Source of the DNA: a virus
IMG/VR virus record: IMGVR_UViG_3300037423_000600
Span: 32,001 to 96,000 of that record
Strand: one strand, 5' to 3'
DNA length: 64,000 nucleotides
Shown here: positions 1-64,000 of the stretch, one piece after another
Layout: the number at the start of each line of letters is the position of its first letter
How positions within the stretch are numbered: position 1 is the stretch's first letter
Position numbers and translations under genes: made by a program
The notes under the pieces: generated by a model
Seen by the model: the letters and a program-made list of their open reading frames with translations, nothing else
Told to the model about the DNA's origin: nothing
Database searches by the model: none

Positions 1-266
1 ACGGTGAGAAACCTTCATATTTCTTCTCCGAGCATGAAATTCGAGGCGATTGGATGCTGGTGGATAACAAAGCGGAAGTCCCTTGGATTACGCTAGTCGA
101 AGATAAGGTTCACCCGGCTACGATAAGCGGTCGGGTGGTCGATATCGAGGCGGTGGAGTATATCAGTGAGGTTGAGGGCATCACTGAGTATTTCGAGTCC
201 TATGAGGATGCGCTTCGGGATTACGTCAAACGTCTTTCCCGGTTTTACCTGCAACATCAGAAGTAA
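1..266 (+). CDS. hypothetical protein, 5'-truncated by window edge
   Basis: Frame of ORF 54..266 stays open back to position 3; stop at 264-266. Confidence 0.6.
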   Translation, partial: GEKPSYFFSEHEIRGDWMLVDNKAEVPWITLVEDKVHPATISGRVVDIEAVEYISEVEGITEYFESYEDALRDYVKRLSRFYLQHQK

Positions 267-444
267 GCAATAAGGTGGCCTCGTTCGAGGCCCACCGGAG
301 GACCCTGAGTACCATATCGGTTGTCTGCGGCCACCATTCCCAGACACGGTAGATTTGCTACCGACCTCCAAGGCCGAATATGGGTTCCCGACTCAGGGGC
401 CTCCGAAGGGTCTTGAACCCCAAGAAAGGAGGGTTGTCGGCAAG

Positions 445-672
445 ATGACAAGGTACGACACCCGGCTCCATGAAGAATACCGCAACAAGAACGGCCACAT
501 CCGAGTTTGTGGCCGGACGGGGAAGTATCTTATCTATTTGCACCCTATTGGCGGCGAAGTTCAGCAGATTGGGGACTTCGGCAGTAAGGGCGCGGCGGTG
601 AAGATAGCTAAAGAGTTAGCAGTTCGTAATAGGCTGGCCTTTAGCCCCCAAGAAAACGTGTACTACCACTAA
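445..672 (+). CDS. hypothetical protein
   Basis: RBS AAGGAGGG upstream of ATG 445; 75 aa. Confidence 0.65.
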   Translation: MTRYDTRLHEEYRNKNGHIRVCGRTGKYLIYLHPIGGEVQQIGDFGSKGAAVKIAKELAVRNRLAFSPQENVYYH

Positions 673-785
673 GATTACATAAGGAGGTATCCGGTACGAT
701 ACAAATTCTTTATCTCTAGTTGCCCTCCCGGGCCTATACTTATTACATGGGCCCGGGATGGCCCACCACACAGGAGGGATGAAGA

Positions 786-1280
786 ATGGTAATGAAATCG
801 ACACCTACGCCGCCCACGACAGGGCAGGTAATCCAGCGGGTTGAAAATCGGGTACTTCTTGAACAGGTTGCTTGGCAACTCAACCGCGTACCCAACGTCA
901 AATTCTTGTTGGTTTGGAACTTCAAATCGCCGGAGGACATCCGGACCTCGTTCACCAAGTATCGTCAGGGTGGCGGCCGGGAGGTTTTAGCGGTATTCAA
1001 ATCCGAGGTTTTTGAGGGGTATTCGGTCCTTGCGATTCAAGGCACCCCCAATTTCATGATGTTGCCTTCGCTTGGGTTCAATCCGGTGCGGCGGGATAAG
1101 GCCAACTGGAGGCCCCGCGTATGGCAATACTCGGACGAGGACGCGAAGGGATGGGGCGGCGGGCACGAAGGCCGGAACTACCGCAATTATGAAGTCGCGG
1201 ATAACTTCCGCTGGATGCCTTTCGACCAACTTATTGAGTTCATCCGGAAGGACTTCGAGATTTCGCTGATTTACAAGTGA
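786..1280 (+). CDS. hypothetical protein
   Basis: RBS AGGAGGG, upstream TATACT promoter, 164 aa ORF. Confidence 0.75.
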   Translation: MVMKSTPTPPTTGQVIQRVENRVLLEQVAWQLNRVPNVKFLLVWNFKSPEDIRTSFTKYRQGGGREVLAVFKSEVFEGYSVLAIQGTPNFMMLPSLGFNPVRRDKANWRPRVWQYSDEDAKGWGGGHEGRNYRNYEVADNFRWMPFDQLIEFIRKDFEISLIYK

Positions 1281-1340
1281 TTTTGCGGGCCCGGGGCGGC
1301 CCTACCGCCCCTCAAAATACATTCCTTGGAGGGAATCGAA

Positions 1341-1796
1341 ATGGAAAACGCTAAGACTATTGAAATCATCAACCAGCTTCGCCTCAACGTAGAAGCCCGT
1401 AAGCCACTGACTGTCACGCTGGCAAACGGGTTCTCGTTCCAAATCTCCGGCATCATCGGTACGATGGCCGACCTCGGCGGGCAGAAAGATTGCAACCTGA
1501 CCACCATCGTAGGCAACTTTAGTCCTACGGCATTGATGCAAGCCAATGACCAAATCATAGAGGCCGTACATAAGAGCCTTGAACAATTCGCTAAAACGAA
1601 TCCAGCGGCCGTCATCAGCGCAACGCTTGGCTTCATGCTCCGCAAGGCGGAGGAAGAAATGAGCCCTGAGGACCTGCTCTCCACACATCTTGCGTCTCAA
1701 ATGTCAACGAGCGGGAAGCCGAAAGGCATGGCCGACTTCGCCAAAATCGTCGCTCAAATGATGCAAGATGACGAGCCCGGCCGGAAGGCATACTAA
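1341..1796 (+). CDS. hypothetical protein
   Basis: RBS GGAGGG before ATG 1341; followed by hairpin 1803-1826. Confidence 0.75.
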   Translation: MENAKTIEIINQLRLNVEARKPLTVTLANGFSFQISGIIGTMADLGGQKDCNLTTIVGNFSPTALMQANDQIIEAVHKSLEQFAKTNPAAVISATLGFMLRKAEEEMSPEDLLSTHLASQMSTSGKPKGMADFAKIVAQMMQDDEPGRKAY

Positions 1797-1867
1797 TCTT
1801 GTGGGTGGGGATTTTGTCCCCACCCTTCCTAATCGCTAATCTTATACCAGCCTAAGGAGGCCGACCA

Positions 1868-2290
1868 ATGAACTACTCTAAAAGCAACGAGACTCCAGAT
1901 ATCCCAGACTTCAATCCCGCCCGGCGGGTTCACGTAACGACGAAATGCTTCCGAGCCAACCTAACTGACCCGAAGGAAACGCTGGAATCCTTTGATGCTT
2001 TCCTCGGTATGGGCATCGTTCGTACCAATGTGGGTGACCCGGCGGAGGGATTCGTAAGCTGTAATTCCCTTAACGGAGCCTTTAATACAAATGAAGTCGC
2101 TACGGCTTTAGGTTCCATGTTGGCCGCTGTAGTGTCGGGAACGAAGGATAAGCATAATCTCAACATCGAGCAGGTGTACGACTTGATTGGAGAAATGGCG
2201 GAACGCATCTTGTACACGGCGGCGGAGTATCACGGTATTGATATGGCGGCCATTGAGCGGGAAATTGAAGAGGAGGGTAATGCCCAATGA
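1868..2290 (+). CDS. hypothetical protein
   Basis: RBS AAGGAGG; ATGA overlap with next gene. Confidence 0.75.
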   Translation: MNYSKSNETPDIPDFNPARRVHVTTKCFRANLTDPKETLESFDAFLGMGIVRTNVGDPAEGFVSCNSLNGAFNTNEVATALGSMLAAVVSGTKDKHNLNIEQVYDLIGEMAERILYTAAEYHGIDMAAIEREIEEEGNAQ

Positions 2291-2691
2291 TTACAGTTAA
2301 CCCAAACGTATTGCTGGAAGTGGCGGAAGAGATTGAACAGGACGAGTATTACTCTGGTGCATCATGGTGGTTTCCAGAAAGACAGTGTGGCTGTGCCATG
2401 GTCCGGGTACTGTGCAAGACGACGGAGTTTGAAGCACGAGACAATACTTTCGGGTTTAGAGTCGAAGGATTTGCGGGCGGGCAATTTGTCATCGGCGGGG
2501 ATGTTGAACGTGCGGTAGCTTACGTAACAGGAGTACCCGATAAGATATGGGACAGCTTTAGAGGTTTCACCTTATACGCGGATAGATTCCAAACGGCAAG
2601 GGCTTTGAGAGAGATTGCCCAGACCGGGGAATTTACTTGGGACCCCAAAACCCGAGAAGAATATAATGCAAGATTTGAACTCAACTTGTGA
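2287..2691 (+). CDS. hypothetical protein, paralog 1 of a tandem pair (QCGCA motif)
   Basis: Similar to 2707..3120 (LLEVAxEIE...YSGAxWWxPxxQCGCA...DRFQTA/NRFETA). Confidence 0.8.
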   Translation: MITVNPNVLLEVAEEIEQDEYYSGASWWFPERQCGCAMVRVLCKTTEFEARDNTFGFRVEGFAGGQFVIGGDVERAVAYVTGVPDKIWDSFRGFTLYADRFQTARALREIAQTGEFTWDPKTREEYNARFELNL

Positions 2692-2706
2692 GGAGGGAAG
2701 CGAATA

Positions 2707-3120
2707 ATGATTATCGCGAATCGGGATATACTCTTAGAAGTGGCGGCGGAGATTGAAGCGTACGTGAACTACTCCGGAGCAGATTGGTGGTGTCCGGATA
2801 CCCAGTGTGGCTGTGCTATTGTCCGAACTCTCGGCAAGGTTACCGAATTAAAACAAAGTCCTCGGCATCAGCGTTCGGTGGTATTCGACATCAAAGATGA
2901 CGCGGGGCACCGCATAGTGGACCCCGTCTACGCTGTGGCTTTAGTGACAGGGCTATCCGATATAGTATGGAATGAGTTTTGTACCTTCTCCCTAGATGCA
3001 AATCGATTCGAGACGGCGGCGGCCCTGAGATATATACACCGTACCGGAGACTTTGATACCCACGAGTTCTGGAAAGAGTATAACCAGAACAATCCGGCGG
3101 GCGGGGAGGAGAACCAATGA
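2707..3120 (+). CDS. hypothetical protein, paralog 2 of a tandem pair
   Basis: RBS GAGGAGGG; homologous to 2287..2691. Confidence 0.8.
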   Translation: MIIANRDILLEVAAEIEAYVNYSGADWWCPDTQCGCAIVRTLGKVTELKQSPRHQRSVVFDIKDDAGHRIVDPVYAVALVTGLSDIVWNEFCTFSLDANRFETAAALRYIHRTGDFDTHEFWKEYNQNNPAGGEENQ

Positions 3121-3419
3121 GAACCTACTCCGTTATCCTTAAGAGTGGAGTCAGTCTACACGGACTGATTCCCTCCAACCGGACTAAATCTCTCGTCGGC
3201 TTGTGGATATGGGCCATGAAGAACCGCTACGGCGGGAAGTCCTCGGTGGTTTTAGACTTCCGGCAAACCAAGATCGCGGCGGAAGAGGTCGCTGTAATTA
3301 CCGAGGAAGGTATCGACGATACATACGACGAATTGGGCGGCGGGGACGATAACGAATGTCCCGATTGCGGTACCCGTACAGGACACCACCATAACGGATG
3401 CTCTCAGACCCTCGAGTAA
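3117..3419 (+). CDS. hypothetical protein with C-terminal CPDC..H..C zinc-finger-like motif
   Basis: ATGA overlap; CPDCGTRTGHHHNGC. Confidence 0.7.
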   Translation: MRTYSVILKSGVSLHGLIPSNRTKSLVGLWIWAMKNRYGGKSSVVLDFRQTKIAAEEVAVITEEGIDDTYDELGGGDDNECPDCGTRTGHHHNGCSQTLE

Positions 3420-3801
3420 CACGAAAGGTATTAAAAGATACCTTTTATTATATAAAAGCGGAAGTCTCCGGCTAAAACAGCTTGGGATTTCCGCTTTTTT
3501 CGTATCTACCCCAAAATAAGCCCCGAACTCGAAAAAAGCCTTATATATCAAGGGTTTTCGCCATTTCCACCGACCCACCCGGGCGGGCGGGAGGCGAAGC
3601 CGAAACCCTCAGTTCGGTTAACAGTAAGAAAGACACTGAATATAAGATAAACCCTTATAGAACAAGGACTTCCGCTCACCCACCCCGCCACACCTTTAGA
3701 CCTTTTAACTATTATAAGCATAGAAACCCTCCCTCTATGCATAGCGACACATGTATACAAGCCCCGATTTTTGTTCCCAACCGCCTCATTTGCTAATCAT
3801 T

Positions 3802-3936
3802 TTGCTAGCAAGGACCCAAGTTGCTAGCAGATTTGTTAACAAACGGGCTGTTAACATGCTTTAGTTGTTAACAAATGCCCTTGAAAGTTGTTAACAAGTC
3901 TGGTATTTTGTTAACAAGACACGAATTTGTTAACAA
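3802..3936. repeat. array of 8 palindromic boxes (TTGTTAACAA / TTGCTAGCAA type) overlapping a sigmaA-type promoter
   Basis: Boxes at 3802, 3821, 3833, 3848, 3865, 3888, 3908, 3927; TTGAAA-N17-TATTTT at 3881-3909. Confidence 0.85.
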
Positions 3937-3949
3937 AGGGGTTTTGTAT

Positions 3950-4288
3950 ATGAGCAAGAAACAGTTGGGTTCACGTATTCCGATGGAGTTATTTGATGAC
4001 TTGATGGCAAAGGCCGAGTCTTTGAACATGAGTCAGCAGGAAGCAACCGAGGCCGCCCTCCGGTTGTGGGTGTACGGAGAATTAGTTACGACTCCGATGA
4101 CCGAACAAGTCACGACTTCGCCTGCCGAGCCCGAGGAGGAAGAATATATTCTTCGCGGGGACCGGGCCAAGATGCGGAATCGGGACACCGAACAAGTTCA
4201 GATTCCGCACCCTGAATCTCTTCGAGGTAAGTATATAGCGGACAAGACCCGGAGGGGCCTGACCATAGATACGGTACTCAAAGATTAA
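3950..4288 (+). CDS. ribbon-helix-helix DNA-binding protein
   Basis: N-terminus KKQLGSRIPMELFDDLMAKAESLNMSQQEATEAALRLWV fits the CopG/Arc RHH pattern. Confidence 0.7.
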   Translation: MSKKQLGSRIPMELFDDLMAKAESLNMSQQEATEAALRLWVYGELVTTPMTEQVTTSPAEPEEEEYILRGDRAKMRNRDTEQVQIPHPESLRGKYIADKTRRGLTIDTVLKD

Positions 4289-4382
4289 AATTCCTTAACT
4301 CATGCACCCACCTGCGGGCCTATACTATAATTAGGTGGTCGGGCGGGAACCCCTACCACACTATCCCGTTGGAGGTTATGAT

Positions 4383-4961
4383 ATGAAAACCCATGATTGG
4401 AAAGCCCCGTTCGCCACGCCGGAACAAATCGCCGGAACTAAATTCGAGTCGGTGTATGACATCGCTACGGCCCGGAACGATGAATTGACCGGGTACATCC
4501 ACAAGCCTGTTCAGGTACACGCGACCAACGGTTCGCGGTCCATCCTCTTTGAAGCTTCCGCTACCCGGTATAACCTCATCGTGATTCCGAGCCCGGACGG
4601 GAACCTGCTGGTGATGGATGGCGAAGGACGTTGGATTCACCCCATCCGCCGACACCACACCTTTAGCCTCGACCAACTGGAAAACGCGGTGGCGGACCTG
4701 ATGGGGAATCCGAAAGTCAGCTATCTCGACGCAGTACATATTATGAATGCGGTCTACTTCCTCCTGACTTCGACCATCTGGGCCATCACGTTCAAGAACG
4801 TGGATTTCCAACTAGACGATGACGGCCATCCCTACTCGACGGTTGAGGTTCAGAAATATTGTTTGGCCGGAACGCATGAAGATGTCTACGAGGATATGCT
4901 GTCGGTATGCGAGGACGGCGGGCAGGGATACGAATATGAGGAAGTCCCTTTAGAATGGTAA
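4383..4961 (+). CDS. hypothetical protein
   Basis: Promoter GGGCCTATACT at ~4316, RBS GGAGG, terminator at 4963-4980. Confidence 0.75.
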   Translation: MKTHDWKAPFATPEQIAGTKFESVYDIATARNDELTGYIHKPVQVHATNGSRSILFEASATRYNLIVIPSPDGNLLVMDGEGRWIHPIRRHHTFSLDQLENAVADLMGNPKVSYLDAVHIMNAVYFLLTSTIWAITFKNVDFQLDDDGHPYSTVEVQKYCLAGTHEDVYEDMLSVCEDGGQGYEYEEVPLEW

Positions 4962-5179
4962 TCCCGCTCCGGCGGGTTTTGTCTCCAAGAAGGGGTGGGG
5001 TTGTATCAATCCTGCCCCTTCTTTTTGTCCCCTCAAATTTACGTCTTGTATCTGCCCTAGCCCACCGATTTTTTGTCTCCCCTGAGAGCGTCCTAGTATC
5101 AATTATATGTATCGTTCTCCGTCTCAACGAATAAAAATCGATTTAAACGGCTCTGAGAAGCCGAAAACGTGTTCGTATT

Positions 5180-5276
5180 AAGTACAGAATCCGCCCTTGT
5201 CCACTGGAGATGGACAGAATAAGTACAGAATCCGCCTTTTGTCCTTCTGGAGTGGACAGAACAAGTACAGAATCCG
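5180..5276. repeat. three direct repeats AAGTACAGAATCCG (period 41-42 bp) separated by TGTCC...GGACA hairpins
   Basis: Copies at 5180, 5221, 5263. Confidence 0.85.
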
Positions 5277-5373
5277 ATTTAAGTTCTTTTCCAGAGGACA
5301 ACACAAGAAGAACGAAGGGGTCTATAATAAAAGGACCGGGCGGGAACCCGGAAACAAATTGGAGGCGGTTCAG

Positions 5374-5628
5374 ATGAAAGAATTGATTACTAATTTTGAT
5401 GCAGGTTTGGTACATCCTTTGCGGGATGGGCGGGCTCCGGTTATTGACTTGGGTTCGCAGGGAACATGGAAGCTGACGAAGGTAGCGCATTTTCGATGCA
5501 CCCGATGCGGAAAAGTGTATCTCAACTGCCAAGATTATCGCCTGTATCTTTCCCCTTACGATGTCGTGGACGCGCCCTATCGGTCGGAGGGTCTTTGCAA
5601 CAAGTGTATTGATTGGTTGCATGATTGA
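5374..5628 (+). CDS. hypothetical zinc-finger protein (CxxC ... CxxC)
   Basis: RBS GGAGG; CTRC and CNKC motifs; terminator follows. Confidence 0.7.
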   Translation: MKELITNFDAGLVHPLRDGRAPVIDLGSQGTWKLTKVAHFRCTRCGKVYLNCQDYRLYLSPYDVVDAPYRSEGLCNKCIDWLHD

Positions 5629-5785
5629 GGGGTGGGGCTCCGGCCCCGCTTTTTATTTTCGGCGGGCGGGCACGAACACGTCACGATTCCGTTTCCTCAA
5701 ACAACAGGGTCTTAAGAATCCCTTTAGGCTTTATACTATAAATAGGCCCAAGGGAAAGGGCACTAAAACATTGGAGGTTTTACAT

Positions 5786-6022
5786 ATGAATTTGTCACTG
5801 GTGGTTCAACATTTGGTAGCACAAGAGAAGGCCAACGGCTCCGATATGGCGGCGGAGGCTTTAGGGAAATTGCTTGAGGAAACTTCGATTGTCTATTACG
5901 AGTACATGACCGAAGAAGAAATCGCCCAATACATTTTTGATGTCTACTTCGATGACCGCATCACTCATTTGCAGAATGGACTTAGCCGGACGGCGGGCGA
6001 GGTTACGATTGTCAGAAACTAA
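5786..6022 (+). CDS. hypothetical protein
   Basis: Promoter TATACT ~5732, RBS GGAGG, terminator 6028-6050. Confidence 0.75.
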   Translation: MNLSLVVQHLVAQEKANGSDMAAEALGKLLEETSIVYYEYMTEEEIAQYIFDVYFDDRITHLQNGLSRTAGEVTIVRN

Positions 6023-6181
6023 CGGCAGGCGGGGCTTCGGCTCCGCTTTTGCTTTACCCTAAACGGCAAGAGTAAGTAACGAACTCGCCCCAAGTTGTTT
6101 ACTCAAGTTGTCGGGCGGGGTCTATAATATAACTATAAGGGGTTCGGGACTCCTTAAACTTATTATTTTGGAGGAATGGAA

Positions 6182-6457
6182 ATGGATAACATGGAGGAAA
6201 CATTGGGATTGGTACTCACTTATTTTAAATCACTTCAATCTATCTTGGAATTGGCGGAAGGTAAAAAGGATTGGGAATTGGTCCAAACGGTTAGGGCTTC
6301 CTTGGAGGATATGGAGGTTGACTTGGGTTGGGATTACGGGGAATCGGATAAAACAGGCATCCAACAATGGCAAGGCGGAATGGACCGGGCGGAAGGGAAT
6401 TTCGGACATATTACGGAAATTCAAAACTTATCTCAAAAATTAAAGGCCGGGGAATAA
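6182..6457 (+). CDS. small acidic early protein; coding strand has only one lone G
   Basis: Promoter TATAAT ~6123, RBS GGAGG, terminator 6446-6476. Confidence 0.8.
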   Translation: MDNMEETLGLVLTYFKSLQSILELAEGKKDWELVQTVRASLEDMEVDLGWDYGESDKTGIQQWQGGMDRAEGNFGHITEIQNLSQKLKAGE

Positions 6458-6604
6458 TCCCGGTCTTTTTCTTTTCCTTCTATTATATAAGACACGACCT
6501 CGCCGGGCGGGGACAGGATTCTACAAATTACACAAGCCTTTAGGGCTATGGTATTATTTAAACATGGGCAGGGAACCCATAAACAACACATTGGAGGTAT
6601 TACG

Positions 6605-6877
6605 ATGCAGGGAACTATGGACAAATTGATTGAGGACCAACGCGAGTATGGAAAGGGTCTTATGACACGGGAGGAAAAATTGAGTCCCAATCCGATTCAA
6701 ACTAAATACAACGGGCGGAAGGTTTGGGTGGACGGCTACGGCTGGGGAACCATCAAAGGCGGATATCTTAACGACAGGCATCATATTTTCATCTTCTCGG
6801 CTTTTCATATCCACTTCGCTTCAGGTATCAAAACTACCATCTACGCCGCAAACATTCGGAAAATGGCTCGGGCTTAA
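6605..6877 (+). CDS. hypothetical protein
   Basis: Promoter TGGTATTAT ~6549, RBS GGAGG. Confidence 0.7.
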   Translation: MQGTMDKLIEDQREYGKGLMTREEKLSPNPIQTKYNGRKVWVDGYGWGTIKGGYLNDRHHIFIFSAFHIHFASGIKTTIYAANIRKMARA

Positions 6878-6904
6878 TGCCCGGGTCTTACTCGGAGGGG
6901 AACC

Positions 6905-7048
6905 ATGGGACGACCGGAATCCAGACCACAACCACAAGATACCGACTTTGATGAAATGGACGGGACAGGAATTAGACGTTGGGAACTCCTTCTCGGCATC
7001 ACGACTATCCTTATCGCCAGCTATACCTTAATCGCCCTCTATCCTTGA
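6905..7048 (+). CDS. small membrane protein (47 aa)
   Basis: RBS GGAGGGG; hydrophobic C-terminus LLLGITTILIASYTLIAL; terminator follows. Confidence 0.55.
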   Translation: MGRPESRPQPQDTDFDEMDGTGIRRWELLLGITTILIASYTLIALYP

Positions 7049-7394
7049 GGGCTTTTTTCTTACACCGAACCAAGTAATTTTCACGACACCTTTCCATAGA
7101 TTATACGCTCGGGGTATATTATAACTATCCCGGGAGGGCTTTACCAAAGGCTCTTATCGGGAACCTCCAATACATCGGCCCGGCAGGGATTCCCGACATT
7201 AACCGATTCGCGGTTACTGTACCCGCCGGGCCACAATTTTGTGCCAAATTCATAGACATCTAGTATCCCTCCCTTGCCCTCCGATTTTTGTATCCCCCAG
7301 AAGAAGCCCTAGTAGCTATACATGCCTCGTTCTCAAAAGATTTCACGAATGTAAAACTTTACAAGACTAAAGGATTCAAACCGTAAAACCTATA

Positions 7395-7424
7395 TTATAC
7401 CATAAAACAGGCCCTTCGGTCAAG
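7395..7424 (-). promoter_or_regulatory. leftward sigmaA-type promoter
   Basis: Minus strand reads TTGACC-N18-TATAAT with extended -10 TG. Confidence 0.65.
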
Positions 7425-7587
7425 GAGTCTAGGCAATAAATTTTTTCTTTCACGGACAGGCAAGGCAATAAAAAACATTATTCAAAAAGGACTTCTCAAA
7501 AACCCTTATAAGGCATATAATAGGTAATAGGTAAGGCGGGCCGGGCGGGAATCCACCCCTTACACTAACCTATTGGAGGGAATACAA

Positions 7588-8430
7588 ATGGCAAAAACAA
7601 ACGGCAAGGCAAACGGCGGGAAAAAGGTAACACCAAAAAAGGTAACACCAAAAAAGGTAACACTCCCGGAGGCTCTCAAATTACCGGAAACGGCGGGCCC
7701 GGAGGCAAACGGGGAATACTTCTACTTAACGGATACGGAGGCAAAAACGGCGGGCGGGACGGCTTTAGGCACACCGGAGGACTTGGCTAAGGCTATCCAA
7801 CAAACGGAGGAGGAAAAGGAAAAGGCTATCAAATTTATTTACGGGCCGGGCGGCCAAACATGGTCCATTCTTCCAATCCTCTTGGACCGGAAGGTTAATC
7901 CTTTCTTGGATACCCACTTCCCCATTACGGCCGGGCGGGTAACACAACAAACACTGGAGGAATGGAAAAAGGCTAACGGCACCATTACCATCATACCTAT
8001 CCAAGGCGGGGAATGGACATTTTACACGGTGGCAATACTTCCGGCCAAACAAACCACAATCAAACCTTGGGAATTAAAATGGGGACGGGAAACAGGCAAT
8101 TTCCTTCAATACACGGAATACAAGGAGGCGGAAAAAGGCATCATGGTAACACCCCAACAATACCTCATTACTAACATTACAACTAACCGGGGAAAGGCTA
8201 TCAATCAGGCTAAGGCATTGGGTAAGGTATTCAAATTGGATACCTCCACGGTGGAGGATAAGGCTAAGGTAACTTACACCATCACACCGGAAGGAAAAAT
8301 CCTACAGGCTAACAAAAATAACGGATTGGACAAAAAGGAATATAACTCTATCTCGGATATTATCGGACGGCAGGCAACCAAACATTATACATGGAATAAC
8401 TTGGTCAAGGCTTATACAGGCCGGGCTTAA
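7588..8430 (+). CDS. early protein of unknown function (280 aa); coding strand has no lone G
   Basis: Promoter TATAAT ~7516, RBS GGAGGG, KKVTP tandem repeat at N-terminus, terminator 8433-8470. Confidence 0.85.
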   Translation: MAKTNGKANGGKKVTPKKVTPKKVTLPEALKLPETAGPEANGEYFYLTDTEAKTAGGTALGTPEDLAKAIQQTEEEKEKAIKFIYGPGGQTWSILPILLDRKVNPFLDTHFPITAGRVTQQTLEEWKKANGTITIIPIQGGEWTFYTVAILPAKQTTIKPWELKWGRETGNFLQYTEYKEAEKGIMVTPQQYLITNITTNRGKAINQAKALGKVFKLDTSTVEDKAKVTYTITPEGKILQANKNNGLDKKEYNSISDIIGRQATKHYTWNNLVKAYTGRA

Positions 8431-8432
8431 TC

Positions 8433-8470
8433 CAAAAAAAGGAAATTCTCTTCGGGGAATTTCCTTTTTT
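8433..8470 (+). terminator. intrinsic terminator, possibly bidirectional
   Basis: AAAAAAGGAAATTCTC-TTCG-GGGAATTTCCTTTTTT. Confidence 0.8.
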
Positions 8471-8667
8471 CTATTTCCACCCACCCACCTTCAAATTTTT
8501 GGAAATTCTACCCGTGCAAGTATATACTCATATGCGAAAAGGATATTCACGAAACCCTCGCTTCTGACACTTCCAGACCTTGTAAAACAATGGACGAGCT
8601 GGGGCGGAGGGGCTATAATTATAAGTGATATAACTCTTATATGAGGCGCAAGGGGAGGGCAACCACC

Positions 8668-10431
8668 ATGACTATAGAACTGGATGAATCAAAACGTAAG
8701 AAGCCCAAACGAGTATCTACCAAGCTCAAGCATAACAAAAGGGAACTGCGAGAGAAGCAGGGAACCACTCAAGATGAGGGAACTGCTTTAGACCAAAGGG
8801 AACGTGACTTAAATGAGATAGCTGACGAGAGGGCTAGGGAACTGGCGGAATCCGTAAAGGCCAAGACGACCTCTTTAGCCAAACGGGATGAACAGCTATC
8901 CGATTTGGTCGAGAAGATACTGTTGTACTGTGAAACCCAAGCGGACACGAAGTTACACGAATACCAAAAGGTATTTGCGCGGCGCGTCATCGAGTGTTTG
9001 GTGACGAATAGCGGGGATGAACTCACGGCCCTATTTTCTCGTCAGTCGGGTAAGACGGAGACGCTCGGGGTGGTGATTCCGGGGTGTATGGTATTACTGC
9101 CTCTGCTGGCGAAGATGATTCCGGATATGTACGAATTGAAGATGTATGCTAAAGGGTTCTGGGTGGGGATTTTTGCTCCTTCTAATGAGCAGGCGTATAC
9201 GGCGTTTACGCGGGTGCGGGAGAAAATACGGCACGGGAATGCGAAGGCGATTATGAATGACCCGGAGATTGATACGGATTTTGAGAATGAGAAAGGGAAC
9301 CCGATGCTGTTGACGAATGGGTCGTTGTGTCGGATGCAGTCGGCGGCGAAGCAATCCCAGATTGAGTCGAAGTCCTATCACATGGTACTGATTGACGAAT
9401 GTCAGGATGTCGATAATACGAAAATCAAGAAATCGATTCACCCGATGTTGGCGGCGTATAACGGACTCATTATTAAAATCGGGACCTCGAATACGAAGAA
9501 GTCGGACTTCTATGATGCGATACGGCGGAATATCCGGCAGGAGCAGAATTACGGGGCGAAGCAGAATCACTTCCAATATGACTATAAGACGGTGCAGAAA
9601 TACAATCCAAAATATAAGGCTTACATAGAGAAAGAGATTACGCGGCTTGGGTTTGATTCGGACGAATTTCGGATGGCGTATCGGCTCCACTTCATTCTGG
9701 ACCGGGGGATGTTTATTACGCAGGAGGATTTTGATGATATCCTAGTCTCTCCGGTGTTGAAGCACAAGACCGAGGAAATGTCGATGCCGTGTGCGGTCGG
9801 GATTGACGTAGCGAAGAGTGGGGACTCAACGGTGGTGACGGTTTTAGGGGTCGATTGGAGCAACAAGTATAAGAATGAGGAAACCGGGGAAGAAATCCCG
9901 ATGAAGTATGTGCTGAACTGGCTGGAGTTACAGGATGAGAAGCACGAGGCGCAGTTCTGGCAAATTGTGGATTTCCTTAAAAACTATAACGTCCATACGA
10001 TCTTCGTAGATTCGACGGGGATGGGGGACCCGGTGGCGGACCGTTTTGCGCATTACTATTCCGGTCAGTGTCACGTCGAAGGGTACCAGTTTACCCGGCC
10101 GTCGAAATCGACCATGTGGAAGTCGTTGAAACAGGAGATTGACGGGAACCGCCTAAAGGTGCCGGGCCATCCCCGGGCGCAACGGTTACGGCCCTTTATG
10201 AAATTCCGGTCGCAAATGCTCGACTTGGAGAAGGATTACGTGGGGCAATACATGGTCTGTCAGCATCCGGATGTCAAAGGGGCACACGATGACTATTGCG
10301 ACTCTTTAGGGCTGGCGAATTTGGCGGCGATGTCGAACTTTATGCCGGAAGTCGAGGAACATGACAGTCCATTTTATCCGCATAGCCGGACCTCGGTGGA
10401 GGAAAAACTGTTCGGGCGACGGAGGGCGTAG
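8668..10431 (+). CDS. terL: terminase large subunit
   Basis: Walker A SRQSGKT, Walker B VLIDE, nuclease motifs GIDVA, VDSTGMG and HDDYCDS. Confidence 0.93.
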   Translation: MTIELDESKRKKPKRVSTKLKHNKRELREKQGTTQDEGTALDQRERDLNEIADERARELAESVKAKTTSLAKRDEQLSDLVEKILLYCETQADTKLHEYQKVFARRVIECLVTNSGDELTALFSRQSGKTETLGVVIPGCMVLLPLLAKMIPDMYELKMYAKGFWVGIFAPSNEQAYTAFTRVREKIRHGNAKAIMNDPEIDTDFENEKGNPMLLTNGSLCRMQSAAKQSQIESKSYHMVLIDECQDVDNTKIKKSIHPMLAAYNGLIIKIGTSNTKKSDFYDAIRRNIRQEQNYGAKQNHFQYDYKTVQKYNPKYKAYIEKEITRLGFDSDEFRMAYRLHFILDRGMFITQEDFDDILVSPVLKHKTEEMSMPCAVGIDVAKSGDSTVVTVLGVDWSNKYKNEETGEEIPMKYVLNWLELQDEKHEAQFWQIVDFLKNYNVHTIFVDSTGMGDPVADRFAHYYSGQCHVEGYQFTRPSKSTMWKSLKQEIDGNRLKVPGHPRAQRLRPFMKFRSQMLDLEKDYVGQYMVCQHPDVKGAHDDYCDSLGLANLAAMSNFMPEVEEHDSPFYPHSRTSVEEKLFGRRRA

Positions 10432-10434
10432 GCT

Positions 10435-10620
10435 ATGGGAATCTGGATAGGGCGGGGATGTCCATTTACGAACTGCATCCATAATACCGGGAAGGATGAA
10501 GGGCTGGCTCCAAGTAAACGGAAGCGGTGCCGGAAGCGGAAACCTCGGATGTTAAATGAGGATGACGATAAGAAACGGTACTGTCTGGATGAAGTGGATT
10601 ACCGGGATTTTAATAAGTAG
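10435..10620 (+). CDS. small Cys-containing basic protein
   Basis: RBS GGAGGG, 61 aa. Confidence 0.5.
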   Translation: MGIWIGRGCPFTNCIHNTGKDEGLAPSKRKRCRKRKPRMLNEDDDKKRYCLDEVDYRDFNK

Positions 10621-10667
10621 GAATCACCCACCCTTAAACGTGGATATAATGGGAAGGAGGAAAGGGG

Positions 10668-10877
10668 ATGTATACGGTGGCTTATATGATTACAGGAATC
10701 GGCGCGTTTGGTATTACGCTTTTGGCTATCCTTCTCGGAATATTAAACTCGGGTACTGCGTTCCTTCTGGTATCGGCGGCGGGGCTTATATTCGGGCTCG
10801 GCGGGGCATTGGCGGCGGCCTCCGGTTCGGCTTTAGCCATATTTATTTTAGCAATTCTTATGGCTGTGTTCGTATAA
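10668..10877 (+). CDS. small membrane protein
   Basis: RBS AAGGAGG; almost entirely hydrophobic. Confidence 0.65.
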   Translation: MYTVAYMITGIGAFGITLLAILLGILNSGTAFLLVSAAGLIFGLGGALAAASGSALAIFILAILMAVFV

Positions 10878-10985
10878 GTTTGGTTGTGATTTCCATATCC
10901 TCATGTTATATTGTGGACAGGCACAGGTATTCTACTCCCAAGGGTGGATGACTTGTGTCTTTTTATGTATAAAGGAGGGGTTACT

Positions 10986-11240
10986 ATGCGAAATGCTACA
11001 TTAACCGTGAGCGGTACAGTTGTAGGGTTGACGGGGATTCCGGCCAACGTTTCTAAAGCGTTGATTTCTACGGAGTCCGCAGACATTCGGTATTGGGTGG
11101 ACGGTTCGGACCCGGATACAACACACGGCCATTTGATTTCCGCCGGGAGTGCGTTTGAACTGGAAACCAAAGGCGAGGTTCTTAATTTCCGGGCGATTGC
11201 GGTAAGTGGTTCGGCCACTCTGCAAGTCTCCTATGCGTAA
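10986..11240 (+). CDS. small beta-rich virion-associated protein (putative)
   Basis: RBS AAGGAGGGG; IRYWVDGSDP motif; coupled to SGNH gene. Confidence 0.6.
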   Translation: MRNATLTVSGTVVGLTGIPANVSKALISTESADIRYWVDGSDPDTTHGHLISAGSAFELETKGEVLNFRAIAVSGSATLQVSYA

Positions 11241-11252
11241 GGAGGGATTCGG

Positions 11253-11906
11253 ATGCGTATTCTTCGTTCGGGAGGCTCCGGCGGTACGGCTTCTAAACCT
11301 TTAGAGGGTGTGAAGATTTTCTTTTGTGGGGATAGCATCACGGCAGGGACCAATGCCACGAAACCTTATCATCAATGGGTAGCGGAAGAAACCGGGGCTA
11401 CGGTGAAGTTTAATGGCTCCGGCGGCTCCGGCTATTGGACAGGCGACCCTTTGTATAATCGTTATACGGAATTTGTGTGGCAACGAGATTCGGCGGACGC
11501 GGATATCATTATTCTTTTTATGGGTACGAATGATTGGAGGTACCCGGACCCATTTAATCTTGGGGCCCTTGGGGATACGACTGTATCTACCTTTTATGGG
11601 GCGGTGGATGATGCCTTTAGTAAATTGGTTGCGAAGTATCCTTTCAAAAAGGTTGGGGTAATTACGCCGCTCCCTAGTGTAAATGCGTGGAATAACGCCC
11701 ACGGAGAACTAAAGCAAATTTCTGATGCTCTAATAGATGTTTCCGGTAAGTATTCGTTCCCTTCCTTGGACCTTTACCGTTCATCCAATCTCCATGTGTC
11801 GGATACATCCTTTATATCTACCTATATGGAGGACGGTTTACACATTAATGATTTGGGACACAAATTAATTACCCCGCCGATTACATCATTCGTCCTATCT
11901 ATTTAA
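11253..11906 (+). CDS. SGNH/GDSL hydrolase (esterase)
   Basis: Blocks GDSIT, GTND and DGLHIND. Confidence 0.88.
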   Translation: MRILRSGGSGGTASKPLEGVKIFFCGDSITAGTNATKPYHQWVAEETGATVKFNGSGGSGYWTGDPLYNRYTEFVWQRDSADADIIILFMGTNDWRYPDPFNLGALGDTTVSTFYGAVDDAFSKLVAKYPFKKVGVITPLPSVNAWNNAHGELKQISDALIDVSGKYSFPSLDLYRSSNLHVSDTSFISTYMEDGLHINDLGHKLITPPITSFVLSI

Positions 11907-12103
11907 AAATACTAGGTAAAAGTATTGTATAAAAAGGAAGGACATGTTATTATGGTTATGAAGTACCTTTAACACTTATAACACATAATGCTCTCCTTCC
12001 TATACACAGATCATACGAGGCACATTGATAACGCATAGTCGCTATCAGTGTGCCTTTTTCTGTGTTCGGCGGGCATTAAATAAACTGAAAGGGCGTGTTC
12101 TCC

Positions 12104-12295
12104 ATGGCAGTTAACTCCACTAGCGGCGGTCGCTTGGGCGGCGGTGCTGGAAACAGCATCGGCAAACACTACACAAAGTCGGCTTCTGATGTACCGGGTG
12201 CTATGAAGTCGAACTTCTCCACAGGTCAAGGTATGGCAACCTCTCGCCAGCATCCGACCAACAAAAACCCTGATAACTCCAAGCACACTTCCTAA
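12104..12295 (+). CDS. hypothetical Gly/Ser-rich protein
   Basis: ORF in head operon. Confidence 0.5.
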   Translation: MAVNSTSGGRLGGGAGNSIGKHYTKSASDVPGAMKSNFSTGQGMATSRQHPTNKNPDNSKHTS

Positions 12296-12298
12296 TAA

Positions 12299-12583
12299 AT
12301 GGAAAACTTGGACGGTCAGGGTGGCTTCGTGGGTGGAGGGGTTCTCCCTCCTACTCCCGAAGATTACCGTAGAATGTGGGAACAGCAATCGAGGCAAATG
12401 AAACCGCAAGAATACGAGAGGGAGTCCGAAAAGAACAAGCGGGCGGCCCGGAGACAAGTCTTTCAGGAAGCTGTTCAACAGGCTGTAGCTGTCAAGGACT
12501 CGCGGTTGATTGATGTTTTCCACAATAATATCAATGTTTCCGAACCCAAGAAGGGCACAAAACGCGGAAAGAGAAAGGGGTAA
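12299..12583 (+). CDS. hypothetical protein
   Basis: ORF directly upstream of portal. Confidence 0.6.
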   Translation: MENLDGQGGFVGGGVLPPTPEDYRRMWEQQSRQMKPQEYERESEKNKRAARRQVFQEAVQQAVAVKDSRLIDVFHNNINVSEPKKGTKRGKRKG

Positions 12584-12589
12584 TGGCTT

Positions 12590-14110
12590 ATGGCAGACCC
12601 GTATGTATCAGGGCTGAATGTCACCGAGACTACGGCTGTTTCAGGAAACCCCTACTCTCTCCAAATGGGTATCTCGTCCGAAGAACTAAAGCGCGTCAAT
12701 CGGGAACTTCTTTACTGGAAGTTTTACAAGGGCATTCAATGGTCGTATAAACGGCCGGAGGGTGAACCGCAAAACACCATCAACTATTCCGCCCGCTTTG
12801 TGGACAAGGGTGTGGCTTTCCTTGCGGGGAAAGGCTTCACCATTAATGTTGAGAAAGGCGCGGAGGAAATTGTAAAGAAGCCTTTAGACGAAGTTTGGGA
12901 TGATAACCAGCGCGAATTGCTGTTCCTTGAAGCGGCTCAGGCCGGAGGGGTATCCGGAAATTCGTGGGTGAAGATTGTTGTCGAAGAGTACGATGAGGGT
13001 AAGCAACCTGTGATGGCAGACTTATACCCAAACGGACGAGTTCGGCTTTTACTTCTGCCCGGCCATGCATGTTTCCCAGAGTGGGACCCCCACGATAAGG
13101 ACCGTCTGGTAAAAATGAAAATCATCTATCCGATTGAGGTTAAGGACCTGAACGGCCGGATGGTGACGCATTGGTTCCGAGAAGAAATCGACGCGGATGA
13201 GATTGTTCAGTTCCTTGATGACGAAGAAGTGGAACGGCGGCCGAATGACCTTAAGGAAATCCCGGTAGTCCGAATCAAGAACTTGGTTCTGGCTAACGAG
13301 TCTTTAGGGAAATCGGACCTTCATGACATCCTTCCTTTGCAGAAGGAGTTTAATGAAAAAACGACTGACGTTTCGGACATCATCAACTACCATGCCGCAC
13401 CAATTACGCTGATTTTCGGCGCAAAGTCGAACAATCTGTCGAAAGGCGCGAATAAGGTATGGGGCGGGCTTCCTAAAGACGCGAAGGTCGAAAACTTGGA
13501 ACTGAAATCGGACTTGGCTTCTTCGATGAACTACATTGACCTGATTAAGAAGGCCCTGTTTGAAATCGGTAATATGCCACACGATGCTTTCGGTTCGGAG
13601 ACGAACGTTTCCAATACCTCCGGCGTGGCCCTTCATATTAAGAACCAACCCCTGATGGACATTACGAACATGAAACGTAAGACCTATGGGGAAGGGATTG
13701 AGCAGATTAACCGGATTATCATTCGGTACTTGTATCTGTATGGCCTCAACGGATTCGACAAGGCGAAATTCGATGCCTTAACTCCCCGGCAACGATGGGT
13801 GTACAGCACAGACTTCCCGAACCCGCTTCCGAAAGACGAGCTTATCCAGATGCAACTTATCGCTCAGAAGATTACTCTCCAACTCATGACTCGGATTGAT
13901 GCACTCAAGGAATTGGGTGAACATGATGCGGTTACGAAGCTGGACGAGATTAAGAAGGAATTTATCGAGTGGCAGGATATGATGTTCGCTACGGCGGCGA
14001 AGTACGAAACCAACTCGAATGGAAATTCCACGCTTAAGCCGAAGCCTGCGGGTAAAACCAACGTGGGCGGCATAGTCCCGAAGTTTGAACAGGCAAACGG
14101 AGGCGCGTAA
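12590..14110 (+). CDS. portal protein (SPP1 gp6-like)
   Basis: 506 aa after terL; INY..FVDK..AFLAG, GKSDL, SNTSGVAL, FPNPLPKD motifs. Confidence 0.9.
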   Translation: MADPYVSGLNVTETTAVSGNPYSLQMGISSEELKRVNRELLYWKFYKGIQWSYKRPEGEPQNTINYSARFVDKGVAFLAGKGFTINVEKGAEEIVKKPLDEVWDDNQRELLFLEAAQAGGVSGNSWVKIVVEEYDEGKQPVMADLYPNGRVRLLLLPGHACFPEWDPHDKDRLVKMKIIYPIEVKDLNGRMVTHWFREEIDADEIVQFLDDEEVERRPNDLKEIPVVRIKNLVLANESLGKSDLHDILPLQKEFNEKTTDVSDIINYHAAPITLIFGAKSNNLSKGANKVWGGLPKDAKVENLELKSDLASSMNYIDLIKKALFEIGNMPHDAFGSETNVSNTSGVALHIKNQPLMDITNMKRKTYGEGIEQINRIIIRYLYLYGLNGFDKAKFDALTPRQRWVYSTDFPNPLPKDELIQMQLIAQKITLQLMTRIDALKELGEHDAVTKLDEIKKEFIEWQDMMFATAAKYETNSNGNSTLKPKPAGKTNVGGIVPKFEQANGGA

Positions 14111-14111
14111 G

Positions 14112-14864
14112 ATGGACAACCCTATGGCCCATTACATCCGGCAAGTAGTCTCGGCTTACATGAAGCTTCTTTCACAGTACGGGGACAGGGCGATTTTACC
14201 GCTAAAGAATGTGGAGCGGGTGACGGCCTTTAATACAGGATTCCTCACCGTGCATTACACGAAGTTGGCTAAGGAATTGGGTGACAAAACCCGGTCGTTT
14301 ATCGTTGAGGCGGTGGATGAAGTCATTCAGGCAACCATCAACCACTACAACGAACTCCACCGGAAGGCGGGGTATGAGCCTTTAGACGGAAAAGCCAAGG
14401 ACAAGCTTTGGGGTAGAATCCGAAAAGATTTTCTCCTTGCAAAGTTCAAAAGGCGGACGCTGGATGCGCGGGTGGACAATGCAACTATCCGGTTAATGGC
14501 AAATATCCTTCCCATCATTCAAACCTACGCCACGGCCTCGACAGACCACGACAGGGCTATTGCTACCATGGTGGATTACTTCACAGGAACCCACCCCATC
14601 CCGGGCGGGACGGCGGCAAGGTGGAACGGAAGGCTCTTAACTTCCGAACTCTTTAGGGCCTACCAATTCACGGCCAAACAAGTGCTGATGGAGTTAAAAG
14701 TCCCTAAGGTGAAATGGGTAAATACAGACCGACACACAGAAGAAAACATTACTGATGAATACGCCGCAACTACATACACCCCCAGACAACTCCCGCGTTA
14801 CCCATACCCTTGCAATGATTCATTCTTTGTACCCATTTATAAGGAGGAACTGGACAATGCTTAA
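14112..14864 (+). CDS. putative minor head / head morphogenesis protein
   Basis: Position between portal and scaffold; C-terminal P.YPYPC motif. Confidence 0.55.
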   Translation: MDNPMAHYIRQVVSAYMKLLSQYGDRAILPLKNVERVTAFNTGFLTVHYTKLAKELGDKTRSFIVEAVDEVIQATINHYNELHRKAGYEPLDGKAKDKLWGRIRKDFLLAKFKRRTLDARVDNATIRLMANILPIIQTYATASTDHDRAIATMVDYFTGTHPIPGGTAARWNGRLLTSELFRAYQFTAKQVLMELKVPKVKWVNTDRHTEENITDEYAATTYTPRQLPRYPYPCNDSFFVPIYKEELDNA

Positions 14865-15684
14865 GTCTTTCGACACTTACAAACAACCATACAAAGCAAA
14901 ATACCCGTTGCCGCTTAACCTTCAATTATTTGCAGAGGAGACGGACCCTCCTCAGGACCCTCCTGCAGACCCGCCGCAGGACCCTCCGGCTCCGAACCCG
15001 GCTCCGGCCACCATTACGGTAGAGCAAGTCATCGCGTTTCTTGGAAACGCAAAAGCGGACCTCTTGTTCAAGATTCCGTCCGTTAAGTCTTTAGTGGAAC
15101 ATGCACGTTCCGAAGAGAAAGACAAGGTTTACAAGCAACTCAATGCTAAAGAGGATAAAATCAAAGACCTCGAAAAGCAACTTAAGGAAGCTCAAGACGC
15201 TCTCGATGCGAGGGCGAACGAGAATCTCGGTGAGCAAGACATCCTGCAACGTCAGGTAAAGGCTCTCCAAGACCAAGTAAAATTACTCACGGATTCAATC
15301 GAAGCGGAGCGGGCGGCGGCGGAGGCCGACAAGCGCAAGGCTACGTTTGAAGCATATAAGGAACGCAAACTCCGTGAACTGGCAGAAGCGAAAACGGAAT
15401 ACCTTCCTGACTTGCTTGGCGGCGAAACCGAAGAAGAATTTGACGCATCAGTACAAAAGGCCATTGTCCGGTATGCAGAACTGAAAGCGGCTATGCTGGC
15501 TAATCAACCTGCTCCGGCTCCTGCCAAACCACCTAAACCTAGCACACCTTCTGTGACTAACCCTCCGGGGTCCAGCACCAAGCAACTGACGGCGGCGGAA
15601 ATCCGTAATCTCCCTCCGGCGGAGTATGCAAAACATCGCGAACGCATTTTAGCGGAAGCGAGAACAGGTAATCTCGACAAATAA
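14857..15684 (+). CDS. capsid scaffolding protein
   Basis: Coiled-coil with Pro-rich ends; N-terminal LNLQLFA motif; precedes MCP. Confidence 0.85.
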   Translation: MLKSFDTYKQPYKAKYPLPLNLQLFAEETDPPQDPPADPPQDPPAPNPAPATITVEQVIAFLGNAKADLLFKIPSVKSLVEHARSEEKDKVYKQLNAKEDKIKDLEKQLKEAQDALDARANENLGEQDILQRQVKALQDQVKLLTDSIEAERAAAEADKRKATFEAYKERKLRELAEAKTEYLPDLLGGETEEEFDASVQKAIVRYAELKAAMLANQPAPAPAKPPKPSTPSVTNPPGSSTKQLTAAEIRNLPPAEYAKHRERILAEARTGNLDK

Positions 15685-15711
15685 TCTCACCGATAAAGGG
15701 AGGAATTAACG

Positions 15712-16596
15712 ATGGCTACTACAATGACATCTAACCTGACTCAGACTATCTTGGACGTATATTCCAAGGAGATTGAGTTCCATGCTCAACCCGTACTGCG
15801 TTTTGCTCAATTCGCGGTAACAAAAACGGACCTGAATGGTCAAGCGGGCCTTAAGGTCAAAATGACCATTTACAACAACCTGACAATGGGCGGTAAGCTG
15901 ACTGAGGGAACACCTATCAGCACTCAAGCCCTCAGCACAACTCAAAAGGAAATTGAGGTAACTGAATGGGGTAACGCAATCGCCGTTACTGAACTGTTAC
16001 TTCAAGCATCCTTTGACGATGTAATGGCTTCCGGTGCTAAACTGCTGGGTATCGACTACGCTAAGACTCTGGATACGGCCCTCCGCGATGTGGCTCTGAC
16101 TTGTACTCAAGTGGTTTACGCAGGTTCCCGCACCGCCCGTAACCAACTGGCGGCAGGCGACCTCATCACAGGTAAGGAAATCAAGGACGGTGTAGAAGTT
16201 CTGTCTACCAACAATGTGGGTAAGTACAACAACGACTACTACGTTACTTTCATCCACCCTCACCACGCTCGCGGTATCCGTGACGACAACGAGTTCCAAA
16301 ACGTAACGGCTTACGGCAAGCAGTACGCTGGTGAAATCGGCCGTATCCACGATGTAATCTTCATCGAGACTACACAAATGCCGATTCTGGATGGCGCGGG
16401 TGCTGGCGGAACTGTTGACGTATACCAAGCTCTGATGTTTGGCGAGAACGCCTACGGTTTGGCAATCGCCCTTCCGGTTGAAATGCGTGACGGCGGCATC
16501 GAGGACTTCGGCCGCGTACACAAGCTGGCGTGGTACTCCATCTTCGGAGTAGACATTCTCCAAGATGTGAACTTGGTTCGTATCGAAACTGCCTAA
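15712..16596 (+). CDS. major capsid protein (N4-gp56 family-like)
   Basis: LTEG, EWGNAI, FIHP, YAGEIG, D.FGR...AWY motifs; highly-expressed codon usage. Confidence 0.9.
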   Translation: MATTMTSNLTQTILDVYSKEIEFHAQPVLRFAQFAVTKTDLNGQAGLKVKMTIYNNLTMGGKLTEGTPISTQALSTTQKEIEVTEWGNAIAVTELLLQASFDDVMASGAKLLGIDYAKTLDTALRDVALTCTQVVYAGSRTARNQLAAGDLITGKEIKDGVEVLSTNNVGKYNNDYYVTFIHPHHARGIRDDNEFQNVTAYGKQYAGEIGRIHDVIFIETTQMPILDGAGAGGTVDVYQALMFGENAYGLAIALPVEMRDGGIEDFGRVHKLAWYSIFGVDILQDVNLVRIETA

Positions 16597-16642
16597 TATT
16601 GACTTCCTTTAGACCTACCTTGGACAAGCTTCTGAGGTAGGT

Positions 16643-16721
16643 CTACTTAAGACTCTTAAGGAGTTCCTACTTAAGAATCTAAAGGAACAAAATAAAGGGT
16701 TAAATAAAACTAAAACATTGT
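16643..16721. repeat. ~80 bp element, copy 1 (two TACTTAAGANWCTWAAGGA units plus A-rich tract)
   Basis: Closely similar to 45136-45215. Confidence 0.85.
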
Positions 16722-16785
16722 TGATGGCTTGTATCCAAACTACCCATTGCCAATGTTTCATCCTTCTAACGGGGAGTGATTAACC

Positions 16786-16965
16786 ATGATGAACAAATTC
16801 AAGGAGATTGTCGATAAGGTCGCGGCTCTCGTAAATAAGAAAGGCGTAGCAGGAAACATCGCTGTAGCGGCCGGAGCTACTCCAACCAAGGCGGAGTTTG
16901 ACGCGTTGGTGGCGGACTACAACAAATTGGTTGCCGCTCTGAAATCCAAAGACGCTAACGCGTAA
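16786..16965 (+). CDS. head fibre/decoration-like protein (59 aa, below ORF track cut-off)
   Basis: RBS GGGGAG; ATPTKAEFDALVADYNKLVAALK coiled motif. Confidence 0.65.
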   Translation: MMNKFKEIVDKVAALVNKKGVAGNIAVAAGATPTKAEFDALVADYNKLVAALKSKDANA

Positions 16966-17001
16966 TTCGGCTTTAGGCCAAAATTCTAGGAGGTATTCCC
17001 T

Positions 17002-17316
17002 ATGTCCGAACAAGATAAAGTAAACACGGAAAACACCCAAGAGCAGACTCAAACCCCTGATGCTTCGGCTCCGGCCCCGGCTCCCGAGGCTTCAACTCCG
17101 GAAGGCGGAAAAGCTAAAGGCAAAGCAAAAGAGGCGGCTGTAGCGGCTCCTCAAGAACCTATCGTTCTGGAAGATAAGTATGTTACGGTTAAGTCCAAAA
17201 TCACAGGCCGACGTTATATTGGTGCAGGGTGGCTGTCTCTTGAAAAAGACAAGGAACTCAAGGTCACCGTGGACCAAAAGCGTTGCTTGCTGGAGGCGGG
17301 CGCAATCTACCTGTAA
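17002..17316 (+). CDS. hypothetical virion protein
   Basis: RBS AGGAGG. Confidence 0.7.
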   Translation: MSEQDKVNTENTQEQTQTPDASAPAPAPEASTPEGGKAKGKAKEAAVAAPQEPIVLEDKYVTVKSKITGRRYIGAGWLSLEKDKELKVTVDQKRCLLEAGAIYL

Positions 17317-17330
17317 GGTGGTGAACCCCG

Positions 17331-17750
17331 ATGGCTACTCTCATTGATTTGAGAGGCCAATTAGCCGAGGACGTTCAGCCTTCCAATCCGGCGGCCAAGT
17401 TGTCTGATGGACAACTGGATAGGGCTATTAAGTACGCTTTAGCCAAGTATGATTCTTCTCTGGAGATTGAGGACTTGGATGAAGCACAGCAACTTGCGGT
17501 CCTGACCGGAGCGGCGGCCAAATGCTACTGGCTACTGGCTACGAAGTACGCCGAGGGGATGCAGGTCGAGATTGAGAACGATAAGTTCTTCAATGAGCAA
17601 CCCTTCGAGCATTATATCAAGCTGGCTAAAGAATTGGACGGGGCCTTTGCGGAATCGTGCGGTGGGGCGACGATTGAGGTATCTACCCTTCGTCGGCGGA
17701 GTTTACGGACGGGCCAAATCGTCCCATTACCTCCGGGTGAAACTCAATGA
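17331..17750 (+). CDS. head-tail adaptor (putative)
   Basis: Synteny after MCP; helical protein. Confidence 0.6.
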   Translation: MATLIDLRGQLAEDVQPSNPAAKLSDGQLDRAIKYALAKYDSSLEIEDLDEAQQLAVLTGAAAKCYWLLATKYAEGMQVEIENDKFFNEQPFEHYIKLAKELDGAFAESCGGATIEVSTLRRRSLRTGQIVPLPPGETQ

Positions 17751-18181
17751 TTCCTTTCAATAGGGTGATGATTGAAACCTCCATGGACCGAACCTACAAG
17801 GCCCTCCAATCTACGGTCGGTATTGCGAAGCTTTCCGCCTCTACGGGGCAGGGGAATCTCTACGGAGAAATCAAGTACCCGAAGTTTGACCCTCCTGTAG
17901 AGTTCAATGCCCATACAACCCTTAACCCTTCGGAGGAAAAGCTGTCCGAACTCGGATGGCAGAAAGATGATGTGGAACTGGTTATCCGGGTGCCGCACAT
18001 TATTCTTCGAGGCGTGGGGCTGGCGGAGGAAACCGGGGAACTGAACTTCAATTCAGACGCTCGGGTGGTGGTCGGCGGGCGGTCATATGAGATATGCAAG
18101 ATTCATATGAAGGAGCCCTTCCTGCTAAACATCCCGGCTTTAGTTTGGATAGGAGGGAGGAATCCCAATGGTCATGCTTAA
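17747..18181 (+). CDS. head closure protein (putative)
   Basis: Synteny; beta-rich. Confidence 0.55.
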   Translation: MIPFNRVMIETSMDRTYKALQSTVGIAKLSASTGQGNLYGEIKYPKFDPPVEFNAHTTLNPSEEKLSELGWQKDDVELVIRVPHIILRGVGLAEETGELNFNSDARVVVGGRSYEICKIHMKEPFLLNIPALVWIGGRNPNGHA

Positions 18182-18680
18182 GAATTGGAACACGGCAGGT
18201 CATCTTTTGGAGGCTACGGCCGAGAGGTTTAATAAGCGGGTAGATGCGGTACTGATGAAGAACGCCAAGCTGTACAAGGAGGCCATCCTCCAACTGATTG
18301 AACAAGGGGACCCTTCGTGGGAACCCAAGAGTGACCGTCAGGAATATGAGTCCGGTACCGATAAGCTGTTTATCGGGGCAACGGGAACGTTCTACTCCAA
18401 TTTGGACCATAAAGGTATCCGCCGGGTACGGGCTGGGGCCGGGGAGAAACGGATATATGTCGGAGCCCGATATGATATCCGCCACGACCCTTCCAATATG
18501 AGTATGGAGCGGATAGCTGAAATCCTTCAAAACACCCCTTATGGTGGTGCCCGTGACCTGTTTGGCCCGGCATGGGAGAGGGTAAAAGGTCAGGTAGCGG
18601 CCAATCTTGCGAAAATGAACGTGGGCTTAAATGATACAGACGGAAGGGGCGGCGGAGACGATGGCGATATGGATTCCTGA
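18168..18680 (+). CDS. neck protein (HK97 gp10-like, putative)
   Basis: Synteny; C-terminal ARDLFGPAWE. Confidence 0.55.
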   Translation: MVMLKNWNTAGHLLEATAERFNKRVDAVLMKNAKLYKEAILQLIEQGDPSWEPKSDRQEYESGTDKLFIGATGTFYSNLDHKGIRRVRAGAGEKRIYVGARYDIRHDPSNMSMERIAEILQNTPYGGARDLFGPAWERVKGQVAANLAKMNVGLNDTDGRGGGDDGDMDS

Positions 18681-19257
18681 GTTTGAGGCATACCTGCAAA
18701 ACCGTCTTTCAACCATTACCTTACCGGATGAAAATGGTGCCCAAGTACCGATTTCGGCTTCCTACCGGATGTCGGGGACAAAGACAGGAAGTGCGGATGC
18801 CGACTCGAAGCGGCCCGGTATCATCTACCACAACTACGATGGACTTCATGATGTGAGCCGGGAAACTTCTGCGGTGATGCTAAAGGCAAGCTGGACGGCG
18901 ACGGATGTAGACATTAAGGATGCGCCTATCCCTTGGAACCTATACTACGAGTTCAACCTTCTGGCTGACTTTAGGATAGACCTTATTCCGATGGAGGTTC
19001 AATTCCTTAAGTTGTTTCCGCCCCGAGGGGCCATTCAAGTAATTGACCCCGAGGACAACTCCCTCAATGCCTACGATTTCTTCCTTGTTCAGGTACTCCC
19101 CGGGGACAGTTATCTGGCCCTTAACAACGGCGGGGCAGTTCAAAAACGGATTTTTCGCAAGACATACCGATACGTGATACGCACGGAGACGGACTTCGCT
19201 ACAGCACAGACCTTCAAACGAGTCCTCGACATTCAAATCTCCGGCGACCAAATATAG
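18661..19257 (+). CDS. tail completion/terminator protein (putative)
   Basis: Synteny upstream of sheath. Confidence 0.55.
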   Translation: MAIWIPEFEAYLQNRLSTITLPDENGAQVPISASYRMSGTKTGSADADSKRPGIIYHNYDGLHDVSRETSAVMLKASWTATDVDIKDAPIPWNLYYEFNLLADFRIDLIPMEVQFLKLFPPRGAIQVIDPEDNSLNAYDFFLVQVLPGDSYLALNNGGAVQKRIFRKTYRYVIRTETDFATAQTFKRVLDIQISGDQI

Positions 19258-19269
19258 GGAGGGCTTCTA

Positions 19270-19590
19270 ATGATGCTGTTCTTTTACAATAGGTGCATTA
19301 ACCAGCCTATCGAACTTGACTTTGGGCCGGAGAGTGTTCGTATTGAGCCCCTTCAATCCAAGATAGTGCCCGGGCATCCTGCGATGCTGGAGCACCCATC
19401 TGTGGTGGCTCACGTGAATGCAGGCAACTTGATTGCAAGTATTTACGAGTCTCCTACGGCCCCAAGTGTCGAGCCGGGAGTTATTGACGAGCCCGAAGCG
19501 GTAGTGACTGAGGCGGTTACCGAACCTGCGGCGGCCCCTTTAGAACAACCTGCTCCGGAGATTAAGGTTAAGGCTTCCCGGCGGAGATAA
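19270..19590 (+). CDS. hypothetical protein
   Basis: RBS GGGAGGG. Confidence 0.65.
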   Translation: MMLFFYNRCINQPIELDFGPESVRIEPLQSKIVPGHPAMLEHPSVVAHVNAGNLIASIYESPTAPSVEPGVIDEPEAVVTEAVTEPAAAPLEQPAPEIKVKASRRR

Positions 19591-19616
19591 TTTTATTCTG
19601 ATAAGGAGGGATTCAA

Positions 19617-21107
19617 ATGGCTGATTACTTACGCCCTGATGTTTTCGTAGAGGAGAAGAACTCCGGCCCCCGCCCGATTCAAGGGGTAGGAACCTCTACT
19701 GCGGCTTTTGTCGCACTTTCCCCTCGTGGAAAAATCGGCGTACCTCAACTGGTTACGTCTTGGACTGATTACGTAAATGCGGTTTCCTACGGTTTGGATA
19801 CGCCTTTCTTGGCGAACTCCTACGGAGCGTATGCCGTTTACGGCTTCTTCAATAACGGCGGTACCCGCGCCTATATTGTCCGTCCCGGCGACGGCTCCCA
19901 AGTTAAAGCCCAGTACACCTACACGGACGGCCAAGCAACTCCGGCGGACATCGTGAAGGTGGAAGCCTTGGATGAAGGCATATGGGGTAATAAGCTGTCC
20001 TCGCGTTTTGTAAATGGTCTAGCGGCTGGCAACTACGATTTTATCGTAAAGTTTGACGGTACGACTGTGGCAACGTACAAGGAAGTGTCCTTTGATGCTA
20101 CGCAGGATAACTTCATCGAGACGGCTGTTAATGGAACGGATAAGTTCGTATCCATTGACGTTCTGGGCTCCACCACTCCAACGCTTGTTGCGGGGGACAT
20201 CGGGGTGGATAAGAACCTCTCCGGCGGTGCGGACGGTTCCTCCGGCATTGATTCTGACGACCTTCTGGGTACTTCGGGCCTTGCGGCTTTAGATACAGTG
20301 GACAACATCAACATTGTTGTTATCCCTGAATCCCAAGCGGCCGCTACCATCACCGGAGCTTATGCTTGGTGTGAGAAGCGTAAGGATGCCTTCTTCGTCT
20401 GTGACGGAGCCCTTACCGATACAGTGGCTTCTATCCAAACGCTTCGTGCTTCCCTTGGTTCCAAGGATGCGTCTCTGTACTACCCTTGGATTGAAGTATC
20501 TGACCCTATCGGCAAAGGTACGGCTAAAACCAAGTTCGTTCCGGTGGCAGGTCACGTAGCTGGCGTTTACGCCCGCACGGACGGAACTCGCGGTGTTTAC
20601 AAGGCTCCGGCGGGTATCGACGCAACGGTACGCGGAGCTCTTAGCACGAAGGTTACTGTTCAGGATGGGGAACGGGACGTATTGAACCCTAAAGGTATCA
20701 ACGTCATCCGTGTACTCTCCGGTGCAGGTATCGTCGTGTGGGGCGCACGTACTCTGGGTGCAGACCCGAAAGACCGCTACGTCAACGTTCGCCGGGGCCT
20801 GAAGAAAATCATCAAGTCCTTGGCGGAAGGCTCTCAATGGGCGGTGTTCGAGCCAAACAATACCGACACATGGCGGCAAATGCGGGTTCAAGCGAACTCC
20901 TTCCTTTTAGGCGAGTTTAAGGTAGGTGCCTTCAAAGGCGATACCCCGGCACAAGCCTTCTTCGTGAAGTGTGACGCCGAACTCAATACGCAGGAAGAAG
21001 TCGATGCTGGCCGCATCAATGAGGAAGTCGGCGTGGCTTTCAACAAGCCGGGCGAGTTCATCATCATTCGTATCGGCCAATGGGACGGCGGAGTGAGCGT
21101 AAGCTAG
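19617..21107 (+). CDS. contractile tail sheath protein
   Basis: YLRPDVFVEE, AVYGFFNNGG, YYPW, KAPAG, VWGARTL, WAVFEPN, KPGEFI motifs. Confidence 0.95.
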   Translation: MADYLRPDVFVEEKNSGPRPIQGVGTSTAAFVALSPRGKIGVPQLVTSWTDYVNAVSYGLDTPFLANSYGAYAVYGFFNNGGTRAYIVRPGDGSQVKAQYTYTDGQATPADIVKVEALDEGIWGNKLSSRFVNGLAAGNYDFIVKFDGTTVATYKEVSFDATQDNFIETAVNGTDKFVSIDVLGSTTPTLVAGDIGVDKNLSGGADGSSGIDSDDLLGTSGLAALDTVDNINIVVIPESQAAATITGAYAWCEKRKDAFFVCDGALTDTVASIQTLRASLGSKDASLYYPWIEVSDPIGKGTAKTKFVPVAGHVAGVYARTDGTRGVYKAPAGIDATVRGALSTKVTVQDGERDVLNPKGINVIRVLSGAGIVVWGARTLGADPKDRYVNVRRGLKKIIKSLAEGSQWAVFEPNNTDTWRQMRVQANSFLLGEFKVGAFKGDTPAQAFFVKCDAELNTQEEVDAGRINEEVGVAFNKPGEFIIIRIGQWDGGVSVS

Positions 21108-21164
21108 TCTTACGCTTCTTCCTCTCTTCTTTCTTATTAACTCTACTCTAAGGAGGTATTCACT

Positions 21165-21605
21165 ATGGGCCGTTCTCAAGTTAAAGACCCGTTGCAACAG
21201 TTCCGCTTTAAGGTGGAGGTTCCCGGTCTGGACGCGGCTATTGGCTTCACTGAAGTCGATGGTCTGGACTCCGAAATCGAGGTAACCGAGTACCGCGAAG
21301 GCGGATTCAAGGCTACCCGTAAACTGCCGGGCATCGAGAAAACAGGTGTGGTTACTCTTAAGCGCGGAGCGTTCAAGAATAACGAGACTTACCTGTTGTT
21401 CCGTCAGTCCTTGGATAATGTGGACTTCCGTAAGACGGTCACCGTTATCGAGCAGGACCGTATGGGCAATAACGTTCGCCAATGGACGCTGGAAGAGACT
21501 TGGGCATCCAAGTTCACAGGCCCTTCCCTCAATGCCACTTCTTCGGAAGTCAGCATCGAGTCCATCGAACTGCAAACCGAAGAAATCAACGTCGCAACGG
21601 TTTAA
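21165..21605 (+). CDS. tail tube protein (T4 gp19 / eCIS tube-like)
   Basis: DPLQQFRFKVE, EYREGG, KLPG, TLKRG motifs. Confidence 0.92.
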   Translation: MGRSQVKDPLQQFRFKVEVPGLDAAIGFTEVDGLDSEIEVTEYREGGFKATRKLPGIEKTGVVTLKRGAFKNNETYLLFRQSLDNVDFRKTVTVIEQDRMGNNVRQWTLEETWASKFTGPSLNATSSEVSIESIELQTEEINVATV

Positions 21606-21680
21606 TGAAATGGGGTGGGCTCCGCCCGCCCTATTCCTACTTATTCACATTGAAAACATCCACTTTAGGAGGACACGACT

Positions 21681-22478
21681 ATGGCACAGGAAAAGAATCG
21701 GGAATATGAACTTACGGCAGAAGGCAACATCATCTTTACGCTGGAACACGGCGTTGAGTACAATGGGGAAACCCACACGGAAGTAGAAATGCGTGAAATC
21801 CTCGGCGTGGACGAGGAAGCGATTGCTAAACCGGAGGTCAAAAACAACATTGGCCGCCTAATTTCCACCCTTTTATCCGGCACGACCCTTCGTATCGGAA
21901 CCTTAACACCTAAGAGTTTCAAGAAGCCCTCGGAGTGGTTTAACCTGATTCATAAACTCCCGCTGGGCGACCGCGATACCATGATGCTGATGCTCCGCAT
22001 TGTCACTAAAGGAAACGCGGAACTTAAAATCGAAACTAAGTGTCCGAACGATGACTGCAAATGTGACATCGAACACATGGTAGACCTCGACACGGACATT
22101 GAGTATAAACCTTTGGAAGTGGACCCGGACGGATTCTCCGTTGAACTTCCGAAGCCGCATAAGGACGAGAAGAACGAAACCATGGTGAAAGAAGCCTTCC
22201 TGCGGCTCCCTAACGGCGATGACCAAGAAACATTGGACACGATTGGCCGTAAAAATGCCGGGCAAGCGAATACGCAACTGTTGGTTCGCTGTTTGAAGAA
22301 ATTCGGGGATATGACGATCAATCCGGCTTTAGCCCGGTCGATGTCTACCACGAACCGAGAGTTCCTGATTCGTCAGCTTTCGGAAAAACAATTTGGCCCT
22401 AAAATGGTTCTGGATATTGAGTGCCCTTCCTGCGGTACAGAAATTAAGCATGGGGTACACCCTGTAAATTTTCTGTAA
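21681..22478 (+). CDS. tail assembly chaperone (two CxxC pairs)
   Basis: Between tube and TMP; ends in slippery A_AAT_TTT. Confidence 0.75.
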   Translation: MAQEKNREYELTAEGNIIFTLEHGVEYNGETHTEVEMREILGVDEEAIAKPEVKNNIGRLISTLLSGTTLRIGTLTPKSFKKPSEWFNLIHKLPLGDRDTMMLMLRIVTKGNAELKIETKCPNDDCKCDIEHMVDLDTDIEYKPLEVDPDGFSVELPKPHKDEKNETMVKEAFLRLPNGDDQETLDTIGRKNAGQANTQLLVRCLKKFGDMTINPALARSMSTTNREFLIRQLSEKQFGPKMVLDIECPSCGTEIKHGVHPVNFL

Positions 22479-22678
22479 GTGAGTTCATTGGCCGGGAGTT
22501 CGAGGTAGAAATAGACCTCGACCTCACCTTTGACGAGTATCATCTTATCGCCCGGTACTATCATTGGTCCCGGGCGGAAATCAAAGGATTAGCGGTCAGT
22601 GAGCGGAGGAAGTGGGTAGACAAAATCATTGAACACGAAAAGGCCATTAACGGCACAGCCGATGAAACCCCTCAGTAG
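22472..22678 (+). CDS. -1 frameshift extension of tail chaperone (DUF6760-like)
   Basis: -1 frame with no own RBS encodes EYHLIARYYHWSRAEIKGLAVSERRKWVDKI. Confidence 0.7.
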   Translation, partial: SVSEFIGREFEVEIDLDLTFDEYHLIARYYHWSRAEIKGLAVSERRKWVDKIIEHEKAINGTADETPQ

Positions 22679-22689
22679 AAAGTGGGTGA

Positions 22690-25600
22690 ATGGTCATGTT
22701 TGGTTCAATAATTCACGTAGGCATTAACTTCATTACGCAAAATCTTGGGAAGGCTCTCTCTGGACTGAATCAGTTGGCGGGGGCCTTTCAACAAGCCCAC
22801 CAACAGGCACAAATCTTTGCCAATGGTGTGAATACCGTTGTTAACCAAACCAATAACGGAATGAGCCGCTTAAGGAAAGCGTTACAGCATAATTGGGCGA
22901 ATGAATACCGTAGTCTTGTGAATGGCTTGAATATGTCGCACGAGGACGCTTTAGAGTCCATTACCAAGAAGTACGATAACCAATGGCGGGAGATTGCGAA
23001 CAAGTACCAATCTCTCGTTATGGGTTCCGTCGCTCTTTCGATGTCCGGTATTGGCTTGAAAAACGTGGGGCTTGGCCTCGGCGGGTTCCTAAAGGAATCG
23101 GTGGACCAAGCGACTCAATACGAACTGGTGATGAAGCAAATCAGTTGGTACGGTAAAGAAACGGTAAAGACGGACCAAGATAGACTCAAGTTAAACAGGG
23201 AAATCTTCCAACTCGGCCGGGACTTGCCTGTAACAACCTCGGAAGTCGCTACTTCCATGCTTACCGCCATGAAAACCGGGTACTCGGACCTGAACGATGC
23301 TATCGCGATGGGTAAAGAGGCGTCCAAGATTCAATTTATGTCGATGGGTAAGCTGAAAGGCGAGGACTCTCTCAAATTCGTAAACTTGGCGCGGCAGTTG
23401 ATGGGGGTAGACGCTCAGAAAGCTTCCTCGGTAACGGATGCTATCCTTAAGACGGCGGACGTATCCGCGCTGGACCCGGAAGGACTCTTTAGGGCGATGA
23501 TGTCCTCCCGTTCGGCTAAAGAGAACTTGAAGCTGGATAATGCGTCTTTCTTCGCCCTTCTCGGCGGCATGGGTAACGTGCTGAATGAACGGGGCGCAGG
23601 TGAAGCGTTGAACGTATTCTCCCGAGGCCAGCTTCAAGCATTCGGTTCTAAGCCGGACTCGAAGCGGGGAAAGCTCTGGAATATGCTCGGCATTGACCTT
23701 GAAAAAGAAGGCGACGATATGTTGGCCGTCATTGACAAGGTAGTGAACCGAAGCCACGAACTGTGGGGCGACACTTTCACCCGGCGGGAAAAATTGATGG
23801 ATATCTTCGGTAACGATGCCTTGACTCTTCTCTCCGCCTACGAGGTTAACAAACGGAACTCCGGGATGACGCTTACGGAAATGAGAAATCAGATTCAGGC
23901 GGCTACCGGAACTAAAGATGCTCGGGGTAAATCTTACTCGGATAATGCTGTGGACACGTTCACCAATTCGATGTACGGTTTGCAGGAACAGCTTAAGGGT
24001 GTGCGGGAGCAGTTCTACATCCTCTTCGGCTTGGCTATTGGTCCGGGCTTCAATCTAATTGTGAAGCAACTCACCAATATGCTCTCCGGCATCAATCGGT
24101 TCTTGGAGGACCACCCGAAAATCGCTAGGTATACGGGCTACATTCTCGGTATGGCGGCGGCCTTTACGGTGGCGGCTGGGTCCCTGCTTCTGTTCGCGGG
24201 CTTGATTGTAGGTACGTACTCCTCCATCATGGCCTTTACGACGAACATGATTCGGAATACCCGGGTAGCAGAACTTCTCGGAATGCAGATGTCCACGACC
24301 GGAGACTTAATCAACAATAAATTTATCAATCCGGCGAAGAAGGCTCTTATGTTCATGGGTCGGATGGCTTTAGCATCAGGGCTTCTCTATCTGGCTTGGA
24401 GATACGACTTCCTTGGCCTTCGGACCTATACGGAATCTTTCACGACTCGTTTCCAAATCGCCATGAAGCGGGTAGACGAAACCATGAACCTGTTCCGTAA
24501 CGGCTCGGTAAAGGACTTCGTTAGTTCTTTCCAAGACCTCGGAAATCGAGGATTCTGGGGCGGTCTTACCCGAGGTATTGTCTCCTTCATGGCCTTAATG
24601 GACGGCGTGTTCCAAGCGTGGTCGGGGAATACCATTTCCAAGGATATGTATGACAAGCTTAAGGGTGCAGGGCTCCTTAAGGCTCTGGAACTTATTCTCG
24701 ACGTAAAACAGGCCGTAACCGACCTTTGGACAGGCTTTGTAGCCGGGGTATCCGAAGGGGCTAAAATCCTTTGGCCTATTCTTAAGCCTCTGTGGGAATT
24801 TGCGAAGTGGGCTTATGAAAAAGTCACGGGAATCCTCGAACACTTCGGTCTTATGAAGAATGTTCAGTCTGGACTTACGTCCGATTGGCAAAAGATGGGC
24901 GGTTCTATCGGCTTAATCGTAGGCGGTCTTATCGCCTTGAAAATCGGCGTTAAGGCATGGTCGGTGGCTTTAGGAACTCCGCTCAAGGCCATGTGGAATA
25001 TCTACAAGGTCATGCGCCTGCTTATCTCCGGAGGGAAGAACTTCGGGAATTGGTTTAAGGGCGGTGGCCCCGGCCGGATGGCGGGCGGCGGGTCGGCTAG
25101 GGCGGCAAATGGAGCCTTTAACGGTCTGATGCGGATTGGTGGTTGGGTATTTGGAACCAAGCAAACCCGGTTAGCCGCAAATGCCTTAAATAATCTTCGG
25201 AATAAGAATCGGACGTTTATTCCTCAACCGAACCAACTCAATCTACCCGGCCCAACGAACCGGAATGCGGCACAGAACCGTATGGCGTGGCTTGCCGATA
25301 AATTCGGCGGCGGGGAAATGATTCAGCGAAATGGCCGTGCTAACTCGGTTCGTAGTCGAGGCTTCCTTGGTAGACTTACCGATACGCTCCTTGGTCGGAG
25401 GCTTATGGTAGAACGTGCGGCGAATGGCACTTTAGGGGTTCGTGGCCGGGATGCTCAAGGCAGAGGCACTTACCGCTTTCTGACTCAGGCGGAGAAGCAA
25501 GAGTTCCAACAACGGGGTGCGCTTCGTCGGGGTGGATTGTTCCGGAATATCGGGAACTTCTGGGAAGGCTGGGTGAAGCATTCGAGTAAACAGGGTATCG

Positions 25601-26697
25601 TTTCTGGAGGGACCCGCACTTTATTACGCGGTGGGGGTGGACTCTTAGGCGGCATCGGGAAACTCGGATTGTCCCTCGGAAAAGGCTTGCTAGGCGGGTT
25701 AGGTAAGGTGTTACTCGGCGGGGTTCCTTTCCTATTTAAGGCGGCCTTTAGGCTTATCCCTATCATCGGCTGGGCTCTCTCGGCTTGGGAGATTATCTCG
25801 CTTATCTGGGAGAATTGGGAGCCGATTAAGAAAGGCGCGGCTAAAGCGTGGAACTGGATTAAGACTGAGGGTGTAACCAAGATGCGGCAGGCGTGGGAAT
25901 GGGTCAAAACGGATGGGGTGATGTACCTCGGCCAGTTCTCGGATTGGTTCGTGAATACCGGGCTCCCGGTGGCTACTCAAGGTCTGATTGACGGCTTCTC
26001 CGCCGCGTGGAATTGGGCGAAGGATGACGGTGTGAAGTATCTCGGGGAATTTGCGGATTGGTGGTACTTTACTGCGCTTCCGGCCATCGGCAAGGCCCTT
26101 GTTGATGCGATGTCGAGTGCGTGGACCAAGGTAAAGGAGAATTTGTCCGACTCCACATGGCTCCCGGATTGGATGAAGAAGCTTCTTGGCATCGAGGTTA
26201 AGCCTACGGGCGGAACGGCCTCCACCGGAAACACGCTGGCAAGCGAGGCTACCAAAACCTTCGGGCTGGTTCAAAAAGGAGCTACCTTCTTCAATTACGC
26301 GACTCATCCGGTCGATGCGGCCATTACTGATATCGGCGGTAACCTCATCAAGAAGGCGGCGCAGAAGGCTTTAGGGTACCCGTCCTCTCACGTAGGTTCT
26401 AAAGTCGAGGATGAAGGTCTGGTTAACGTGGCTCCCGGCGAGGTTATCCTCCGGGATAGAACGGTTCGGGACTTCGAGAACTATGTCGCCTCTTCTAAAG
26501 CGGCCAATCGTTCGGCGGCTCCGGCAGGCGGAGGAGATACATCCATCAACTTCGCTCCGGGTGCGGTCACAATCAATCTGGCGAATGCGTCCCAAGGTGA
26601 AATCCAGCGGGGTGCGCGGCAGTTGTTCGAGGAGTTCAAGCGTATGGTGGAGACAGAAAATATGCGGAATTACCGTTCCGCTCGGGCGAAAGGGTGA
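22690..26697 (+). CDS. tail tape measure protein
   Basis: 1335 aa; TP901-type core, TM segments, Trp-spaced repeats. Confidence 0.92.
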   Translation: MVMFGSIIHVGINFITQNLGKALSGLNQLAGAFQQAHQQAQIFANGVNTVVNQTNNGMSRLRKALQHNWANEYRSLVNGLNMSHEDALESITKKYDNQWREIANKYQSLVMGSVALSMSGIGLKNVGLGLGGFLKESVDQATQYELVMKQISWYGKETVKTDQDRLKLNREIFQLGRDLPVTTSEVATSMLTAMKTGYSDLNDAIAMGKEASKIQFMSMGKLKGEDSLKFVNLARQLMGVDAQKASSVTDAILKTADVSALDPEGLFRAMMSSRSAKENLKLDNASFFALLGGMGNVLNERGAGEALNVFSRGQLQAFGSKPDSKRGKLWNMLGIDLEKEGDDMLAVIDKVVNRSHELWGDTFTRREKLMDIFGNDALTLLSAYEVNKRNSGMTLTEMRNQIQAATGTKDARGKSYSDNAVDTFTNSMYGLQEQLKGVREQFYILFGLAIGPGFNLIVKQLTNMLSGINRFLEDHPKIARYTGYILGMAAAFTVAAGSLLLFAGLIVGTYSSIMAFTTNMIRNTRVAELLGMQMSTTGDLINNKFINPAKKALMFMGRMALASGLLYLAWRYDFLGLRTYTESFTTRFQIAMKRVDETMNLFRNGSVKDFVSSFQDLGNRGFWGGLTRGIVSFMALMDGVFQAWSGNTISKDMYDKLKGAGLLKALELILDVKQAVTDLWTGFVAGVSEGAKILWPILKPLWEFAKWAYEKVTGILEHFGLMKNVQSGLTSDWQKMGGSIGLIVGGLIALKIGVKAWSVALGTPLKAMWNIYKVMRLLISGGKNFGNWFKGGGPGRMAGGGSARAANGAFNGLMRIGGWVFGTKQTRLAANALNNLRNKNRTFIPQPNQLNLPGPTNRNAAQNRMAWLADKFGGGEMIQRNGRANSVRSRGFLGRLTDTLLGRRLMVERAANGTLGVRGRDAQGRGTYRFLTQAEKQEFQQRGALRRGGLFRNIGNFWEGWVKHSSKQGIVSGGTRTLLRGGGGLLGGIGKLGLSLGKGLLGGLGKVLLGGVPFLFKAAFRLIPIIGWALSAWEIISLIWENWEPIKKGAAKAWNWIKTEGVTKMRQAWEWVKTDGVMYLGQFSDWFVNTGLPVATQGLIDGFSAAWNWAKDDGVKYLGEFADWWYFTALPAIGKALVDAMSSAWTKVKENLSDSTWLPDWMKKLLGIEVKPTGGTASTGNTLASEATKTFGLVQKGATFFNYATHPVDAAITDIGGNLIKKAAQKALGYPSSHVGSKVEDEGLVNVAPGEVILRDRTVRDFENYVASSKAANRSAAPAGGGDTSINFAPGAVTINLANASQGEIQRGARQLFEEFKRMVETENMRNYRSARAKG

Positions 26698-26703
26698 TAG
26701 GGT

Positions 26704-27183
26704 ATGGCGCGAGAACAAGTCAAAAAAGCCTACATCCAAAACAACGCCACGAATGACATCATGGAGTTTCAATTTAATCCACCGGAGTTTAATGACAAGC
26801 TGGGGGTTGAGTTCTCTGAACTCTCCTCCCCGGGGATGTCGGCTCCGATGTTTCAATACATCGGCGGGAAGGCTCGTGTGGTGACGTTTGAACTCTACCT
26901 TAATGCGTGGACGGGGTATCGGGGACAGGTTCCTATTGGGCCGTCGCCGGAAGGGGTGGTATCGGACCTGTATGTTAAGGCTCCGATACGATTCCTCCAC
27001 TCGTTCCTACCTCCGGCGGACGCAGGCAAAACCTTTAGTCCACCGCCGACTATGACGTTCGCATGGGGATGGTTTGTAAAAACTTGTATCCTTACGGACT
27101 TGGATATCAATTACACCCGGTTCAACGCTCAACTTGACCCGATTGAGGCGAAGGTAAATCTGACGTTGACCATCTTGGAATAG
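26704..27183 (+). CDS. tube initiator / CIS tube-like baseplate protein
   Basis: FQFNP, PP..TFAWG, P..A.V.LTL motifs. Confidence 0.8.
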   Translation: MAREQVKKAYIQNNATNDIMEFQFNPPEFNDKLGVEFSELSSPGMSAPMFQYIGGKARVVTFELYLNAWTGYRGQVPIGPSPEGVVSDLYVKAPIRFLHSFLPPADAGKTFSPPPTMTFAWGWFVKTCILTDLDINYTRFNAQLDPIEAKVNLTLTILE

Positions 27184-27194
27184 GAGGCGGGCTT

Positions 27195-27500
27195 ATGGCA
27201 ATTTATCGCGGCTCCCGATATGAAAAAGTCATCGTAACCAATCAAATCGTAAAAGGCCGAGTCCGCCCTACTTTCCGGCGGAGGACGCTAAAGCCGATTG
27301 TGGCTCTTAACGGAGTGGTGCATACGTGGATTCAAGGTGATAGGCTGGACACCTTGGCTTACAAGTATTATGGTGACGCTCAGAAATGGTGGGTTATACT
27401 CGACGCAAATCCCCGGTTTATGACTCCTTTTGACATCCGGCCGGGCGATACGCTGTCGATTCCTTCCTACCAAGACGTTCGGAGGTCTTTAGGCTTATGA
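27195..27500 (+). CDS. LysM/P2 gpX-like baseplate protein
   Basis: GSRY, GDRLD.LAYKYYGD..WW.I.DANP. Confidence 0.85.
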   Translation: MAIYRGSRYEKVIVTNQIVKGRVRPTFRRRTLKPIVALNGVVHTWIQGDRLDTLAYKYYGDAQKWWVILDANPRFMTPFDIRPGDTLSIPSYQDVRRSLGL

Positions 27501-28348
27501 GTGCGGAGTACGATTACAGGTCAATCCTTGCTCCCTATTACGAGGTATGGCTTGGAGGCAGGCAACTGGAGGGGTTGGAGAACCAGCTTATCCGGGATGT
27601 GGTCTACGAGGACACTTCCTCCGGTTCCGACCTTCTCATTATTACCTTCCAAGACCCGGACTTTAACATCATTGACAGCCCATTGGTGATAAAGGCTTCT
27701 CCGGTGAAATTCGTCGGCGGGTGGTTGTTTGATAATAAGGAATTGTTTGATGGGTATATCGCTCAGGCGGAAGTCGATTTCCCTAAAGATGGAGTACCTA
27801 CTCTTACGGTAACCTGCATGGACAAATCCTACGTTATGGACCGGATAGAGAGGTACGAAGTCTACAAGGATATGCGGTATGACCAGATTGCTACAAAGAT
27901 TGCTCAACGGAACGGGCTCTCTATTAAGACTCAGCCCGCCCCGTTTGACAAGAAGCCAAGCGGGAAGGACCGGGAAAATGTCACGCAGTCGCAGAAAACA
28001 GACATTCAATTTCTCACGGATTTAGCCAACGACATTGAATGGTTATGTTGGGTAAAGGGGGACACTCTTTACTTCCTCCCGCCGGATTACAGCGCGGAAC
28101 CTGCTAAAACTTACTGGTGGCGGCGGCCGCCGTTTAATCTCCTTTCCTTTAATCCAAAATTGGTTCATGCGGATACTACGGACGGCATTTCTACCGGAAA
28201 TATCGACCCCGTAACCGGAAAGCCTACCAATGATACGGCTGATTCGGGTACTCAGGTAGACCGCTTGGGCGAAAAGAAAGACAAACCGGGTATGAAATAC
28301 GACCCGTATACAAATAGCTGGCGGGAAGCAGGTGAGGTAGATGGCTGA
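27497..28348 (+). CDS. baseplate hub (late control D-like), N-terminal part
   Basis: LFDGYI, IA.KIA..NGL, Q...TDIQFL..LA, LYF motifs. Confidence 0.8.
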   Translation: MSAEYDYRSILAPYYEVWLGGRQLEGLENQLIRDVVYEDTSSGSDLLIITFQDPDFNIIDSPLVIKASPVKFVGGWLFDNKELFDGYIAQAEVDFPKDGVPTLTVTCMDKSYVMDRIERYEVYKDMRYDQIATKIAQRNGLSIKTQPAPFDKKPSGKDRENVTQSQKTDIQFLTDLANDIEWLCWVKGDTLYFLPPDYSAEPAKTYWWRRPPFNLLSFNPKLVHADTTDGISTGNIDPVTGKPTNDTADSGTQVDRLGEKKDKPGMKYDPYTNSWREAGEVDG

Positions 28349-28934
28349 CCAAACCGGAGTGCAGTATGACTCACACACTCATTCATGGAAAGAGATTTAC
28401 GGACCTACGGAGGACACGTCTACCTCCCCGGTCCAGCCTCAGAACTCCCCCTCTACCCCTACGGCTTCCGGCGGTGGTGCGGAAGGAGACTCGGCCAAGA
28501 AGTTCCGAGATAGGGAGTTTAACTTGGAAGGAACGGCGGCCATAATGCCGAGCCCCCACACCGAGGCCCGGACGGTTGTCGAATTTATGGGCTTAGGGGC
28601 CCAATTCTCCGGAAGGTACTATGTCAAGACTGTCCGTAGTACGTGGTCTAAAGATGGCGGATATACGCAAGAACTTGAGGTTAAACGTAATGGTTTTGCC
28701 GGATTTACCACTCCTATTCCTACCCCGGCGGAGACGAGTCCAAACCGTCAACCTAGGGCACAAGTCCCGGTAGAAAATGATGCTACATACTACACAGTCA
28801 AACAAGGTGATACGTTATGGTCCATTGCAAAACAGTTTTATGGGGATGGCAAGGAATACACAAAAATTTCTACGGCCAATAACCTTGCGAACCCGAGCGA
28901 TATAGCGGCGGGGCAGGAATTGCTTATTCCATAG
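28341..28934 (+). CDS. baseplate hub C-terminal part fused to LysM
   Basis: GLG..FSG.YYV..V, GGY.Q motifs plus YTVKQGDTLWSIA LysM. Confidence 0.8.
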   Translation: MADQTGVQYDSHTHSWKEIYGPTEDTSTSPVQPQNSPSTPTASGGGAEGDSAKKFRDREFNLEGTAAIMPSPHTEARTVVEFMGLGAQFSGRYYVKTVRSTWSKDGGYTQELEVKRNGFAGFTTPIPTPAETSPNRQPRAQVPVENDATYYTVKQGDTLWSIAKQFYGDGKEYTKISTANNLANPSDIAAGQELLIP

Positions 28935-28947
28935 GGAGTGATAACGG

Positions 28948-29397
28948 ATGGCAGATTACGGCTTTGGCTTGGAACGAAAGGACCGAAACTACGGGACAAC
29001 CTTCTTTGGGAAATACCGTGGCGAGGTCATTGATATAGAGGACCCGCTTAAGATGGGCCGGATAAAGGGACGATGCCCAAGAGTCCTCGGGCCTTTAGGG
29101 GAAACAAATTGGGCTTTACCCAATCTCCCGCCGGGCTTTAAGTGTCTGCCGCAGGTAGGCGACAAGGTATGGTTCGAGTTTGAGGAAGGGGACCCTGACT
29201 ACCCGATATGGACCGGGGTATGGTTCACGCAGGACGAGTATACGCCAGAAACGACGGAATTGGTCCTCACGGCGGAGACGGTATTTATGAATGACCGGAA
29301 GCCTTTAGAGGAATTGGATACCCAACAGGAAGAACTCGACGCTCACCAAGACACGCTTGATAATCACGAATCACGGATTTCTAGTCTGGGGGGATAA
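28948..29397 (+). CDS. baseplate spike (gpV/gp5 OB-fold)
   Basis: GKYRG.V.D..DP..MGRI, P.VGD.VW.EFE.GD...P.W.G. Confidence 0.88.
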   Translation: MADYGFGLERKDRNYGTTFFGKYRGEVIDIEDPLKMGRIKGRCPRVLGPLGETNWALPNLPPGFKCLPQVGDKVWFEFEEGDPDYPIWTGVWFTQDEYTPETTELVLTAETVFMNDRKPLEELDTQQEELDAHQDTLDNHESRISSLGG

Positions 29398-29400
29398 TGG

Positions 29401-29814
29401 ATGGCTGAATTGGGCTACTCTGGACTTTCCTTCCCGCCGCGTATTGGAGCTAAAGGCGGGTGGGTGATGACTTCGACTGACCCTACGGATATTGCTCACA
29501 TTAAAGAGAGTATCCGGCAAATTATTGGGACACGCATCGGAGAACGGGTAATGGAACCGACCTTCGGCGCGGACATCCCGGATGTGGTGTTTCGCAGTAT
29601 GGATATCACCACAGCGAACTTGCTCCGGTTTAAAATTACCGAAGCCTTAACCAAATGGGAGCCTCGGATTCAGGTAAAGAATATCTCCGTGACTTGGGTT
29701 AATGAAACCGGGCATGAGTTTGAAGGGGCTATGATAGCGGTAATTGACTTTACGGTTCTCCGTACCCGGCTGGATAGTTCGGTGACGGTGACTTTCAGAA
29801 GGGAGGCGGCGTAA
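29401..29814 (+). CDS. baseplate wedge gp25/gpW
   Basis: I..SI..I..T..GERVM.P.FG, WEPRI motifs. Confidence 0.9.
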   Translation: MAELGYSGLSFPPRIGAKGGWVMTSTDPTDIAHIKESIRQIIGTRIGERVMEPTFGADIPDVVFRSMDITTANLLRFKITEALTKWEPRIQVKNISVTWVNETGHEFEGAMIAVIDFTVLRTRLDSSVTVTFRREAA

Positions 29815-29817
29815 CCC

Positions 29818-31584
29818 ATGGCAAATTTACAACCGATTGACTATACCTCGAAGGACTATGAAGCCTTTAGGACAGACCTTATTAATCAGGCTTCCCGTAA
29901 GCTTCCCAACTGGACGGACTTCTCTCAGTCGGACCCGGGCGTTACGATGATTGAATTATTCTCTATGGTAGGAGATATCCTCTCTTACTACCTCGACCGG
30001 ACGGCGAATGAGGTTTACCTTCCTACGGCAACTCAACGCAGTTCGGTTATGGATATCGCTAAAGGCTTAAGCTATACGCTTCGCCCGGCCCTGCCGTCCC
30101 AAACATCCTTAGTATTTGAGATTCAGCCGCAGGCGCAGAACTTCGTTATCCCGAAGGGATATCCGGCCTCCACGGAGCAGACGGCGTATGAGGATGCGAT
30201 GTACTTCGAGACGGACACGGACCTCACCATTCCGGCCGGGGCCACCGGGCTAGAGCAGGATGGGAGTGGGAATTACCTTTACACGGTAACGGCAACTCAA
30301 GGCATTACGATTAAAAATGAAATTCTCGGCTCCTCCACCGGAACACCGAATCAGTCGTTTGCGCTCAAATACACTTCGGCCATTAATGCGCCAAGTTTGG
30401 GCTACGGTACGGTGCAAATCTCGGTTAACGAGGGTGCAGGGTACGAGCTTTGGACGGACATTACGGACGCGCCGGAATCGGTACCGGAAACTGGGAAGGG
30501 CTTTACGACCTTCGAGGATGAGAACGGAACTACGTGGATTCAATTTGGTGACGGTATCTCCACCAAGATTCCCTCTTCCGGCGTAAGCAACGTGAGAGCT
30601 ACTTACCGGGTCGGTGGCGGATTCAATACGAATGTTGGCGCGGGGACGGTAAAGGTTCTGCAATCGCCTTTAGTCGGACTAAAGTCGGTGTCCAATATTG
30701 TTTCGGCTACAGGAGGTCTGGATAAGGAAACTATCGCAGAAGCTAAGGTAATGGCCCCTCAACTCCTCCGGTCCTCGGCCCGCGCTGTAACCAAGTCGGA
30801 TTACGAGACATTGGTGAAGAGTGTTCCCGGGGTGGCTAAGGCTTCGGCGGAAGTAGATGCGGCCAACAACAATCAGGTGAATGTTACTATCGCTCCGGTC
30901 GGCGGCGGGCTCCCTACGGAAGAACTCCGGCAGGCGGCGTTTGAGAAGTTGGATGGCGTGAAGCTTATCACGACTCAGCTTGACATCAAGGACCCCTCTT
31001 ACCTTAACGTAAACCTGTCAATTACGATAAAGGTTTTGGACGGCTTTTCTCAATCCGAGGTCCGTACTTATGGCGACGAGGAGATAAATGATATCTTCGC
31101 CTTCGATAACCGGGATTTTGGACAAGGGGAGTATATCTCTCGAATCTATCAACGGCTCAACCCGCTTCAAGGTATTGAGTACGTATCGGTTAATCGTATG
31201 ACTGTTCAGCCTCGGGTGGATTGGATTACGGTATCCGGCAATCCCACATGGAGCCCGGTTACGGTTACCTCAGGGAATGCCCTCGACGGCAAATGGCGGG
31301 TGAAGATGACTTCGGCTACGGCCTTCTCTGTGGATTTCGACTCGGCTGGAGACGGTACGTTTGCTTCACCTAAAGGGGCAGGCACCTTCGGGAGTTTGTT
31401 TACCTCCAGCGGAGGAGAGCTGTCGTTTACTATCACGGCCGGGAGTATCCCATGTGCGACTAACGACTTCTGGACCTTTAGAACCACGCCGTACTTAGGG
31501 AACATCATTCCGAACAAGAATGAAATTCTACTGTTGAACGTTTCCGGGTACACGGTAACCATGGAGGGAGGGTACGTTGACTAA
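29818..31584 (+). CDS. baseplate J-like protein
   Basis: DYTSKDY, WTD...SDPG, FGDG, GG.D.E, RAVT..DYE motifs. Confidence 0.9.
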   Translation: MANLQPIDYTSKDYEAFRTDLINQASRKLPNWTDFSQSDPGVTMIELFSMVGDILSYYLDRTANEVYLPTATQRSSVMDIAKGLSYTLRPALPSQTSLVFEIQPQAQNFVIPKGYPASTEQTAYEDAMYFETDTDLTIPAGATGLEQDGSGNYLYTVTATQGITIKNEILGSSTGTPNQSFALKYTSAINAPSLGYGTVQISVNEGAGYELWTDITDAPESVPETGKGFTTFEDENGTTWIQFGDGISTKIPSSGVSNVRATYRVGGGFNTNVGAGTVKVLQSPLVGLKSVSNIVSATGGLDKETIAEAKVMAPQLLRSSARAVTKSDYETLVKSVPGVAKASAEVDAANNNQVNVTIAPVGGGLPTEELRQAAFEKLDGVKLITTQLDIKDPSYLNVNLSITIKVLDGFSQSEVRTYGDEEINDIFAFDNRDFGQGEYISRIYQRLNPLQGIEYVSVNRMTVQPRVDWITVSGNPTWSPVTVTSGNALDGKWRVKMTSATAFSVDFDSAGDGTFASPKGAGTFGSLFTSSGGELSFTITAGSIPCATNDFWTFRTTPYLGNIIPNKNEILLLNVSGYTVTMEGGYVD

Positions 31585-32654
31585 TGGCGACGACAATCCT
31601 GAATCTAAAGGGAGAGGCTACGCTTCTCCCCCGTGTTATTAAGCTGTCATGGAAGAATCCGACCGACCCGGCTTTTGTGGAAGTGGCGGTTCATCGTCGG
31701 ATGGATGACTTCCAAGTGGACCCGCTGAACCCTTTTGGGGTGGAGGTTTACCGGGGGACGGCCACGGAAATCTATGACTATCATTTGTCTCTTCCGGCCA
31801 AAACAAAACTAACAGACGTTCCGGATGTCTATGATATAATCAAGTTAGGTAATGGAAACGAATCTCAATTTCTCCAAGGCGAATCTCTTTATTATTACAC
31901 GGTGTTTGCCGTCGATAGTGAGGGGAATTATTCGGCCAACCAAGCCACGATGACGGTTGTAAAGCCCATCAAGGAATACTTTATGGGCCAATTTATGTAC
32001 GATAGCCTGCCGGAAATTTACCGGATTGAGGATACCCTCGGAGATACGAAACGGTTTATGGAACTCCTCGGCTATATGGCGGATTATATCTTCTCGCAGA
32101 CACACATGATAACCGACCTCATTGACGTTGACCGTTGCTCCGCCGACCAGCTTCCTTATATCGCAGAAGGGATTGGGTGGCAACTGGACAAGACCCTCCC
32201 GGTTACACTCCAAAGACAATCCCTTAAATTCGCGGTACGGAGTTATCGGATGGCCGGGACTAAAGGCGGACTCGACAGGCTGGTGAAATACTACTCCGGC
32301 TTTCCACAGTCCTCTGGCGTAATCGAAACCTTTGCCTTTGACTTCTATACGGTCAGCTTCGGCACCCTACCCGAATCCTCCCCGAGATACACAACAAACA
32401 CGACACCAGACTTTGCCGACGAATCGATTGACTTCGACCATCCTAAGTCGGTTGACGACCCTATTCGGTACACTCCGGACTTTAGCTACTTGGCCGGGAC
32501 AGGTACCACAGACTCCAAGTTTTTCGTTTATATTCAGCCGACATATACGCTGACGGAGCAGGAAAAAACCCAAATCGAGGCGCGGGTGCGGCGGATTGTG
32601 GACCAATTCAAGCCTATTCGGGTGGACTATCAAATAGATTTCTATGATGTGTAA
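31584..32654 (+). CDS. baseplate wedge / tail protein I-like
   Basis: LPEIYR, LPYIA..IGW, GTKGGL motifs. Confidence 0.8.
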   Translation: MATTILNLKGEATLLPRVIKLSWKNPTDPAFVEVAVHRRMDDFQVDPLNPFGVEVYRGTATEIYDYHLSLPAKTKLTDVPDVYDIIKLGNGNESQFLQGESLYYYTVFAVDSEGNYSANQATMTVVKPIKEYFMGQFMYDSLPEIYRIEDTLGDTKRFMELLGYMADYIFSQTHMITDLIDVDRCSADQLPYIAEGIGWQLDKTLPVTLQRQSLKFAVRSYRMAGTKGGLDRLVKYYSGFPQSSGVIETFAFDFYTVSFGTLPESSPRYTTNTTPDFADESIDFDHPKSVDDPIRYTPDFSYLAGTGTTDSKFFVYIQPTYTLTEQEKTQIEARVRRIVDQFKPIRVDYQIDFYDV

Positions 32655-32670
32655 AGGTGGGTGATGGCAC

Positions 32671-33816
32671 ATGGCAAACACTTCTCGTAATACCTTTGAT
32701 GAAACAAAGGCGTATGACAAGGTAATTCTTCAACAAGGTGTTCCGGTTACGGACTACGATTGGAATGAAGCGCAGGATATCCAACGGGTAAAGCTCCAAC
32801 GGGTGATTCAAGAACTCTTCGGGGACGGTGCTATCGGGGACGGGTACAAGGTTTATAAATCCGGTTCCGCGCTTTACGCTACAGCCGGGACGGTCTACCT
32901 AAAAGGGTACCGGACAAAACTGAATGCGGACACTCTCATTAACGGAGTGCCAACTACGGATGGAAGCTATAAGGCGTACATTAACCTTTCGGAGCAGGAA
33001 ATCGACTCGGTAATGGACCCGAATATCAAGCATCCGAAGCTTTTGGTCGAACCTACCCGGCGGATTAAGGTACTGGCGGACGTTCTTATCGGAGCCTCGG
33101 TCCCGGCGGACACTTCCACCAACAAATACTACTTGCTGGCGGATATCACGGTGTCCGGCGGCGTAGTCACTACCGTAACGGATAGGCGGTCGGTTAAGGT
33201 TACCTTCGAGGGTGAGGGATTCACCATCAAGGGCGGGGCGACTTTAGGGGATGCCCTTGATGATATTATCGACATTAAAGGGACTATCAAGAACTCCGGT
33301 GGGAATGTAAAAGTGGACGATAACCTCGATGTCACCGGGGCATTAACGGCGGCAAGTATCACAACAACAAACGGGGTTATTCAGACCGGGAAATATTACG
33401 AGGTTGGGCGTGTCCCCCTATTCGGTATTGCAGGCGACATTCAATACCAATCGGATGTTACTGCATTTGAGGACATAACGGCCAACCTGTATGCACTCTT
33501 CAACTTATCGTTGACTTCCAACCCTATCCCTCCAGTGGCTTCGGGTGCAACCCGTAAGTATAAACTGAAAATTGCCTTCTCGGTAACGGGATTTAACGCG
33601 ATTACGGTAAGGCTGGTTGAGACGAGCAGTACGGCAAATGCGAAAGACTTTAATCTTACGATGACCGACCTTGCTATGGACGGTTCCCGCCAATTTTTAC
33701 TGACCGACGATTTCACGCAAGCAAGTACCGGAAGCACATGGAAACTGCAAGCTAAAACGACAGGCGGCAATATGGCTATCATGTACGTCGAACTGCTTGC
33801 TTACGATGTTTATTAA
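32671..33816 (+). CDS. tail fibre/baseplate-attachment protein
   Basis: SRNTFD..K.Y..V..QQG.P..D.DWNE N-terminus typical of eCIS/phage fibre anchors. Confidence 0.75.
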   Translation: MANTSRNTFDETKAYDKVILQQGVPVTDYDWNEAQDIQRVKLQRVIQELFGDGAIGDGYKVYKSGSALYATAGTVYLKGYRTKLNADTLINGVPTTDGSYKAYINLSEQEIDSVMDPNIKHPKLLVEPTRRIKVLADVLIGASVPADTSTNKYYLLADITVSGGVVTTVTDRRSVKVTFEGEGFTIKGGATLGDALDDIIDIKGTIKNSGGNVKVDDNLDVTGALTAASITTTNGVIQTGKYYEVGRVPLFGIAGDIQYQSDVTAFEDITANLYALFNLSLTSNPIPPVASGATRKYKLKIAFSVTGFNAITVRLVETSSTANAKDFNLTMTDLAMDGSRQFLLTDDFTQASTGSTWKLQAKTTGGNMAIMYVELLAYDVY

Positions 33817-33836
33817 TTACTAGGGGGTGACTCTAA

Positions 33837-36209
33837 ATGGCTAGGAAATTCGATATAGACACTCCCGCCCGAATCGGCGGATTACTCGAAGCTTTAGCCG
33901 GGATTACGGTAACAGGTAACGGCTCTATTACCGGGACCTTATCCGTAGGCTCTACCATGACCGTTACCGGGAAACTTACCCTTACGGCAGGCATCGCCGG
34001 GGCCCTTATTCTGGATACGCAGGCTTCGGCCACGGGCCATGCGGTTCGAGCTGACCGGACTATCTCCACTGGAGCAGGCTTAACGGGTGGCGGCGACCTT
34101 ACGGCAAACCGTTCGTTGGCTGTCGATTTTACGGGCAGTACGGGAATCTCCAACTCGGTAGCAAGAGTAGACCATAATCACGATGCGGTCTACTTGGCTA
34201 TCGGGGCAACGGCGGCAGATTCCTCTAAACTCGGTGGGGTGGCGGCGGCTTCCTACGTACAAAATACCCGCCAAGTTATCGCCGGGACTGGCTTAACTGG
34301 AGGCGGAACTTTAGCGGCTGACCGTACTATTTCAGTGGACTTCGGTACCGGAAATACGCAGGCGGCCCGAGGCGACCATAACCATGACTCAGTTTACGCA
34401 AAATTATCCGGGGCCAGTTTTACTGGTGCTATTGTTATGTCCTCCAACTCTAGCGCCATTATTGGTTTGACCTTACAAGGGGCTACCTCTGGATGGGCTT
34501 CGGGTATTCAATTCGATAACACAACTGCTACTACAGGAAAAAAGTATGGTATTTACTCGGATAGTACAGGAAACTGGAACTTCACGCTTGAAACAGGTGG
34601 AGTAGGTTCACTTCTCCAATACAACGGCACGGCGTGGTCTACCACGAAGAATTTTACTTCGTCGGGAACCATTAACGGTTCTACTCTCCAAGAGGGAGGT
34701 ACAAACCTATCCTCCAAATATGTACCGCAGACGGTTTCCGTGACGGCGGGCTCCGGCCTTACGGGTGGCGGGGCACTTTCGGCAAGTCGTACCCTTTCCG
34801 TGGATTTTGGTACAGGCGCTACGCAAGTTGCGGCGGGCAACCATAACCACGACTCGGTGTATGCCAAATTATCCGGGGCTACCTTTAGCCGCTCTAACTT
34901 TGGTATCGCTATTGATGGTGGTACCGGATGGGCTTCTCTTCGTCTAGGAGCTAACGGCGCGGATGTCTTGGTAGGTAAAAACCTAAAGACAACGGACGGT
35001 ACTTGGACTACCGACGATACTACCCAACCGTCTCAAGGCATTATCATGAGTTCGGATGGCTCCATTAACTTTTACTATCGGGCGGCCAACACCGCTAATG
35101 GTGTAGGTACTCAACGCTTTAAACAAATGCCTGACGGAACGACTACCATTACGGGAGCCACGACGATTACGGGAACCCTTAACGCCACGACTGTCCAACA
35201 AAACGGGCAAAACATTGATTCGAGATTCGTGCCGCTTGGGAGGAACGTAAGCGCGGGGTCGGGACTTACTGGCGGCGGAACTTTAGCCGGAGATATTACA
35301 ATATCTCATGCAGATACCTCCTCTCAAGGTAATTTCTCTTTAGCACAAGGACAACGGGTTTCCGCTATGACCTTCGATACCTACGGCCACGTTATTTCCG
35401 TGACTACGGGAGACAACAATGTGCTTGATGCTATTGACAATGGCCGGGCGACTAAACCAGTAGACACAGCTGGAGGCGGCCTGTCTTTTGTATTCAATAC
35501 AATAGCGGGTATGACAGGGGCAACTAGCGGTACTCAGTTTGCGGATGTTCTTGTTCTTAACTCTTACGTGGATGCCTCTGGCGGTCAGGTGAATGCATTG
35601 GCATTTGACAAGAACGCTATGCAGATTTTCCACTATCAAGCGGGGCAGGCGGCAACCTCTTGGGGAACTGCCAAAACATTGTCTTATACGGACCATAACC
35701 ACAACGGGGTTTATGTTCCGGTTGGTCGTTCCATCTCGGCCGGGGCGGGACTCACCGGAGGCGGAGACTTATCGGCAGACCGCTCTTTAGCCGTAAACTT
35801 CACGGCTTCCGGCGGAAATAACGGTACGGGGACTACGGTAGCGAGAGGGGACCATAACCATGATTCTCGGTACGCGTTAGGAACAGGTAACATCGCTCCA
35901 GCCAACCTGAATACTGCCACAACATCAGGATTCTATCGCCTTAACAATGCTGCGGCTCATACCAACTTCCCAACCGGGGTAGATTGGGGACAACTCATTG
36001 TTGCTCATGGAAACGGCGACACGATTGCACAAATCGCTATGGACTATGGGAGTGGGTATATTTACTACCGGAGTGGTAATCCGACTGATGTTGGCGGAAC
36101 TGGTGCATGGAGTGCTTGGAGGAGGCTTTACCATACAGGTAATATTACCTCTGGAACAGCGACCCCTTCCGGCGGAATTGATGGAGATATTTACTTGCAG
36201 TACGTCTAA
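33837..36209 (+). CDS. tail fibre with repeated modules and C-terminal knob-like domain
   Basis: Five GxGLTGGGxL repeats, several closing with HNHD; C-terminal NLN....GFY...QIA....W..WR. Confidence 0.8.
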   Translation: MARKFDIDTPARIGGLLEALAGITVTGNGSITGTLSVGSTMTVTGKLTLTAGIAGALILDTQASATGHAVRADRTISTGAGLTGGGDLTANRSLAVDFTGSTGISNSVARVDHNHDAVYLAIGATAADSSKLGGVAAASYVQNTRQVIAGTGLTGGGTLAADRTISVDFGTGNTQAARGDHNHDSVYAKLSGASFTGAIVMSSNSSAIIGLTLQGATSGWASGIQFDNTTATTGKKYGIYSDSTGNWNFTLETGGVGSLLQYNGTAWSTTKNFTSSGTINGSTLQEGGTNLSSKYVPQTVSVTAGSGLTGGGALSASRTLSVDFGTGATQVAAGNHNHDSVYAKLSGATFSRSNFGIAIDGGTGWASLRLGANGADVLVGKNLKTTDGTWTTDDTTQPSQGIIMSSDGSINFYYRAANTANGVGTQRFKQMPDGTTTITGATTITGTLNATTVQQNGQNIDSRFVPLGRNVSAGSGLTGGGTLAGDITISHADTSSQGNFSLAQGQRVSAMTFDTYGHVISVTTGDNNVLDAIDNGRATKPVDTAGGGLSFVFNTIAGMTGATSGTQFADVLVLNSYVDASGGQVNALAFDKNAMQIFHYQAGQAATSWGTAKTLSYTDHNHNGVYVPVGRSISAGAGLTGGGDLSADRSLAVNFTASGGNNGTGTTVARGDHNHDSRYALGTGNIAPANLNTATTSGFYRLNNAAAHTNFPTGVDWGQLIVAHGNGDTIAQIAMDYGSGYIYYRSGNPTDVGGTGAWSAWRRLYHTGNITSGTATPSGGIDGDIYLQYV

Positions 36210-36279
36210 TAAAACAAAGCTATGAGGGTGTTGGTCTAAAGGCGGCACCCTCCCGGCTTTAGAAAGGAGTGGATTATAG

Positions 36280-39200
36280 ATGCCAAGTAATACGTTATAC
36301 CCAACTAGGAATGCGCGGGTATCTAAACCTGAATTTGGCACGTCTGCCTCTATTATGTATACCGCAAATAGTAGCGGTGGACGACTCCGCATGGGTCAAT
36401 CTTACGATGATGAGGGCGGTTCTTGGAGTTTTGGCTATGTGGTACTTGATTTTGATTGGTCATCGATTCCCTCAAATGCTGTAATTGATTCCGTAAATCT
36501 ATATCACGTTAGTGACGGGATATTTCTTTCTGGATTGACATTCTTCGCAAGCCGCTATACGGGTACATGGCCTGCCTTAACCAGTAACGTATCACAGGCT
36601 TGTACTTTCGGTAAGGACGAGACATACAAAACAAATTTTACAACAGGCTCATCACAGTCGTATTTCGGTTCCCCCATTCCGGCCGCATTAGCACAACAAA
36701 TTCGCAGTTCTGGCGGCTGGTTGATGATGTACCGGGATGATAAGGCGAATCAGTGGGAATACGAGATTTACCCTTATGACAATGCAAGCTATAAACCATA
36801 CCTACAAGTGGATTGGCATTATCCAAATACAGCACCTAACGCCCCATCAGTATCCATGAGCAATGGGGCATATTGGCAGACAACTTTACAGCCTACGATT
36901 AACTGGACCTTTAGCGACCCAGACGGTAACCCGCAGGGAGGGTATTCGGTCGAATTAATCAATGGAGCTTACTCCGCCTCTTTATGGAGTTCAGGGGCAA
37001 TAGCGGATGCTAACGCTAGAAGCTATACGCTTCCCGCCGGAGTTATAACAGGGGATGGGACTTTTTGGCTCAGGATGAGGGTTTACGACTCCAATGGAGC
37101 GTGGAACCAATCAAACGGAAATTCCCCCGACCCTGCCTTTGGAAACGTCTCATTCGGCGTGGACAGGACTGCACCAACGACAAGCAATTATAATGTTGGG
37201 GTAACGCCTGCGAATATCGCCTCTGGAGGGACAAAGAATGTTTCCATAGACATTGGGGATGGACTGTCCGGAGCCTATTTATCAGATGCCTATTATTGTA
37301 AACCGGATGGCACATGGGTTCAGTGTTTATCCCTTGCGACAAGTTCAGGGGCAACACGGACAATTCCCGTTCCAATAACTACTGAGGGAACTTATCTTGT
37401 TGATTTCTATGTGCGGGATAATGCGGGTAACAATGCGGCGAGTTATCCAGTTCGATTATCTTTCATTGTAGACCGAACAGCCCCGGCCATGAACAGTGTA
37501 ACCGGACAAATCAAGACGAACTCTTCCGCCACCCAACGGTTTACGGTTAACACTTCAGATGCAAACGGCATCCAGCGTGTCGATGCGTATATCCTAAACT
37601 TCGCCGGAACTGCGTGGAGTGGTCCTTTCGCCGCTACGAATGCGGGAAGTGGCAACTGGTACTATGACTTCAACCCGGCGTATGAGGCAGGGAATGGTAC
37701 CCATACAGTCCGCTTCTGGTCTTACGACCCGGCGGGGAATGGAAACTTCATCGACTCCTCCTTGGTATACGATACTACGGCACCTTCGGCACCGACCATT
37801 ACGCCAAGCCGGGCGGCCGGGTCTTGGGGAGCGACGGATGTCACCTTCACTTTAGGCGGCAGTACGGATTCCCTGACGGGAGTAAACCGCTACGAGTATA
37901 ACCTAAACGGTGGAGCATGGACGACTTACACGGGGACGGTTACTCTCTCTACGACCGGAGCAACTACCGTAAATGCCCGAGCCGTGGATAATGTCGGTAA
38001 TGTCAGCGGTACAACCTCCGCCACATTTTATATCGACAAGGTGGCCCCTACCGCCCCAACGATTAACCGGAGTAATACAAATTGGAGTAATGTGAATGTT
38101 ACCTTTACCATTACAAATGGTACGGATGCAAACTCCGGCGTAGCCCGAAGCGAATACAACCTAAACGGCGGGGCATGGACGACCTATACCGGGACAGTAA
38201 CGGTTTCGGCGGCGGGGCAGACCACAGTTAACGCGAGAACCGTCGATAATGCAGGTAACGTGAGCAGTACAACAACTACAACTATTTATATTGATAAGGT
38301 TGCACCTACAGCTACAAACCAAACTTTTACGGTTAATACGAACTCGACTTCCGCCCGCCTTTGGATTTATGGTGTTGCGGATGACTATTCGGGTGTAAAT
38401 CGCATTGAAGTTTGGCGCACCCCTCCCGGTGGTGCGGAGGCGTATTTAGGCAACATGACTAAAAACGGAGCTACGAATGATTACTACATTGACGTAACCC
38501 TCTCAACTCAAGGTACCTACGCGTATCGGTTGGTTCCATTTGATAACGCGGGCAACTACATTAATGCAGGTACGGCTAATGTAACCTACGACACCACGGC
38601 CCCGACAATCGGAAGTGTAGATGCTTATGGGTATACCTCGGCCACCACAGGGACCCGCCGGGTCTTTGCAAACAATGTAGCGGATAGCGGCTCAGGCATC
38701 AATACCGTTAATGCCTCTTATATCCGGCCGGGGGATGGAGGGAGGACCACACTCACCGCTGTCCAATCAGGTTCTAACTGGTATGTGGACGTTCCCCTGA
38801 GCGCGGTTCAAGGGGAGTGGAACGTTCAATTCCAAGCGGTAGACCGGGCGGGGAATACCTCAAGTGTGTCGACGGCTTACTTCTTTGTCGATAACGTAGC
38901 ACCTGCTGATGGTAACGAACAATATAGCATTACGGAGAGCTCGGTTACCGTTACTTGGACAGGCTTTAGTGACACCGCACCTTCTTCTGGATATTCAAGG
39001 ACTGAGTTTTACTTCCAAAAGGCGGACGGTACTCCTATTGATATCGATAGTAACGGCTCTACCGAGTCCCTTCTCACTTTTACGGATAACCGTACAAGTT
39101 ATACCGTGAACAACTTGGTTCCCGGCACTCAGTACCGTTGCACAGTGGTTCTTACGGATAAATCCGGGAACTCAAACGCATGGAGTTACGATACGTTCTA

Positions 39201-39333
39201 TACCAACCATCTGCTTCAACCAAATATCGGCGGCGTATGGAAAACACCTAAAGGCAATTACGTCAATGTCGGCGGTACGTGGCGGCGGGTAGTTGCGGCG
39301 TGGACCAAAGTCAACGGTACTTGGAAAAAATAA
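36280..39333 (+). CDS. large Ig-like/FN3 repeat tail or receptor-binding protein
   Basis: Repeated D.TAP ... D.AGN Ig-like units; duplicated EYNLNGGAWTTYTGTVT. Confidence 0.8.
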   Translation: MPSNTLYPTRNARVSKPEFGTSASIMYTANSSGGRLRMGQSYDDEGGSWSFGYVVLDFDWSSIPSNAVIDSVNLYHVSDGIFLSGLTFFASRYTGTWPALTSNVSQACTFGKDETYKTNFTTGSSQSYFGSPIPAALAQQIRSSGGWLMMYRDDKANQWEYEIYPYDNASYKPYLQVDWHYPNTAPNAPSVSMSNGAYWQTTLQPTINWTFSDPDGNPQGGYSVELINGAYSASLWSSGAIADANARSYTLPAGVITGDGTFWLRMRVYDSNGAWNQSNGNSPDPAFGNVSFGVDRTAPTTSNYNVGVTPANIASGGTKNVSIDIGDGLSGAYLSDAYYCKPDGTWVQCLSLATSSGATRTIPVPITTEGTYLVDFYVRDNAGNNAASYPVRLSFIVDRTAPAMNSVTGQIKTNSSATQRFTVNTSDANGIQRVDAYILNFAGTAWSGPFAATNAGSGNWYYDFNPAYEAGNGTHTVRFWSYDPAGNGNFIDSSLVYDTTAPSAPTITPSRAAGSWGATDVTFTLGGSTDSLTGVNRYEYNLNGGAWTTYTGTVTLSTTGATTVNARAVDNVGNVSGTTSATFYIDKVAPTAPTINRSNTNWSNVNVTFTITNGTDANSGVARSEYNLNGGAWTTYTGTVTVSAAGQTTVNARTVDNAGNVSSTTTTTIYIDKVAPTATNQTFTVNTNSTSARLWIYGVADDYSGVNRIEVWRTPPGGAEAYLGNMTKNGATNDYYIDVTLSTQGTYAYRLVPFDNAGNYINAGTANVTYDTTAPTIGSVDAYGYTSATTGTRRVFANNVADSGSGINTVNASYIRPGDGGRTTLTAVQSGSNWYVDVPLSAVQGEWNVQFQAVDRAGNTSSVSTAYFFVDNVAPADGNEQYSITESSVTVTWTGFSDTAPSSGYSRTEFYFQKADGTPIDIDSNGSTESLLTFTDNRTSYTVNNLVPGTQYRCTVVLTDKSGNSNAWSYDTFYTNHLLQPNIGGVWKTPKGNYVNVGGTWRRVVAAWTKVNGTWKK

Positions 39334-39348
39334 AAGGAGTGATTCTCT

Positions 39349-40305
39349 ATGGAAAGAAAGTACCTTGTTAAAAAGGACCCTCATGACCATCGGGACTTTG
39401 TATACGCGGCTCCGCGCCTTAAGGCTCTGCCGCCTTATGTTGACCTCCGGGGATTAATGTCCCCGGTTTTCAACCAGTTGAATATTGGGGCGTGTCTCCC
39501 CTCTTCGATTGCTCGGGGCCTTAGGGAACACTACATGATTGCCAACGGCCAGAAGTACGTTCCTCTTGCTACCATGTATCTTTACTACAAAATTCGTGAA
39601 TTGGAAGGTACAATTAACGAGGATGCAGGTGGATACATCCGGGATGGCATGAAGGCGGCGACCACCATTGGCATCTGTCCGGAAGCCCTTTGGCCGTATA
39701 TAACCAGCAAGTTCACACAAAAACCTCCGGCGGAGGCAGACGCAGCGGCGGTAGCGTACAAGCTGGATTCCTACTACCGGGTGTATGGCCTGACGAACAT
39801 CAAGACGGTCTTGGCGGAAGGAAAGCCAGTAGTTATGGGCATCGCCATTTACACATCGTTCGAGTCGCAAGCGGTGGCAGATACCGGGGTTGTACCTCTT
39901 CCGGATAAGGCTAAAGAGGAGTTCCTTGGCGGCCACGCTGTTTTAGCTGTCGGCTACGACGATACCAAGAAGCGGCTGATTGTCCGGAACTCGTGGGGCC
40001 CGGAATGGGGAGACAAAGGGTACTTCTACCTCTCCTACGATTTTGTCGAGGACTCCAACCTCGTGTGGGATACATGGGTCGGGGAGTATACGGCTCCTGT
40101 GCCAACGAATCCGTGGGATGGTATCACCGTGTCGGAGGCCATTGATTACCTTACGGGGCTCTCCTTCTCGGACGGACAACCTGTATCCGACTCCCCGGAC
40201 TTTTGGAAGAACCTTGTGGCGAAATACCCGGAGGAGGGCGACTCGGACTTCCGTTACTTCGGCCTCTTCCTCCGTAAGCTGGCGGCGAAAATGCAGGGCA
40301 AATAA
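39349..40305 (+). CDS. papain-family (C1A) cysteine peptidase
   Basis: Q..IGAC, GGHAV.AVGY, VRNSWG..WG..GYF. Confidence 0.9.
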   Translation: MERKYLVKKDPHDHRDFVYAAPRLKALPPYVDLRGLMSPVFNQLNIGACLPSSIARGLREHYMIANGQKYVPLATMYLYYKIRELEGTINEDAGGYIRDGMKAATTIGICPEALWPYITSKFTQKPPAEADAAAVAYKLDSYYRVYGLTNIKTVLAEGKPVVMGIAIYTSFESQAVADTGVVPLPDKAKEEFLGGHAVLAVGYDDTKKRLIVRNSWGPEWGDKGYFYLSYDFVEDSNLVWDTWVGEYTAPVPTNPWDGITVSEAIDYLTGLSFSDGQPVSDSPDFWKNLVAKYPEEGDSDFRYFGLFLRKLAAKMQGK

Positions 40306-40332
40306 CATCACGACTACTAGGAGGCGTACATC

Positions 40333-40974
40333 ATGAGTGACATCACAATCACAGTCAACCCGGACAGTCCTCTTTACAACTTGGCCTTGTATGTTCAGAA
40401 GTTGGAGCAGGAACAGGAAGCCAGTAAAGGGACGGAGAGCCTTCTCCGTTCCCAACTGGCGGCCACGATTGAACAGGTGGAGAACTTGAATGCTTTACTG
40501 GCCGATGCCAACGCGAAACTTTACGACCTTACTACTCCGGCGTGGAAGAAAGCGGCGGACCGGGTTATCCGGATGGCTTTAGCCCTCGTAGATGAGAATG
40601 CGGCTTCCGGCTACACGAAGTACCCTTACGACTTCGGCGGGAATCCTAAATTGGATTCGGCCGGGAATCTCATTGGAGGGACGTTTGACTGTTCTTCCTT
40701 TACGAAGTATCTCTTTGGGAAGGAAGGCATCATCCTACCCCGGACATCCCTTTCTCAATCCTCGACAGGGACTTTGGTGGCCTATTCGGACCTCCGGCCT
40801 TTGGATAGGATTCACTTCGATACGGATAAGGACGGCAAGGTAAACCACGTAGGTATCTACATGGGGAATGGGCAAATGGTCCACTCGAATCCTTCCGGCA
40901 AGGGTCCAAATGTCGTTGCTTTAGCCGGATATTGGGAGTCGCGTTTTGTAAATGCCCGCCGGGATATTGGATAA
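40333..40974 (+). CDS. NlpC/P60 (C40) peptidase with N-terminal coiled coil
   Basis: FDCSSF, LPRTS..Q, HVGIY.G.G.MVH. Confidence 0.9.
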   Translation: MSDITITVNPDSPLYNLALYVQKLEQEQEASKGTESLLRSQLAATIEQVENLNALLADANAKLYDLTTPAWKKAADRVIRMALALVDENAASGYTKYPYDFGGNPKLDSAGNLIGGTFDCSSFTKYLFGKEGIILPRTSLSQSSTGTLVAYSDLRPLDRIHFDTDKDGKVNHVGIYMGNGQMVHSNPSGKGPNVVALAGYWESRFVNARRDIG

Positions 40975-41169
40975 AACTGATGTCTATTACATCTTTTATG
41001 TGGTAGAATAGAGTCAAAGAATGCTCACACCAAGGCCCGAGACATCGATTTCTAAAGCTGTCTCGGGCTTTTATGTAGATATAGATGCTCAAGCATACCC
41101 GGCCGTGATATTGAATTTATCTTGAACTATATTTGTGAGGAGGATTCGTTATGTGAGGGAGTGATTGTC

Positions 41170-41598
41170 GTGCAGAAAACGGACTCTATTTATCAAATCA
41201 TCTTAGGTTCAGTATGGGCGTTATTTATTTATCTTGTTGGTGGAATCGACAAATTATTTATCGCCTGCACCATCTTGATTGTTCTGGACTACGTAACCGG
41301 GTTTCTCTCGGCATGGTACAGGAAAGAACTCATCAGCCGTACGGCATGGTTTGGCCTTTTGCGGAAAGGTCTGATGTTGGTTCCTATGATTGTGGCTAAT
41401 CAGGTGGACCTTATCTCTGGCATAGAGAACAGCCATTATGCCCGGAACGCCATGATGTTCTTTATTATCGCCACGGAAGGGACGAGCATATTTGAACACC
41501 TTGGAAAATTGGGGCTCAAGTATCCAAAATTCATTATTGAGTCTCTTACAAAACTCCGAGGCGATACGGGCCAGCGGCGGCGGAAAACTGACAGATAG
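41170..41598 (+). CDS. holin (phage holin 4 / toxin secretion family)
   Basis: LDYVTG, RK.L, E..SI.E.L..LG motifs, TM segments. Confidence 0.85.
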   Translation: MQKTDSIYQIILGSVWALFIYLVGGIDKLFIACTILIVLDYVTGFLSAWYRKELISRTAWFGLLRKGLMLVPMIVANQVDLISGIENSHYARNAMMFFIIATEGTSIFEHLGKLGLKYPKFIIESLTKLRGDTGQRRRKTDR

Positions 41599-41607
41599 GA
41601 GGGCTCT

Positions 41608-42468
41608 TTGATGCCTACAGCAATAAGACTCGGGATTGATTGCGGGACCGCACTTACGGCAATTACAGCACGAGCGTTTAAATCCCAAGGCTCTCAATTC
41701 GTTGGGAGGTATGTGAAGCCGAACTCTTGGAAGTCCTTAAAAGCGTCTGAGGTTCCGAATATTTTAGCGGAGGGGTTATGGATTCTTCCGGTATATGAAC
41801 GGACGGCAGACCGGACTAAAGGCGGGGCGGGCGCGGGAAAGGTAGACGGTAAAGAGGCATTTGATTACTGTGTCGCTTTAGGTATCCCTCAAGGCATAGC
41901 CGTTTACTTTGCGGTGGATTATGACGCGCCTACCTCGGAGTTTAATAACATCGAGGCTTATCTCCGGGCGGCGGCCGCCCAAATGACCGGGTACAAAATT
42001 GGAGTGTACGGCTCTTACTCGGTAGTTGAGGAAATGGCGGCCCGGGGCGCGGCGGAGTTCTTTTGGCAGACTCTCGCGTGGAGTAAAGGTAAAATCTCGG
42101 AACATGCGAATGTCTACCAAAAGCAAATCGACGTTACAGTAAATGGCATCGGCGTGGATTGGAACGACCAATTCAGCTATGCCGGGATGTGGGGCGAACC
42201 TATTCCCGCTCCAACTATCATCGTAGAAGAAAGGGATGACGACAATATGCCGATTCAAGCACCGGATTGGGTATGGGGACAAATGTACAATATCATTGGG
42301 GACGCGTATAACAAGGACCTTGTGGGTTGGGAGTGGTGTCAGAAGGTCCTCGACCGTACCATGACCTCTTGGGAGTATGCTCACATTTTGGCGGTGATTG
42401 AGTCCAAGAAAGCCGGACTTAACGTGGATGCAAAGAATGACGCTTGGAAAAAACCCGAGGAAAGGTAG
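41608..42468 (+). CDS. endolysin, DUF1906/GH25-like glycoside hydrolase
   Basis: G.D, FVGRY, YFAVDYD, GVYGS, WQT.AWS motifs; lies between two holins. Confidence 0.85.
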   Translation: MMPTAIRLGIDCGTALTAITARAFKSQGSQFVGRYVKPNSWKSLKASEVPNILAEGLWILPVYERTADRTKGGAGAGKVDGKEAFDYCVALGIPQGIAVYFAVDYDAPTSEFNNIEAYLRAAAAQMTGYKIGVYGSYSVVEEMAARGAAEFFWQTLAWSKGKISEHANVYQKQIDVTVNGIGVDWNDQFSYAGMWGEPIPAPTIIVEERDDDNMPIQAPDWVWGQMYNIIGDAYNKDLVGWEWCQKVLDRTMTSWEYAHILAVIESKKAGLNVDAKNDAWKKPEER

Positions 42469-42477
42469 GAATCAACT

Positions 42478-42708
42478 ATGGATACTGGAAGCGTAGTACG
42501 GACCCTTCTTCTCGTCGTTACCTTGGTCAATCAGGTCTTAACGGTTTCCGGCCACACGCCTATCCCTTTAGGGGAGGCGGAGGCAAACGCCCTTAGTGTG
42601 TCGGCTACCGTCATTGTGTCCTTATGGACGTGGTGGAAGAACAACTACATCAGCAAAAAGGGCTTGTTACAGAAGGAAGTTCTAAAGGACCATGGCCTTA
42701 CAAAATGA
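42478..42708 (+). CDS. SPP1-family holin
   Basis: MD.G...RT..L...L.NQ.L...G..P.P, W.WWKNN.I. Confidence 0.9.
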   Translation: MDTGSVVRTLLLVVTLVNQVLTVSGHTPIPLGEAEANALSVSATVIVSLWTWWKNNYISKKGLLQKEVLKDHGLTK

Positions 42709-42738
42709 TTGACAAGCCTATCAAATACGTAATATAAT
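42709..42738 (+). promoter_or_regulatory. sigmaA promoter
   Basis: TTGACA-N18-TATAAT. Confidence 0.75.
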
Positions 42739-42744
42739 AGGTAT

Positions 42745-42890
42745 AAGTTGGTAGGGAAGGAACTAGGCCCGGAACTATCAAGCCTTGAGGTACTTCCTGT
42801 AGGAGGGGCGCACCTTGGGGTTAGCCCCCGACCCCATGCGGAGGAAATAGCATGTGTGTGGCCCCGAGCAAATTCGGGGCTCCATTTATT
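42745..42890 (+). ncRNA. structured leader or small RNA upstream of the queD operon
   Basis: No credible ORF; nested stems and a terminal GCCCCGA/TCGGGGC hairpin. Confidence 0.45.
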
Positions 42891-42905
42891 TAAGGGGAGG
42901 ACATC

Positions 42906-42998
42906 ATGAACCACTTCTTTGCTATCTCCTTGGCGGCGGCCGTGTTCATAGCTGTACTTCTTTGTGCCACCGTTTTTATGATGTGGTATCACGTATAA
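42906..42998 (+). CDS. 30 aa hydrophobic peptide
   Basis: RBS GGGGAGG; MNHFFAISLAAAVFIAVLLCATVFMMWYHV. Confidence 0.5.
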   Translation: MNHFFAISLAAAVFIAVLLCATVFMMWYHV

Positions 42999-43019
42999 AT
43001 TTCACTAGGAGGACTCGAA

Positions 43020-43496
43020 ATGCCGGACTTCGACTTTAGGATTGTAGACCGATTGCAGGAGTATGACAAGGACATCAAGTTTGAACAATTACGTTATCAT
43101 CGTAAACGGGTAATGGTGTCTAAAGAGTTTACTTTCGACTCCGCCCACCATTTACACGCTTATGAAGGGAAGTGTAAAAACCTCCACGGTCACACCTATA
43201 AGGTGGTCTTTGGGATATCCGCTACCACGGATTCTATCGGTTTGGCGGTGGATTTTGGGGATATTAAGGAACTATGGAAATCCCAAATCGAACCCTATTT
43301 GGACCATCGTTACCTGAACGAAACCCTTCCGCCGATGAATACCACAGCGGAAAACATGGTCTACTGGATTTTCGAGCAGATGGAAAACGCCCTTAAGACC
43401 TCCAATATCAACGGTACTCGTCAACCCCGTGTGGAGTTCGTTCGGTTGTTTGAAACCCCAACATCTTACGCCGAATTTCGGCGGGAATGGTTATAA
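43020..43496 (+). CDS. queD: 6-carboxy-5,6,7,8-tetrahydropterin synthase
   Basis: KEFTFDSAHHL, C.NLHGHTY, DFG.IK, LDHRYLN, TTAEN, L.ETPTS. Confidence 0.93.
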   Translation: MPDFDFRIVDRLQEYDKDIKFEQLRYHRKRVMVSKEFTFDSAHHLHAYEGKCKNLHGHTYKVVFGISATTDSIGLAVDFGDIKELWKSQIEPYLDHRYLNETLPPMNTTAENMVYWIFEQMENALKTSNINGTRQPRVEFVRLFETPTSYAEFRREWL

Positions 43497-43508
43497 GGAG
43501 GACTACTC

Positions 43509-44189
43509 TTGAAGCAAATAGCAAAAGACATTCTAAAAGAAATGGCAGTTGAACCCCGGATTGCGTCTATGGTAAAGGTATCGAAGCATTATGATGGCCC
43601 GCCGGAGTCCTATATAAAATCAGACCTCGCACATAAAATGGCAGAACACATCAAGGATAAAATGAGATACACCGTGGAGGAAAGAGGAGAGTTTCAGGAG
43701 CCCGGCTTACTTCGATTCCAAGACGACACATACACCCACCGGGCGGAACTTATCGTCTTTAGCCCGGAGGAATTTAATCGCTTCGTGGCCCGGCTTTGGG
43801 CATCGGCTACCGGAACGGCTGTCGTGGACTTGGATGATGAAGAAGGCGTAGAGCCTAAAGACGTAACTCAGCACGTAGGCCATGCGCTTTGTGCTTGTTC
43901 TTCCTGTCGTTATGCTAAAGGCGGGAACATGATTCAGATTCCCTTCCTCCCGCCGATGGAGTTCCACCGTCTTATTCTGGATGGCGACGAAGCTCCGGGG
44001 CCGGAGGAAATGGTATCCTATGAAACGTACCGCTTTGAACTCAATAGGGTAGCCACAGGATTCAAACATGAATACGTTTATCGATACACGCTTGTCCCCG
44101 GACAGAAGCTTTCGGTGGCGGCCCGGATGAAGTTTATCAAGGAGTTTGGAGCCATCCACCTTGAGCCTGTAAAGTACCAATGGAGGTAA
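43509..44189 (+). CDS. hypothetical protein
   Basis: RBS AAGGAGG, TTG start. Confidence 0.7.
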   Translation: MKQIAKDILKEMAVEPRIASMVKVSKHYDGPPESYIKSDLAHKMAEHIKDKMRYTVEERGEFQEPGLLRFQDDTYTHRAELIVFSPEEFNRFVARLWASATGTAVVDLDDEEGVEPKDVTQHVGHALCACSSCRYAKGGNMIQIPFLPPMEFHRLILDGDEAPGPEEMVSYETYRFELNRVATGFKHEYVYRYTLVPGQKLSVAARMKFIKEFGAIHLEPVKYQWR

Positions 44190-44193
44190 TCTG

Positions 44194-44562
44194 ATGGATA
44201 GAATCAGCGTATGGGACTTGGCAAAGAGTTTTGAATCGGAAGCCATCATCAAGAGTACCTTTGATTCTGTCCCCAAGGTTCCCGGCGAAACGGCCCGATA
44301 TATTTTCACGGAGCCCGCCTTTAGGTCCTTTGATTATGCAATCAACTTCGCCTTTGTGATTAAGGTTGGGACTACGGAGTATGTATCCCATAAAGCAATC
44401 GCTTTTGACCGGGTGGTTCATCTGAACAAATGGGAGCACGTTCATGAGAAGATGGACGAACTCTATGAAGATATGAAGTCACAACTAAAGGCAGACGGCC
44501 TCTTATATTATGAGAAGCGGACGGAGCCTGAGAAGCTACCGGATTGGTTGGTGAGGCCATGA
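44194..44562 (+). CDS. hypothetical protein
   Basis: RBS GGAGG. Confidence 0.7.
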   Translation: MDRISVWDLAKSFESEAIIKSTFDSVPKVPGETARYIFTEPAFRSFDYAINFAFVIKVGTTEYVSHKAIAFDRVVHLNKWEHVHEKMDELYEDMKSQLKADGLLYYEKRTEPEKLPDWLVRP

Positions 44563-44733
44563 TTGGAGTCCTTCGTCAATTCGCAGAAGGTGTCGGCTAT
44601 GTAACGATAGGAACGTACCTTTGGATTATCTTATTCGGCGGCCGGGTAAGAGTGCAGTATTACAACCCACTTCGTTTCTTTAAGAAGGGATATTCGCCCG
44701 ATAAGGAAGAATAGGTATCTGGAGGGATGTAAA

Positions 44734-45033
44734 ATGAGTGAACCATTTGATTACGGCAAGAAGCTTCCGGACGGACAGCACGAACGACATCCGGTAAACA
44801 CGGAAGGCGAATACGTCGCCCCTATCCGCCGCACGTATTTACATAAGTGCGGGGCCTCTACTAAAGTCGGAACGGCTATTGCGGAAACCTATGGAAAGAA
44901 TCCTCAGATGTATGGCCGGACCTTTTGTTGTGGCTGTCGGGATTATTTCCCGCTGTGGGAGTTTAAATGGGAGATTGATGGCGTAACGGTGGGCGAACTC
45001 GGCGGAGAGCCGGGAAAGAGATTGGAAGGTTAA
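44734..45033 (+). CDS. hypothetical zinc-binding protein
   Basis: H.CG..T, TFCCGC motifs; terminator 45035-45060. Confidence 0.7.
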   Translation: MSEPFDYGKKLPDGQHERHPVNTEGEYVAPIRRTYLHKCGASTKVGTAIAETYGKNPQMYGRTFCCGCRDYFPLWEFKWEIDGVTVGELGGEPGKRLEG

Positions 45034-45101
45034 AGGCACCCGAAAGGGTGTCTTTTCTTTGGTATATATACCTACTACATAGCCAGTTATTCAAAGTAGT
45101 G

Positions 45102-45129
45102 GTTTATACGGTATATATACCGTATAAAC
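45102..45129. repeat. perfect 28 bp palindrome
   Basis: GTTTATACGGTATATATACCGTATAAAC; core GGTATATATACC also at 45061-45072. Confidence 0.9.
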
Positions 45130-45135
45130 TGGCAC

Positions 45136-45215
45136 CTACTTAAGATTCTAAAGGAGCGGGTACTTAAGAAACTTAAGGAACAAAATACATATATTAAATA
45201 AAATAAAAACATTGT
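45136..45215. repeat. ~80 bp element, copy 2
   Basis: Closely similar to 16643-16721. Confidence 0.85.
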
Positions 45216-45232
45216 GGAAGGACGTGCTAAAG

Positions 45233-45646
45233 GTGAATTATCGACAGCATATGACGTTCGGCTTGGCTTTAGGGGCGGGGATTCAGTACATAGGACATAT
45301 CGGTTCTACGAACCTTTTCTCTATACCGTCATACTATGCAGGAGTGGCTTTAGGTTCTCTACTCCCGGATATCGACCATCCTCAATCGTTTCTCGGCCGC
45401 CGGATACCCATAATCCCGCAACTCATCTACGACGTATGGGGCCACAGGTCAATTACTCATTCCTTACTGGCCTTAACCACGCTAGGTATCGCTACGGCTT
45501 CGACACTACACTTTTCTCCTTACCTTCTCCTCGGGAATTTTATCGGGTATCTCTCACATTTACTCGGGGATATGCTGACCAAATCGGGCATCCCTTTATT
45601 TTGGCCGATAGAAAAGAAAAGGTACCGAATCGTCGCCATATTCTAA
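45233..45646 (+). CDS. membrane-bound metal-dependent hydrolase (YdjM/DUF457-like)
   Basis: GSLLPDIDHP.S, HRSITHS, GY.SHL.GD..T..G.P.FWP. Confidence 0.88.
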   Translation: MNYRQHMTFGLALGAGIQYIGHIGSTNLFSIPSYYAGVALGSLLPDIDHPQSFLGRRIPIIPQLIYDVWGHRSITHSLLALTTLGIATASTLHFSPYLLLGNFIGYLSHLLGDMLTKSGIPLFWPIEKKRYRIVAIF

Positions 45647-45829
45647 TTCCGGGAATACTGTAACCTAAGAGGCATACCATACCCAACCGCAGTTCGGCTG
45701 TTCCTCCGGGCCGATGCCGGAGTAGGTTGGGTATGCTTCTTCTATTTTGTAGGAAAGGAGGCATATGCGGGAATGGATGGACATAGTAATGGTAATAATG
45801 GTAGGACAATGAACGGGAGGGAAGATAAG

Positions 45830-46009
45830 ATGCAATTCCATATCTTTTCGGAGTACCAAAGTATTCATGATGAGGTATATACGTTTGACTCCAAGTATTA
45901 TGAGGAATTAAGGAGAGAAGCGGCTAAACTTGGGGCCAAATCCCGCCCGTCCGGAAACAATTTCCAAGGGCTCCGGTTGGTCGTTGACAATACGAAGAAA
46001 AAGCAGTAA
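45830..46009 (+). CDS. hypothetical protein
   Basis: RBS GGGAGGG; ends in LRLVVDN motif. Confidence 0.55.
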   Translation: MQFHIFSEYQSIHDEVYTFDSKYYEELRREAAKLGAKSRPSGNNFQGLRLVVDNTKKKQ

Positions 46010-46017
46010 TCTTTACT

Positions 46018-46162
46018 TGTGCGAGAAACCACCCAAGGCGGCAAACTTTAACAGGTGAGTTACTTCCGTTTATCGATGTGCCGAGAGTGCGCTAACACTA
46101 CGAAGCAGATAGGACCTACTGGCTATGCCCTAGGGCGTACGGCGGTAGGTTCTTTTCTTTTT
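46018..46162 (+). ncRNA. putative small RNA 1
   Basis: TTGACA-N17-TAATCT promoter at 45984-46012; long terminator hairpin 46104-46162; no ORF. Confidence 0.55.
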
Positions 46163-46185
46163 CCGCCGGGTATGGTATTATTTAC

Positions 46186-46302
46186 ATTGTCTCGTCATTG
46201 TTGGCGAGGAGAAATGAGATAGTATTGGCGTACTTCTAATTTTTCCTTGTCACGTTCCCGGAAAGCCTTTGACTGTATTGCCTAAACAGTCAAGGGGTTT
46301 TT
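46186..46302 (+). ncRNA. putative small RNA 2
   Basis: TGGTATTAT -10; 5' hairpin; terminator CCTTTGACTGT...ACAGTCAAGGGG plus T tract. Confidence 0.5.
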
Positions 46303-46334
46303 GCTTTTTTCCGGCGGCTATGGTAAGATGGTTT

Positions 46335-46520
46335 TACCTTAGTTCGTTGGCCGCCGGGATTGAAGAGTTCCGGCCGTATCCATCGAATACGTGTAGCTGG
46401 TGGGCTCTACGTGGTTATAAAGGTCAAAGGTTGTGCGCCTTGTTAAAACCATTGCCAATGGAACAGCCTTTATAAAGAAAACCCCTTTTCGCGTTCCACG
46501 CGGGGAGGGGTTTTTCTTTG
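46335..46520 (+). ncRNA. putative small RNA 3 (multi-branched)
   Basis: TTGCTT-N17-TAAGAT promoter; several hairpins; terminator AAACCCC...GGGGTTT. Confidence 0.55.
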
Positions 46521-46625
46521 CCTTTCGAGGGAGTAACCCCATAGTGTTATTCTTCGCCTGCCGGGTTATACTATAGATGTCGGGTTAGGAGCCCGGCAAA
46601 TCCTTTAGCGAAGGGCGGGAGACGG

Positions 46626-46745
46626 ATGAACTTGGATAACGTAAATATGGTGGACTATATGAGAGCCGAGCGGGAAGCAATTAAGCAGTTGGATAAATTC
46701 CACAGAGTCTTAGCTGAACTTTACCGTAGGGGTTGCCTCAAATGA
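46626..46745 (+). CDS. 39 aa hypothetical protein
   Basis: RBS GGGAG; ATGA overlap with next gene. Confidence 0.55.
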   Translation: MNLDNVNMVDYMRAEREAIKQLDKFHRVLAELYRRGCLK

Positions 46746-46969
46746 CCATCATCGACGTTATCGTGCAGGGCACCGTCTGGACCTTTGTTATTCTTGCCGG
46801 GTTATTCTCTAAACCCATTTGCTACGCTATCCGGGTTACCGCCCGCCATGAGCGGAAGAAAAAGAAAGCCCAAATCCGGGCGGCTTTAGCGGAACAACGG
46901 AAGGCGGAAAAAGCCGAACTCAAGGCACAAAAACAATACCAAAAACAACTACGAAAAGGGGCGTGTTAA
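46742..46969 (+). CDS. small membrane-anchored basic protein
   Basis: N-terminal TM segment, Lys/Arg-rich tail. Confidence 0.6.
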   Translation: MTIIDVIVQGTVWTFVILAGLFSKPICYAIRVTARHERKKKKAQIRAALAEQRKAEKAELKAQKQYQKQLRKGAC

Positions 46970-46971
46970 TT

Positions 46972-47166
46972 ATGGCGAAAAACCAAAAAGCAGTTCCTAC
47001 TCAACAGGTGAATCAGGTATTGGACCAAATGAAATATGAAATTGCCAGTGAACTTGGCATCCAAACAGGGGCAGACCAAACGGCCCGTAATAACGGTCGT
47101 GTCGGCGGGCAGATGACAAAAAGGCTGATTCAAATTGCTGAATCTACTATCGCTGGCGGCCGATAA
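46972..47166 (+). CDS. alpha/beta-type small acid-soluble spore protein (SASP)
   Basis: LDQMKYEIASELG and T.R.NG.VGG.MTKRL..IAE signatures. Confidence 0.92.
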   Translation: MAKNQKAVPTQQVNQVLDQMKYEIASELGIQTGADQTARNNGRVGGQMTKRLIQIAESTIAGGR

Positions 47167-47372
47167 TGGATGGAGAAAGTCTTTTGATGACAGGTATTTC
47201 CGTAATGTATGGGTTGTTTTTACTCGGAGCTATTTTCTTTATAGGTCGAACTTAAATGGTTAAATCCTTTCAAGATTATAGAAAAGAAAAATACCGTGGA
47301 TTCTGGCAATCATTTTGGGTCATTGTACTCCTTATTCTTTCCTTCCTCTTCTTTGCTTCTGAGGCCCCGTAA
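47166..47372 (+). CDS. two consecutive small membrane peptides (29 aa at 47166-47255; 38 aa at 47256-47372)
   Basis: Hand translation; each has one TM stretch; terminator follows. Confidence 0.4.
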
Positions 47373-47410
47373 AAGGGGTCTTTTTCTTTTTAAAAATTTT
47401 CGGCGGGGAC

Positions 47411-47442
47411 ACGCACCAAAATAGGCTCCGGCCCATACCTTA
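47411..47442 (+). promoter_or_regulatory. sigmaK-like sporulation promoter 1
   Basis: ACGCAC-N17-CATA-CCT-TA. Confidence 0.65.
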
Positions 47443-47472
47443 TTTACATAACGTTAACGGGGAGTGAAATCC

Positions 47473-47598
47473 ATGACGATTGGTGACGCTTTGCTGTGGA
47501 TAGCCAGCGCGTATATTTCGTGGAAATTCATCAAGGGAACGTGCAACATCGTTTCCACTATGGCGGAAGTCGGGCTCGAAAAGCTACGGCGGCTGTAA
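47473..47598 (+). CDS. 41 aa membrane peptide
   Basis: RBS GGGGAG; MTIGDALLWIASAYISWKFIKG... Confidence 0.55.
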   Translation: MTIGDALLWIASAYISWKFIKGTCNIVSTMAEVGLEKLRRL

Positions 47599-47620
47599 CG
47601 GGCGGGAGGAGGAAAGAACG

Positions 47621-47815
47621 ATGACGGAAACCCAAAAAGCAACACTGGAGAAAAGCTTAGAGACAGCTACCAAGGCGGTGAAGAAAATCCAAGATGAACT
47701 CAAGGCTTTAGAAATTCCCTTAACTCAACTCACGGTAAGAAAGACCGCTTTATGCATTGACCTCTTGGAGGCGGAAGTTCTGGAACTCAAAGAAGCATTT
47801 AACGCACGGCGATAA
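47621..47815 (+). CDS. coiled-coil hypothetical protein
   Basis: RBS GGAGGAGG. Confidence 0.7.
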   Translation: MTETQKATLEKSLETATKAVKKIQDELKALEIPLTQLTVRKTALCIDLLEAEVLELKEAFNARR

Positions 47816-47833
47816 CAATGGGAGCATACCCTA
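47802..47833 (+). promoter_or_regulatory. sigmaK-like sporulation promoter 2
   Basis: ACGCAC-N17-CATA-CCC-TA. Confidence 0.65.
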
Positions 47834-47905
47834 TTATCATCAGCGGCCCCAAGCCGCACTTAGTCACCGGGATGATAATAGGGTATGGGACAGGGAGGTA
47901 GGAAG

Positions 47906-48121
47906 ATGATAACTGCATCAATAGGAACGGCTTTTTATATCGGCGGCGTGGGTATCATTGGGGCCTTAATTAGTTTGGTGGTTAAGGCTATGGGAAATCC
48001 GGCATTAGCTACTCTCATCGACACGGTGGCTTTGATTGCTATTTTATTCGCGGCCGGGTCCGTATTTATGGAGTTCTTTGATTATCTTCGACATATCGGT
48101 TACGAGTATAATGTACTCTGA
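47906..48121 (+). CDS. SpoIIIAC/AD-like two-TM membrane protein
   Basis: F.IGGVGII.A....V.K..G....A..I......I.........F pattern resembles SpoIIIAC/AD. Confidence 0.55.
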   Translation: MITASIGTAFYIGGVGIIGALISLVVKAMGNPALATLIDTVALIAILFAAGSVFMEFFDYLRHIGYEYNVL

Positions 48122-48153
48122 TTTTTGTTCCCCACAATAGGGAGGGTTGTATC

Positions 48154-49554
48154 ATGGTTCTAGGGGCTACCGCTATCGCGGCGGTTGCAGGCAAGTTGAT
48201 TCTAAAAGGTGCGCTCGATATGGCGGGTATGTCGTTGATGGCTGGAGCGGGTGCAGGTATATGGAAGATGTCCCGCCGCCCGCCGGAGGTTGTTCAAGTG
48301 TTGATGCATGGTGGAGTGTATCCGGTGGGATTGAAGAAGTCCCCGGTGACGTTCTATGAGCGGGATACGGTGACGGATACAGATGGAAAGCAACACGAAA
48401 TCTTTACTTACAAGATGGAGATTCCTTTAGGGAAATCGCTGGCGGATTTTAAGACCCGGCTCCCGGCCCTTGAGGATAAGTTTAATTGCGAAGTCAAGAT
48501 GTGGCTGGAGAACGGGTTGGCCTGCATGAAGATGATTATGAAACCCCTCCCGGACAGATTGGAGTTTAATGAATCGATGTACGAAGCCCTCCGGAAACAC
48601 GAGTGCGGGGTTATCCTTGGGGACAGCCGGAACGGGCTCCGTATCATCGACCTTGCCAAACCTTCCACCTTTAGTATGCTTATCGGCGGGGTGGCGGGCG
48701 GAGGAAAAAGTAATCTCCTGAATGTAATCATATGTGGGACGGCGTGTGCTTATGCGCCGTGGGATGTTCAATTTTACCTTGTGGATATGAAGGATGGTGT
48801 TGAATTTGCTCCTTACGAAAATCTACCCCATGTTCAGTCAATCATTGACGACCGAGGGAATCGTAAACGTATTATCGACAACGTGGACGATTGTTCAAGT
48901 ATGCTCCGAAGTCTTGCTGATGCCATCCGCATCCGAAACCAGCTTTTTAAGAGTGCCGGAGTACGAAACATTAGCGAGTATCGGGGCCTTGGCTATGAAC
49001 TCCCGCATATCATTGTCATCGCAGACGAATTTGCAGACTTCGGAACCCTTGACACCCAGAAACGAAATAAGCTGTTTACCGAGTGGGGATTCCTTACACG
49101 TAAAGGCCGGAGCGCGGGGATACACTGTATCATTTGTACCCAAATCGCTGATGCCGATTCGGTCCCTCGCCAGCTAAAGGGGAACCTGCCTGTAAAGGTC
49201 GGCTTTAGGATGACCAAGCGGGAGAACTCCGAAACCATTTTTGATTCGGATGTCGCTATCCACATCCCGCCGATTCCCGGCCGGGCCGTTCTTAAAATTG
49301 GCGACTACGAAAATATTCAAGTACCTCTACTGGAAACCCAGACGATTGAGGAAAAGATTATTCCTCAACTGGAACCCTATAACGAGATTATGGAAGAGAG
49401 GGAGGCGGAATTACTTGCGGAAGAATCGGACGATGAACAACTACCGGAGGATGCCTTTATCGAATCTCAACAGGTGGAGCCCGAGCCGGAACCGGAACCC
49501 GCACCCAAAAAACGGGGCCGGAGCAAAGCCAACCCGGATATAATCGCTACTTAA
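48154..49554 (+). CDS. FtsK/SpoIIIE-family DNA translocase ATPase
   Basis: GVAGGGKS, D.K.GVEF, VIADEFAD, RKGRSAGIH....TQ, PGRA motifs. Confidence 0.92.
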   Translation: MVLGATAIAAVAGKLILKGALDMAGMSLMAGAGAGIWKMSRRPPEVVQVLMHGGVYPVGLKKSPVTFYERDTVTDTDGKQHEIFTYKMEIPLGKSLADFKTRLPALEDKFNCEVKMWLENGLACMKMIMKPLPDRLEFNESMYEALRKHECGVILGDSRNGLRIIDLAKPSTFSMLIGGVAGGGKSNLLNVIICGTACAYAPWDVQFYLVDMKDGVEFAPYENLPHVQSIIDDRGNRKRIIDNVDDCSSMLRSLADAIRIRNQLFKSAGVRNISEYRGLGYELPHIIVIADEFADFGTLDTQKRNKLFTEWGFLTRKGRSAGIHCIICTQIADADSVPRQLKGNLPVKVGFRMTKRENSETIFDSDVAIHIPPIPGRAVLKIGDYENIQVPLLETQTIEEKIIPQLEPYNEIMEEREAELLAEESDDEQLPEDAFIESQQVEPEPEPEPAPKKRGRSKANPDIIAT

Positions 49555-49777
49555 TCCCCGCGCTTCCTTAATATATAAGGGACGGCAAAACAAAAACCCC
49601 GCCGGATGGCGGGGCCAATTAAGAATCTCTGGGGAGAATCAAGAAGTTCATTGGGCTTCAAAGAAAATATTGGAACTCATGTTAAAAGTATATACAAGAG
49701 TTATAAGTATTATACCACTTGTCTAAAATTATTTGAACCTTCTTATTAAATTCTAATAAATCAGGGAGGAATTACCT

Positions 49778-50035
49778 GTGGCTAAAGCGATTGCGCTCCG
49801 GCATATGGAGAAGTATTGGGAGAAGGAAGTACCTCAAGAAGTAAAATTGGGGAAGAATGTGTTGAAGATATTCACCAAGGCCGGGAAGATTCAAGTCTTT
49901 CCCCGGGTCCCCGGTTCCCCGAATGGCGTAGGGCGGGGGACTTCCCTTGACCTTGAGAAAATGACGAAGGATGAAAGGTCAGCCTTGGTCAAGGTATTAA
50001 CCGAAGCCATCACTTCCTACAAAGATTCAAAATAA
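49778..50035 (+). CDS. hypothetical protein
   Basis: RBS GGGAGG, GTG start. Confidence 0.7.
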   Translation: MAKAIALRHMEKYWEKEVPQEVKLGKNVLKIFTKAGKIQVFPRVPGSPNGVGRGTSLDLEKMTKDERSALVKVLTEAITSYKDSK

Positions 50036-50215
50036 ACCTCACTCGTTACCCCGGGTGGGGTATTCTTTTTATATCAGGGCCGGGAGGCCGGAAAGGAGGT
50101 CCCCATGAAGCTTTCACAGGATAATGCTTCTTTCTTGCTATAGGTATCCTGAGTGGGTGTTTATTTATGGTTCTCTTTTACAAAGTGCTTTAGGCCCATC
50201 AAAAAGCACTTATCA

Positions 50216-50252
50216 TCGACCCTTGTCCCGGGTTATACTACTTATATCAGGT
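50216..50252 (+). promoter_or_regulatory. phage middle-promoter motif (other copies near 50043, 53184, 56503, 60972)
   Basis: TCG-N15-TATA(A/C)T-ACTTATATCAGG. Confidence 0.75.
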
Positions 50253-50269
50253 GGAAGGGAGGCGGCAAG

Positions 50270-50446
50270 GTGGATATCGAAGCTGTTAAAACAAAAGTAA
50301 TCGCTGATTTAAAGCAGGCTATAGCTACAAGGGATGAAGAAGTCGCGCATCACATAGCGGATTCGGCTTTATGTGAACTGCTAGAGGCTTTAGGCTATGG
50401 CGATGTCGTTAAGCTTTTTGATGAAGTCGATAAATGGTACGCCTAA
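50270..50446 (+). CDS. hypothetical protein
   Basis: RBS GGGAGG; E.AH..AD..LC..L..LGY...V..F....KWYA. Confidence 0.7.
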   Translation: MDIEAVKTKVIADLKQAIATRDEEVAHHIADSALCELLEALGYGDVVKLFDEVDKWYA

Positions 50447-50466
50447 AGGGCAGGGAGGTTTGGAAA

Positions 50467-50766
50467 TTGACGAATGGAAAGTCTCTTTTTAAGAAGGAAA
50501 GTCATCCTGTGCTTCGGTCGCTGGGAATCCCGATTTACAACTCAACCTTACATGGCGAAGGGTTTTACGTTAGCTATAACAACAGCCGTAGAGATTATGG
50601 TTGTGTGACTACGGCTCTCGTTACCGGGCAGATGGAGAAGTTCTACATCCTCAAGGGCGACCACCGAGAGCAGTATGCAGAACTCGTAGGTAAAGGCTTA
50701 GATGAATGCCTCGCGTATTTCAAGGCTCACCTTGACGAGGCACATGACTATAGCGACAGTCTTTAG
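50467..50766 (+). CDS. hypothetical protein
   Basis: RBS GGGAGG, TTG start. Confidence 0.65.
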   Translation: MTNGKSLFKKESHPVLRSLGIPIYNSTLHGEGFYVSYNNSRRDYGCVTTALVTGQMEKFYILKGDHREQYAELVGKGLDECLAYFKAHLDEAHDYSDSL

Positions 50767-50781
50767 GGAGGAGGCGGCAAC

Positions 50782-50964
50782 GTGAAAGATTGGTACAAGA
50801 AGAGTGGAGCAACTGTGGTATATCAAACCCCGGACGGTACGCTAAAGGCTCAAGTTTGTAAAGACGATGGCGTAGCTTGGGAGTTATATGACCAATTCCA
50901 AAAGGCAGGCTGTAACCCAGTCATTTTCCTAAATGAAAATGGATTACACGAAAGGAGAAAATAA
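50782..50964 (+). CDS. hypothetical protein
   Basis: RBS GGAGGAGG. Confidence 0.6.
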   Translation: MKDWYKKSGATVVYQTPDGTLKAQVCKDDGVAWELYDQFQKAGCNPVIFLNENGLHERRK

Positions 50965-50965
50965 G

Positions 50966-52801
50966 ATGATGCAAACAGTTGAAGTAAAAAGTAACATTGG
51001 CGGCAGGCTTAAGAAAATCCGCGAAGGCGTGGTGTTCAATTCGGTTACATCTGTCATTGGGGAACTCGGGCAGAACGCCCAACGCGCTCTCAATGCGGCG
51101 GTGGCGGCCGGGAAGAATCCGGATGAAGCTTCTATCTTCCTTGAGTTTTCTCCCGATAAGAAAACCTTTATGGTATCGGATAACGGAATTGGTTGCTCCA
51201 ATCCTCAGGACATTTTGGAACTCGACGTGTCGGGTTTTGGGGTGGGTTTCGGGGAGGGCTTTAGTTCGGTATTCCTTATCGCAGACCGGATTATCATTAA
51301 CTCGAACGATTGGTATATGGATATTGACGTTATCAAGATGATGGAAAATGCGGACTACGAGGTTCAGGTTCACAAGTCGGATGTGGTTAAAGATGGAGGG
51401 TTTACTGTTATCCTTTCCGGTCAGAAGATTGAAGAACATCACGATGAATTACTTCGATTTACGGAAGAAATGGCTTCCCTGCTTCCCTACCCGACTCTTC
51501 TGAACGGTGCTTATGTGAAGAAGAAAGACCTCTCCGACCTTGGCCGCCGGGTCCCGTATAAAATGGATGTCGATAACGAGTTCTTCTCCGGGACTTTAGG
51601 AGCCAACAATAGCTGGGACGATGTTCAGGTGTACTATGAGAACCGCTATGTGTGTGCAATCTGGAAATCTGGCCTGTGCGGAAACATCATGCTAAAGCCT
51701 GGCGCTGTCAATCTCAAAGCCCCGGACCGCCGGGAAATCATTTACGATGCCAAGCGCACCGCTCTTATGGAGAAGCTTCAGGAATGCGGTAAAGTCTTAT
51801 ACCAAGGCTTCCTCGAACATGATTCCGATAAGGCCCTCACCGAGTACGCCGAGAAGGTCGAAGCTTTCCTCTCGGTGGATGAGTATATTCCCTTTCTTGA
51901 AATGGATGTAGCCGGACTCGACTTTGCTAAAATGATGGAGGAGAAACATAAGCCGCATACCGACGAGCAACTTCTCGAAGCGGCCGGACTAGATACTCCG
52001 CATCAGGAACACTTCGGAGGCAGTTCTCGCACAGTTGGCGGCTCCAAACTCAAGATTGACGGCGGGGATGCCGCAGAAATTGGAACGGCGGAGCCTCGTT
52101 TTGAGAAATCTCGTAAGGAATCCGAGAAGCTTACTAAGGCCAAGACCAAGAAACGCCAGAAGAACTACGGCAAGTTCATTGAGAAGCTGAACAAGATGAA
52201 GGCTCAATTTAAAGTAGTCTGGGCGACCCTGAATGAAATTGATACTTACGAGCCTCAACTCAAAGAACTCAAGGGCTACGGGTTTACGGTACTTACCGCG
52301 AAGAGTAAACTGTACGAATCGGCCTTTAGGCATTTGGATATCCTGCACTTCCAAGAAGTCGAATCCAATGTACAAATTAAGTATTCGTTTAACAACATCG
52401 GCGCGGCGGACGGTAAAGAATCTCGCGTCCTGTGGCTTCTTGAGCGTATTGAAGAAATCCTCAAGACCCCCAACCTTTTTCGGATATGTGATATCGAATG
52501 CCAAGTAGAACATTTCCGGAATAACCAGCTTGTGGCTACGGAAACCCGCGTCTGTCGCTATCGTTATGACAAAGCTTCCGACCGGATTTACATTGACCGC
52601 AAGCATCTGGAACTCCCGTCCTATCGAGTGGAGAAATGGAATGACGGCAAGATTAACTTGAATGACCTCCGGCTGATGCTTAAGAATTTGGAATTTATCG
52701 CGCAGGAGGTCACGAAGTTCAAGAAGAAATCGCATGAAGTCGCTGAGGGCTTCTGGGAATCTAAAGATGCCGTCCTCCGGGAATTGGCGGAGTTATTCTG
52801 A
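50966..52801 (+). CDS. GHKL (Hsp90/MutL-like) ATPase domain protein
   Basis: ELGQNAQRA (N box), VSDNGIG (G1), GFGVGFGEGF (G2). Confidence 0.8.
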   Translation: MMQTVEVKSNIGGRLKKIREGVVFNSVTSVIGELGQNAQRALNAAVAAGKNPDEASIFLEFSPDKKTFMVSDNGIGCSNPQDILELDVSGFGVGFGEGFSSVFLIADRIIINSNDWYMDIDVIKMMENADYEVQVHKSDVVKDGGFTVILSGQKIEEHHDELLRFTEEMASLLPYPTLLNGAYVKKKDLSDLGRRVPYKMDVDNEFFSGTLGANNSWDDVQVYYENRYVCAIWKSGLCGNIMLKPGAVNLKAPDRREIIYDAKRTALMEKLQECGKVLYQGFLEHDSDKALTEYAEKVEAFLSVDEYIPFLEMDVAGLDFAKMMEEKHKPHTDEQLLEAAGLDTPHQEHFGGSSRTVGGSKLKIDGGDAAEIGTAEPRFEKSRKESEKLTKAKTKKRQKNYGKFIEKLNKMKAQFKVVWATLNEIDTYEPQLKELKGYGFTVLTAKSKLYESAFRHLDILHFQEVESNVQIKYSFNNIGAADGKESRVLWLLERIEEILKTPNLFRICDIECQVEHFRNNQLVATETRVCRYRYDKASDRIYIDRKHLELPSYRVEKWNDGKINLNDLRLMLKNLEFIAQEVTKFKKKSHEVAEGFWESKDAVLRELAELF

Positions 52802-52965
52802 TGCGGCCGAAGATTAAAGGCAATCACTGTAAATGGACATTTCTCTGGATGGAAGTGAAGTTCCCCAAGTCCTCCCCGAACCTCCGGGACTTGGGGCGTT
52901 CCCTTGAATATTACCGTAGCTGGATAGGAGTTCAAAAATTACGTGAATTGAGAGGTAGAAAATGA

Positions 52966-53151
52966 ATGGATACTAAAGTGATGAAGCTTATTGCTACTTG
53001 GAACCAAGCCATTGAGGTTGGTCAGGAATTTGATATTCATACTGATGATGGGGATTATGTTGAAACCGTGAGTATCCTTGCTATTTATTCCGTAACTTCA
53101 CACCCCGAGGTTATTTGTTTGGTGGCGAAAGGCCGGATATCTCGTATTTAA
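52966..53151 (+). CDS. hypothetical protein
   Basis: RBS GAGG, 61 aa. Confidence 0.5.
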   Translation: MDTKVMKLIATWNQAIEVGQEFDIHTDDGDYVETVSILAIYSVTSHPEVICLVAKGRISRI

Positions 53152-53275
53152 AAGTTTTTCATCCCACCCCTTCCCGGGTTTACTCGATACCCGGAAGGGG
53201 TTATAATACTTATAACAGGTCAAACGGTCCCGGCCGGGCGGCCAGTTACATAAAATCAAAGGAGAAGTGATAAGA

Positions 53276-54355
53276 ATGAGTAACATCGTATTCGGCCGAT
53301 TCGGTCAAGGAAGCACAGCGGCGGCAGTCAGCCCCAAGAACGGTCCTAAATTGGGAGATATTTTCGCGGAACTCCTCAAGGATTCCGAGAACAAGAAAGA
53401 CCATATCATCGACCCCTACCAAGTCAAGATGGGCGGCAACGGCCGTATTTATCTTCCCGGTATGGATAACTCTAACTCGCTCGGTTTTGAACTTAACGAT
53501 TGGTCTTTAGGCCAGCTTGCAGGTAAGACAGAAATCCCCGTCAGATATCTTCGCAAGAGCCCGCCGGAACTTCAAGCGGTCAACGTGAACTACTGGCTCC
53601 GGAATATGACCGATGAGAGTAAGGCGGACTGGATGTTCCGCGTACGTCAGGCAGACATTCAGGATATCCGCAAAGGCGGGCTGGTTCGCGGCATCATGAC
53701 CGAGAAATACTCCCCGTTCGATGACCATGAGATTATGGAAATCATCAATAAGATTCTTGGGGTCAAAGATGATTCGTATACGGTCAACTGGTTCTACCGT
53801 GACGAAACCGGGTTCCATCTTCGTGTCACCTTCGAGGATTTGACCCGGCAGATTGGTCTTACCCGCGACGGCCGCCCAGACTTCCACAAAATCGGCCTTC
53901 ATATCACGAACTCCGAAGTTGGGAAACGGTCCATCCGTATCGTGCCGATGGTATGGCGGCTCGTATGCACGAACGGCCTGATGGGATGGCGGACGGAAGA
54001 TGCCTTTAGCCAACGGCACGTAGGACTTCGCCCGCAGGAAATGTATACCCGTGTGGCGGAGGCCATCGGCAACGGCTTGAAGCTGGGGAAGGAAATGGTG
54101 GATACACTGGTGGCGGCTAAAGAGTTCGAGATTCCGGACCCGTTCGCAGTCATCGACCAACTCTCCAAGGATTTGAAATATTCCGAAGCTTTGACGGAGA
54201 AGATTAAAGAATCTTGGTTGGAAGATGCACAATCTTCCGTGTTCGGAGTGGTTCAATCTCTTACCCGGGCCGCCCAGCATTTCGAGGCTGACCGCCGCGT
54301 AGAGATTGAGGAAGATGCCGGGAAGTACCTTCGGAAGATGATTACTGCGGTATAA
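53276..54355 (+). CDS. DUF932-family protein
   Basis: NSEVG..S..I.P...RLVCTNG motif. Confidence 0.8.
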   Translation: MSNIVFGRFGQGSTAAAVSPKNGPKLGDIFAELLKDSENKKDHIIDPYQVKMGGNGRIYLPGMDNSNSLGFELNDWSLGQLAGKTEIPVRYLRKSPPELQAVNVNYWLRNMTDESKADWMFRVRQADIQDIRKGGLVRGIMTEKYSPFDDHEIMEIINKILGVKDDSYTVNWFYRDETGFHLRVTFEDLTRQIGLTRDGRPDFHKIGLHITNSEVGKRSIRIVPMVWRLVCTNGLMGWRTEDAFSQRHVGLRPQEMYTRVAEAIGNGLKLGKEMVDTLVAAKEFEIPDPFAVIDQLSKDLKYSEALTEKIKESWLEDAQSSVFGVVQSLTRAAQHFEADRRVEIEEDAGKYLRKMITAV

Positions 54356-54417
54356 TAAGAAGCGGGCGGGGAGGGGTGTAAGTCCTCTCCCCGTACATAC
54401 ATTTAAGGAGGCTATCC

Positions 54418-54828
54418 ATGAGTTATCAAAGTATGCTTACTCTTATCGACAAAAAAGAAACGGAATTACTGGCTCAACTGCATACCGTTCGGGAAATGCG
54501 TAAGCTTGTTCTTCAAGAAAGTACGTCCGATTTGAAAGAACACTTTTTTCAGTTGTACCTTACTAATATCGAGGCTTATTGTAATTGGACCAAGGTTAAA
54601 GACCCTATTTCCGGCGAGGAATCGGCTCCCGATGAAACCTTGATGCGCGGTATCGAAACCTTGGCGGCTATTTCCGATGTCGCAAAGAAAGCTTTCCGGG
54701 AGGAAATTCTTATCCGGATTAGTTCCTACACCCGGAAGCAAAAACAATTTACCTCCGAAAGTCACGAACGGTTGAGTGAGGCTTTAGATAAATACGTCAA
54801 AAAGCACATAGAAAATACCTTACCTTAA
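54418..54828 (+). CDS. stand-alone PrkA C-terminal domain fragment
   Basis: YL.N.EAYCN..K..DP..GEE..PDE.LMR.IE....IS..AKKAFREEILIRIS.Y.RK matches recalled Bacillus PrkA C-terminus. Confidence 0.8.
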   Translation: MSYQSMLTLIDKKETELLAQLHTVREMRKLVLQESTSDLKEHFFQLYLTNIEAYCNWTKVKDPISGEESAPDETLMRGIETLAAISDVAKKAFREEILIRISSYTRKQKQFTSESHERLSEALDKYVKKHIENTLP

Positions 54829-54841
54829 AGGAGACATCGCT

Positions 54842-55654
54842 ATGACACGTAGAACACGGACCAAAAGTATGAAGTATGGCATTTACGCTCAACCACCCAA
54901 ACATCTAAGGGACCTCGAACCTGATGATGAAGGTTGGAAAGAGGCGTGGGGTGAGGAGTACACCGAATCGTATAAGCTAACAGAGGTCTACTTGGAGCAA
55001 ATCGAATGCAACCGGGAAAGCTATGGCGGCCAACCTATTGAACGGGCTCACTTTCGTCCGGACCCGCGCCGTATGGTCGGCGGCGGAGCGTGGATTATGG
55101 TTACGAATCCGCCCCCTACGAACCCCACTCCCGTAGCCTTTGGTATGTATTGGGCGGTACCCTGTAAAGAAAGTTTGAACTATGATGGATACGATAAGTA
55201 CGGCCGCTATAAGGTGGAAATCCTGATGAAGGACCCGGAGGCGGAAGGTCAGTTTCATGCGGTAGGGTTATTCGTAACCGAATACATGGTGGTCCATGAG
55301 GGGATGTTCCGCGAGTTCATGGAGGAAGGCTACTTTGACCTCCAGCAGTTATCCCTCACTACCGAGGACTCAATGAACGTAGAACTCATTGAACGCGGAA
55401 GGGCTTTAGTCGAAGAGGAACGGGAGTCCATCTGGGCCTTGATGCTAGACGGCTTAACGGAAAGTAAAGCTTGTGAGGAATACTTCTTGGGCCGTCACGT
55501 TGAACGGGATAATGCCCAAATCTGGTACCGCCCTATTCCCGAGTTTGCCGAGTATATGGAGGATACCTTTGGTCGTTTGATTCGTAATCAGGGCAGAGGC
55601 TTTACCGAAGAAAATCATCAGCGCAGAGCGCAAAGAAGGGCGGAGCGGGCATGA
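54842..55654 (+). CDS. hypothetical protein
   Basis: RBS AAGGAG, 270 aa. Confidence 0.75.
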   Translation: MTRRTRTKSMKYGIYAQPPKHLRDLEPDDEGWKEAWGEEYTESYKLTEVYLEQIECNRESYGGQPIERAHFRPDPRRMVGGGAWIMVTNPPPTNPTPVAFGMYWAVPCKESLNYDGYDKYGRYKVEILMKDPEAEGQFHAVGLFVTEYMVVHEGMFREFMEEGYFDLQQLSLTTEDSMNVELIERGRALVEEERESIWALMLDGLTESKACEEYFLGRHVERDNAQIWYRPIPEFAEYMEDTFGRLIRNQGRGFTEENHQRRAQRRAERA

Positions 55655-56460
55655 CCAGTATCAACAAGATTGACGAAGAACAATTATTGAAAGCGGTTCG
55701 CCAAATCGCCGGGAACAAGTCCTTTAAGGTGGGGGATGAAGTCACTGGACTCGTCACCGGGATTGAGGACTACGGGGTATTCTTGGAGAACTACGAAACT
55801 CGAATGAACGGTCTTATCCACAAGCGCAATGTATCCAAGACCCGGTTTTACCACGGTATCGAGGACCTTGAGTCCAGCTTTAAAATCGGGGATACCGTGA
55901 CGGCTAAAGTCGTTGAGATTCGGGACGGCAAACTTTCCCTTTGTACTTTCGATTATGAACTTCCGTCTTACGGCATCAACTCGTTAGGTTCGCTTATCAA
56001 GAAGGAAGATATCAAAGTCACCGAGAAGCCTTCGGAATTAGATGAAATTTATGAAGAAATGCGCGGCAAGGTCGGCGGGGTGAGTGCGGTGGCAAAGCCC
56101 CGGGTGGCGGAACTTGTTGGCAAGTACGGATTGGTGAAGTTCTCCATGGCTTTAGCCAAGGCATTAGAAACTTATACCCCCATAGACCAAAGCGTATTGC
56201 TTGTAGAAGAGATTGAAAAACACGCCGGAGTCAACTCACCGAAGCGTACTTTTATCATTGGCTCTCACGTCCGCCAGCGGTGGCAGGAACGCGGAGACGG
56301 CGGGGACCTGCTGGATAGACTCGTTAAGGCCCGCTTGATGTTCGAGGACCTGCATTTGAAACGCCGCCTGTATGGTGACGATGAATACACCTACCCGTGT
56401 GCTATCGGGGAAACCGGGGAAAATCACGTTAAAACCGTAGAACCTTGGGGCCAATACTAA
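55651..56460 (+). CDS. S1 RNA-binding domain protein
   Basis: KVGD.VTG.VTGIEDYGVFL...GLIH...FKIGD.V.AKV....GKLSL. Confidence 0.85.
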   Translation: MTSINKIDEEQLLKAVRQIAGNKSFKVGDEVTGLVTGIEDYGVFLENYETRMNGLIHKRNVSKTRFYHGIEDLESSFKIGDTVTAKVVEIRDGKLSLCTFDYELPSYGINSLGSLIKKEDIKVTEKPSELDEIYEEMRGKVGGVSAVAKPRVAELVGKYGLVKFSMALAKALETYTPIDQSVLLVEEIEKHAGVNSPKRTFIIGSHVRQRWQERGDGGDLLDRLVKARLMFEDLHLKRRLYGDDEYTYPCAIGETGENHVKTVEPWGQY

Positions 56461-56557
56461 AGCGTCAAAAGGAGGGCCAAAAGCCTTCCTTTTCTTCTTA
56501 TATCGTCTCCCCGCAGGTGGTATAATACTTATATCAGGTAAAGGAGGGCGGGACCCT

Positions 56558-57013
56558 ATGGGCGATATGGCCGATTATTATTTGGAATTGGATATGAAGA
56601 AGCGAGTCGAGGATAATCCCTTCGAGACACTCGTCGGCTTTAGCAATATCCTTAATCACGATTATTGGGTAACCAAGGAGGGCGTGAAGAAGTATCCGAA
56701 GAAAAACATGACGTATTCCCATATCCTCAACGTCCAACGGATGCTTAAGCAGGAGTCATTCCTGTCCAATCATCAAAAGGCCAACGTGCTGTTTTATCTT
56801 ATGGTTCCGGGGCCGAGCGGGGAGTTTGCCCAAGATTGCTTCGATATGGAGTTCAATCATGCGCTGGAAGTATCGAACTACCCCTTGGATAGGTACTTCG
56901 CGGAAATCGTAGAACCGTCAACGCTATGGCAGGCTTTAGAGGCCGGGAAAGCCAAGCACCAAAAGAAACAGGCCAAGGTGGAACCGAATTTCCCTTGGAT
57001 TGTATCGAACTAA
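56558..57013 (+). CDS. hypothetical protein
   Basis: MGDMADYY N-terminus; promoter and RBS upstream. Confidence 0.75.
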   Translation: MGDMADYYLELDMKKRVEDNPFETLVGFSNILNHDYWVTKEGVKKYPKKNMTYSHILNVQRMLKQESFLSNHQKANVLFYLMVPGPSGEFAQDCFDMEFNHALEVSNYPLDRYFAEIVEPSTLWQALEAGKAKHQKKQAKVEPNFPWIVSN

Positions 57014-57027
57014 AGGAGGCAAGTCAG

Positions 57028-57471
57028 ATGAACGATATGATTATCCGCGTGAAGTGGAAACCGGAAGATGTTAGCAGTAAACGGGATGTGGCTTGGCAAA
57101 GGAAGTATGTTGCCGATCATATCCGGTCGGCTTTAGAGGCCTACGGTTCCCGCATTGAGATTGACAAAGGCTTTATTGAAGATGCGGTAGTATTCAGCTA
57201 TGAGGACTTGGGTGATTACCCCGAGGAAGCCCACGGTGATATTCTTGAATTAATTGAGGATGTGAAATCTCAAATCGTTGAAGGGGCGGCCGGGGATGTA
57301 CCGACATTCCCTTGCGGCTACTGTAAGCATAGGTTCTATGCGGGAGAATTGGCGGCCAACGATGGGTACTGTCATTCGTGCGCAGAAGCCCGGCCACTTA
57401 CGGCGGAAGAGATTGAGGACGAGAAAGCTGATATTGAATACCACAGAAAACGGGAGGAAGATATGCTATGA
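57028..57471 (+). CDS. hypothetical protein with CxxC...CxxC
   Basis: RBS AAGGAGG. Confidence 0.7.
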   Translation: MNDMIIRVKWKPEDVSSKRDVAWQRKYVADHIRSALEAYGSRIEIDKGFIEDAVVFSYEDLGDYPEEAHGDILELIEDVKSQIVEGAAGDVPTFPCGYCKHRFYAGELAANDGYCHSCAEARPLTAEEIEDEKADIEYHRKREEDML

Positions 57472-58157
57472 GTAAAATTGACTTGGGAGTTCACTATGCT
57501 ATAACCACGTTGCGTAAGACCGTTGACACCTTATGGGTGGACAAAGAACAAGTTCGTTCCAACCCCGCCGCCAACTTCGAGTATGTGAGGGAGAAACATA
57601 ACATTATTGCTCAGGACCCGGTGAGTCTCGATACGGTTTTAGGCCAGCGTATTAAGGAGTTGGAAAAAGCACTCAACCTATTTTCCATCTTCGGCGGCTA
57701 CGTAGTAGAGGGTGCGGGCCCGGGGGAACAGATATTTACTACCAAGGAGGACCTCGACAAATATTTTGAGTCTTTAGAGGACCTTAGTGATATTGGCGAG
57801 TATACGGTTTACCCGCTATTCAACGCCCGGTATGGTATCGAAGTGGAACGGGAATACGGGCGGGACGATATCACAATCAGTAGTCGTCATTCCTCCACGG
57901 AGGAGGAAAAGTACGACCTCTTTTGGACTAGAGAAGGCCGGGACACCCAAGAAAACCGCGACCTATCCGAGCGTGAGCTCCAAGATGAAATCGCGGAACT
58001 CCTTTCGGACGGCATCTGTCACGAAGATATTTGGGTGGAAAAGAAGATTACGCAATCCATCGGCTTTAGGATTGATGGGGAACCTGTGGTTCGCGTAACT
58101 TATACGGAAATTCCGGCGGAGCCTAAAACCGCAACCGAGGAGGTAGACAAGTTTTGA
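57468..58157 (+). CDS. hypothetical acidic protein
   Basis: ATGA overlap; RBS GGAGG. Confidence 0.7.
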   Translation: MSKIDLGVHYAITTLRKTVDTLWVDKEQVRSNPAANFEYVREKHNIIAQDPVSLDTVLGQRIKELEKALNLFSIFGGYVVEGAGPGEQIFTTKEDLDKYFESLEDLSDIGEYTVYPLFNARYGIEVEREYGRDDITISSRHSSTEEEKYDLFWTREGRDTQENRDLSERELQDEIAELLSDGICHEDIWVEKKITQSIGFRIDGEPVVRVTYTEIPAEPKTATEEVDKF

Positions 58158-58555
58158 ATCGGCCTTTAGCAGTAGGAGACAAAATCTTCGTTAAGCCTGT
58201 AGGAAACAACGCCCGCGGAGGAAATTCAAAAGTTGAAGAATGGGAAGTGAAAGTTGTCGGCCGTAAGTATATTACGGCCGGACGGCCGGAGGAAACCGTT
58301 AGGTGGAGCGTTAAATTCTACCGCTGGGATGCTCCCGACTTTCCACTTCGTCAAGTAACCGAGTATTCACCTGACTGGCAAGTTTATTACGACCTTCAGC
58401 ACATCATGGATGAGCAGGAATACGCTACACTCCTCCGCGAAATTCGTTCCGCCATTTCCCCGGGCGGCGGGTACAGTAAACCTAGCCTTACTCTCAAGCA
58501 ACTTCGGTGCATAAAGCACATTATTGATGTAGGCGACAGCTTCTATCTTTCATAA
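58154..58555 (+). CDS. hypothetical beta-barrel protein
   Basis: L.VGD...V..VGRKYIT motif. Confidence 0.7.
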   Translation: MNRPLAVGDKIFVKPVGNNARGGNSKVEEWEVKVVGRKYITAGRPEETVRWSVKFYRWDAPDFPLRQVTEYSPDWQVYYDLQHIMDEQEYATLLREIRSAISPGGGYSKPSLTLKQLRCIKHIIDVGDSFYLS

Positions 58556-58654
58556 CCATTATTTGAGGGAGGACAAAAAGTTCTCCCTCGTTTTCTTTTA
58601 TGGTATATAATAGGTATAGGAAGGGAGGGAACCCAACCGGAGGAGGAACCGCCT

Positions 58655-58918
58655 ATGGCCTATAATCCATACGCAACTATCAGCACCAAGCATATCGACA
58701 AATTGTTGGACCAGAAAACGAAAATGGCGGCACAGCTTGAGAAGGAAATTGCTATGCTCAAGGAACGGAAAGCAGAAATCGAACGCTTCAAGGCATCCGG
58801 CGGAACCCGGGATACCGAGTTTTCCGTCAGTATAGGCGAGAGGTTAGGTGAATTATTGCATGTTCGAGGGCTTCGCACCACGGCCAAACATGACGGGCTT
58901 TACGTCCATCCCGAATGA
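58655..58918 (+). CDS. hypothetical coiled-coil protein
   Basis: RBS GGAGGAGG. Confidence 0.65.
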   Translation: MAYNPYATISTKHIDKLLDQKTKMAAQLEKEIAMLKERKAEIERFKASGGTRDTEFSVSIGERLGELLHVRGLRTTAKHDGLYVHPE

Positions 58919-59741
58919 ATTTTTCCGGGCGGATGTGTTGTCGGAACTAAAGGAGGCCGAGCTTAAAATCCTGCTGGCTACCTTTAGAAAAACCTACGGG
59001 TGGATTGACCGTATCGAAAACGGTCAGGTGGTTTACAAGCTGGAAGATGACATTTCCTATTCGCAGTACCGGGAAATGACGGGGTTATCCGATGCGTCAA
59101 TAGCCTCCGCCCTTAAGAAGCTGATTCAAAAGGGCTACATGACGCGGGTTAAGCTTGGAAATCAGAGCGGCCAATCATCCCGGTATAAAATACGTATAAA
59201 GGGAGAATCACCGGATGAATGGAACGAATTGGACTCCGACGAAAGTACAGGAATTAGCGAAACGATTGGGAGTGAACATCCAACGGTATCAGGCGGAGAT
59301 GCTTTCACTCCTGATGAACTCTTCGGAAGAAAAAAGACGGGGGCTCCGGAGCCCCGTAAAGGTAAAGGCTCCTACACCGCAAGAATCGCTTCTGTATGGA
59401 AAGATTCTTGCCGCCGCAAAGGATTCGGGTCGTACGCCCAAGCGTTAACCAACCGGGACCTCAAGCATGTGAAGGATTTGGTGGCGGCGTACGACGAAGA
59501 AACGGTTCTTAAGGCGACGGAATTTTTCGTAATGAATTTCAAGGCTATCGCAGAAAACCTTGGTATTACGTCCGGCGAACCAACCCTTCCCGTCTTGTGG
59601 GGCTTTAGGGCCTCCATCTTCCCAATGGCTAAAACGGGAGTCATCGGCTTTCAGCGTCCGGCGGCCACCAAGAATAAACAGACCCGCGAGTTCAACGAGA
59701 ATAAATTTGGCGGAGGAGGCGGAGACTTTTGGCAGACATAA
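58848..59741 (+). CDS. phage replication initiator (winged HTH, lambda O-like N-terminus)
   Basis: FT.IPNE, E.K.L....RKTYGW, ISYSQ..EMTGLS...I..ALK.L...GY; precedes DnaC-like gene. Confidence 0.8.
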   Translation: MNYCMFEGFAPRPNMTGFTSIPNEFFRADVLSELKEAELKILLATFRKTYGWIDRIENGQVVYKLEDDISYSQYREMTGLSDASIASALKKLIQKGYMTRVKLGNQSGQSSRYKIRIKGESPDEWNELDSDESTGISETIGSEHPTVSGGDAFTPDELFGRKKTGAPEPRKGKGSYTARIASVWKDSCRRKGFGSYAQALTNRDLKHVKDLVAAYDEETVLKATEFFVMNFKAIAENLGITSGEPTLPVLWGFRASIFPMAKTGVIGFQRPAATKNKQTREFNENKFGGGGGDFWQT

Positions 59742-60439
59742 TCCTCGACCCCCGAACCCTTCTCAAGTGCGGCATCATGGAGGAATACCACGACAAGGAC
59801 TTCAACGATTACTACGGGTATATCGGGAAGTGGCGTGAGTTGGTTTCGATGATTAACGCATGGAATGAGGCCCACCCGAACGATGCAATTTATCTGGACT
59901 ACGAGGCGGCGGCGGAAATCCTCAAGAAGGTTGCACAGTACGCGGCGGAAATTGAACGGGCGAAGCGGAAGGGCCTCTCCATTATCCTCGCGGGGAGTAA
60001 CGGCACCGGGAAAACTTTACTCGCGGTGTCCATTCTAAAGCGGGCGATTCGGAAAGGATTCACCGCGCAGATGGCCTCTTTAGGCGGCATCATTCAAATG
60101 TATACGGATGGCTGGAGTGACTCGCATAAGCGGGTCCTCTTTGATGAGCGGGTGAAAAACGTAGACTTCCTGATGATTGATGATGTCGGGAAGGAATATC
60201 AGGCCAAGAACTCGGACCTCACGGAGGTTATGTTCGATAACCTGATTCGGTACCGGGTGGGGCGGCGGAAGCCCTTCATATTGACCACCAACACTTCGGC
60301 CTCGGATATGAAGAACCGTTACGGCAATTCCCTGATGTCTCTTCTCTCCGGGAAGTGCCTCGCGGTGCAGATGGTCGGAGAGGATTACCGCAAGGCGATT
60401 CAAAATAAAAATCTATGGGATGAATTATCCCGCGACTAA
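59729..60439 (+). CDS. DnaC/IstB-like helicase loader ATPase
   Basis: GSNGTGKT, L.IDDVGKE, R....P.I.TTN, G.DYR. Confidence 0.88.
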   Translation: MADIILDPRTLLKCGIMEEYHDKDFNDYYGYIGKWRELVSMINAWNEAHPNDAIYLDYEAAAEILKKVAQYAAEIERAKRKGLSIILAGSNGTGKTLLAVSILKRAIRKGFTAQMASLGGIIQMYTDGWSDSHKRVLFDERVKNVDFLMIDDVGKEYQAKNSDLTEVMFDNLIRYRVGRRKPFILTTNTSASDMKNRYGNSLMSLLSGKCLAVQMVGEDYRKAIQNKNLWDELSRD

Positions 60440-60457
60440 TAAAGGAGACTTGAACCC

Positions 60458-60928
60458 ATGAGACAAACGGATAATGAGCAAGTCATGAACGCAGGGAAAA
60501 CCTATATTTTGATTATCGACCGTCAAGGTTCTGTCCTTCCGGCCGGGGCGGAACGGTTTACCTTCAAGCATTTCAGCCACCCTTCGGATGTCATACCCTA
60601 TGTGGCCGATATGAGTCGAGGAGGAGGTAAGGTACACAAAATCGTCCAGATGGACGCGATGGCGACCGACCCGGTGCCTATGGAAATCCGCTTCGAGGGC
60701 GGAAAGCTGGTTCTAGTCGAAGTTCCGGTGGTCGGGGAATACAGACGTAAGCTTGAGGAGTACGAGAGTCGTGAACTCATCATCGAACTCTCCCGCCGTA
60801 AATCGGTTGACCTATTTGAACTCGGGATGCCCGGCCTTTCGGATGACTCTGAAATGGTTATCGCGGTTCCGGGCGGGGAGAAGAAGATTGAAGGCCCCGC
60901 CAATGTACTCGTCTGTTATCAATATTAG
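60458..60928 (+). CDS. hypothetical protein
   Basis: RBS AAGGAG. Confidence 0.7.
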   Translation: MRQTDNEQVMNAGKTYILIIDRQGSVLPAGAERFTFKHFSHPSDVIPYVADMSRGGGKVHKIVQMDAMATDPVPMEIRFEGGKLVLVEVPVVGEYRRKLEEYESRELIIELSRRKSVDLFELGMPGLSDDSEMVIAVPGGEKKIEGPANVLVCYQY

Positions 60929-61024
60929 GAAAGGGGGATTCGTCCTCCTTTTCTTTTATTTTGGACTACTATCGTTCTTCGATTCCGGTTATAATACTTA
61001 TATCAGGTCAAAGGAGGGGTTACG

Positions 61025-61333
61025 GTGGCAATCAAAAGTAAGAAGTGTGTCGCCTCGGCTTTAGGTATCTATGGAAAGACAGTTAACGCTACTTTGGAAG
61101 TTACCTCGAACCGTACAACAGTAGACTTTCCCGGCAAGCTCATTCCTCAAGTATCGGATACTCCGGTGAAGGAAGAAATTGATGGGCTTCGGATTTTCCA
61201 GCCCGCGATGCACTATGAAGATAGTTCTTTCCCCGAGCGAGAGGTATCTCTATCTAAAGCAGAGGCTCGGGAATTGTATGAGTTCTTGCATAATATCTAC
61301 GCCAAGGAGGATAACCAAGATGCCGCGAAATAA
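61025..61333 (+). CDS. hypothetical protein
   Basis: Promoter motif and RBS AAGGAGG. Confidence 0.7.
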   Translation: MAIKSKKCVASALGIYGKTVNATLEVTSNRTTVDFPGKLIPQVSDTPVKEEIDGLRIFQPAMHYEDSSFPEREVSLSKAEARELYEFLHNIYAKEDNQDAAK

Positions 61334-61631
61334 GGATACCCATAACGTAGTGGAGCCGTTCGTCAATCAATTCATGGATACGCACCGGACGGAAATCATT
61401 TCGATTCTGAAAACTTGGAAGAGAACCAGCATCCTTGCTAAAACCGCCCCGGCGGAGGTTTTAGAGGTTATGTACGCCACGGAGTCGTTCTCCGGCATGT
61501 ATATGAATGGCGGCCTCCAAGCGTTTCTCCCGCGTATGCTCGGGAAGCATGTGGCTAAAGCCATTTATGATCGCATTGAAGAGGAAATCGGAAAACTCCT
61601 TGATGAAGTAGACGGGATGGTGACCGTATGA
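61320..61631 (+). CDS. hypothetical protein
   Basis: RBS AAGGAGG. Confidence 0.7.
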   Translation: MPRNKDTHNVVEPFVNQFMDTHRTEIISILKTWKRTSILAKTAPAEVLEVMYATESFSGMYMNGGLQAFLPRMLGKHVAKAIYDRIEEEIGKLLDEVDGMVTV

Positions 61632-61813
61632 ATAACTTAACTCGGAAGTTCGTTCTATCTAACGGCTCCACGTTGATTCAAGGGGTAGGCGGCTTTTGGT
61701 TCCTGCAAGAAGGCCCTGCCCGCCCTATTCAAATCTCCGCGTGGGAGGCGGCCAACATGCTGGCGGACTTGGTGGAGGCGGCGACGAAGCTTCATGAAGA
61801 ACATCAACTATGA
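61628..61813 (+). CDS. hypothetical protein
   Basis: ATGA overlap. Confidence 0.55.
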   Translation: MNNLTRKFVLSNGSTLIQGVGGFWFLQEGPARPIQISAWEAANMLADLVEAATKLHEEHQL

Positions 61814-62327
61814 CTCCATCTCCGTTGACGTAGGGTGTCGCGGCGGCAACCCCGGACTCATTGAGTACCGGGGTGTCGATACCTATACCGGGGAAACCAT
61901 TTTCCAGCGGGAACCTATCGGCCACGGGACGAACAATCTGGGCGAGTTCTTGGCTATCGTTCACGGCCTCGCCTTTCTGAAAAAGCAGAGGAGTAACCGG
62001 GCCCTGTACAGCGATTCATTAAATGCGATTCGGTGGGTTGAAGAAAAGAGGGTAACCTCCAACCTCCGGCGGAACGCGGACACGGCAAAGATTTGGTCTT
62101 TAGTCGATACCGCGTTACTCTGGCTGGAAACCAATACGTACAATACCGAAGTCCTCTATTGGGAAACCGAGCTATGGGGAGAAATTAAAGCCGATTACGG
62201 GCGGAAGGGGAAGAAGAAACGTGGAAGTAGTACAAAACATGGAGAAGCTTTGGGGGACGCTGATTCCCCGGGAAACGAGTTATACGGGGCTCCGGCAACC
62301 GAAGTTTCTGGACCAAGTGAGGGTTAA
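61794..62327 (+). CDS. rnhA: ribonuclease HI (Bacillus halodurans-type catalytic domain)
   Basis: SVD...GNPG..EYRGV, GTNN.GEFLAIVH.L, YSDS..A..WV, WGEIKADYGRK. Confidence 0.9.
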   Translation: MKNINYDSISVDVGCRGGNPGLIEYRGVDTYTGETIFQREPIGHGTNNLGEFLAIVHGLAFLKKQRSNRALYSDSLNAIRWVEEKRVTSNLRRNADTAKIWSLVDTALLWLETNTYNTEVLYWETELWGEIKADYGRKGKKKRGSSTKHGEALGDADSPGNELYGAPATEVSGPSEG

Positions 62328-62685
62328 GGCATTCGTTACATCTTTCCCGCTGAACTTGGCCTATAGGCAACGGCCCGGATTGCATTGGGATGAAGAGGCT
62401 ATCGAGTACGCAAGACAATCCTTTGATATGAAGCAACTTCCGAATGCGGTCCGGCTTATGGTGCGGGAGGAAAATAAGAAACCTGATAAGGTCTACCACG
62501 TTATCAGTTTCGTAACCAAATGCGAAGGTGAGATATGGAAAGGCGGCGGGCGGGGAGAAGATTACGAGCCGACTACTTTCACCCAACGCCGCCAGCATAA
62601 GGTGGCTATCGTCGCTAGTGAACTTGGGGAAGAACGAATGGTGTTGCTCACAGATGTAGAATACCTCCACTCGGAAGGAGAATAG
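62221..62685 (+). CDS. hypothetical protein
   Basis: 154 aa ORF overlapping the RNase H tail; start uncertain. Confidence 0.55.
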   Translation: MEVVQNMEKLWGTLIPRETSYTGLRQPKFLDQVRVKAFVTSFPLNLAYRQRPGLHWDEEAIEYARQSFDMKQLPNAVRLMVREENKKPDKVYHVISFVTKCEGEIWKGGGRGEDYEPTTFTQRRQHKVAIVASELGEERMVLLTDVEYLHSEGE

Positions 62686-62687
62686 CC

Positions 62688-62990
62688 ATGGAAAAGACGA
62701 GCCACATGTTGAAACTGGAGGCGGCCGGGATTAAGATTTACAAAATCCGCTTTAGGATGGTCCATACGTACCGTGGAAAGGTTCGGTTTGAGGATACCTT
62801 CGAGAAGGTAATTATCGACAATGAAGAATCGGCCCGGACAGAATTTCACGATGCGACCCAACGGCTCAAGAACCACGAATGTATGCGCGGATACTCCGGT
62901 TTCGCAGAACTGATTCACCCGCATATCTTTGAATCCGGCGGGTTGGCCTATTGGGGCGAAACCTTGGACCGATACGACATAAAGGAGTAA
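62688..62990 (+). CDS. hypothetical protein
   Basis: RBS AAGGAG. Confidence 0.65.
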   Translation: MEKTSHMLKLEAAGIKIYKIRFRMVHTYRGKVRFEDTFEKVIIDNEESARTEFHDATQRLKNHECMRGYSGFAELIHPHIFESGGLAYWGETLDRYDIKE

Positions 62991-62993
62991 TGT

Positions 62994-63422
62994 ATGAAAC
63001 ACGGTGATATCTCCAACCAACCTGCACCAGTTATCTTAATCGACGTTCGGCTTATATTGGAGAAGAGGCGGGAGGGGCTAAAGGGGTTGTTTAAAAAGAA
63101 ACTGTTCCTTCTCCCCGGGGCCCGAAATTGCCTGTATTACATCTTTAGGGAAGGCATTGAAGTTTGGCTTGTCATTCCACCTAACTCCGGCCTTTCTTAT
63201 CAAGAGGTACGCGATTTTTTGGAAGGGGATGCCCATATCCAGTATAACGAGCTTGTGGAACTGGACTCTACCGGACTCAACGTGGATATGTATCTTCGTC
63301 TTGACTACTTTCATGGGTTCTATCATACTTACGAGGGCGTTCCGACAACTCAGTACGCGCCGAAGTCCAAACATAAAGCCATTAGCAAAATTAACGACAT
63401 CTTCTATTTTCTTAAGGGGTGA
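62994..63422 (+). CDS. hypothetical protein, possibly degenerate HAD fold
   Basis: MKHGDISN, ILID, LLPGA. Confidence 0.55.
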   Translation: MKHGDISNQPAPVILIDVRLILEKRREGLKGLFKKKLFLLPGARNCLYYIFREGIEVWLVIPPNSGLSYQEVRDFLEGDAHIQYNELVELDSTGLNVDMYLRLDYFHGFYHTYEGVPTTQYAPKSKHKAISKINDIFYFLKG

Positions 63423-63427
63423 TTCTA

Positions 63428-63634
63428 ATGCAACCACTACCAGATGGTCTTTATCCGGTATATTTAAAGGACGGGAGGATTTACCCGGTGGGACTCACCG
63501 CCGAACAGTATGAGATTTGGAAAATCTCTACGCGCCTACTCCCCGGCAAAATTCATGTATTTTTCGACAAGCCTATGGGTGAAGCAGTAAATCTAGTGGA
63601 GGCGAATAAGAATGGCGGAGCAGGCAAATCTTGA
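63428..63634 (+). CDS. hypothetical protein
   Basis: RBS AAGGGGTGA. Confidence 0.55.
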   Translation: MQPLPDGLYPVYLKDGRIYPVGLTAEQYEIWKISTRLLPGKIHVFFDKPMGEAVNLVEANKNGGAGKS

Positions 63635-64000
63635 TATCGAGTTAGGGTTAATCTCGGCGGTACTCGATGACGGCAACATGAAGGTTCCGGTGCAGAAGAA
63701 AATCCGGGACCAGTTCTTCATGAAGCAGGAAAACAAAGACGTGTGGAACTTCATCTGGGACCACAACTTGCAGTACAAGAAGCCTCCGGAATTGGCGGCG
63801 GTCCAGCGGAAATTCCCCGACTTTAGGCCCATCATCACAGGAGAGCCGATAGAGTACTTCATCAGCGAACTCCAAACCCGGCAGAAGTACAACATGATTC
63901 TCCGAGGCATTCAGCAGGTCGGGCAGGAACTTGAAGGGCGGAACGTGCTGTCGGCGGAGAAGCTTCTGACTCAAATCGTCAGCCGGATTAATACGGAGGT
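63612..64000 (+). CDS. probable replicative helicase (DnaB-like) N-terminus, truncated by window edge
   Basis: RBS GGAGG; E.GLISAVL, W.FI..H...YK.PP....V...FP.F; frame open to the end of the window; inferred from context. Confidence 0.6.
   Translation, partial: MAEQANLDIELGLISAVLDDGNMKVPVQKKIRDQFFMKQENKDVWNFIWDHNLQYKKPPELAAVQRKFPDFRPIITGEPIEYFISELQTRQKYNMILRGIQQVGQELEGRNVLSAEKLLTQIVSRINTE

Follow-up and report, generated by a model that had tools for sequence, protein, structure and literature searches.

Isolated-G-free promoter-leaders and GG-only transcription units in an uncultured deazaguanine phage

Promoters, leaders and DNA-modification genes of the window

The window analysed (64 000 nt) is part of a 105-kb phage genome with a 7-deazaguanine (DpdA-like) gene cluster. 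The genome has preQ0-pathway genes identified with Pfam (QueE-like radical SAM, FolE and QueC), and also encodes an NDP-heptose-like pathway and a GT9 transferase. The DpdA-like transglycosylase matched PHROG 887 (E 3.4e-46) and in tblastn was 31% identical to the DpdA of BCD7 and 29% identical to that of CAjan; the genome search returned no match to Pfam TGT. The related genome L003 combines FolE, a DpdA-like protein 92% identical to the one here and the GG-only genes described below.

We define an isolated G as HGH, i.e. a G without a G neighbour, and masked the Shine-Dalgarno (SD) sequence in leader comparisons. The first-pass annotation had pointed to eight stretches, from the promoter to the start codon, that lack isolated G. 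These stretches exist: each has no isolated G among its 14–21 G (133 G in total), and each is a maximal gap with an isolated G at both borders. They are G-rich (28% G). The leaders and related features are:

723–780, + strand: segment 1; GGGCC, -10 TATACT (735), stem-loop 748–765 with loop CGGGAU, CA-rich linker, GGAGGG; 0 of 16 G isolated
4315–4367, + strand: cassette leader outside the earlier list; -10 at 4326, stem-loop at about 4341–4353 (GGG-CGGGAA-CCC), linker, TTGGAGG; 53-nt gap; fold -14.8 kcal/mol
5315–5372, + strand: cassette leader outside the earlier list; -10 at 5323, stem-loop 5336–5351 (CCGGG-CGGGAA-CCCGG), linker, TTGGAGG; 58-nt gap (motif, fold)
5717–5787, + strand: segment 2; CTTTAGG, -10 TATACT (5732), stem-loop 5743–5765 (GCCC-AAGGGAAA-GGGC), A-rich linker, TTGGAGG; 0 of 14 G isolated (fold)
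6537–6603, + strand: segment 3; CTTTAGGG, TGG-TATTAT extended -10 (6552), stem-loop 6564–6580 (AUGGG-CAGGGAA-CCCAU), CA-rich linker, TTGGAGG; 0 of 15 G isolated
7108–7194, + strand: promoter at 7115, then 87 nt without isolated G and no ORF (gap, sequence)
8614–8667, + strand: late (large terminase) promoter and leader, an internal control; of the 9 G in the leader, 4 are isolated
42709–42738, + strand: consensus sigma-A type promoter, TTGACA-N18-TATAAT (sequence match)
50046–50106, + strand: segment 4; GGGTGGGG, TATTCT, stem-loop 50078–50089 (GGCC-GGGA-GGCC), AAAGGAGG; 0 of 21 G isolated (fold)
50226–50278, + strand: segment 5; member of the GGT-TATA(A/C)T-ACTTATATCAGGT family, short leader without hairpin; 0 isolated G
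53187–53244, + strand: further member of the ACTTATA(T/A)CAGGT promoter family, outside the earlier list; 58-nt gap (sequence)
56514–56563, + strand: segment 6; TGG-TATAAT-ACTTATATCAGGT, stem-loop 56545–56557 (GGG-CGGGA-CCC) overlapping the SD; 0 isolated G (motif, fold)
58591–58650, + strand: segment 7; TATAAT-AGGTA, stem-loop 58623–58634 (GGG-AGGGAA-CCC), GGAGGAGG; 0 isolated G (motif, fold)
60982–61037, + strand: segment 8; GGT-TATAAT-ACTTATATCAGGT-CAAAGGAGGGG, short leader without hairpin; 0 isolated G

The stretch at 7108–7194 is possibly a small RNA containing CCUCC. The -10 hexamers have 0–1 mismatch to TATAAT at 735, 4326, 5323, 5732, 6123, 6552, 7516, 50234, 53202, 56521, 58606 and 60990. 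At a distance of 16–18 nt from the -10 in the listed promoters, the best matches to a -35 TTGACA had 2–4 mismatches. TTGACA stands in a promoter-like setting only at 42709 and 45984, with a consensus promoter only at 42709. The earlier observation that the listed promoters lack TTGACA was thus borne out; the reason offered for it, that TTGACA itself contains a lone G, was not, since all eight carry an isolated G 8–17 nt upstream of the -10. A GGG element or a TGG adjoining the -10 may substitute for the -35.

Distribution of isolated G

The window contains 31 gaps of at least 50 nt, compared with 26 expected under a geometric model and 16 ± 4 in 100 third-order Markov simulations. Start-proximal non-coding zones (4.5% of the window) hold 10 of the 31, against 2.1 on random placement (maximum 7 in 2000 trials); the enrichment of gaps at leaders is therefore real, and amounts to ~5-fold just 5' of start codons. 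The effect is partly generic: the four longest gaps of L005 (61–77 nt) and three of the seven longest of BCD7 are likewise leaders ending at SD-ATG.

With the SD masked, the pooled leaders (-60 to -1 at the 65 gene starts having a gap of at least 70 nt upstream) gave an isolated-G fraction of 0.381, compared with 0.401 in coding and 0.373 in other non-coding DNA. Against a baseline of 0.605, only 4 of 27 G-runs were single in the small-gene cassette leaders (4300–8560; P 1.4e-6) and 9 of 30 in the right-arm leaders of the ACTTATATCAGGT promoter family (P 7e-4); in both, the leader copies share motifs, so that the observations are not independent. Neither the left-arm leaders (29 of 49 single) nor the late leaders (26 of 42) differed significantly. 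The predicted difference between early/middle and late leaders was therefore recovered for two promoter families, while the genome-wide rule proposed alongside it failed: after masking, neither the left-arm and late leaders nor the pooled set departs from normal. The leaders of L003 also showed the excess of G-runs (20 of 54 single; P 2e-4), and the control phages did not (BCD7, 137 of 170; L005, 28 of 45); the abundance of G-runs in leaders is therefore confined to the clade with GG-only genes (G000, L003).

Isolated G returns at the ends of the ordinary leaders, in the SD-ATG spacer or just 5' of the SD: at 781 and 784 in the spacer before the segment 1 ATG (786), at 4368, at 5373 and, within the segment 3 spacer, at 6604, and likewise in the leaders of L003 and L004. 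The first isolated G lies 3' of the SD in 9 of 11 ordinary leaders and 3–8 nt 5' of it in the other two. The coding regions behind them have a normal isolated-G fraction (0.45–0.51).

The leader module and the GG-only units

On balance, we judge that two conserved promoter-leader modules, present in multiple copies, account for the isolated-G-free stretches; their functional elements are all either G-runs or G-free. The cassette module would begin with a GGG element 1–2 nt 5' of the -10, without a consensus -35, often followed by an AGG directly 3' of the -10. A putative stem-loop of 4–6 bp would then form ~8–10 nt past the -10, close to where the mRNA is predicted to begin; one arm would be a G-run and the other a C-run, and the conserved loop, GGGA(A), is of the GNRA type. 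A G-free, CA-rich linker of 10–20 nt and a (T)TGGAGG would complete the layout. The second module would be the short promoter-leader GGT-TATAAT-ACTTATATCAGGT-N-AAAGGAGG. In the RNA the stem-loop would most likely stabilise the 5' end, bind a protein, or both, and the unstructured linker and strong SD would most likely drive translation. Given a leader architecture of G-runs and G-free parts, the missing isolated G would therefore be mainly a by-product.

The GGGA-loop hairpin is found in six of the eight listed segments. Individual folds show that the stems differ while pairing is kept (CCGGG/CCCGG, AUGGG/CCCAU, GUGGG/CCCAC and GCCC/GGGC) and that the loop is constant; the MAFFT alignment was ungapped and misaligns the longer loops. 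For 20 leaders from three phages, RNAfold gave hairpins of -4.4 to -14.8 kcal/mol (-10.9 in segment 1) that start 8–10 nt after the -10. A loose hairpin pattern, coding matches included, occurred 50 times on the + strand of the genome versus 7 on the - strand; the corresponding counts were 24:0 in L003 and 14:0 in L004, and the + strand of L005 had none. L003 and L004, whose GC content is lower, have the module layout too. An Rfam scan of 3400–8700 returned sub-threshold chance matches only. Against the by-product view, a rule against isolated G would itself leave GGGA as the only GNRA-type loop in use and restrict the stems to G-run/C-run pairs, as is seen here; given the clade-specific richness, a shared selective cause for the leader G-runs and the GG-only genes is conceivable.

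Several known RNA systems resemble the module in part. The 5' stabilisers of Gram-positive mRNAs combine a 5'-terminal stem-loop with a polypurine stretch, e.g. in the aprE and ermC leaders and phage SP82 early RNA. Shared with these are a stable hairpin a few nucleotides from the predicted 5' end, a strong SD after it, phage early genes and a Bacillus-like host; the difference is the GGGA(A) loop, constant here across diverged phages, and this constancy suggests that the hairpin may be recognised by a specific partner instead of only protecting the end. Lambda-type nut boxB hairpins, the targets of N antiterminators, have a similar short GC stem and GNRA-like purine loop, and likewise occur early in successive small units, each with its own terminator. 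Here, however, no boxA-like element or N-like arginine-rich protein was identified, the hairpin lies at the very 5' end, and in many cases it directly precedes an SD. In CsrA-type two-site targets one GGA is in a hairpin loop and another in the SD, much as the loop GGA here lies 20–30 nt upstream of the GGAGG SD; however, the loop is GGGA here and ANGGA there, and CsrA (PF02599) was not found in the phage and its relatives (G000–G003).

The same module heads two units in which the purge continues well beyond the leader, a shared feature that supports in part the link to the GG-only genes drawn by the first-pass annotation:

6111–6490, + strand: GG-only unit 2; promoter 6123, 91-aa acidic gene 6182–6457, terminator; gaps of 209 and 170 nt
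7428–8513, + strand: GG-only unit 1; promoter 7516, leader stem-loop 7543–7558, 280-aa gene 7588–8430, terminator 8441–8470; 1086 nt without isolated G

The whole-unit purge would be an additional, unit-specific property, and the GG-only units are a striking phenomenon, separate from ordinary leader depletion. Unit 1 is conserved in L003, L004 and L016, and its isolated C is normal (114 of 193). Unit 2 has a single isolated G, at 6320 (1 of the 80 G of its gene), and its promoter spacer has isolated G at 6107 and 6110 (-16 and -13). The DNA rule is kept in four lineages at 38–50% GC, and the protein imprint was found in 16 of 21 family representatives: there is no Cys, Met always precedes V/A/D/E/G, and the forbidden dipeptides are missing. 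Only the non-template strand is purged, isolated G being abundant on the template strand. In three phages the purge runs from leader to terminator, including 5' UTRs, the intercistronic region and 3' UTRs, and in the 280-aa unit of three phages it begins 55–88 nt upstream of the -10, where the three together have 12 G-runs and no single G. The tolerated exceptions are the TGA at 6320, CGA and AGA in L016, and seven TGC in L003. mRNA interferase-resistant mRNAs, ACA-less for MazF or GCU-less for MqsR, offer a comparison for these units, not for the ordinary leaders: there too, whole transcripts are purged on the RNA-like strand and the protein has adapted. The motif here differs in covering every isolated G (nine trinucleotides).

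Alternative explanations and implications

That composition or chance suffices, AT-rich -10 boxes and GGAGG sites alone making leader gaps of 50–70 nt, is very improbable. The near-geometric number of gaps, the normal pooled leaders after SD masking and the leaders among the longest gaps of L005 and BCD7 all fit this explanation, but the segments are rich rather than poor in G, and the SD-masked G-run counts in the cassette and L003, with normal controls, largely refute it for the cassette family. The model of the first-pass annotation, in which a DpdA-type enzyme hypermodifies isolated G and the modified incoming DNA blocks initiation or escape, so that early/middle promoter-leaders and GG-only units avoid the motif, is quite improbable. 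It draws on the preQ0, DpdA-like, heptose and GT9 genes, on their partial recurrence with GG-only genes in L003, and on the motif specificity of phage DpdA enzymes: GA and GGC for CAjan (PMC7544227) and GA for iggy (PMC10484667). CAjan and iggy are like this phage in having a DpdA-like gene with the preQ0 pathway, and the feature here depends on G context; however, their known motifs differ from isolated G, none of the CAjan genes checked for its own known motifs was motif-free, and in BCD7, which also carries a deazaguanine cluster, no gene is purged. A DNA-level block is further unsupported because a same-strand isolated G lies inside every listed promoter spacer and at -13 and -16 of promoter 6123; because isolated G reappears in the SD-ATG spacer of ordinary leaders, whose coding regions are normal; because the purged strand is the non-template one, whereas RNA polymerase stalls at lesions on the template strand; and because most G-runs appear to belong to a conserved stem-loop, with a constant GGGA loop and stems that seem to co-vary. 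The stretches do not support the genome-wide rule or the promoter-level block, and neither should be built upon.

Selection on RNA is a rather unlikely alternative: an endoribonuclease or RNA-modifying enzyme in the infected cell would act on single-stranded RNA at G with no G on either side, with GG-only mRNAs fully immune and ordinary cassette mRNAs purged only in the ribosome-free 5' UTR. It fits the restriction of the purge to the RNA-like strand with normal isolated C, its extent from leader to terminator, the tolerance of isolated G upstream of the -10, and the position of the returning isolated G, which in all 11 ordinary leaders is within the 30S footprint. We know of no nuclease that cuts every HGH yet spares GG; the tolerated TGA, CGA, AGA and TGC fit no one specificity; and the purge upstream of the -10 in the 280-aa unit is unexplained by RNA alone unless there is an upstream start site. 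Bacillus subtilis RNase Y offers a partial precedent, cutting preferentially after G and before A, with U at -2/-3, but the preference is weak, GA being missing at 63% of its sites (bioRxiv 10.1101/2023.03.12.532304). A single selection acting in two grades is a tentative possibility: an agent in infected cells of the clade would read or damage isolated G on the RNA-like strand (mRNA or exposed non-template DNA), two units being fully immune, protein included, and other early mRNAs purged only in their ribosome-free 5' part.

Under the reading that we favour, of conserved modules, the clade-specific promoter-leader with its GGGA-loop hairpin, outside Rfam, is a candidate cis-regulatory element of early genes in uncultured deazaguanine phages. 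The controls sharpen the real puzzle, which is the entire transcription units without isolated G. If a nuclease or modification enzyme with specificity for isolated G does exist, it would be a new activity, and the GG-only genes would be natural resistant reporters for it.

Extent of the isolated-G depletion

The window spans bases 32001-96000 of the virus record, which is 105,101 bp long and has terminal direct repeats, and the + strand holds all credible genes of the window. The late structural block lies downstream of the terminase gene:

8668-10431, + strand, large terminase

The first-pass annotation had picked out eight promoter-leader segments as devoid of isolated G (a G flanked by two non-G bases, HGH). 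This was confirmed: each contains zero, with 133 G in 475 nt (28% G). The eight stretches are maximal gaps (a gap being a stretch without isolated G) and hence cannot serve as their own statistical test. Across the window there are 31 gaps of at least 50 nt, against 26 expected under a geometric model and 16 +/- 4 in third-order Markov simulations. Start-proximal non-coding zones, 4.5% of the window, hold 10 of these 31 gaps against 2.1 under random placement; the concentration of gaps at leaders is therefore not due to chance.

To define how far the depletion extends, we measured the isolated-G fraction at -60 to -1 of the 65 gene starts, as called by a crude gene caller with 80% coverage, whose upstream spacer is 70 nt or longer. 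It was 0.318 unmasked and 0.381 with the Shine-Dalgarno (SD) site masked; coding DNA stands at 0.401 and the rest of the non-coding DNA at 0.373. We also compared leader groups, restricted to starts that have a -10 box with no more than one mismatch 20-90 nt upstream, and counted G-runs with the SD masked. P values are relative to coding DNA (0.605 single in the genome under study) and are to be read with the promoter copies having motifs in common, so that they are not independent observations.

Single G-runs among all G-runs in leader groups
Small-gene cassette (window about 4000-8560): 4/27, P 1.4e-6
Right arm: 9/30, P 7e-4
Left arm: 29/49, not significant
Late region: 26/42, not significant
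Relative L003: 20/54, P 2e-4
Control, Bacillus phage BCD7 (closest cultured relative by terminase, 41%): 137/170, not significant
Control, relative L005 (60% terminase identity): 28/45, not significant

The depletion had been proposed as a genome-wide rule, which is wrong: the 65 pooled leaders are close to coding DNA after SD masking, and the left-arm and late groups do not reach significance. Two promoter families do remain distinct from late promoters once the SD is masked; the left-arm leaders do not share this significance.

Anatomy of the depleted leaders

The depleted leaders have a common layout. A GGG element or TGG abuts the -10 box on its upstream side and AGG often follows the box; from 8-10 nt downstream there is a hairpin, then a CA-rich linker of 10-20 nt with zero G, and finally (T)TGGAGG. 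The hairpin consists of a G-run arm and a C-run arm, with GGGA in the loop without exception:

CCGGG-CGGGAA-CCCGG
AUGGG-CAGGGAA-CCCAU
GGCC-GGGA-GGCC
GCCC-AAGGGAAA-GGGC

Stems vary between leaders whilst pairing is retained, as judged from individual folds; an ungapped alignment of the copies misaligns those with long loops. Six of the eight segments have the hairpin. The exceptions, at 50226 and 60982, are short leaders of a family GGT-TATAAT-ACTTATATCAGGT-N-AAAGGAGG, with further copies at 53202 and 56521 and two outside the window. The hairpin layout also heads genes of the relatives L003 (47% GC) and L004 (39% GC). A loose version of the motif, coding matches included, occurs 50 times on the + strand of the genome versus 7 on the - strand; the corresponding counts are 24:0 in L003 and 14:0 in L004, with 0 on the + strand of L005. 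Rfam had no family matching the hairpin, with none above threshold in a scan of 3400-8700, and CsrA was not found in the phages searched. GGGCGG was considered as a leader-specific site by itself and rejected: it occurs 142 times on the + strand versus 38, yet mostly in coding DNA.

Separately, several cassette promoters across the three phages carry CTTTAGG(G) 3-12 nt ahead of the -10 box: window 5725 and 6540, genome 27035, L003 6895 and 7730, and L004 1385. This word may be the real upstream promoter element.

Each of the eight promoters carries an isolated G in or bordering the -35/-10 spacer, 8-17 nt ahead of the -10 box. The promoter at 6123, which serves a GG-only unit (below), has two, at -13 and -16, and a single one occurs, at about -16 to -19, in each of its counterparts from L003 and L004. 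As previously noted, the -35 hexamers are poor, but the idea that TTGACA is avoided for its isolated G finds no support because the promoter spacers themselves hold isolated G. In ordinary leaders, isolated G is back in the spacer between SD and ATG or just before the SD (781/784, 4368, 5373, 6604), and likewise around the SD in L003 and L004. The coding regions behind them have a normal isolated-G level (0.45-0.51), and isolated G is present in their terminators.

Downstream of a promoter-like TATATTATAAC at 7115, isolated G is absent for 87 nt and there is no ORF for ~300 nt (window 7108-7430). The putative RNA from this site contains GGGAACCUCC, including the anti-SD-like word CCUCC, and may be a small RNA.

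The GG-only units and their protein family

Purging of isolated G from whole units is confined to two transcription units, hereafter GG-only:

6111-6490, + strand, 91-aa acidic gene; one isolated G
7428-8513 (1086 nt), + strand, 280-aa gene; zero isolated G

Isolated C is normal in both. Three other lineages encode a homologue of the 280-aa gene, each time directly ahead of the terminase. The L003 unit has a 1262-nt gap extending over a second small ORF as well; L004 has a 1234-nt gap and an extra 502-nt gap across an acidic 129-aa gene; and L016 contains two isolated G over some 720 nt. In the L003 acidic-gene unit (6889-7308), seven TGC are the only isolated G, whilst TGC makes up ~8% of isolated-G contexts genome-wide; selection there appears to tolerate TGC. 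The rule is imprinted on the 280-aa protein family, with no Cys, V/A/D/E/G after every Met, and 0 [FIYHNDC][VADE] dipeptides versus 10-15 expected. A profile search for the 280-aa family gave 21 cluster representatives, of which 16 keep the imprint and 5 break it, P0015, P0017, P0020 and P0021 among the latter. A codon-level or translational cause was rejected because the UTRs follow the rule too, and a sequencing artefact because the frames are intact and conserved. The GG-only units are under strong, old, strand-specific selection.

Pfam and PHROGs gave zero matches for the 280-aa, 91-aa and 90-aa proteins. The better of two AlphaFold models of the 280-aa protein had a pLDDT of 74 (core >90); Foldseek against PDB and BFVD returned nothing at E <= 0.001, and a wide VIA-align search reached a best Z of 3.0, with no recognisable fold. 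A role as small terminase, considered from its position adjoining the large terminase upstream, has no fold or family in support. Viral scans for DNA of the family returned only L003, L004 and L016, and a metagenome scan with the family alignment found no relative. Fifteen separate stretches of a 1146-aa protein, P0018, match the C-terminal part of the family profile (positions 210-281); the imprint is absent from it.

All four lineages share a conserved word, CGAAACC(C/A)TCGCTTCT(G/T), in the interval that separates the GG-only unit from the terminase promoter. It is a possible late-promoter or packaging element and is located as follows:

Window, 8541-8560
L003, 9876-9893
L004, about 4515-4570
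L016, about 963-1005; the version CACTAGCTTCTATC, in two copies

Further upstream, in the region without ORFs that precedes the GG-only unit, GAATGTAAAACTTTAC-N-AGACTAAAGGA is common to the window (7345-7375) and L004 (3050-3200), and GAATGTCAACCGTT has 3 copies in L004 and one degenerate copy in L003 (8465-8480).

Probable DNA modification genes and the proposed origin of the depletion

A run of genes lies ~6-15 kb upstream of the window (Pfam and PHROGs):

QueE-like radical SAM, FolE, staphylococcal-nuclease homologue, phosphoheptose-isomerase-like protein, QueC
Further: cytidylyltransferase, PfkB kinase, GT9 glycosyltransferase, deaminase

Also in the run is a 327-aa protein with a match to PHROG 887 (queuine tRNA-ribosyltransferase; E 3e-46); it is 29-31% identical to DpdA of phage CAjan and BCD7. 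From this DpdA-like protein and the gene run, the phage very probably carries a 7-deazaguanine-type DNA modification. Genes for phosphoheptose-isomerase-like, cytidylyltransferase, PfkB kinase and GT9 heptosyltransferase-like proteins lie between QueC and the DpdA-like gene (6909-11686 of L008, which is genome 13001-32000), and this suggests a sugar-decorated, possibly heptosylated, 7-deazaguanine. A search with the DpdA-like protein retrieved the L003 contig as its sole match. In the L005 phage (L014/L015, G001) the homologue is in two pieces (43% and 54% identity), ~900 nt apart and close to the contig end, and may be split or interrupted.

The first-pass annotation had favoured a DNA-level block on initiation or escape on incoming DNA. 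Such a block fits the DpdA of this phage and the fact that motif-specific DpdA enzymes are known (PMC7544227, PMC10484667), but the non-template strand bias, the isolated G within promoters and the normal genes behind depleted leaders all contradict it, and we regard it as improbable. The comparison phages also argue against it. BCD7 has a TGT/FolE/QueC/QueE/QueD cluster without any purged gene (longest coding-strand gap without isolated G, 75 nt; no 280-aa family relative beside its terminase), and no CAjan gene is purged of that phage's known motifs (longest GA-free stretch 159 nt, longest TC-free 241 nt). The latter stretch, CAjan (L020) 39243-39483, lacks TC on the + strand and is GA-free on the gp50 coding strand; it is the sole motif gap there well above expectation (mean spacing 18.5 nt).

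Pure composition is scarcely credible, being refuted for the cassette by the G-run test. Selection against isolated G at the RNA level, which we consider a rather unlikely cause, would have as its targets whole GG-only mRNAs and the stretch of the 5' UTR that ribosomes leave free. It is consistent with the strand, with where the units begin and end, and with isolated G returning inside the ribosome-binding site. The preference of RNase Y for UUG|A is weak, and no nuclease with isolated-G specificity is known. On balance, and with some reserve, we favour the view that leaders lack isolated G chiefly as a side effect of a conserved module at the RNA level, whose basis is the anatomy, conservation and statistics of the leaders and whose function we infer. 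Its predicted 5'-terminal GNRA-type hairpin would act as a stabiliser and/or binding site; the remaining parts are a linker that is unstructured and free of G, and a strong SD.

Follow-up and report, generated by a model that had tools for sequence, protein, structure and literature searches.

Two transcription units of a phage genome avoid isolated guanines on the sense strand

Why should a whole transcription unit of a phage, from its promoter to its terminator, carry guanine almost exclusively in runs of two or more? The question is raised by the segment 6111-6490 on the + strand of the 64,000-nt stretch of phage DNA analysed here (the window, to which all positions refer unless a contig is named). 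We call this unit U1. A second unit on the same strand, U2 (7428-8513), contains the gene of a 280-aa protein and poses the same question. Throughout, an isolated G is a guanine without a G neighbour on either side, i.e. the central base of any of the nine HGH trinucleotides. A preliminary description of U1 had counted about 42 G-runs of at least two and a lone G at position 6320, and this count was borne out: U1 has 42 such runs and one isolated G. In U2, G-run counting gave 0 isolated G in 1086 nt (~105 G-runs). For comparison, 6717 of the 11239 G-runs in the whole window are isolated (60%). Simple arithmetic on the U1 and whole-window counts yields a binomial probability of ~5e-16 for at most one isolated G among 43 runs. 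The other bases inside U1 behave ordinarily, C being isolated in 83%, A in 56% and T in 55% of cases. The unit is bounded by isolated Gs at 6110 and 6491. Its single internal exception lies in GTT GAC (Val-Asp) and could be removed by one synonymous change, the minimum achievable for the encoded 91-aa protein being 0.

The phage genome is a single contig of 105,101 bp. At least its first 100 nt recur from 104,974, ~127 nt before the end, such that the map is circular. Within these 105,101 bp U1 and U2 are the only long stretches without isolated G. No isolated-C-free stretch was found anywhere in the same genome, which shows that only the sense strand is affected. The genes flanking U1 had been described as having ordinary lone Gs. 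This holds for the gene at 5786-6022, where 29 of 45 runs are isolated; the gene at 6605-6877 is with 14 of 37 runs below the usual value, and far from the rule. The preliminary description had also assigned the rule to individual transcription units rather than to a regional mutation bias. We come to the same view, as the genes between U1 and U2 keep their isolated Gs and the G content of the units is undiminished; the former point removes regional bias from the candidate explanations. The gene between the two units, when delimited as 6548-6874, has about half of the isolated Gs expected (15 observed, 29 expected), which may be a weak form of the bias seen in U1 and U2. Its homologue is found at 2299-2595 of a related contig, L001, described below.

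U1 is a real protein-coding unit. Reading of the sequence places its promoter at 6100-6128, with a -35-like TACTCA (6100-6105), a 17-nt spacer and a perfect -10 box TATAAT (6123-6128). According to a hairpin scan, the predicted transcript begins with a stem-loop of 9 pairs (6136-6156), and comparable leader hairpins occur in U2 and in the units of L001 and of a further relative, L021. A Shine-Dalgarno motif GGAGG (6170-6174) lies 7 nt before the ATG at 6182, where the reading frame of the 91-aa acidic protein begins (6182-6457). Terminator and hairpin scans detected an intrinsic terminator with an 11-pair stem and a T tract (6442-6478), which itself obeys the rule. All of these features are on the + strand. 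The frequencies of G at the three codon positions of the frame (0.39, 0.16 and 0.32) are typical of coding DNA, and most G-runs begin at codon position 3, as they do in U2 and its homologues. The frame is thus supported by its ribosome binding site and by a coding-type G phase that matches U2. An alternative frame in U1 is open over 111 codons; open frames are cheap in this unit because the rule forbids TGA and TAG codons are rare. Similarly, a 2-4 fold enrichment of GGAGG in the units is automatic, since the rule turns every GAG into a GGAGG.

The 91-aa protein has a pI of 4.37, with 18 Asp and Glu against 8 Lys and Arg residues. It lacks Cys, and Asp or Glu follows every Met. Part of its acidity and Trp content can be put down to the coding rule, which favours both. 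AlphaFold, run without an alignment, predicts three helices in a generic three-helix bundle (pLDDT 69). No homologue was found in 5.8 billion proteins or in IMG/VR, and Pfam and PHROGs returned no match.

U2 is organised in a similar order on the + strand. Sequence reading and a motif search identified the promoter TTCTCA-17-TATAAT (7493-7521), the -10/start region of which, CATATAATAGG, is conserved in L001 and L021. The open reading frame that follows (7588-8430) encodes the 280-aa protein, which is basic with a pI of 9.5. Downstream of it a terminator-like hairpin with a T tract (8440-8471), read by eye and absent from the consensus scan, again obeys the rule. In U2 and in L001 the rule extends 90-135 nt upstream of the -10 box, covering 4-5 GG runs. 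Rule-abiding sequence at this place calls for either an upstream start site or a reader that acts at the DNA level, and the stretch upstream of both promoters may hold a second start site. Further upstream, at ~150-250 nt from the promoter of the family gene, a near-identical 30-nt non-coding element, GAATGTAAAACTTTAC-A/T-AGACTAAAGGA, is present at 7352-7380 of the window and at 3050-3080 of L021, two phages the TerL proteins of which are only 63% identical. It may function as an operator or as a small-RNA element. L021 additionally carries three GAATGTCAAC repeats immediately before the promoter of its family gene.

The 280-aa protein consists of a disordered N-terminal tail rich in Lys, Thr and Pro and a beta-rich core that is confidently modelled. 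Searches of Pfam, PHROGs, PADLOC and the PDB sequences gave no match, nor did phage GenBank records searched with two queries. The model found no fold match with Foldseek against PDB and BFVD, with VIA (wide) or in the ESM Atlas, the best VIA Z value being 3.0. Among 1.84 billion proteins the family comprises ~19 clusters at 50% identity. In the window, L001, L021 and L011 alike, its gene immediately precedes that of TerL, i.e. it has the position expected of a small terminase gene. No TerS structure was among the fold matches of the 280-aa protein, and U2 has a promoter and a terminator of its own.

To see how the rule behaves in relatives, family DNA was read in four other contigs, and most members were checked as protein. 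L001 (IMG/VR, 36.9 kb), whose family protein is 43% identical to the 280-aa protein of the window, has no isolated G among the 139 runs of a 1263-nt stretch. The same holds for the 72 runs of L021 (IMG/VR, 12.7 kb), which encodes P0014. Few exceptions are present in L011 (IMG/VR, 7.5 kb; 59% identity to P0013), with 2 of 60 runs isolated, and in L022 (metagenome, partial; 64% identity to P0010), with 4 of ~50. These contigs were found by hand-made pattern scans, the first scans for related loci having given none. A scan of genome contigs returned one chance match and no prophage. The contigs that carry enough context, four with the window included, form one lineage, their TerL proteins being 63-81% identical. 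At the protein level, 14 homologues (P0002-P0004, P0006-P0014, P0017 and P0018) have Gly, Ala, Val, Asp or Glu after Met in 68 of 68 cases and not a single Cys; the distant members P0016, P0019 and P0020 break the Met rule. The rule holds in homologues of 25-45% protein identity from phages of 38-50% GC. In L022 the family homologue begins abruptly at ~2963 (oriented) after sequence rich in isolated G, with its N-terminal part missing, which points to either a fused gene or a chimeric assembly.

A scan for HGH, proposed in the preliminary description, was carried out on four units pooled (3.5 kb). It counted 3 occurrences where ~381 were expected, such that all nine trinucleotides are banned; the 3 exceptions are all NGA. 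In the same pool, isolated G on the bottom strand (DCD trinucleotides) is at or above expectation. Considering five units from three phages, the rule spans the region from about the -10 box to the terminator. Chance and artefact can be dismissed, as the counts are far beyond chance and independent contigs from IMG/VR and metagenomes show the rule again.

The coding sequences reveal how the rule is obeyed. The units have not lost guanine: the G content is 26.8% in U1, 22.5% in U2 and 22-27% over all units, compared to 27% in the genome, and GG runs reach 100-110 per kb in the units against 72 in the genome (1.4-1.5 times). Synonymous resampling with the codon usage of the genome predicts 26.9 ± 3.7 isolated G for the 91-aa protein, where 1 is observed, and 81.8 ± 6.7 for the 280-aa protein, where 0 are observed. 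Codon choice was only one part of the adaptation. A coding sequence free of isolated G exists for both real proteins, whereas shuffled sequences of equal composition need a minimum of 3 (91 aa) and 8 (280 aa), with means of 7.9 and 15.9, and ordinary neighbour proteins have minima of 7-10. As G is retained, GG runs are enriched and the amino-acid order is adapted, the rule is the product of selection and not of decay: it has shaped both the codon choice and the amino-acid order of the two units. A design for unstructured mRNA was rejected, the folding energies lying less than 1 SD from a GC-matched background. Shape of the double helix or binding of SASP was rejected by reasoning, since a property of the duplex would constrain both strands.

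U1 and U2 had been suspected to form a pair, and we find support for this. On the + strand of the entire genome CTCA-N17-TATAAT occurs at U1 and at U2 (7495) only, and acidic GG-only open reading frames lie beside the homologue of the 280-aa gene in two relatives. U1 is hence the co-regulated partner of U2. The -35 boxes of U1, U2 and the L001 and L021 units all lack the canonical G of TTGACA. In L001 a 62-aa acidic reading frame is located downstream of the family gene, inside the GG-only stretch of the latter. In L021 a separate second GG-only unit (2363-2864) contains a 129-aa acidic reading frame, whose sole full-length homologue is P0024, which also complies with the Met rule. Together with the 91-aa frame, a small acidic GG-only reading frame is thus found beside the family gene in three phages. 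Co-occurrence of the two genes across relatives, which had been put forward as a check, is accordingly seen for the arrangement; the three acidic proteins themselves are not demonstrably homologous. A relationship between the 91-aa protein and the 129-aa protein of L021 was not accepted at E values of 0.015 (BLASTP) and 0.01 (hhalign), a level at which the unrelated 91-aa and 280-aa proteins score as well (E 0.012). That the latter two are unrelated, as stated earlier for this locus, agrees with our comparison: the only BLASTP hit covers 25 residues and is noise among rule-coded proteins. Since unrelated GG-only proteins also reach E values of ~0.01, the coding rule inflates similarity.

Several further elements surround the pair. 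The ORF-poor gap of 380 nt between the units (7050-7430) contains two strong sigma-70-like sites on the minus strand, one at 7423-7394 (TTGACC-18-TATAAT, TG-extended) and one at 7147-7118, from which antisense or small RNAs could be transcribed towards U1. The word CCGGGCGG has 19 copies in the window, ~4 being expected, and 18 of the 19 are on the + strand. Five copies fall within 6385-7938 (6385, 6503, 7541, 7846 and 7931), the leader of U2 included, and the related CGGGCGGGG sits inside the promoter spacer of U1. The flanking genes use a different promoter type, with CTTTAGG followed ~8 nt later by a -10-like box (5723-5750 and 6538-6560). A CTTTAG-type element is also present in L001 (3019), upstream of its GG-only unit.

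The phage genome encodes QueE-like, FolE and QueC proteins, a DpdA-like transglycosylase that matches phrog_887 (3e-46), HldE-like enzymes and GT9 transferases. The 7-deazaguanine genes are found at 17.3-26.0 kb of the genome (1297-10022 of L002), ~6-14 kb before the window, interleaved with genes for an HldE-like kinase and nucleotidyltransferase, a GT9-like transferase and a small endonuclease and with a dCMP-deaminase-like gene. This mixture suggests a sugar-bearing deazaguanine. We compared two relatives that possess DpdA. G002 (106.8 kb; TerL 60% and DpdA 43-54% identical) has no GG-only stretch on either strand, and no member of the 280-aa family was found in this record, which is estimated to be 70% complete. 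In Bacillus phage BCD7 (DpdA 31% identical) the family is absent, and both strands are free of GG-only stretches. It is thus the family gene, and not DpdA as such, that the rule follows. Two genes in relatives appear split: DpdA of G002 matches as two pieces ~870 nt apart (104403-106157), and TerL of L011 (3649-6433, minus strand) is interrupted by the gene of a 266-aa endonuclease. Both look like insertions of the intron or intein type.

What could impose such a rule? A constraint that is specific for one strand, bounded by the unit and indifferent to the template points to mRNA or to the exposed non-template strand as substrate. As both neighbours of the banned base must be non-G, no one-sided motif explains the ban. 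GA, GGC, cleavage after G, primase sites and palindromic restriction sites were rejected as targets because every G-run keeps its first and its last G. We tentatively favour an immunity in cis, by which U1 and U2 would escape a factor that reads isolated G in single-stranded nucleic acid; this reader is probably the 280-aa protein. In both units selection has rewritten the leader, the codons, the amino-acid order and the terminator such that the sense strand, i.e. the mRNA and the non-template DNA, is rid of isolated G. According to the model, this would make the units invisible to a factor that recognises isolated G, more likely in mRNA than in a displaced DNA strand. Nucleases, base-modifying enzymes and repressing binders would all qualify as such a factor; the most likely candidate is the basic protein of the 280-aa family, or else a component that invariably accompanies it. 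RNAs with isolated G would be attacked, with the messages of the 280-aa protein and of its acidic partner staying expressible. In this picture, the acidic 91-aa protein would regulate or inhibit the basic 280-aa protein. A difficulty of the model is the survival of the other messages of the phage, which are full of isolated G. The rule-abiding sequence upstream of the -10 boxes of U2 and L001 and the three distant family members that break the Met rule also speak against it. To our knowledge there is no enzyme with a two-sided specificity for a G that has no G neighbour.

An alternative would be a footprint of DpdA itself: only isolated G would be modified, to a 7-deazaguanine that is perhaps glycosylated, and the non-template strand of U1 and U2 would be kept unmodifiable for the host RNA polymerase on the incoming DNA, making them pre-early genes. 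Enzymes of the TGT family indeed read both neighbours of their target G (U33-G34-U35 in tRNA). The QueE, FolE, QueC, DpdA-like, HldE-like and GT9 genes of the phage are in line with this idea, as is the DpdA of the L001 phage, which is 92% identical, and the avoidance of the canonical G in the -35 boxes. We nonetheless consider it unlikely. The template strand, which is the one that the polymerase reads, is unconstrained, and the two-strand avoidance expected of a DpdA motif was not seen, bottom-strand isolated G being undepleted. G002 and BCD7 possess DpdA without any GG-only stretch, and the remaining genes of the phage are all transcribed despite their isolated Gs. Moreover, the published phage DpdA motifs, GA in one case and GA plus GGC in the other, are one-sided and would survive in GGA (PMC10484667, PMC7544227). 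U1 and U2 might instead be counter-defence or takeover genes, expressed under a G-directed RNA or ssDNA effector that is not their own, such as a host defence system or RNase, the target of which their messages would have lost in evolution. The restriction of the rule to the sense strand would fit, and so would the 5' hairpins and strong terminators, which suggest stabilised mRNAs. The 280-aa proteins of the window and of G001 moreover share only 44% identity, where the median of the shared proteins is 58%. A precedent for context-dependent attack exists in the G-directed ADP-ribosylation of ssDNA by DarT1, which never modifies both of two adjacent Gs and is subject to neighbour effects (PMC11543638). 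Against such a foreign effector stands that same-lineage relatives without the family carry no immune gene. Also, we know of no host RNase or toxin that spares every G with a G neighbour, and we regard this explanation as improbable.

A targeted hypermutation would not need a reader at all: isolated G would be converted, e.g. to A, in a process linked to transcription, and the rule would represent the mutational equilibrium. By reasoning, a change from isolated G to A never creates a stop codon, such that reading frames would stay open. A is abundant in the units (30-35%, compared to 26.5%), and the 280-aa family diverges faster than its neighbours. Nevertheless, this process appears very improbable, since the G content is not lowered, GG runs are even denser than in the genome and the amino acids are ordered such that no isolated G is needed. 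The rule would further have to be maintained at 25-45% identity and 38-50% GC, and the genes between the units are spared. We are not aware of any mutator with such a two-sided context.

Immunity in cis to a reader of isolated G has a known counterpart: for the endoribonuclease MazF it is established that messages without the target word are immune. As in the MazF-resistant ACA-less mRNAs, a whole transcript is depleted of a short word by codon choice, which keeps it translatable during the attack on other RNAs (PMC5408214, PMC9102682). In U1 and U2, however, the banned word amounts to one base and the nature of its two neighbours, corresponding to nine trinucleotides, the avoidance alters the protein sequence, and it occurs in nature and has been conserved within a phage lineage. 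Also, no MazF-like protein is present. The avoidance of restriction or modification motifs by phage genes, together with 7-deazaguanine modification by DpdA at GA or GGC (PMC7544227, PMC10484667), resembles the present case in its G-centred context, in the presence of genes for DpdA and preQ0 synthesis and in its confinement to particular genes. It differs in that the rule of U1 and U2 is one-stranded, spares GGA and GGC and is absent from two relatives with DpdA. No published description of an isolated-G rule of this kind was found in the literature searched.

Phage factors that discriminate by the bases of the DNA are familiar from T4, where Alc and endonuclease IV recognise cytosine DNA and thereby shut off the host and spare the phage. 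T4 protects its whole genome by modification, whereas here two genes would be protected by their sequence; no sequence or fold similarity to Alc or endonuclease IV was found. For the 91-aa protein, barstar with its enzyme barnase and the proteins Ocr and ArdA offer a comparison. Like these it is acidic (pI 4.4), predicted to be helical and co-regulated with a basic putative nucleic-acid binder. There is no sequence match to barstar, Ocr or ArdA, and the likeness is drawn from sequence and model. The arrangement expected of an enzyme and its inhibitor, i.e. two co-regulated genes for a basic and a small acidic protein that recur together, was found in three phages.

A nearest-neighbour rule on a single base that applies to one strand, covers whole units and dictates protein sequence is the fingerprint of a molecular reader. 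It is conceivable, though we hold it with considerable doubt, that the 280-aa family is a new nucleic-acid enzyme or reader that recognises a guanine only between two non-G neighbours, acting on single-stranded RNA or on a displaced DNA strand in host shut-off or expression switching, with the messages of U1 and U2 as the only immune ones. The identity of the reader could yield a new base- and context-specific tool for RNA or ssDNA. The rule is directly searchable in any sequence collection, and strand-specific scans for missing short words are possibly a general route to hidden conflicts between phages and cells. For the phages themselves, the reader could explain how viruses with 7-deazaguanine and sporulation-type genes program their earliest or most protected genes.

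Follow-up and report, generated by a model that had tools for sequence, protein, structure and literature searches.

Two transcription units lacking isolated guanines

The window analyzed here, a stretch of 64,000 nucleotides of an uncultured phage of the Bacillus type, from the virus record IMGVR_UViG_3300037423_000600 (positions 32,001 to 96,000), carries two short transcription units in whose + strand G occurs almost exclusively in runs of two or more (Table 1). Unit 1 encodes an orphan protein of 280 aa and lies directly upstream of the terminase gene terL, with a promoter and a terminator of its own; the gene for the orphan protein and terL are 210 nt apart. Unit 2 encodes a protein of only 93 aa, acidic and helical. 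Judging by consensus matches, each unit is furnished with a promoter and with a hairpin followed by a T-tract, and each is placed between neighboring genes in an insulated, moron-like layout. Hairpins are predicted at the 5' end of the leader in both units, as well as in the unit 1 leaders of the related phage contigs L001 and L008. A search of the window against Rfam gave no match.

Table 1. Features of the two lone-G-free units and of the downstream neighbor, in window coordinates
Feature	Position	Strand	Remarks
Unit 2, second cassette following the rule	6111..6490	+	43 G-runs, 1 singleton at 6320 (TGA context); P ~5e-16
Gene for the 93-aa protein	6176..6457	+	Start more likely ATG at 6182; no family match
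Unit 2 terminator	6442..6478	+	First G beyond it is the lone G at 6491
Unit 1, whole lone-G-free block (upstream region, promoter, leader, gene, terminator)	7428..8513	+	109 G-runs, 0 singletons
Unit 1 promoter-like site	7493..7521	+	TTCTCA, 17 nt, TATAAT; core CATATAATAGGTA kept in L001 and L008; consensus match only
Predicted hairpin at the 5' terminus of the unit 1 leader	7528..7567	+	-14.8 kcal/mol; RNA fold
Unit 1 RBS	7574-7579	+	GGAGGG
Gene for the 280-aa orphan protein	7588..8430	+	0 lone G
Unit 1 intrinsic terminator, hairpin and T-tract	8440..8471	+	Sequence reading; an upstream A-tract gives it a bidirectional look
TerL, downstream neighbor	8641..10431	+	Pfam Terminase_6N/6C; normal G usage, with 40.8 lone G per 100 codons

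The 244 guanines of the + strand of unit 1 fall into 109 runs (88 of two, 16 of three, and 5 of four), none of which is a singleton, in agreement with the approximately 110 runs counted in a first-pass annotation of this DNA. The limits proposed there, 7428 to 8513 with lone G returning at 7427 and 8514, are exact. Since singletons make up 0.60 of the G-runs window-wide, the binomial probability of such a block is ~4e-44, and the view that the pattern is nonrandom holds. All nine HGH trinucleotides (H being A, C, or T) are missing from unit 1 against ~117 expected, and they are the sole trinucleotides excluded, GGH and HGG being normal or enriched. Lone A, C, and T are common on the same strand, as had been claimed (116, 139, and 93 occurrences, respectively), and the lone-C fraction of 0.74 equals that of the background, so that the template strand is rich in lone G. 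The unit is made up of A to 35%, with 74 AAA observed against 26 expected.

The purge concerns the sense strand only and ends, on the 3' side, at the terminators of both units; in unit 1, a single GG run stands between the T-tract and the lone G that follows the block. It spans codon boundaries and UTRs and is obeyed by ~20 noncoding G-runs, which indicates that the rule acts at the nucleic-acid level and led us to reject a translation-level cause. Because the sense strand holds G only in runs of at least two, the same is true of the mRNA. On the 5' side, the rule begins within the promoter spacer in unit 2, with lone Gs directly upstream, and reaches 60 to 100 nt upstream of the -10 element in unit 1, both in the window phage and in L001 (10 G-runs, P ~1e-4). 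The promoter core TATAATAGGT of unit 1 stands before ordinary genes elsewhere too, which gives no support to an effect of promoter class and does not bear out the earlier suggestion that the 280-aa protein gene is the first to be expressed.

The consequences for the encoded protein are those anticipated in the first-pass annotation, Cys being absent and Arg being always encoded by CGG. Synonymous resampling of the gene with the codon usage of the genome yields 81 +/- 6.5 lone G, against 0 found. The floor that synonymous recoding can reach in ordinary genes is 4.1 to 16.1 lone G per 100 codons, whereas the 280-aa protein permits zero and reaches it; since zero is out of reach for ordinary genes, the sequence of the protein itself has been shaped by the rule. 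The protein comprises a disordered N-terminus rich in K, G, A, and T (residues 1 to 85) and an alpha/beta core (residues 90 to 280), over most of which the AF2 pLDDT exceeds 90. It matched nothing in Pfam, PHROG, PDB profiles, or the ESM Atlas, and a Foldseek search of the model against pdb and BFVD returned nothing. Although the gene is found directly upstream of terL in 4/4 phages, no resemblance to TerS emerged from Pfam, PHROG, or PDB profiles, nor does any TerS figure in the lists of Foldseek or VIA-align, where the best Z is 3.0. The 280-aa protein is predicted to be an orphan fold with a disordered basic or acidic tail, its gene always adjoining the terminase gene.

A lone-G scan extended to the whole genome of 105,101 bp, as proposed in the first-pass annotation, confines the rule to these two cassettes. 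Unit 1 is the longest lone-G-free gap in the genome, the next-longest gaps (210 and 171) jointly make unit 2, and elsewhere the maximum is 88; no comparable gap free of lone C, A, or T exists in the same genome. The lone-G fraction amounts to 0.63 +/- 0.11 over 175 crude ORFs; values under 0.35 are seen in just two genes (0.00 and 0.05), and the other ~173 ORFs are ordinary. The genome-wide rho(GG) is 1.25 to 1.30 compared with 1.01 in Bacillus phage BCD7, but every homodinucleotide is raised, and a weak genome-wide form of the rule was rejected since its signal is too weak. In this BCD7-like phage, both insulated cassettes have been rewritten in codon choice, junctions between codons, amino acids, UTRs, and terminator.

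Conservation of the rule among related phages

The family of the 280-aa protein counts 19 representatives. Its members in three further phage contigs (L001, L008, and L009), at 26 to 44% identity, all keep the rule at the DNA level, in lone-G-free blocks of 1262, 1234, and ~800 nt. No lone G occurs among 139 G-runs in L001 or among 83 in L008, the G content of which is only 16%, and L009 has 2 lone G among 63 runs. A second block in L008 (51 runs, 0 lone) follows the rule as well, as does an extra ORF elsewhere in L001. No homology to the 93-aa protein of the window is detectable in the small proteins that such blocks encode in L008 (129 aa) and in L001 (62 aa).

At the protein level, the footprint of the rule is recognizable in 16 of the 19 representatives, and three (P0015, P0018, and P0019) have dropped it. 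Homologs with normal lone-G content had been named in the first-pass annotation as evidence that would refute its interpretation; the conservation seen in the three contigs and in most of the family instead supports its core inference, namely, that something acts on HGH of the coding strand or mRNA and that the unit lacks HGH by selection. Nearly every lone G is removed by purifying selection, and this holds for no fewer than 16 diverged lineages of the family. An assembly or sequencing artifact is excluded by four independent metagenome contigs together with the footprints in Logan, ENA, and JGI clusters. No member of the family was found among 50,697 cultured phage records, and pattern scans of metagenomes and genomes for further loci gave nothing or chance matches. 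In the literature, we found no published description of such lone-G-free cassettes.

7-Deazaguanine and sugar module of the phage

A queD gene had been taken in the first-pass annotation as a hint of 7-deazaguanine chemistry, and we were able to verify this and to extend it to a set comprising FolE, QueD, QueE, QueC, DpdA, and GT9. In the phage genome (G000), the Pfam families GTP_cyclohydroI (FolE; 1.7e-61), PTPS (QueD; 1.5e-34), Radical_SAM (QueE; 1.4e-14), and QueC (1.1e-16) account for the preQ0 genes. The DpdA protein matches phrog_887 at 3.4e-46 and, by tblastn, the DpdA of CAjan with 29% identity (E 1e-11), with no match to the Pfam TGT family (PF01702). A GT9 glycosyltransferase module is present in addition, and no match to it was found among the 50,697 phage records.

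The module, consisting of HAD, cupin, two GT9, and deaminase genes, is common to G000 and to the related genome G001, which also bears a lone-G-free island, and the DpdA proteins of the two are 93% identical, DpdA being the best-conserved ORF in the span compared. BCD7, in contrast, is without the sugar module, has a DpdA that is only 31% identical, and lacks an island (longest gap 76), so that module and island are seen together in two phages that are related to each other, the comparison being with a single distant relative. Restriction-type palindromes are avoided in G000, those with lone G (GATC, 19 versus 411 expected; GAATTC, 0 versus 27) as strongly as those of the GG type, and no class is exempt. 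Among ~70 proteins of G000 inspected with Pfam and PHROG, the candidates for an enzyme targeting HGH are DpdA, GT9, an S1-domain protein, and an SNase-like nuclease that G001 lacks, none of them with a known HGH specificity.

Possible origins of the lone-G ban

The pattern points to infected cells containing an enzyme with isolated guanines as its target, a strong and specific activity able to distinguish them from adjacent ones on one strand. The first-pass annotation had offered a model in which hypermodified virion DNA blocks RNA polymerase. As it stands, this model is not supported, since the template strand keeps abundant lone G (the 139 lone C of the + strand, a fraction of 0.74) and a block to template reading cannot be what is avoided. 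In the sense of a protection of the template strand it is rejected; AGA and other purged words, moreover, contain no G when read on the template. Rejected, too, is a duplex kept unmodified for protein binding or pac: the normal lone G on the other strand contradicts any DNA-level purpose of an unmodified region. A cytosine modification acting on lone C of the template was discarded because no C-modifying enzyme was found among the ~70 proteins.

We tentatively favor, while deeming it somewhat short of probable, the explanation that the cassettes avoid the substrate guanines of the phage's own G-exchange chemistry on the mRNA or on the non-template strand. A guanine-directed activity in the infected cell would act on single-stranded nucleic acid of the sense strand, which would be either the mRNA or, where transcription has opened the DNA, its non-template strand; it would be unable to use a G having a G neighbor, and one single event would spoil expression. 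The agent would most likely be the DpdA-type guanine transglycosylase of the phage together with its glycosylation module, and the cassettes, being free of substrate for base exchange, would give full-yield products while the remaining genome is hypermodified. We count in favor of DpdA that the rule is binary within the genome, conserved at the DNA level, and confined to the sense strand, as well as that preQ0 genes, DpdA, and GT9 are present and that the module is shared with the island-bearing G001 and missing in the island-free BCD7. We know of no reason why adducts on the non-template strand should be harmful. Modification of the RNA, for its part, need not block translation, given that decoding tolerates Q-type bases. 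Furthermore, lone-G and GG-type palindromes are avoided equally, which does not single out lone Gs as the protected class.

The main rival, which we consider rather unlikely, corresponds to the second model of the first-pass annotation and holds that the mRNA of the cassettes is spared by a G-specific, RNA-targeting enzyme that has nothing to do with DpdA and requires non-G flanks, such as a host defense toxin or a shut-off RNase or ADP-ribosyltransferase of the phage. A ban restricted to the sense strand and coinciding with the transcription unit at its 3' end, and in unit 2 also at its 5' end, would be expected of such an agent, and the stable predicted hairpins that open the leaders and the strong terminators that close the units look built for stability. 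Three of the four within-unit exceptions to the rule are predicted to be mostly base-paired, and the loss of the rule in P0015, P0018, and P0019 is as expected of a host- or context-specific agent. Against this stands the upstream extension of the purge in unit 1, which it leaves unexplained, since a model limited to RNA needs an unseen start site upstream, and the ~70 G000 proteins offer no candidate beyond the SNase-like nuclease and the S1-domain protein. To our knowledge, no nuclease or transferase requires non-G on both sides of a G without any other base preference.

It is quite improbable that the purge serves to remove sites of RNase Y, an endonuclease of housekeeping RNA decay that in Firmicutes favors cuts after G, so as to obtain very stable mRNAs. 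In B. subtilis, the preference of this enzyme is weakly for G|A, U being favored at -2/-3, so that a site typically contains a lone G, which, along with the 5' stabilizer hairpins, would suit a design for stability; however, 63% of the sites are without GA and the G at -1 is dispensable (bioRxiv 10.1101/2023.03.12.532304). So weak a motif cannot explain an absolute ban on nine HGH trinucleotides, CGC included. The units, moreover, stay A-rich and unstructured (z = -0.75), which favors RNase Y cleavage, and keep 48 GGA steps, while all four exceptions are HGA, the context that RNase Y likes best.

A structural element of DNA or RNA appears very improbable, with non-template G-clusters that promote R-loops, G-quadruplexes, or A-form DNA and that could act as an origin or packaging signal near terL. 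The clustering of all Gs on one strand, the non-template one, and a location beside the terminase gene, a frequent place of pac sites, would indeed suit such an element. Nevertheless, G3-type quadruplex motifs number 0 and those of the G2 type equal token shuffles (11 versus 9.6 +/- 2.0, 18 versus 14.8, and 4 versus 3.9), so that G-quadruplexes are not supported; a propensity model needs no zero of lone G; and the rule is followed elsewhere, in unit 2 and in the extra ORF of L001, and at only 16% G in L008. Equally hard to credit is a targeted, transcription-coupled hypermutation that destroys lone G (for instance, G to A) and leaves the guanines of runs, for which the A-rich units and the strand-specific pattern bounded by transcription units might speak, but which meets intact ORFs with conserved motifs in 19 lineages, rule-breaking homologs, and no reverse transcriptase or DGR-like gene among the scanned proteins; to distinguish it from selection would take population data.

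Returning to the explanation through the phage's own chemistry, we would phrase its wider content with the same reserve: there is perhaps, in infected Bacillota, a new enzyme specificity that senses whether a G has a G neighbor on single-stranded nucleic acid of the sense strand, and which a conserved family of phage genes would escape through a restricted alphabet free of lone G. In one version, a new system of DpdA plus glycosyltransferase may act co-transcriptionally or be directed to RNA. Zero lone G among 109, 139, and 83 G-runs in three phages at 26 to 44% protein identity means that the constraint has overridden protein evolution over the long term. Once known, the activity would show either which sequence context, and which strand or RNA, a new glycosylated 7-deazaguanine system can reach, or that phage-host conflict employs a new nuclease or transferase directed at G. 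If our reading is correct, the cassettes form a new class, recoded to escape the DNA-modification chemistry of their own phage, and the target context of uncharacterized nucleic-acid-modifying enzymes could be read from sequence alone. In either case, purged cassettes could predict the recognition context of modification or defense enzymes and flag the genes that a phage most needs expressed. A direct experimental handle is available, since lone Gs can be added by synonymous recoding.

Comparison with known systems

The phage DpdA systems that have been characterized share FolE, QueD, QueE, and QueC plus DpdA with the phage studied here, and their DpdAs read short, asymmetric contexts of 2 to 3 nt around G (GA and GGC in CAjan, GA in iggy; PMC7544227, PMC10484667). 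The studied phage adds the GT9 module, and an HGH context is absent from published DpdAs; that HGH could serve as a DpdA context is pure inference, as the known motifs GA and GGC differ from it. We found no report of a motif-free cassette in the literature on these systems.

DarT1 is similar in being a G-specific enzyme that places a bulky modification on single-stranded DNA in phage defense, and it is unable to modify two Gs that stand side by side (PMC11543638), which provides a precedent for G adjacency mattering sterically. However, one G of a GG is still modified by DarT1, so that GG is not immune, the enzyme is without a known consensus motif, and no DarT was identified in the studied phage. 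ACA-less mRNAs immune to MazF, whether natural or engineered for the production of a single protein, resemble the cassettes in that the target has been removed from the sense strand of one message, which alone survives. Here, instead, the target is set by absent flanks and not by a fixed word, the ban reaches some DNA upstream of the promoter, and the cognate nuclease is only putative. Avoidance of restriction sites and other target motifs in phages is likewise a case of a short word depleted by selection far below expectation, and G000 displays this classic form too, with GATC. What sets the present cassettes apart from it is that a degenerate class of words (9/64 trinucleotides) is avoided, strand specifically and in two cassettes, and that the avoidance is absolute and reshapes the protein.

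Extent of the lone-G ban

On the + strand of the window, positions 7428 to 8513 (unit 1) hold 244 G in 109 runs (88 doublets, 16 triplets, and 5 quadruplets) with no singleton, that is, no G lacking a G neighbor, and the first lone Gs beyond the unit are at 7427 and 8514. This agrees with the first-pass annotation, which had also held the pattern to be non-random; given the window-wide singleton fraction of 0.60 among G-runs, its chance probability is ~4e-44. The other bases often stand singly in the same block (116 lone A, 139 lone C, 93 lone T). All nine HGH trinucleotides are at 0 versus ~117 expected in total, GGH and HGG occur at normal or raised levels, and no trinucleotide exclusion beyond HGH was found in the unit. 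A genome-wide scan, which the same annotation had proposed, was carried out on the circularly closed 105,101-bp record holding the window (G000), and the lone-G-free gap of unit 1 (1087) is the longest by a wide margin. The gaps ranked second and third (210 and 171) jointly form a second cassette (unit 2), with one exception, at 6320, and no comparable gap of C, A, or T was present on either strand of the whole genome. The 175 crude ORFs have a lone-G fraction of 0.63 ± 0.11, and just two fall under 0.35, the genes of unit 1 (0.00) and unit 2 (0.05); the property is therefore binary. The lone-C fraction inside unit 1 equals the background value (0.74), and the ban is restricted to the sense strand.

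Conservation of the rule and depth of recoding

A search of 5.8 billion proteins returned three homologs of the 280-aa protein encoded by unit 1, and a profile run against 1.84 billion representatives returned 19 credible family members; none was found in 50,697 records of cultured phages. DNA for three relatives was recovered via degenerate pattern scans. L001, on a 36.9-kb IMG/VR contig (G001; protein 43% identical), has 139 G-runs, none lone, in a 1262-nt block spanning promoter, gene, an additional 62-aa ORF, and terminator. L008 (39% GC; protein ~26% identical) has 83 runs, none lone, in 1234 nt and a second block of 51 runs, none lone, and L009, in which the gene is truncated by the contig end, has 63 runs, 2 of them lone. 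Diverged homologs thus keep the rule at the DNA level, a point on which the first-pass annotation had sought a test. The family gene lies directly upstream of terL in all four phages, across which TerL is 63 to 81% identical versus 26 to 44% for the family protein. The TerL match of L009 (reverse complement) is split into 1189-1428 and 2534-3910, ~1.1 kb apart, which suggests an intron, an intein, or an inserted homing element.

At the protein level, the footprint of the rule consists of no Cys, Met solely before G, A, V, D, or E, and no [FYHNDIC][AVDE] dipeptide. Persistence is broad and incomplete: 16 of the 19 representatives show 0 to 1 violations versus 10 to 15 expected, and P0015, P0018, and P0019 are normally encoded, which indicates that the rule is old, kept by selection, and losable. 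When the minimum lone-G content was computed by dynamic programming over synonymous codons, ordinary G000 proteins had a floor of 9.8 ± 2.5 lone G per 100 codons (range, 4.1 to 16.1), and the 280-aa protein had a floor of 0, equal to its actual count. Resampling its codons from genome usage gave 81 ± 6.5 lone G (minimum, 59 in 2000 trials), so that both amino acid sequence and codon choice have been shaped. A 109-aa gene between the two cassettes, with a homolog in L001, is partly purged (13.8 lone G per 100 codons versus 33.7 ± 4.8 in other genes), as is a 96-aa gene of L001 (9 of 52 runs lone); such genes may represent an intermediate state under the same pressure.

AlphaFold, run with the 19-sequence alignment, predicts a confident alpha/beta core (residues 90 to 280, pLDDT mostly >90) preceded by a disordered, low-complexity N terminus. 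The latter carries (KKVTP)3, encoded by three tandem 15-bp units, and homologs have different low-complexity repeats, e.g., GKA/GKV in L001. The protein had no match in Pfam or PHROG, and nothing useful came from ESM Atlas, from profile searches of PDB and Pfam, or, with the predicted structure, from Foldseek against PDB and BFVD or VIA-align against 48,161 chains (best Z, 3.0). The protein may be considered for a TerS role, but neither structure comparison listed a TerS match.

Anatomy of the cassettes

Features of the cassettes, their surroundings, and the 7-deazaguanine genes (window coordinates unless stated; promoter and terminator calls are consensus predictions)
Feature	Position	Strand	Description
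Unit 1 upstream region			AT-rich
Unit 1 predicted promoter	7493-7521	+	sigma-A-like, consensus match
Unit 1 leader			predicted 5'-terminal hairpin, GGAGGG ribosome-binding site
Unit 1 ORF	7588-8430	+	280 aa
(KKVTP)3 repeat	7621-7665
Unit 1 predicted terminator	8440-8471	+	hairpin
Unit 2	6111-6490		ordinary predicted promoter, 5' hairpin, acidic 93-aa ORF, predicted terminator
109-aa gene	6548-6877		homolog at L001 2299-2595
96-aa gene	L001 1458-1748
S1-domain protein	55651-56460		269 aa
phrog_24884 protein	G000 13624-14580 (L059 13624-14580)		318 aa
QueE-type protein			7-deazaguanine cluster; radical SAM
FolE			7-deazaguanine cluster
SNase-like nuclease	G000 19571-19912 (L060 3571-3912)		113 aa; preQ0 cluster, between FolE and HAD phosphatase; absent from G001
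HAD phosphatase			7-deazaguanine cluster
Cupin			7-deazaguanine cluster
QueC			7-deazaguanine cluster
GT9 glycosyltransferase			7-deazaguanine cluster; with second, paralog-like ORF of 359 aa
CDA-fold deaminase			7-deazaguanine cluster
DpdA			7-deazaguanine cluster; phrog_887, 3.4e-46
QueD			elsewhere in G000

The rule ends at the terminator in five of five complete units examined, where a singleton is already among the first three G-runs past it, matching background expectation. In unit 2 (window and L008) it begins only within the promoter spacer; in unit 1 (window and L001) it continues past the -10 element for another 60 to 100 nt in the upstream direction, a stretch of 10 G-runs (probability by chance, ~1e-4). 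Within the units there are four exceptions, in each of which A follows the lone G (TGA, AGA, CGA, AGA), and this may be the least harmful context.

Several noncoding elements flank unit 1. An operator-like AATGTCAAC is present in three copies directly upstream of the L008 unit 1 promoter (3094, 3160, 3188) and once in L001 (2981); the copies hold lone Gs and mark the start of the rule. Ahead of unit 1, ~330 nt of the window (7100-7427) have no credible ORF and no Rfam match, and contain a ~30-nt block, GAATGTAAAACTTTAC.AGACTAAAGGA (core, 7347-7375), that is almost identical at L008 3050 despite a TerL identity of 63%. In all four phages, the interval separating the terminator of unit 1 from the terL promoter carries AAACC[CA]TCGCTTCT (window 8552-8567; L001 4394; L008 4516 and 4559; L009, reverse complement, 963 and 994, both as the variant TAGCTTCTAT), which could serve in packaging or in late regulation.

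Genome context

G000 is related to Bacillus cereus phage BCD7 (TerL 41% identical) and encodes Pol A, RecA, RNR, DnaB, primase, ligase, a YyaC-like DUF1256 protein, and an FtsK/SpoIIIE protein; the probable host is a spore former of the Bacillota. The hint of 7-deazaguanine chemistry that the first-pass annotation had drawn from queD is strengthened by the presence of QueE, FolE, QueC, and DpdA. The G000 DpdA is 29% identical to the characterized CAjan enzyme and 93% identical to that of G001, which makes it the best-conserved ORF of the compared span. Both genomes share the module of HAD phosphatase, cupin, two GT9 proteins, and deaminase, and the link between island and module is drawn from these two genomes only. 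A search of 50,697 phage records found nothing matching the GT9 gene. BCD7 has the preQ0 pathway and a DpdA (31% identical) but neither the sugar module nor the 280-aa-family gene; it has no island (longest coding-strand lone-G-free gap, 76) and no purged dinucleotide.

Restriction-site avoidance of the classic kind is strong: G000 (and G001) avoid GATC (19 observed versus 411 expected), GCCGGC (0 versus 46), GAATTC (0 versus 27), TGGCCA (0 versus 24), and ACCGGT (0 versus 20), and BCD7 avoids different sites (GGCC, 0 versus 21; CGCG, 7 versus 108). Scanning ~70 G000 proteins turned up neither a cytosine- or thymine-hypermodifying enzyme nor a phage RNA polymerase nor an obvious RNase toxin. 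One protein of 318 aa matches phrog_24884 "thymidylate synthase" (1.5e-117) yet has no Pfam match, and tblastn did not detect it in G001 or BCD7; it may be a divergent enzyme that modifies pyrimidines. The genome has few candidates for RNA-directed action; one is a 269-aa protein with an S1 RNA-binding domain at its N terminus and no further recognizable domain.

Possible explanations

An absolute ban implies that each lone G is harmful individually, as a cleavage or lesion site would be. Since the banned words include AGA, whose complement has no G, the constant is sense-strand G (or RNA G) or template-strand C. The first-pass annotation had proposed that modified template G impedes host RNA polymerase; the template strand retains normal lone G, so this model fails, as does any purpose needing an unmodified duplex. 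This leaves a process that reads only the sense strand, either as mRNA or as non-template DNA exposed in the transcription bubble.

Our best reading, offered tentatively, is that the cassettes avoid the phage's own DpdA-plus-glycosylation chemistry. This chemistry would use G without a G neighbor and would be able to reach single-stranded sense nucleic acid, and cassettes emptied of substrate G would allow full-yield manufacture of their products. We favor it because the island occurs together with a DpdA and sugar module that are specific and highly conserved, because published DpdAs recognize short sequence contexts (PMC7544227, PMC10484667), and because of the precedent of DarT1, a bulky G-modifier for which adjacent guanines are sterically distinct (PMC11543638). 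Counting against it, G-containing palindromes are avoided to an equal degree in all three contexts (observed/expected: GA, 0.56; GY, 0.66; GG, 0.52), so that lone Gs are not visibly special in protection. Moreover, we know of no harm from 7-deazaguanines in the non-template strand or mRNA.

The main rival, that the cassette mRNA is immune to a G-specific RNA-targeting enzyme unrelated to DpdA, agrees with the strand restriction, the unit boundaries, and the stabilizer hairpins, but the scanned G000 proteins yielded no candidate enzyme and we consider it rather unlikely. Avoidance of RNase Y is highly improbable, as the motif of this enzyme is weak and favors GA in AU-rich RNA (bioRxiv 10.1101/2023.03.12.532304). 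A hypermutation footprint is conceivable but improbable and explains less, and models based on G-quadruplexes or R-loops find no support.

Comparison with known systems

The suggested tolerance of lone GA is opposite to the GA preference of both CAjan-type DpdAs and RNase Y. Full-text literature searches for the signature, together with the DpdA literature, turned up no account of cassettes lacking lone G or purged of a motif. Target avoidance as a general strategy is already known; what is new is its form here, a strand-specific G-adjacency rule that is confined to cassettes, reshapes the encoded protein, and is conserved in the family.

Follow-up and report, generated by a model that had tools for sequence, protein, structure and literature searches.

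FtsK/SpoIIIE-like genes of phages have been catalogued for nearly twenty years. Pathria et al. described in 2012 a phage 'DNA translocation operon' in 0305phi8-36, SPO1 and Gamma/Wbeta/Fah, complete with membrane anchors (PMC3357382). Deletion of the related operon from 0305phi8-36 gave no laboratory phenotype (PMC3357382), and in phage Fah the FtsK-like gene was reported as a delayed gene of an ordinary vegetative infection (PMC4113786). On the bacterial side, SpoIIIAC is a mother-cell membrane protein, and the SpoIIIA proteins together with SpoIIQ form a mother-cell membrane complex (PMC2703783). The promoters used by SigE and SigK in the mother cell have a common -10 element, and a C at position 4 of the -35 element is the mark of SigK (PMC517825).

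Here we describe an operon in a 64,000-nucleotide stretch (the window) of the 105-kb genome of an uncultured soil phage, whose host is probably a Paenibacillus-like spore-former. Its order is a promoter-like site (P1), a variable small ORF, a coiled-coil gene, a second promoter-like site (P2) that overlaps a stem-loop, a SpoIIIAC homologue and an FtsK/TcpA-like ATPase. This pairing of a SpoIIIAC copy and a pump ATPase with SigK-like promoters suggests that the phage acts on DNA during host sporulation. The SpoIIIAC-like and FtsK-like genes adjoin in three of three phages, namely the window phage, L005 (FtsK protein 59% identical to the window copy) and L009 (34% identical), and in a fourth case both lie on one 88-kb Logan contig (P0004, P0010). 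L005 was the sole close relative found by alignment scans; L009 is a short contig added by a metagenome scan in which the other matches were distant FtsK genes. IMG/VR scans with single proteins gave no matches, a profile search of genome contigs found no prophage relatives, and megablast and tblastn searches of GenBank phages returned no close genome and no SpoIIIAC-like match. This phage of Paenibacillus-like endospore formers probably has a virulent lifestyle. Integrase, resolvase and ParB genes were not found in its genome, so that it has no evident lysogenic route into spores. It also has other spore-related genes, namely one for an alpha/beta-type SASP and one for a C-terminal fragment of PrkA, for which the best matches are Paenibacillus PrkA proteins (64-69% identity). 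The single sequencing run listed for this DNA comes from soil DNA and may be its source. The homologies and the gene order, like the conservation of motif and stem described below, are direct observations.

Both promoter-like sites are of the SigK type and lie on the + strand. P1 (47411..47442) reads ACGCAC-N17-CATACC-T-TA, with ACGCAC at 47411-16, CATACC at 47434-39 and TA at 47441-42, and P2 (47802..47833), which overlaps the end of the coiled-coil gene, reads ACGCAC-N17-CATACC-C-TA, with the same parts at 47802-07, 47825-30 and 47832-33; the two agree at 14 specified positions. An earlier interpretation of this DNA, made without database searches (the sequence-only reading), had placed two copies of ACGCAC-N17-CATACC-N-TA at 47411 and 47802. 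Both placements are exact, and P1 and P2 are the only zero-mismatch copies in the window (n = 2). On both strands of the 105-kb genome they are likewise the sole matches to AC-N16/17-CATAnnnTA, and with only two sites in the genome the motif is not a general phage promoter class. In L005, P1 (ACGCAC-N17-CATAAC-T-TA) stands in the same place, 3' of the L005 terminator, and P2 reads AAGCAC-N17-CATACC-T-TA; the L009 P2 is GGCAAC-N16-CATATCATA. L005 retains the motif at both positions and L009 at the second one, and across phages the spacer of P2 diverges whereas the -35 (GCAC) and -10 (CATAnnnTA) are kept. The rule that we used for SigK promoters (a -35 ending in AC with C at position 4, a spacer of ~17 nt and a -10 of CATAnnnTA; PMC517825) holds at five of five sites, which are P1 and P2 of the window, P1 and P2 of L005 and, with a 16-nt spacer, P2 of L009. 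The SigK-type architecture that had been proposed is real. It is kept in relatives, and its -35 has the C that separates SigK from SigE (PMC517825).

The genome shows no enrichment of the loose SigK consensus (2 observed vs 6.1 +/- 2.6 in shuffles), so the case is one of conservation across only three phages; the stricter GCAC-N17-CATAnnnTA was observed 2 times vs 0.2 expected. Nine other GenBank phage FtsK loci that we checked have no SigK motif, which indicates that SigK wiring is not general. A phage-encoded sigma factor, the other cause of the promoters that had been raised, was not found: the genome has no Sigma70 r2, r4 or r4_2 domain at E<=1. Readings of the sites as SigB, ECF or sigma-54 promoters gave no fit when the consensus sequences were compared by eye. 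A CATATATTA box upstream of the YdjM gene was considered as a further SigK site and not counted, since its spacer suits SigK in L005 (N17) whereas that of the window (N15) does not. Before the SASP unit of L005 there is a SigG/SigF-type GTATA-N18-TATACTA, the -35 of which, by eye, is not kept in the window.

P2 overlaps a conserved stem-loop (47825..47887, + strand) consisting of an outer stem, which in the window is a perfect 17-bp inverted repeat (47825-41 / 47871-87), and an inner GC hairpin, with the P2 -10 in the 5' arm. The place of the P2 -10 as the 5' arm of an inverted repeat was not mentioned in the sequence-only reading, and its role as one arm of a 15-17-bp co-varying stem is new here. 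The RNA fold has a predicted energy of -32.9 kcal/mol in the window (z -4.1), and the z values in L005 and L009 are -5.4 and -5.2. At stem positions 5, 7 and 10-14, which make up 7 of the first 14, both arms change across the three phages and pairing is kept; at positions 15-17 a compensatory difference is seen in the comparison of the window with L005 only. The invariant stem positions (1-4, 6, 8 and 9) are those of CATAnnnTA, with position 6 (C) as the sole extra. A switch that masks the ribosome-binding site was considered and is unsupported, since leaders starting at P2 do not fold significantly (z about 0). The window gave no matches in Rfam or tRNA scans. A second co-varying hairpin, 3' of the YdjM gene, begins with CATAC and has no -35 partner.

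The operon is preceded by an intrinsic terminator (47361..47382, + strand; an 8-pair stem, then a T run), which closes the SASP/small-peptide unit and is present, as hairpin and T run, in L005 too. A GC-rich hairpin 3' of the FtsK-like gene (49595..49616, no strand assigned; a 9-pair stem with a T run on the minus strand only) is probably the end of the transcription unit.

The 71-aa protein with two transmembrane (TM) helices encoded at 47906..48121 (+ strand) is a true SpoIIIAC homologue by profile comparison, as its earlier description as SpoIIIAC-like had anticipated. It scores 35.6 bits against the SpoIIIAC/AD family PF06686 (gathering cut-off 24), over model positions 3-54 of 56, and relatives score 28.3 (L005), 29.8 (P0004) and 41.8 (P0005), with the L009 copy just under the cut-off at 21.9 bits. 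When the phage set was aligned by hhalign with 12 bacterial SpoIIIAC proteins, the probability was 97.8% (E 6.7e-13, 62 columns), whereas it was 54.9% against SpoIIIAD; for scale, SpoIIIAC against SpoIIIAD gives 93.2%. In the ESM Atlas, the clusters nearest to the 71-aa protein are SpoIIIAC. The phage protein resembles bacterial SpoIIIAC in family, size, two-helix layout and end-to-end alignment. It differs in lying outside a spoIIIAA-AH operon, its neighbours being the coiled-coil gene and the gene for its FtsK-like ATPase partner, and in scoring 26.5 bits against the NCBIfam equivalog TIGR02848, below the cut-off of 56.65. The family was found in 52 of 61 sampled genomes from the phylum of Lachnoclostridium MAG G001, and the listed matches in those genomes all fall within a single AC+AD cluster. 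Against PF06686, the phage proteins score 22-42 bits and the host proteins 31-77.

Downstream lies the gene for a 466-aa FtsK/SpoIIIE-family ATPase (48154..49554, + strand) with one motor domain (PF01580, 90.2 bits), Walker A and B motifs in its translation (GGVAGGGKS and IIVIADEF) and a match to phrog_1358 at E 3e-65. The sequence-only reading was correct about the ATPase family, but the hydrophobic N-terminus that it described is Gly/Ala-rich and of moderate hydrophobicity (1.73), with no clear multi-span anchor. The gamma domain (PF09397) and the 4TM N-terminal domain (PF13491), both present in bacterial FtsK matches, were not reported for this protein at E<=0.1. Among solved structures, the match that spans the largest part of the query (residues 84-384) is to 6o1w, a TcpA-type 'DNA translocase coupling protein'; by NCBIfam score the motor is no further from the ATPases of type VII protein secretion than from FtsK. 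Because of this score, and because neither a gamma domain nor another DNA-targeting domain is recognisable, the ATPase may have a substrate other than DNA. A reading of the locus as a defence system was dropped, as its PADLOC matches are to generic FtsK domains only (SspH, mad8).

The remaining genes are less uniform. The coiled-coil protein that had been included in the module is conserved: this 64-aa helical/coiled-coil protein (47621..47815, + strand) is 48% identical to its L005 copy and 34% to its L009 copy, and it has no Pfam or PHROG family. The 'TM peptide' assigned to 47473..47598 did not stand up, as the 41-aa ORF there (+ strand) has only weak hydrophobicity (1.39 in its best 15-aa window) and the ORFs found in its place in L005 are unrelated; it has a ribosome-binding site and no family matches, and is a doubtful part of the module. 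Nor could we bear out the proposal that a SASP and a YdjM-like protein are accessories of the module, the sole basis for which is position, both belonging to separate units upstream of the terminator. The alpha/beta-type SASP gene (46972..47166, + strand) of the preceding unit passes the family cut-off of PF00269 with 67.8 bits, as does its L005 copy, also at 67.8, and YdjM (45212-45646) scores 115 bits against PF04307.

We tentatively favour, at rather short of an even chance, an explanation in which this is a sporulation-switched accessory operon that carries the phage genome along with the spore. It would be a conserved accessory unit built from a gamma-less, membrane-associated FtsK/TcpA-like ATPase and a SpoIIIAC homologue. 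Because both promoters have SigK-type architecture and no phage sigma factor was found, the operon most likely stays off during growth until host RNA polymerase transcribes it in the sporulating mother cell; from sequence, we infer this sigma dependence and likewise the location, substrate and transport direction of the module. The SpoIIIAC homologue may direct the ATPase to the mother-cell membrane that surrounds the forespore, either at the SpoIIIA-SpoIIQ complex or as a replacement for it, and a motor at that membrane would handle DNA. Its most likely purpose would be that the phage genome travels with the spore rather than perishing in the mother cell. SigK comes into play once engulfment is complete, at which point the forespore lies inside two membranes and SpoIIIE has done its own work. 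This timing argues against a simple SpoIIIE-like role, and with two membranes for DNA to cross it fits poorly with the movement of phage DNA into the forespore that the sequence-only reading had proposed. A bolder version, which we consider improbable, is that a virulent phage took SpoIIIAC, a piece of the host's channel between mother cell and forespore, and joined it, under SigK control, to a DNA motor of the conjugation type, so that a genome left in the mother cell could be threaded or tethered at SpoIIIA-SpoIIQ and survive in or on the spore. If true, the phage would encode a machine dedicated to spore loading.

It is unlikely, though with an appreciable chance, that the operon is instead an ordinary FtsK cassette of normal infection, serving replication, genome handling or exclusion, with a likeness to SigK promoters that is coincidental or reflects an unrecognised phage factor and with the SpoIIIAC-like protein as an anchor. 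The sequence-only reading had noted that phage FtsK genes are known, and indeed at least 400 GenBank phage records contain them (273 of the 400 counted are Bacillus phages), and the cassette published in 2012 was described with membrane anchors (PMC3357382). The delayed vegetative expression of the Fah gene (PMC4113786) points the same way, as does the small gene for a two-TM protein that immediately precedes the FtsK-like gene in phages SP-15 and LIS04. However, the invariant positions take in every SigK -10 and -35 consensus position, there are only two such sites in the genome rather than a general promoter class, and a strong terminator stands upstream of P1. In addition, the anchor here is homologous to SpoIIIAC specifically, which the SP-15 anchor is not, and a Replic_Relax partner is lacking.

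The same promoter and homology evidence that supports the sporulation-switched operon would serve a reading to which we give little credence, in which the SpoIIIAC mimic disables SpoIIIA-SpoIIQ, possibly with help from the ATPase, so that the forespore stalls and the mother cell becomes a phage factory, or sporulation is aborted. Forespore integrity and the expression of late genes both require the SpoIIIA complex (PMC2703783), and a paralogue as divergent as the phage scores suggest (22-42 bits vs 31-77 in hosts) could act as a poison subunit. Yet the constant partnership with a DNA-translocase-type ATPase is left unexplained, and the neighbouring SASP gene suggests use of spore biology, not its blockage. 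The SpoIIIA complex acts from the SigE stage; the SigK stage comes later, which by textbook timing is late for blocking it. Less probable still is that motif and stem-loop are cis elements and not promoters, either a hairpin for RNA processing or stability or DNA sites of the ATPase comparable to plasmid clt/oriT. The compensatory changes at 7 of the first 14 stem positions with full pairing kept, the folding z values of -4 to -5 and the second co-varying CATAC hairpin after YdjM, which lacks a -35 partner, are in its favour, but in P1 the -35, the -10 and the length of the spacer are all retained without a hairpin, pairing alone does not demand the fixed CATA and TA, and the ATPase has no recognisable sequence-reading domain. 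A real stem can, moreover, overlap a promoter, so that this element is compatible with the promoter reading.

To our knowledge, persistence of non-integrating phages through host sporulation has been detailed for few models only. The module offers a concrete link, with a defined promoter type, the host A-Q complex as the candidate site of docking and a core of two genes open to expression in model spore-formers. Should the promoters depend on SigK, a probably lytic phage would be seen to keep some of its genes for use in the mother cell while its host sporulates, and the stem around the -10 would be a compact overlap of promoter and structured element on the same bases.

In the literature that we searched, a phage FtsK cassette with a SpoIIIAC partner and SigK wiring was not found, and each of the known systems resembles the operon in part. 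The nearest GenBank FtsK-like proteins are those of Thornevirus SP-15 and LIS04 (32% and 29% identity). In SP-15 (SP15_160-161), an 87-aa two-TM protein is encoded directly upstream of the FtsK-like gene, as here, and LIS04 likewise has a small two-TM gene, but the SP-15 protein has no detectable relation to the SpoIIIAC-like set (hhalign 0.6%; no PF06686 match), and neither phage has a SigK motif upstream. In Clostridium botulinum phage c-st (CST192-CST197), the FtsK-like gene again follows a small TM protein, an AC-N17-CATAGTATA site lies just upstream, and a nearby 62-aa protein and the SpoIIIAC-like set are weakly alike (hhalign 62%, E 7.6e-5), although none of the small c-st proteins reaches the Pfam SpoIIIAC model. 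Unlike the window phage, c-st belongs to the phage-plasmids and carries both a tubulin-type partition system and a ParB-like gene; it has a weak match to Replic_Relax (16.4 bits, below the cut-off). TcpA-type coupling proteins (PDB 6o1w-6o1z) and SpoIIIE/FtsK share with the phage ATPase a motor of the FtsK family preceded by a hydrophobic stretch at the N-terminus, but the phage has no conjugation apparatus, relaxase, gamma domain or 4TM FtsK N-terminal domain. The operon of Pathria et al., as published, includes no SpoIIIAC homologue or SigK-type promoter, and neither 'sporulation' nor 'spore' appears in its description (PMC3357382). In the Geobacillus and Bacillus siphophages that we checked, the relaxase-like gene that defines it, Replic_Relax (PF13814), is present or annotated beside the one for the FtsK-like protein, whereas it was not found in this genome at E<=0.1. 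Nonetheless, both are non-essential accessory cassettes of phages with Bacillus-type hosts, in which small, separate membrane proteins accompany a central FtsK/TraG-like ATPase, and in several phages cassettes of that type lie 3' of the lysis genes, as in the window.

Taken together, the profile and genome comparisons support a model in which the operon encodes a membrane module expressed in the mother cell during sporulation. The SpoIIIAC/AD-like protein proposed by the sequence-only reading is borne out: judged by family profiles, the 71-aa product of 47906–48121 is a real SpoIIIAC homologue, matching the Pfam SpoIIIAC family at 35.6 bits (cut-off 24). Compared by hhalign with 12 bacterial SpoIIIAC proteins, a profile of the five phage proteins matched along its entire length (97.8%, E 6.7e-13), whereas the same set reached 54.9% against SpoIIIAD; for scale, SpoIIIAC against SpoIIIAD gives 93.2%, weaker than the match of the phage set to SpoIIIAC. 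The nearest ESM Atlas clusters are likewise SpoIIIAC (score 0.91). Because the protein falls below the NCBIfam equivalog cut-off and does not lie within a spoIIIA operon, we regard it as a divergent homologue rather than an orthologue. The SpoIIIAC family was detected in 52 of 61 genomes sampled from the phylum of the Lachnoclostridium MAG G001, and among the matches listed all were in a single cluster of AC with a two-domain AD. In the mother-cell membrane, SpoIIIA proteins build a complex with forespore SpoIIQ (PMC2703783).

The adjacent 466-aa protein (48154–49554) proved to be an FtsK ATPase with a hydrophobic N-terminus, as proposed. It matches FtsK_SpoIIIE at 90.2 bits and is assigned to PHROG 1358 ("FtsK/SpoIIIE-like"). 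Its single motor domain is of the FtsK type and carries Walker A and B motifs, its N-terminus is Gly/Ala-rich and hydrophobic, and the gamma and 4TM domains are both absent. Among solved structures, EccC-type type VII ATPases scored highest, whereas a TcpA-type conjugative coupling protein gave the match with the largest query coverage (ATPase residues 84–384). By analogy, the substrate is probably DNA. The C-terminus (49480–49554) runs from an acidic stretch through an EP repeat to a basic KKRGRSK tail; the tail resembles an AT-hook and is missing from the 59%-identical relatives.

Relatives of the module are few. No close relative was found among GenBank phages, and searching 1.8 billion representative proteins with the 71-aa protein yielded only two small full-length relatives, P0004 and P0005, each independently above the Pfam SpoIIIAC cut-off. 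P0004 comes from an 88-kb contig that probably also encodes P0010, an FtsK-like protein 59% identical to that of the window, since size and source are the same. In the IMG/VR relative L005, FtsK is 59% identical, and the genes from QueD to a large protein downstream, with YdjM, SASP and the operon between them, keep their order. On the 1.2-kb metagenome contig L009, of lower GC, the last part of the coiled-coil gene is followed by the intergenic element, a SpoIIIAC-like gene (21.9 bits) and the beginning of an FtsK-like gene (34% identity). The coiled-coil protein is 48% identical in L005 and 34% in L009. The 41-aa ORF after P1, previously taken for a TM peptide, is not conserved in L005; its hydrophobicity is weak, it matches no family, and its membership of the module is doubtful. 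Conservation therefore defines a core of the coiled-coil gene, the intergenic element and the SpoIIIAC-like and FtsK-like genes.

Family matches also upheld the identities of the upstream neighbours, a 64-aa alpha/beta SASP (67.8 bits) and a 144-aa YdjM-like protein. Tandem TACTTAAGA..CT.AAGGA repeats 5' of the YdjM gene (45137–45200) are kept in L005 and are followed by CATATATTA, with an upstream AC 15 nt away in the window and 17 nt away in L005. The region 46010–46620, roughly 300 nt longer than in L005, comprises ~600 nt with no credible ORF and several terminator-like hairpins (for example, 46477–46515), which may be small RNA genes. The large conserved protein (50933–52801, 622 aa; 10287–12128, 613 aa, in L005) has an N-terminal motif pattern that by eye resembles a GHKL-type ATPase, with no Pfam or PADLOC family match, and is followed by a DUF932 protein (53267–54355).

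Both predicted promoters of identical ACGCAC-N17-CATACC-N-TA architecture are present, P1 at 47411–47442, after an intrinsic terminator (47361–47382), and P2 at 47802–47833, overlapping the final codons of the preceding gene. Across the genome, no other sequence on either strand fits AC-N16/17-CATAnnnTA. The loose SigK consensus shows no enrichment (2 observed against 6.1 ± 2.6 in shuffles), and CATAnnnTA is scarce on the plus strand (11 against an expected ~26); the genome could be avoiding mother-cell promoter-like sequences. The stricter GCAC-N17-CATAnnnTA occurs twice (expected 0.2). Eichenberger et al. (2004, PMC517825) reported that SigE and SigK promoters have a common −10 and are told apart by the fourth −35 position (C in SigK promoters, T in SigE promoters), with conservation of the recognition residues among endospore-forming bacteria. 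All five sites compared have the SigK-type C: P1 (ACGCAC-N17-CATACCTTA) and P2 (ACGCAC-N17-CATACCCTA) in the window, P1 (ACGCAC-N17-CATAACTTA) and P2 (AAGCAC-N17-CATACCTTA) in L005, and P2 in L009 (GGCAAC-N16-CATATCATA). Between the window and L005, the P2 spacer keeps its length but has largely diverged in sequence, both boxes are retained, and the −35 is preserved although the overlapping C-terminal codons specify different residues. The predicted SigK-type promoters thus hold up in comparison between phages.

P2 is also tied to a perfect 17-bp inverted repeat (47825–41/47871–87) that begins with its −10 box. Equivalent stems of 17 bp and about 15 bp occur in L005 and L009, with RNA fold z-scores of −4.1 (window), −5.4 (L005) and −5.2 (L009). 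Counting alignment positions from the stem base in the three phages, both sides vary with pairing preserved at positions 5, 7 and 10–14; positions 15–17 show paired two-sided change in the window and L005 only, L009 having a T-G wobble at 15 and an unpaired 16. Positions 1–4, 6, 8 and 9 are invariant, and hence every specified CATAnnnTA position (1–4, 8, 9) is fixed; the sequence is thus under a double constraint, for a stem and for a SigK/SigE-type −10. A P1 transcript would include the entire stem, whereas one beginning a few bases past the P2 −10 would lack its 5' arm, and leaders beginning there have no significant structure. The stem could serve the processing or stability of read-through RNA, separate the two units as a barrier, or work at the DNA level. 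Directly 3' of the YdjM gene lies a second long hairpin (45673–45735; about 5823–5887 in L005), starting with CATAC, ending with GTATG and followed by a T-rich tract; its outer stem co-varies between window and L005, its interior shows strong conservation, and no SigK-type −35 accompanies it.

The 105,101-bp record, of which the window spans 32001–96000, is rated complete, with a 127-bp direct terminal repeat, ~50% GC and nearly all long ORFs on the plus strand; a soil metagenome is the sole sequencing run listed. Structural genes, a papain-like peptidase, an NlpC/P60 protein, a holin (41122–41598) and an endolysin (41608–42468) precede the operon, as does, after the lysis genes, QueD (6-pyruvoyl-tetrahydropterin synthase, 43020–43496), which fits a 7-deazaguanine DNA-modification pathway. 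Downstream, near 58.8–60.4 kb, are genes for a replication-protein-O-like protein and an IstB/DnaC-like (IstB_IS21 family) ATPase. With lysis genes on one side and replication genes on the other, the operon lies in an accessory region. A stand-alone 136-aa gene (54418–54828) encodes a PrkA C-terminal fragment (PF06798, 87.6 bits). Nearly all of its top full-length hits are PrkA proteins of Paenibacillus (64–69% identity). The fragment is a second host-derived, sporulation-associated piece of the phage and the best clue to its host, and it fits a soil phage of ~50% GC. Searches of the genome for tyrosine and serine recombinases, ParB, SpoIIID and Replic_Relax found none, and the phage is thus probably virulent.

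No Sigma70 region 2, 4 or 4_2 was detectable in the genome, which makes a host sigma factor the simplest reader of P1 and P2; a very divergent phage factor is conceivable. On sequence grounds we consider sporulation-specific expression slightly better than an even bet. SigK activity comes after engulfment, so SpoIIIE-like pumping across the septum is the wrong picture. Instead, the module might work at the outer forespore membrane, where it could dock with the SpoIIIA-SpoIIQ (A-Q) complex, tether the genome or disturb the complex. The full explanation, that it acts at the forespore membrane and carries phage DNA along with the spore, is possible but somewhat short of even, and a true loading machine, as first envisaged, seems improbable.

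Phage FtsK-like genes are themselves common, with 400 GenBank phage records carrying one, mostly from Bacillus phages. Pathria et al. (2012, PMC3357382) defined a "DNA translocation operon", which combines a relaxase, an ATPase and membrane anchors, in phages 0305phi8-36 and SPO1 and those of the Gamma group; the operon is dispensable under laboratory conditions, and no sporulation link was drawn. Unlike such typical cassettes, this phage has no relaxase-like partner, given that Replic_Relax was not found. A review cites speculation that phage FtsK-like genes influence sporulation, and describes the Fah FtsK-like gene as a delayed gene in vegetative infection (PMC4113786). Surveys of phage-borne sporulation genes include spoIIIE and lack spoIIIA genes, and the titles and abstract openings returned by a full-text search for SpoIIIAC and phage mentioned no phage-encoded SpoIIIAC. 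Ten other phage FtsK loci were inspected, and nine have no SigK-type site upstream; in the tenth, that of Clostridium phage c-st, AC-N17-CATAGTATA lies just upstream of CST192-193. Three plus-strand SigK-consensus matches in c-st (7298–7325, 10052 and 11663) fall between genes of the CST192-198 cluster; some of these matches could be chance in this AT-rich genome. A 62-aa protein of c-st shows weak similarity to the SpoIIIAC-like set.
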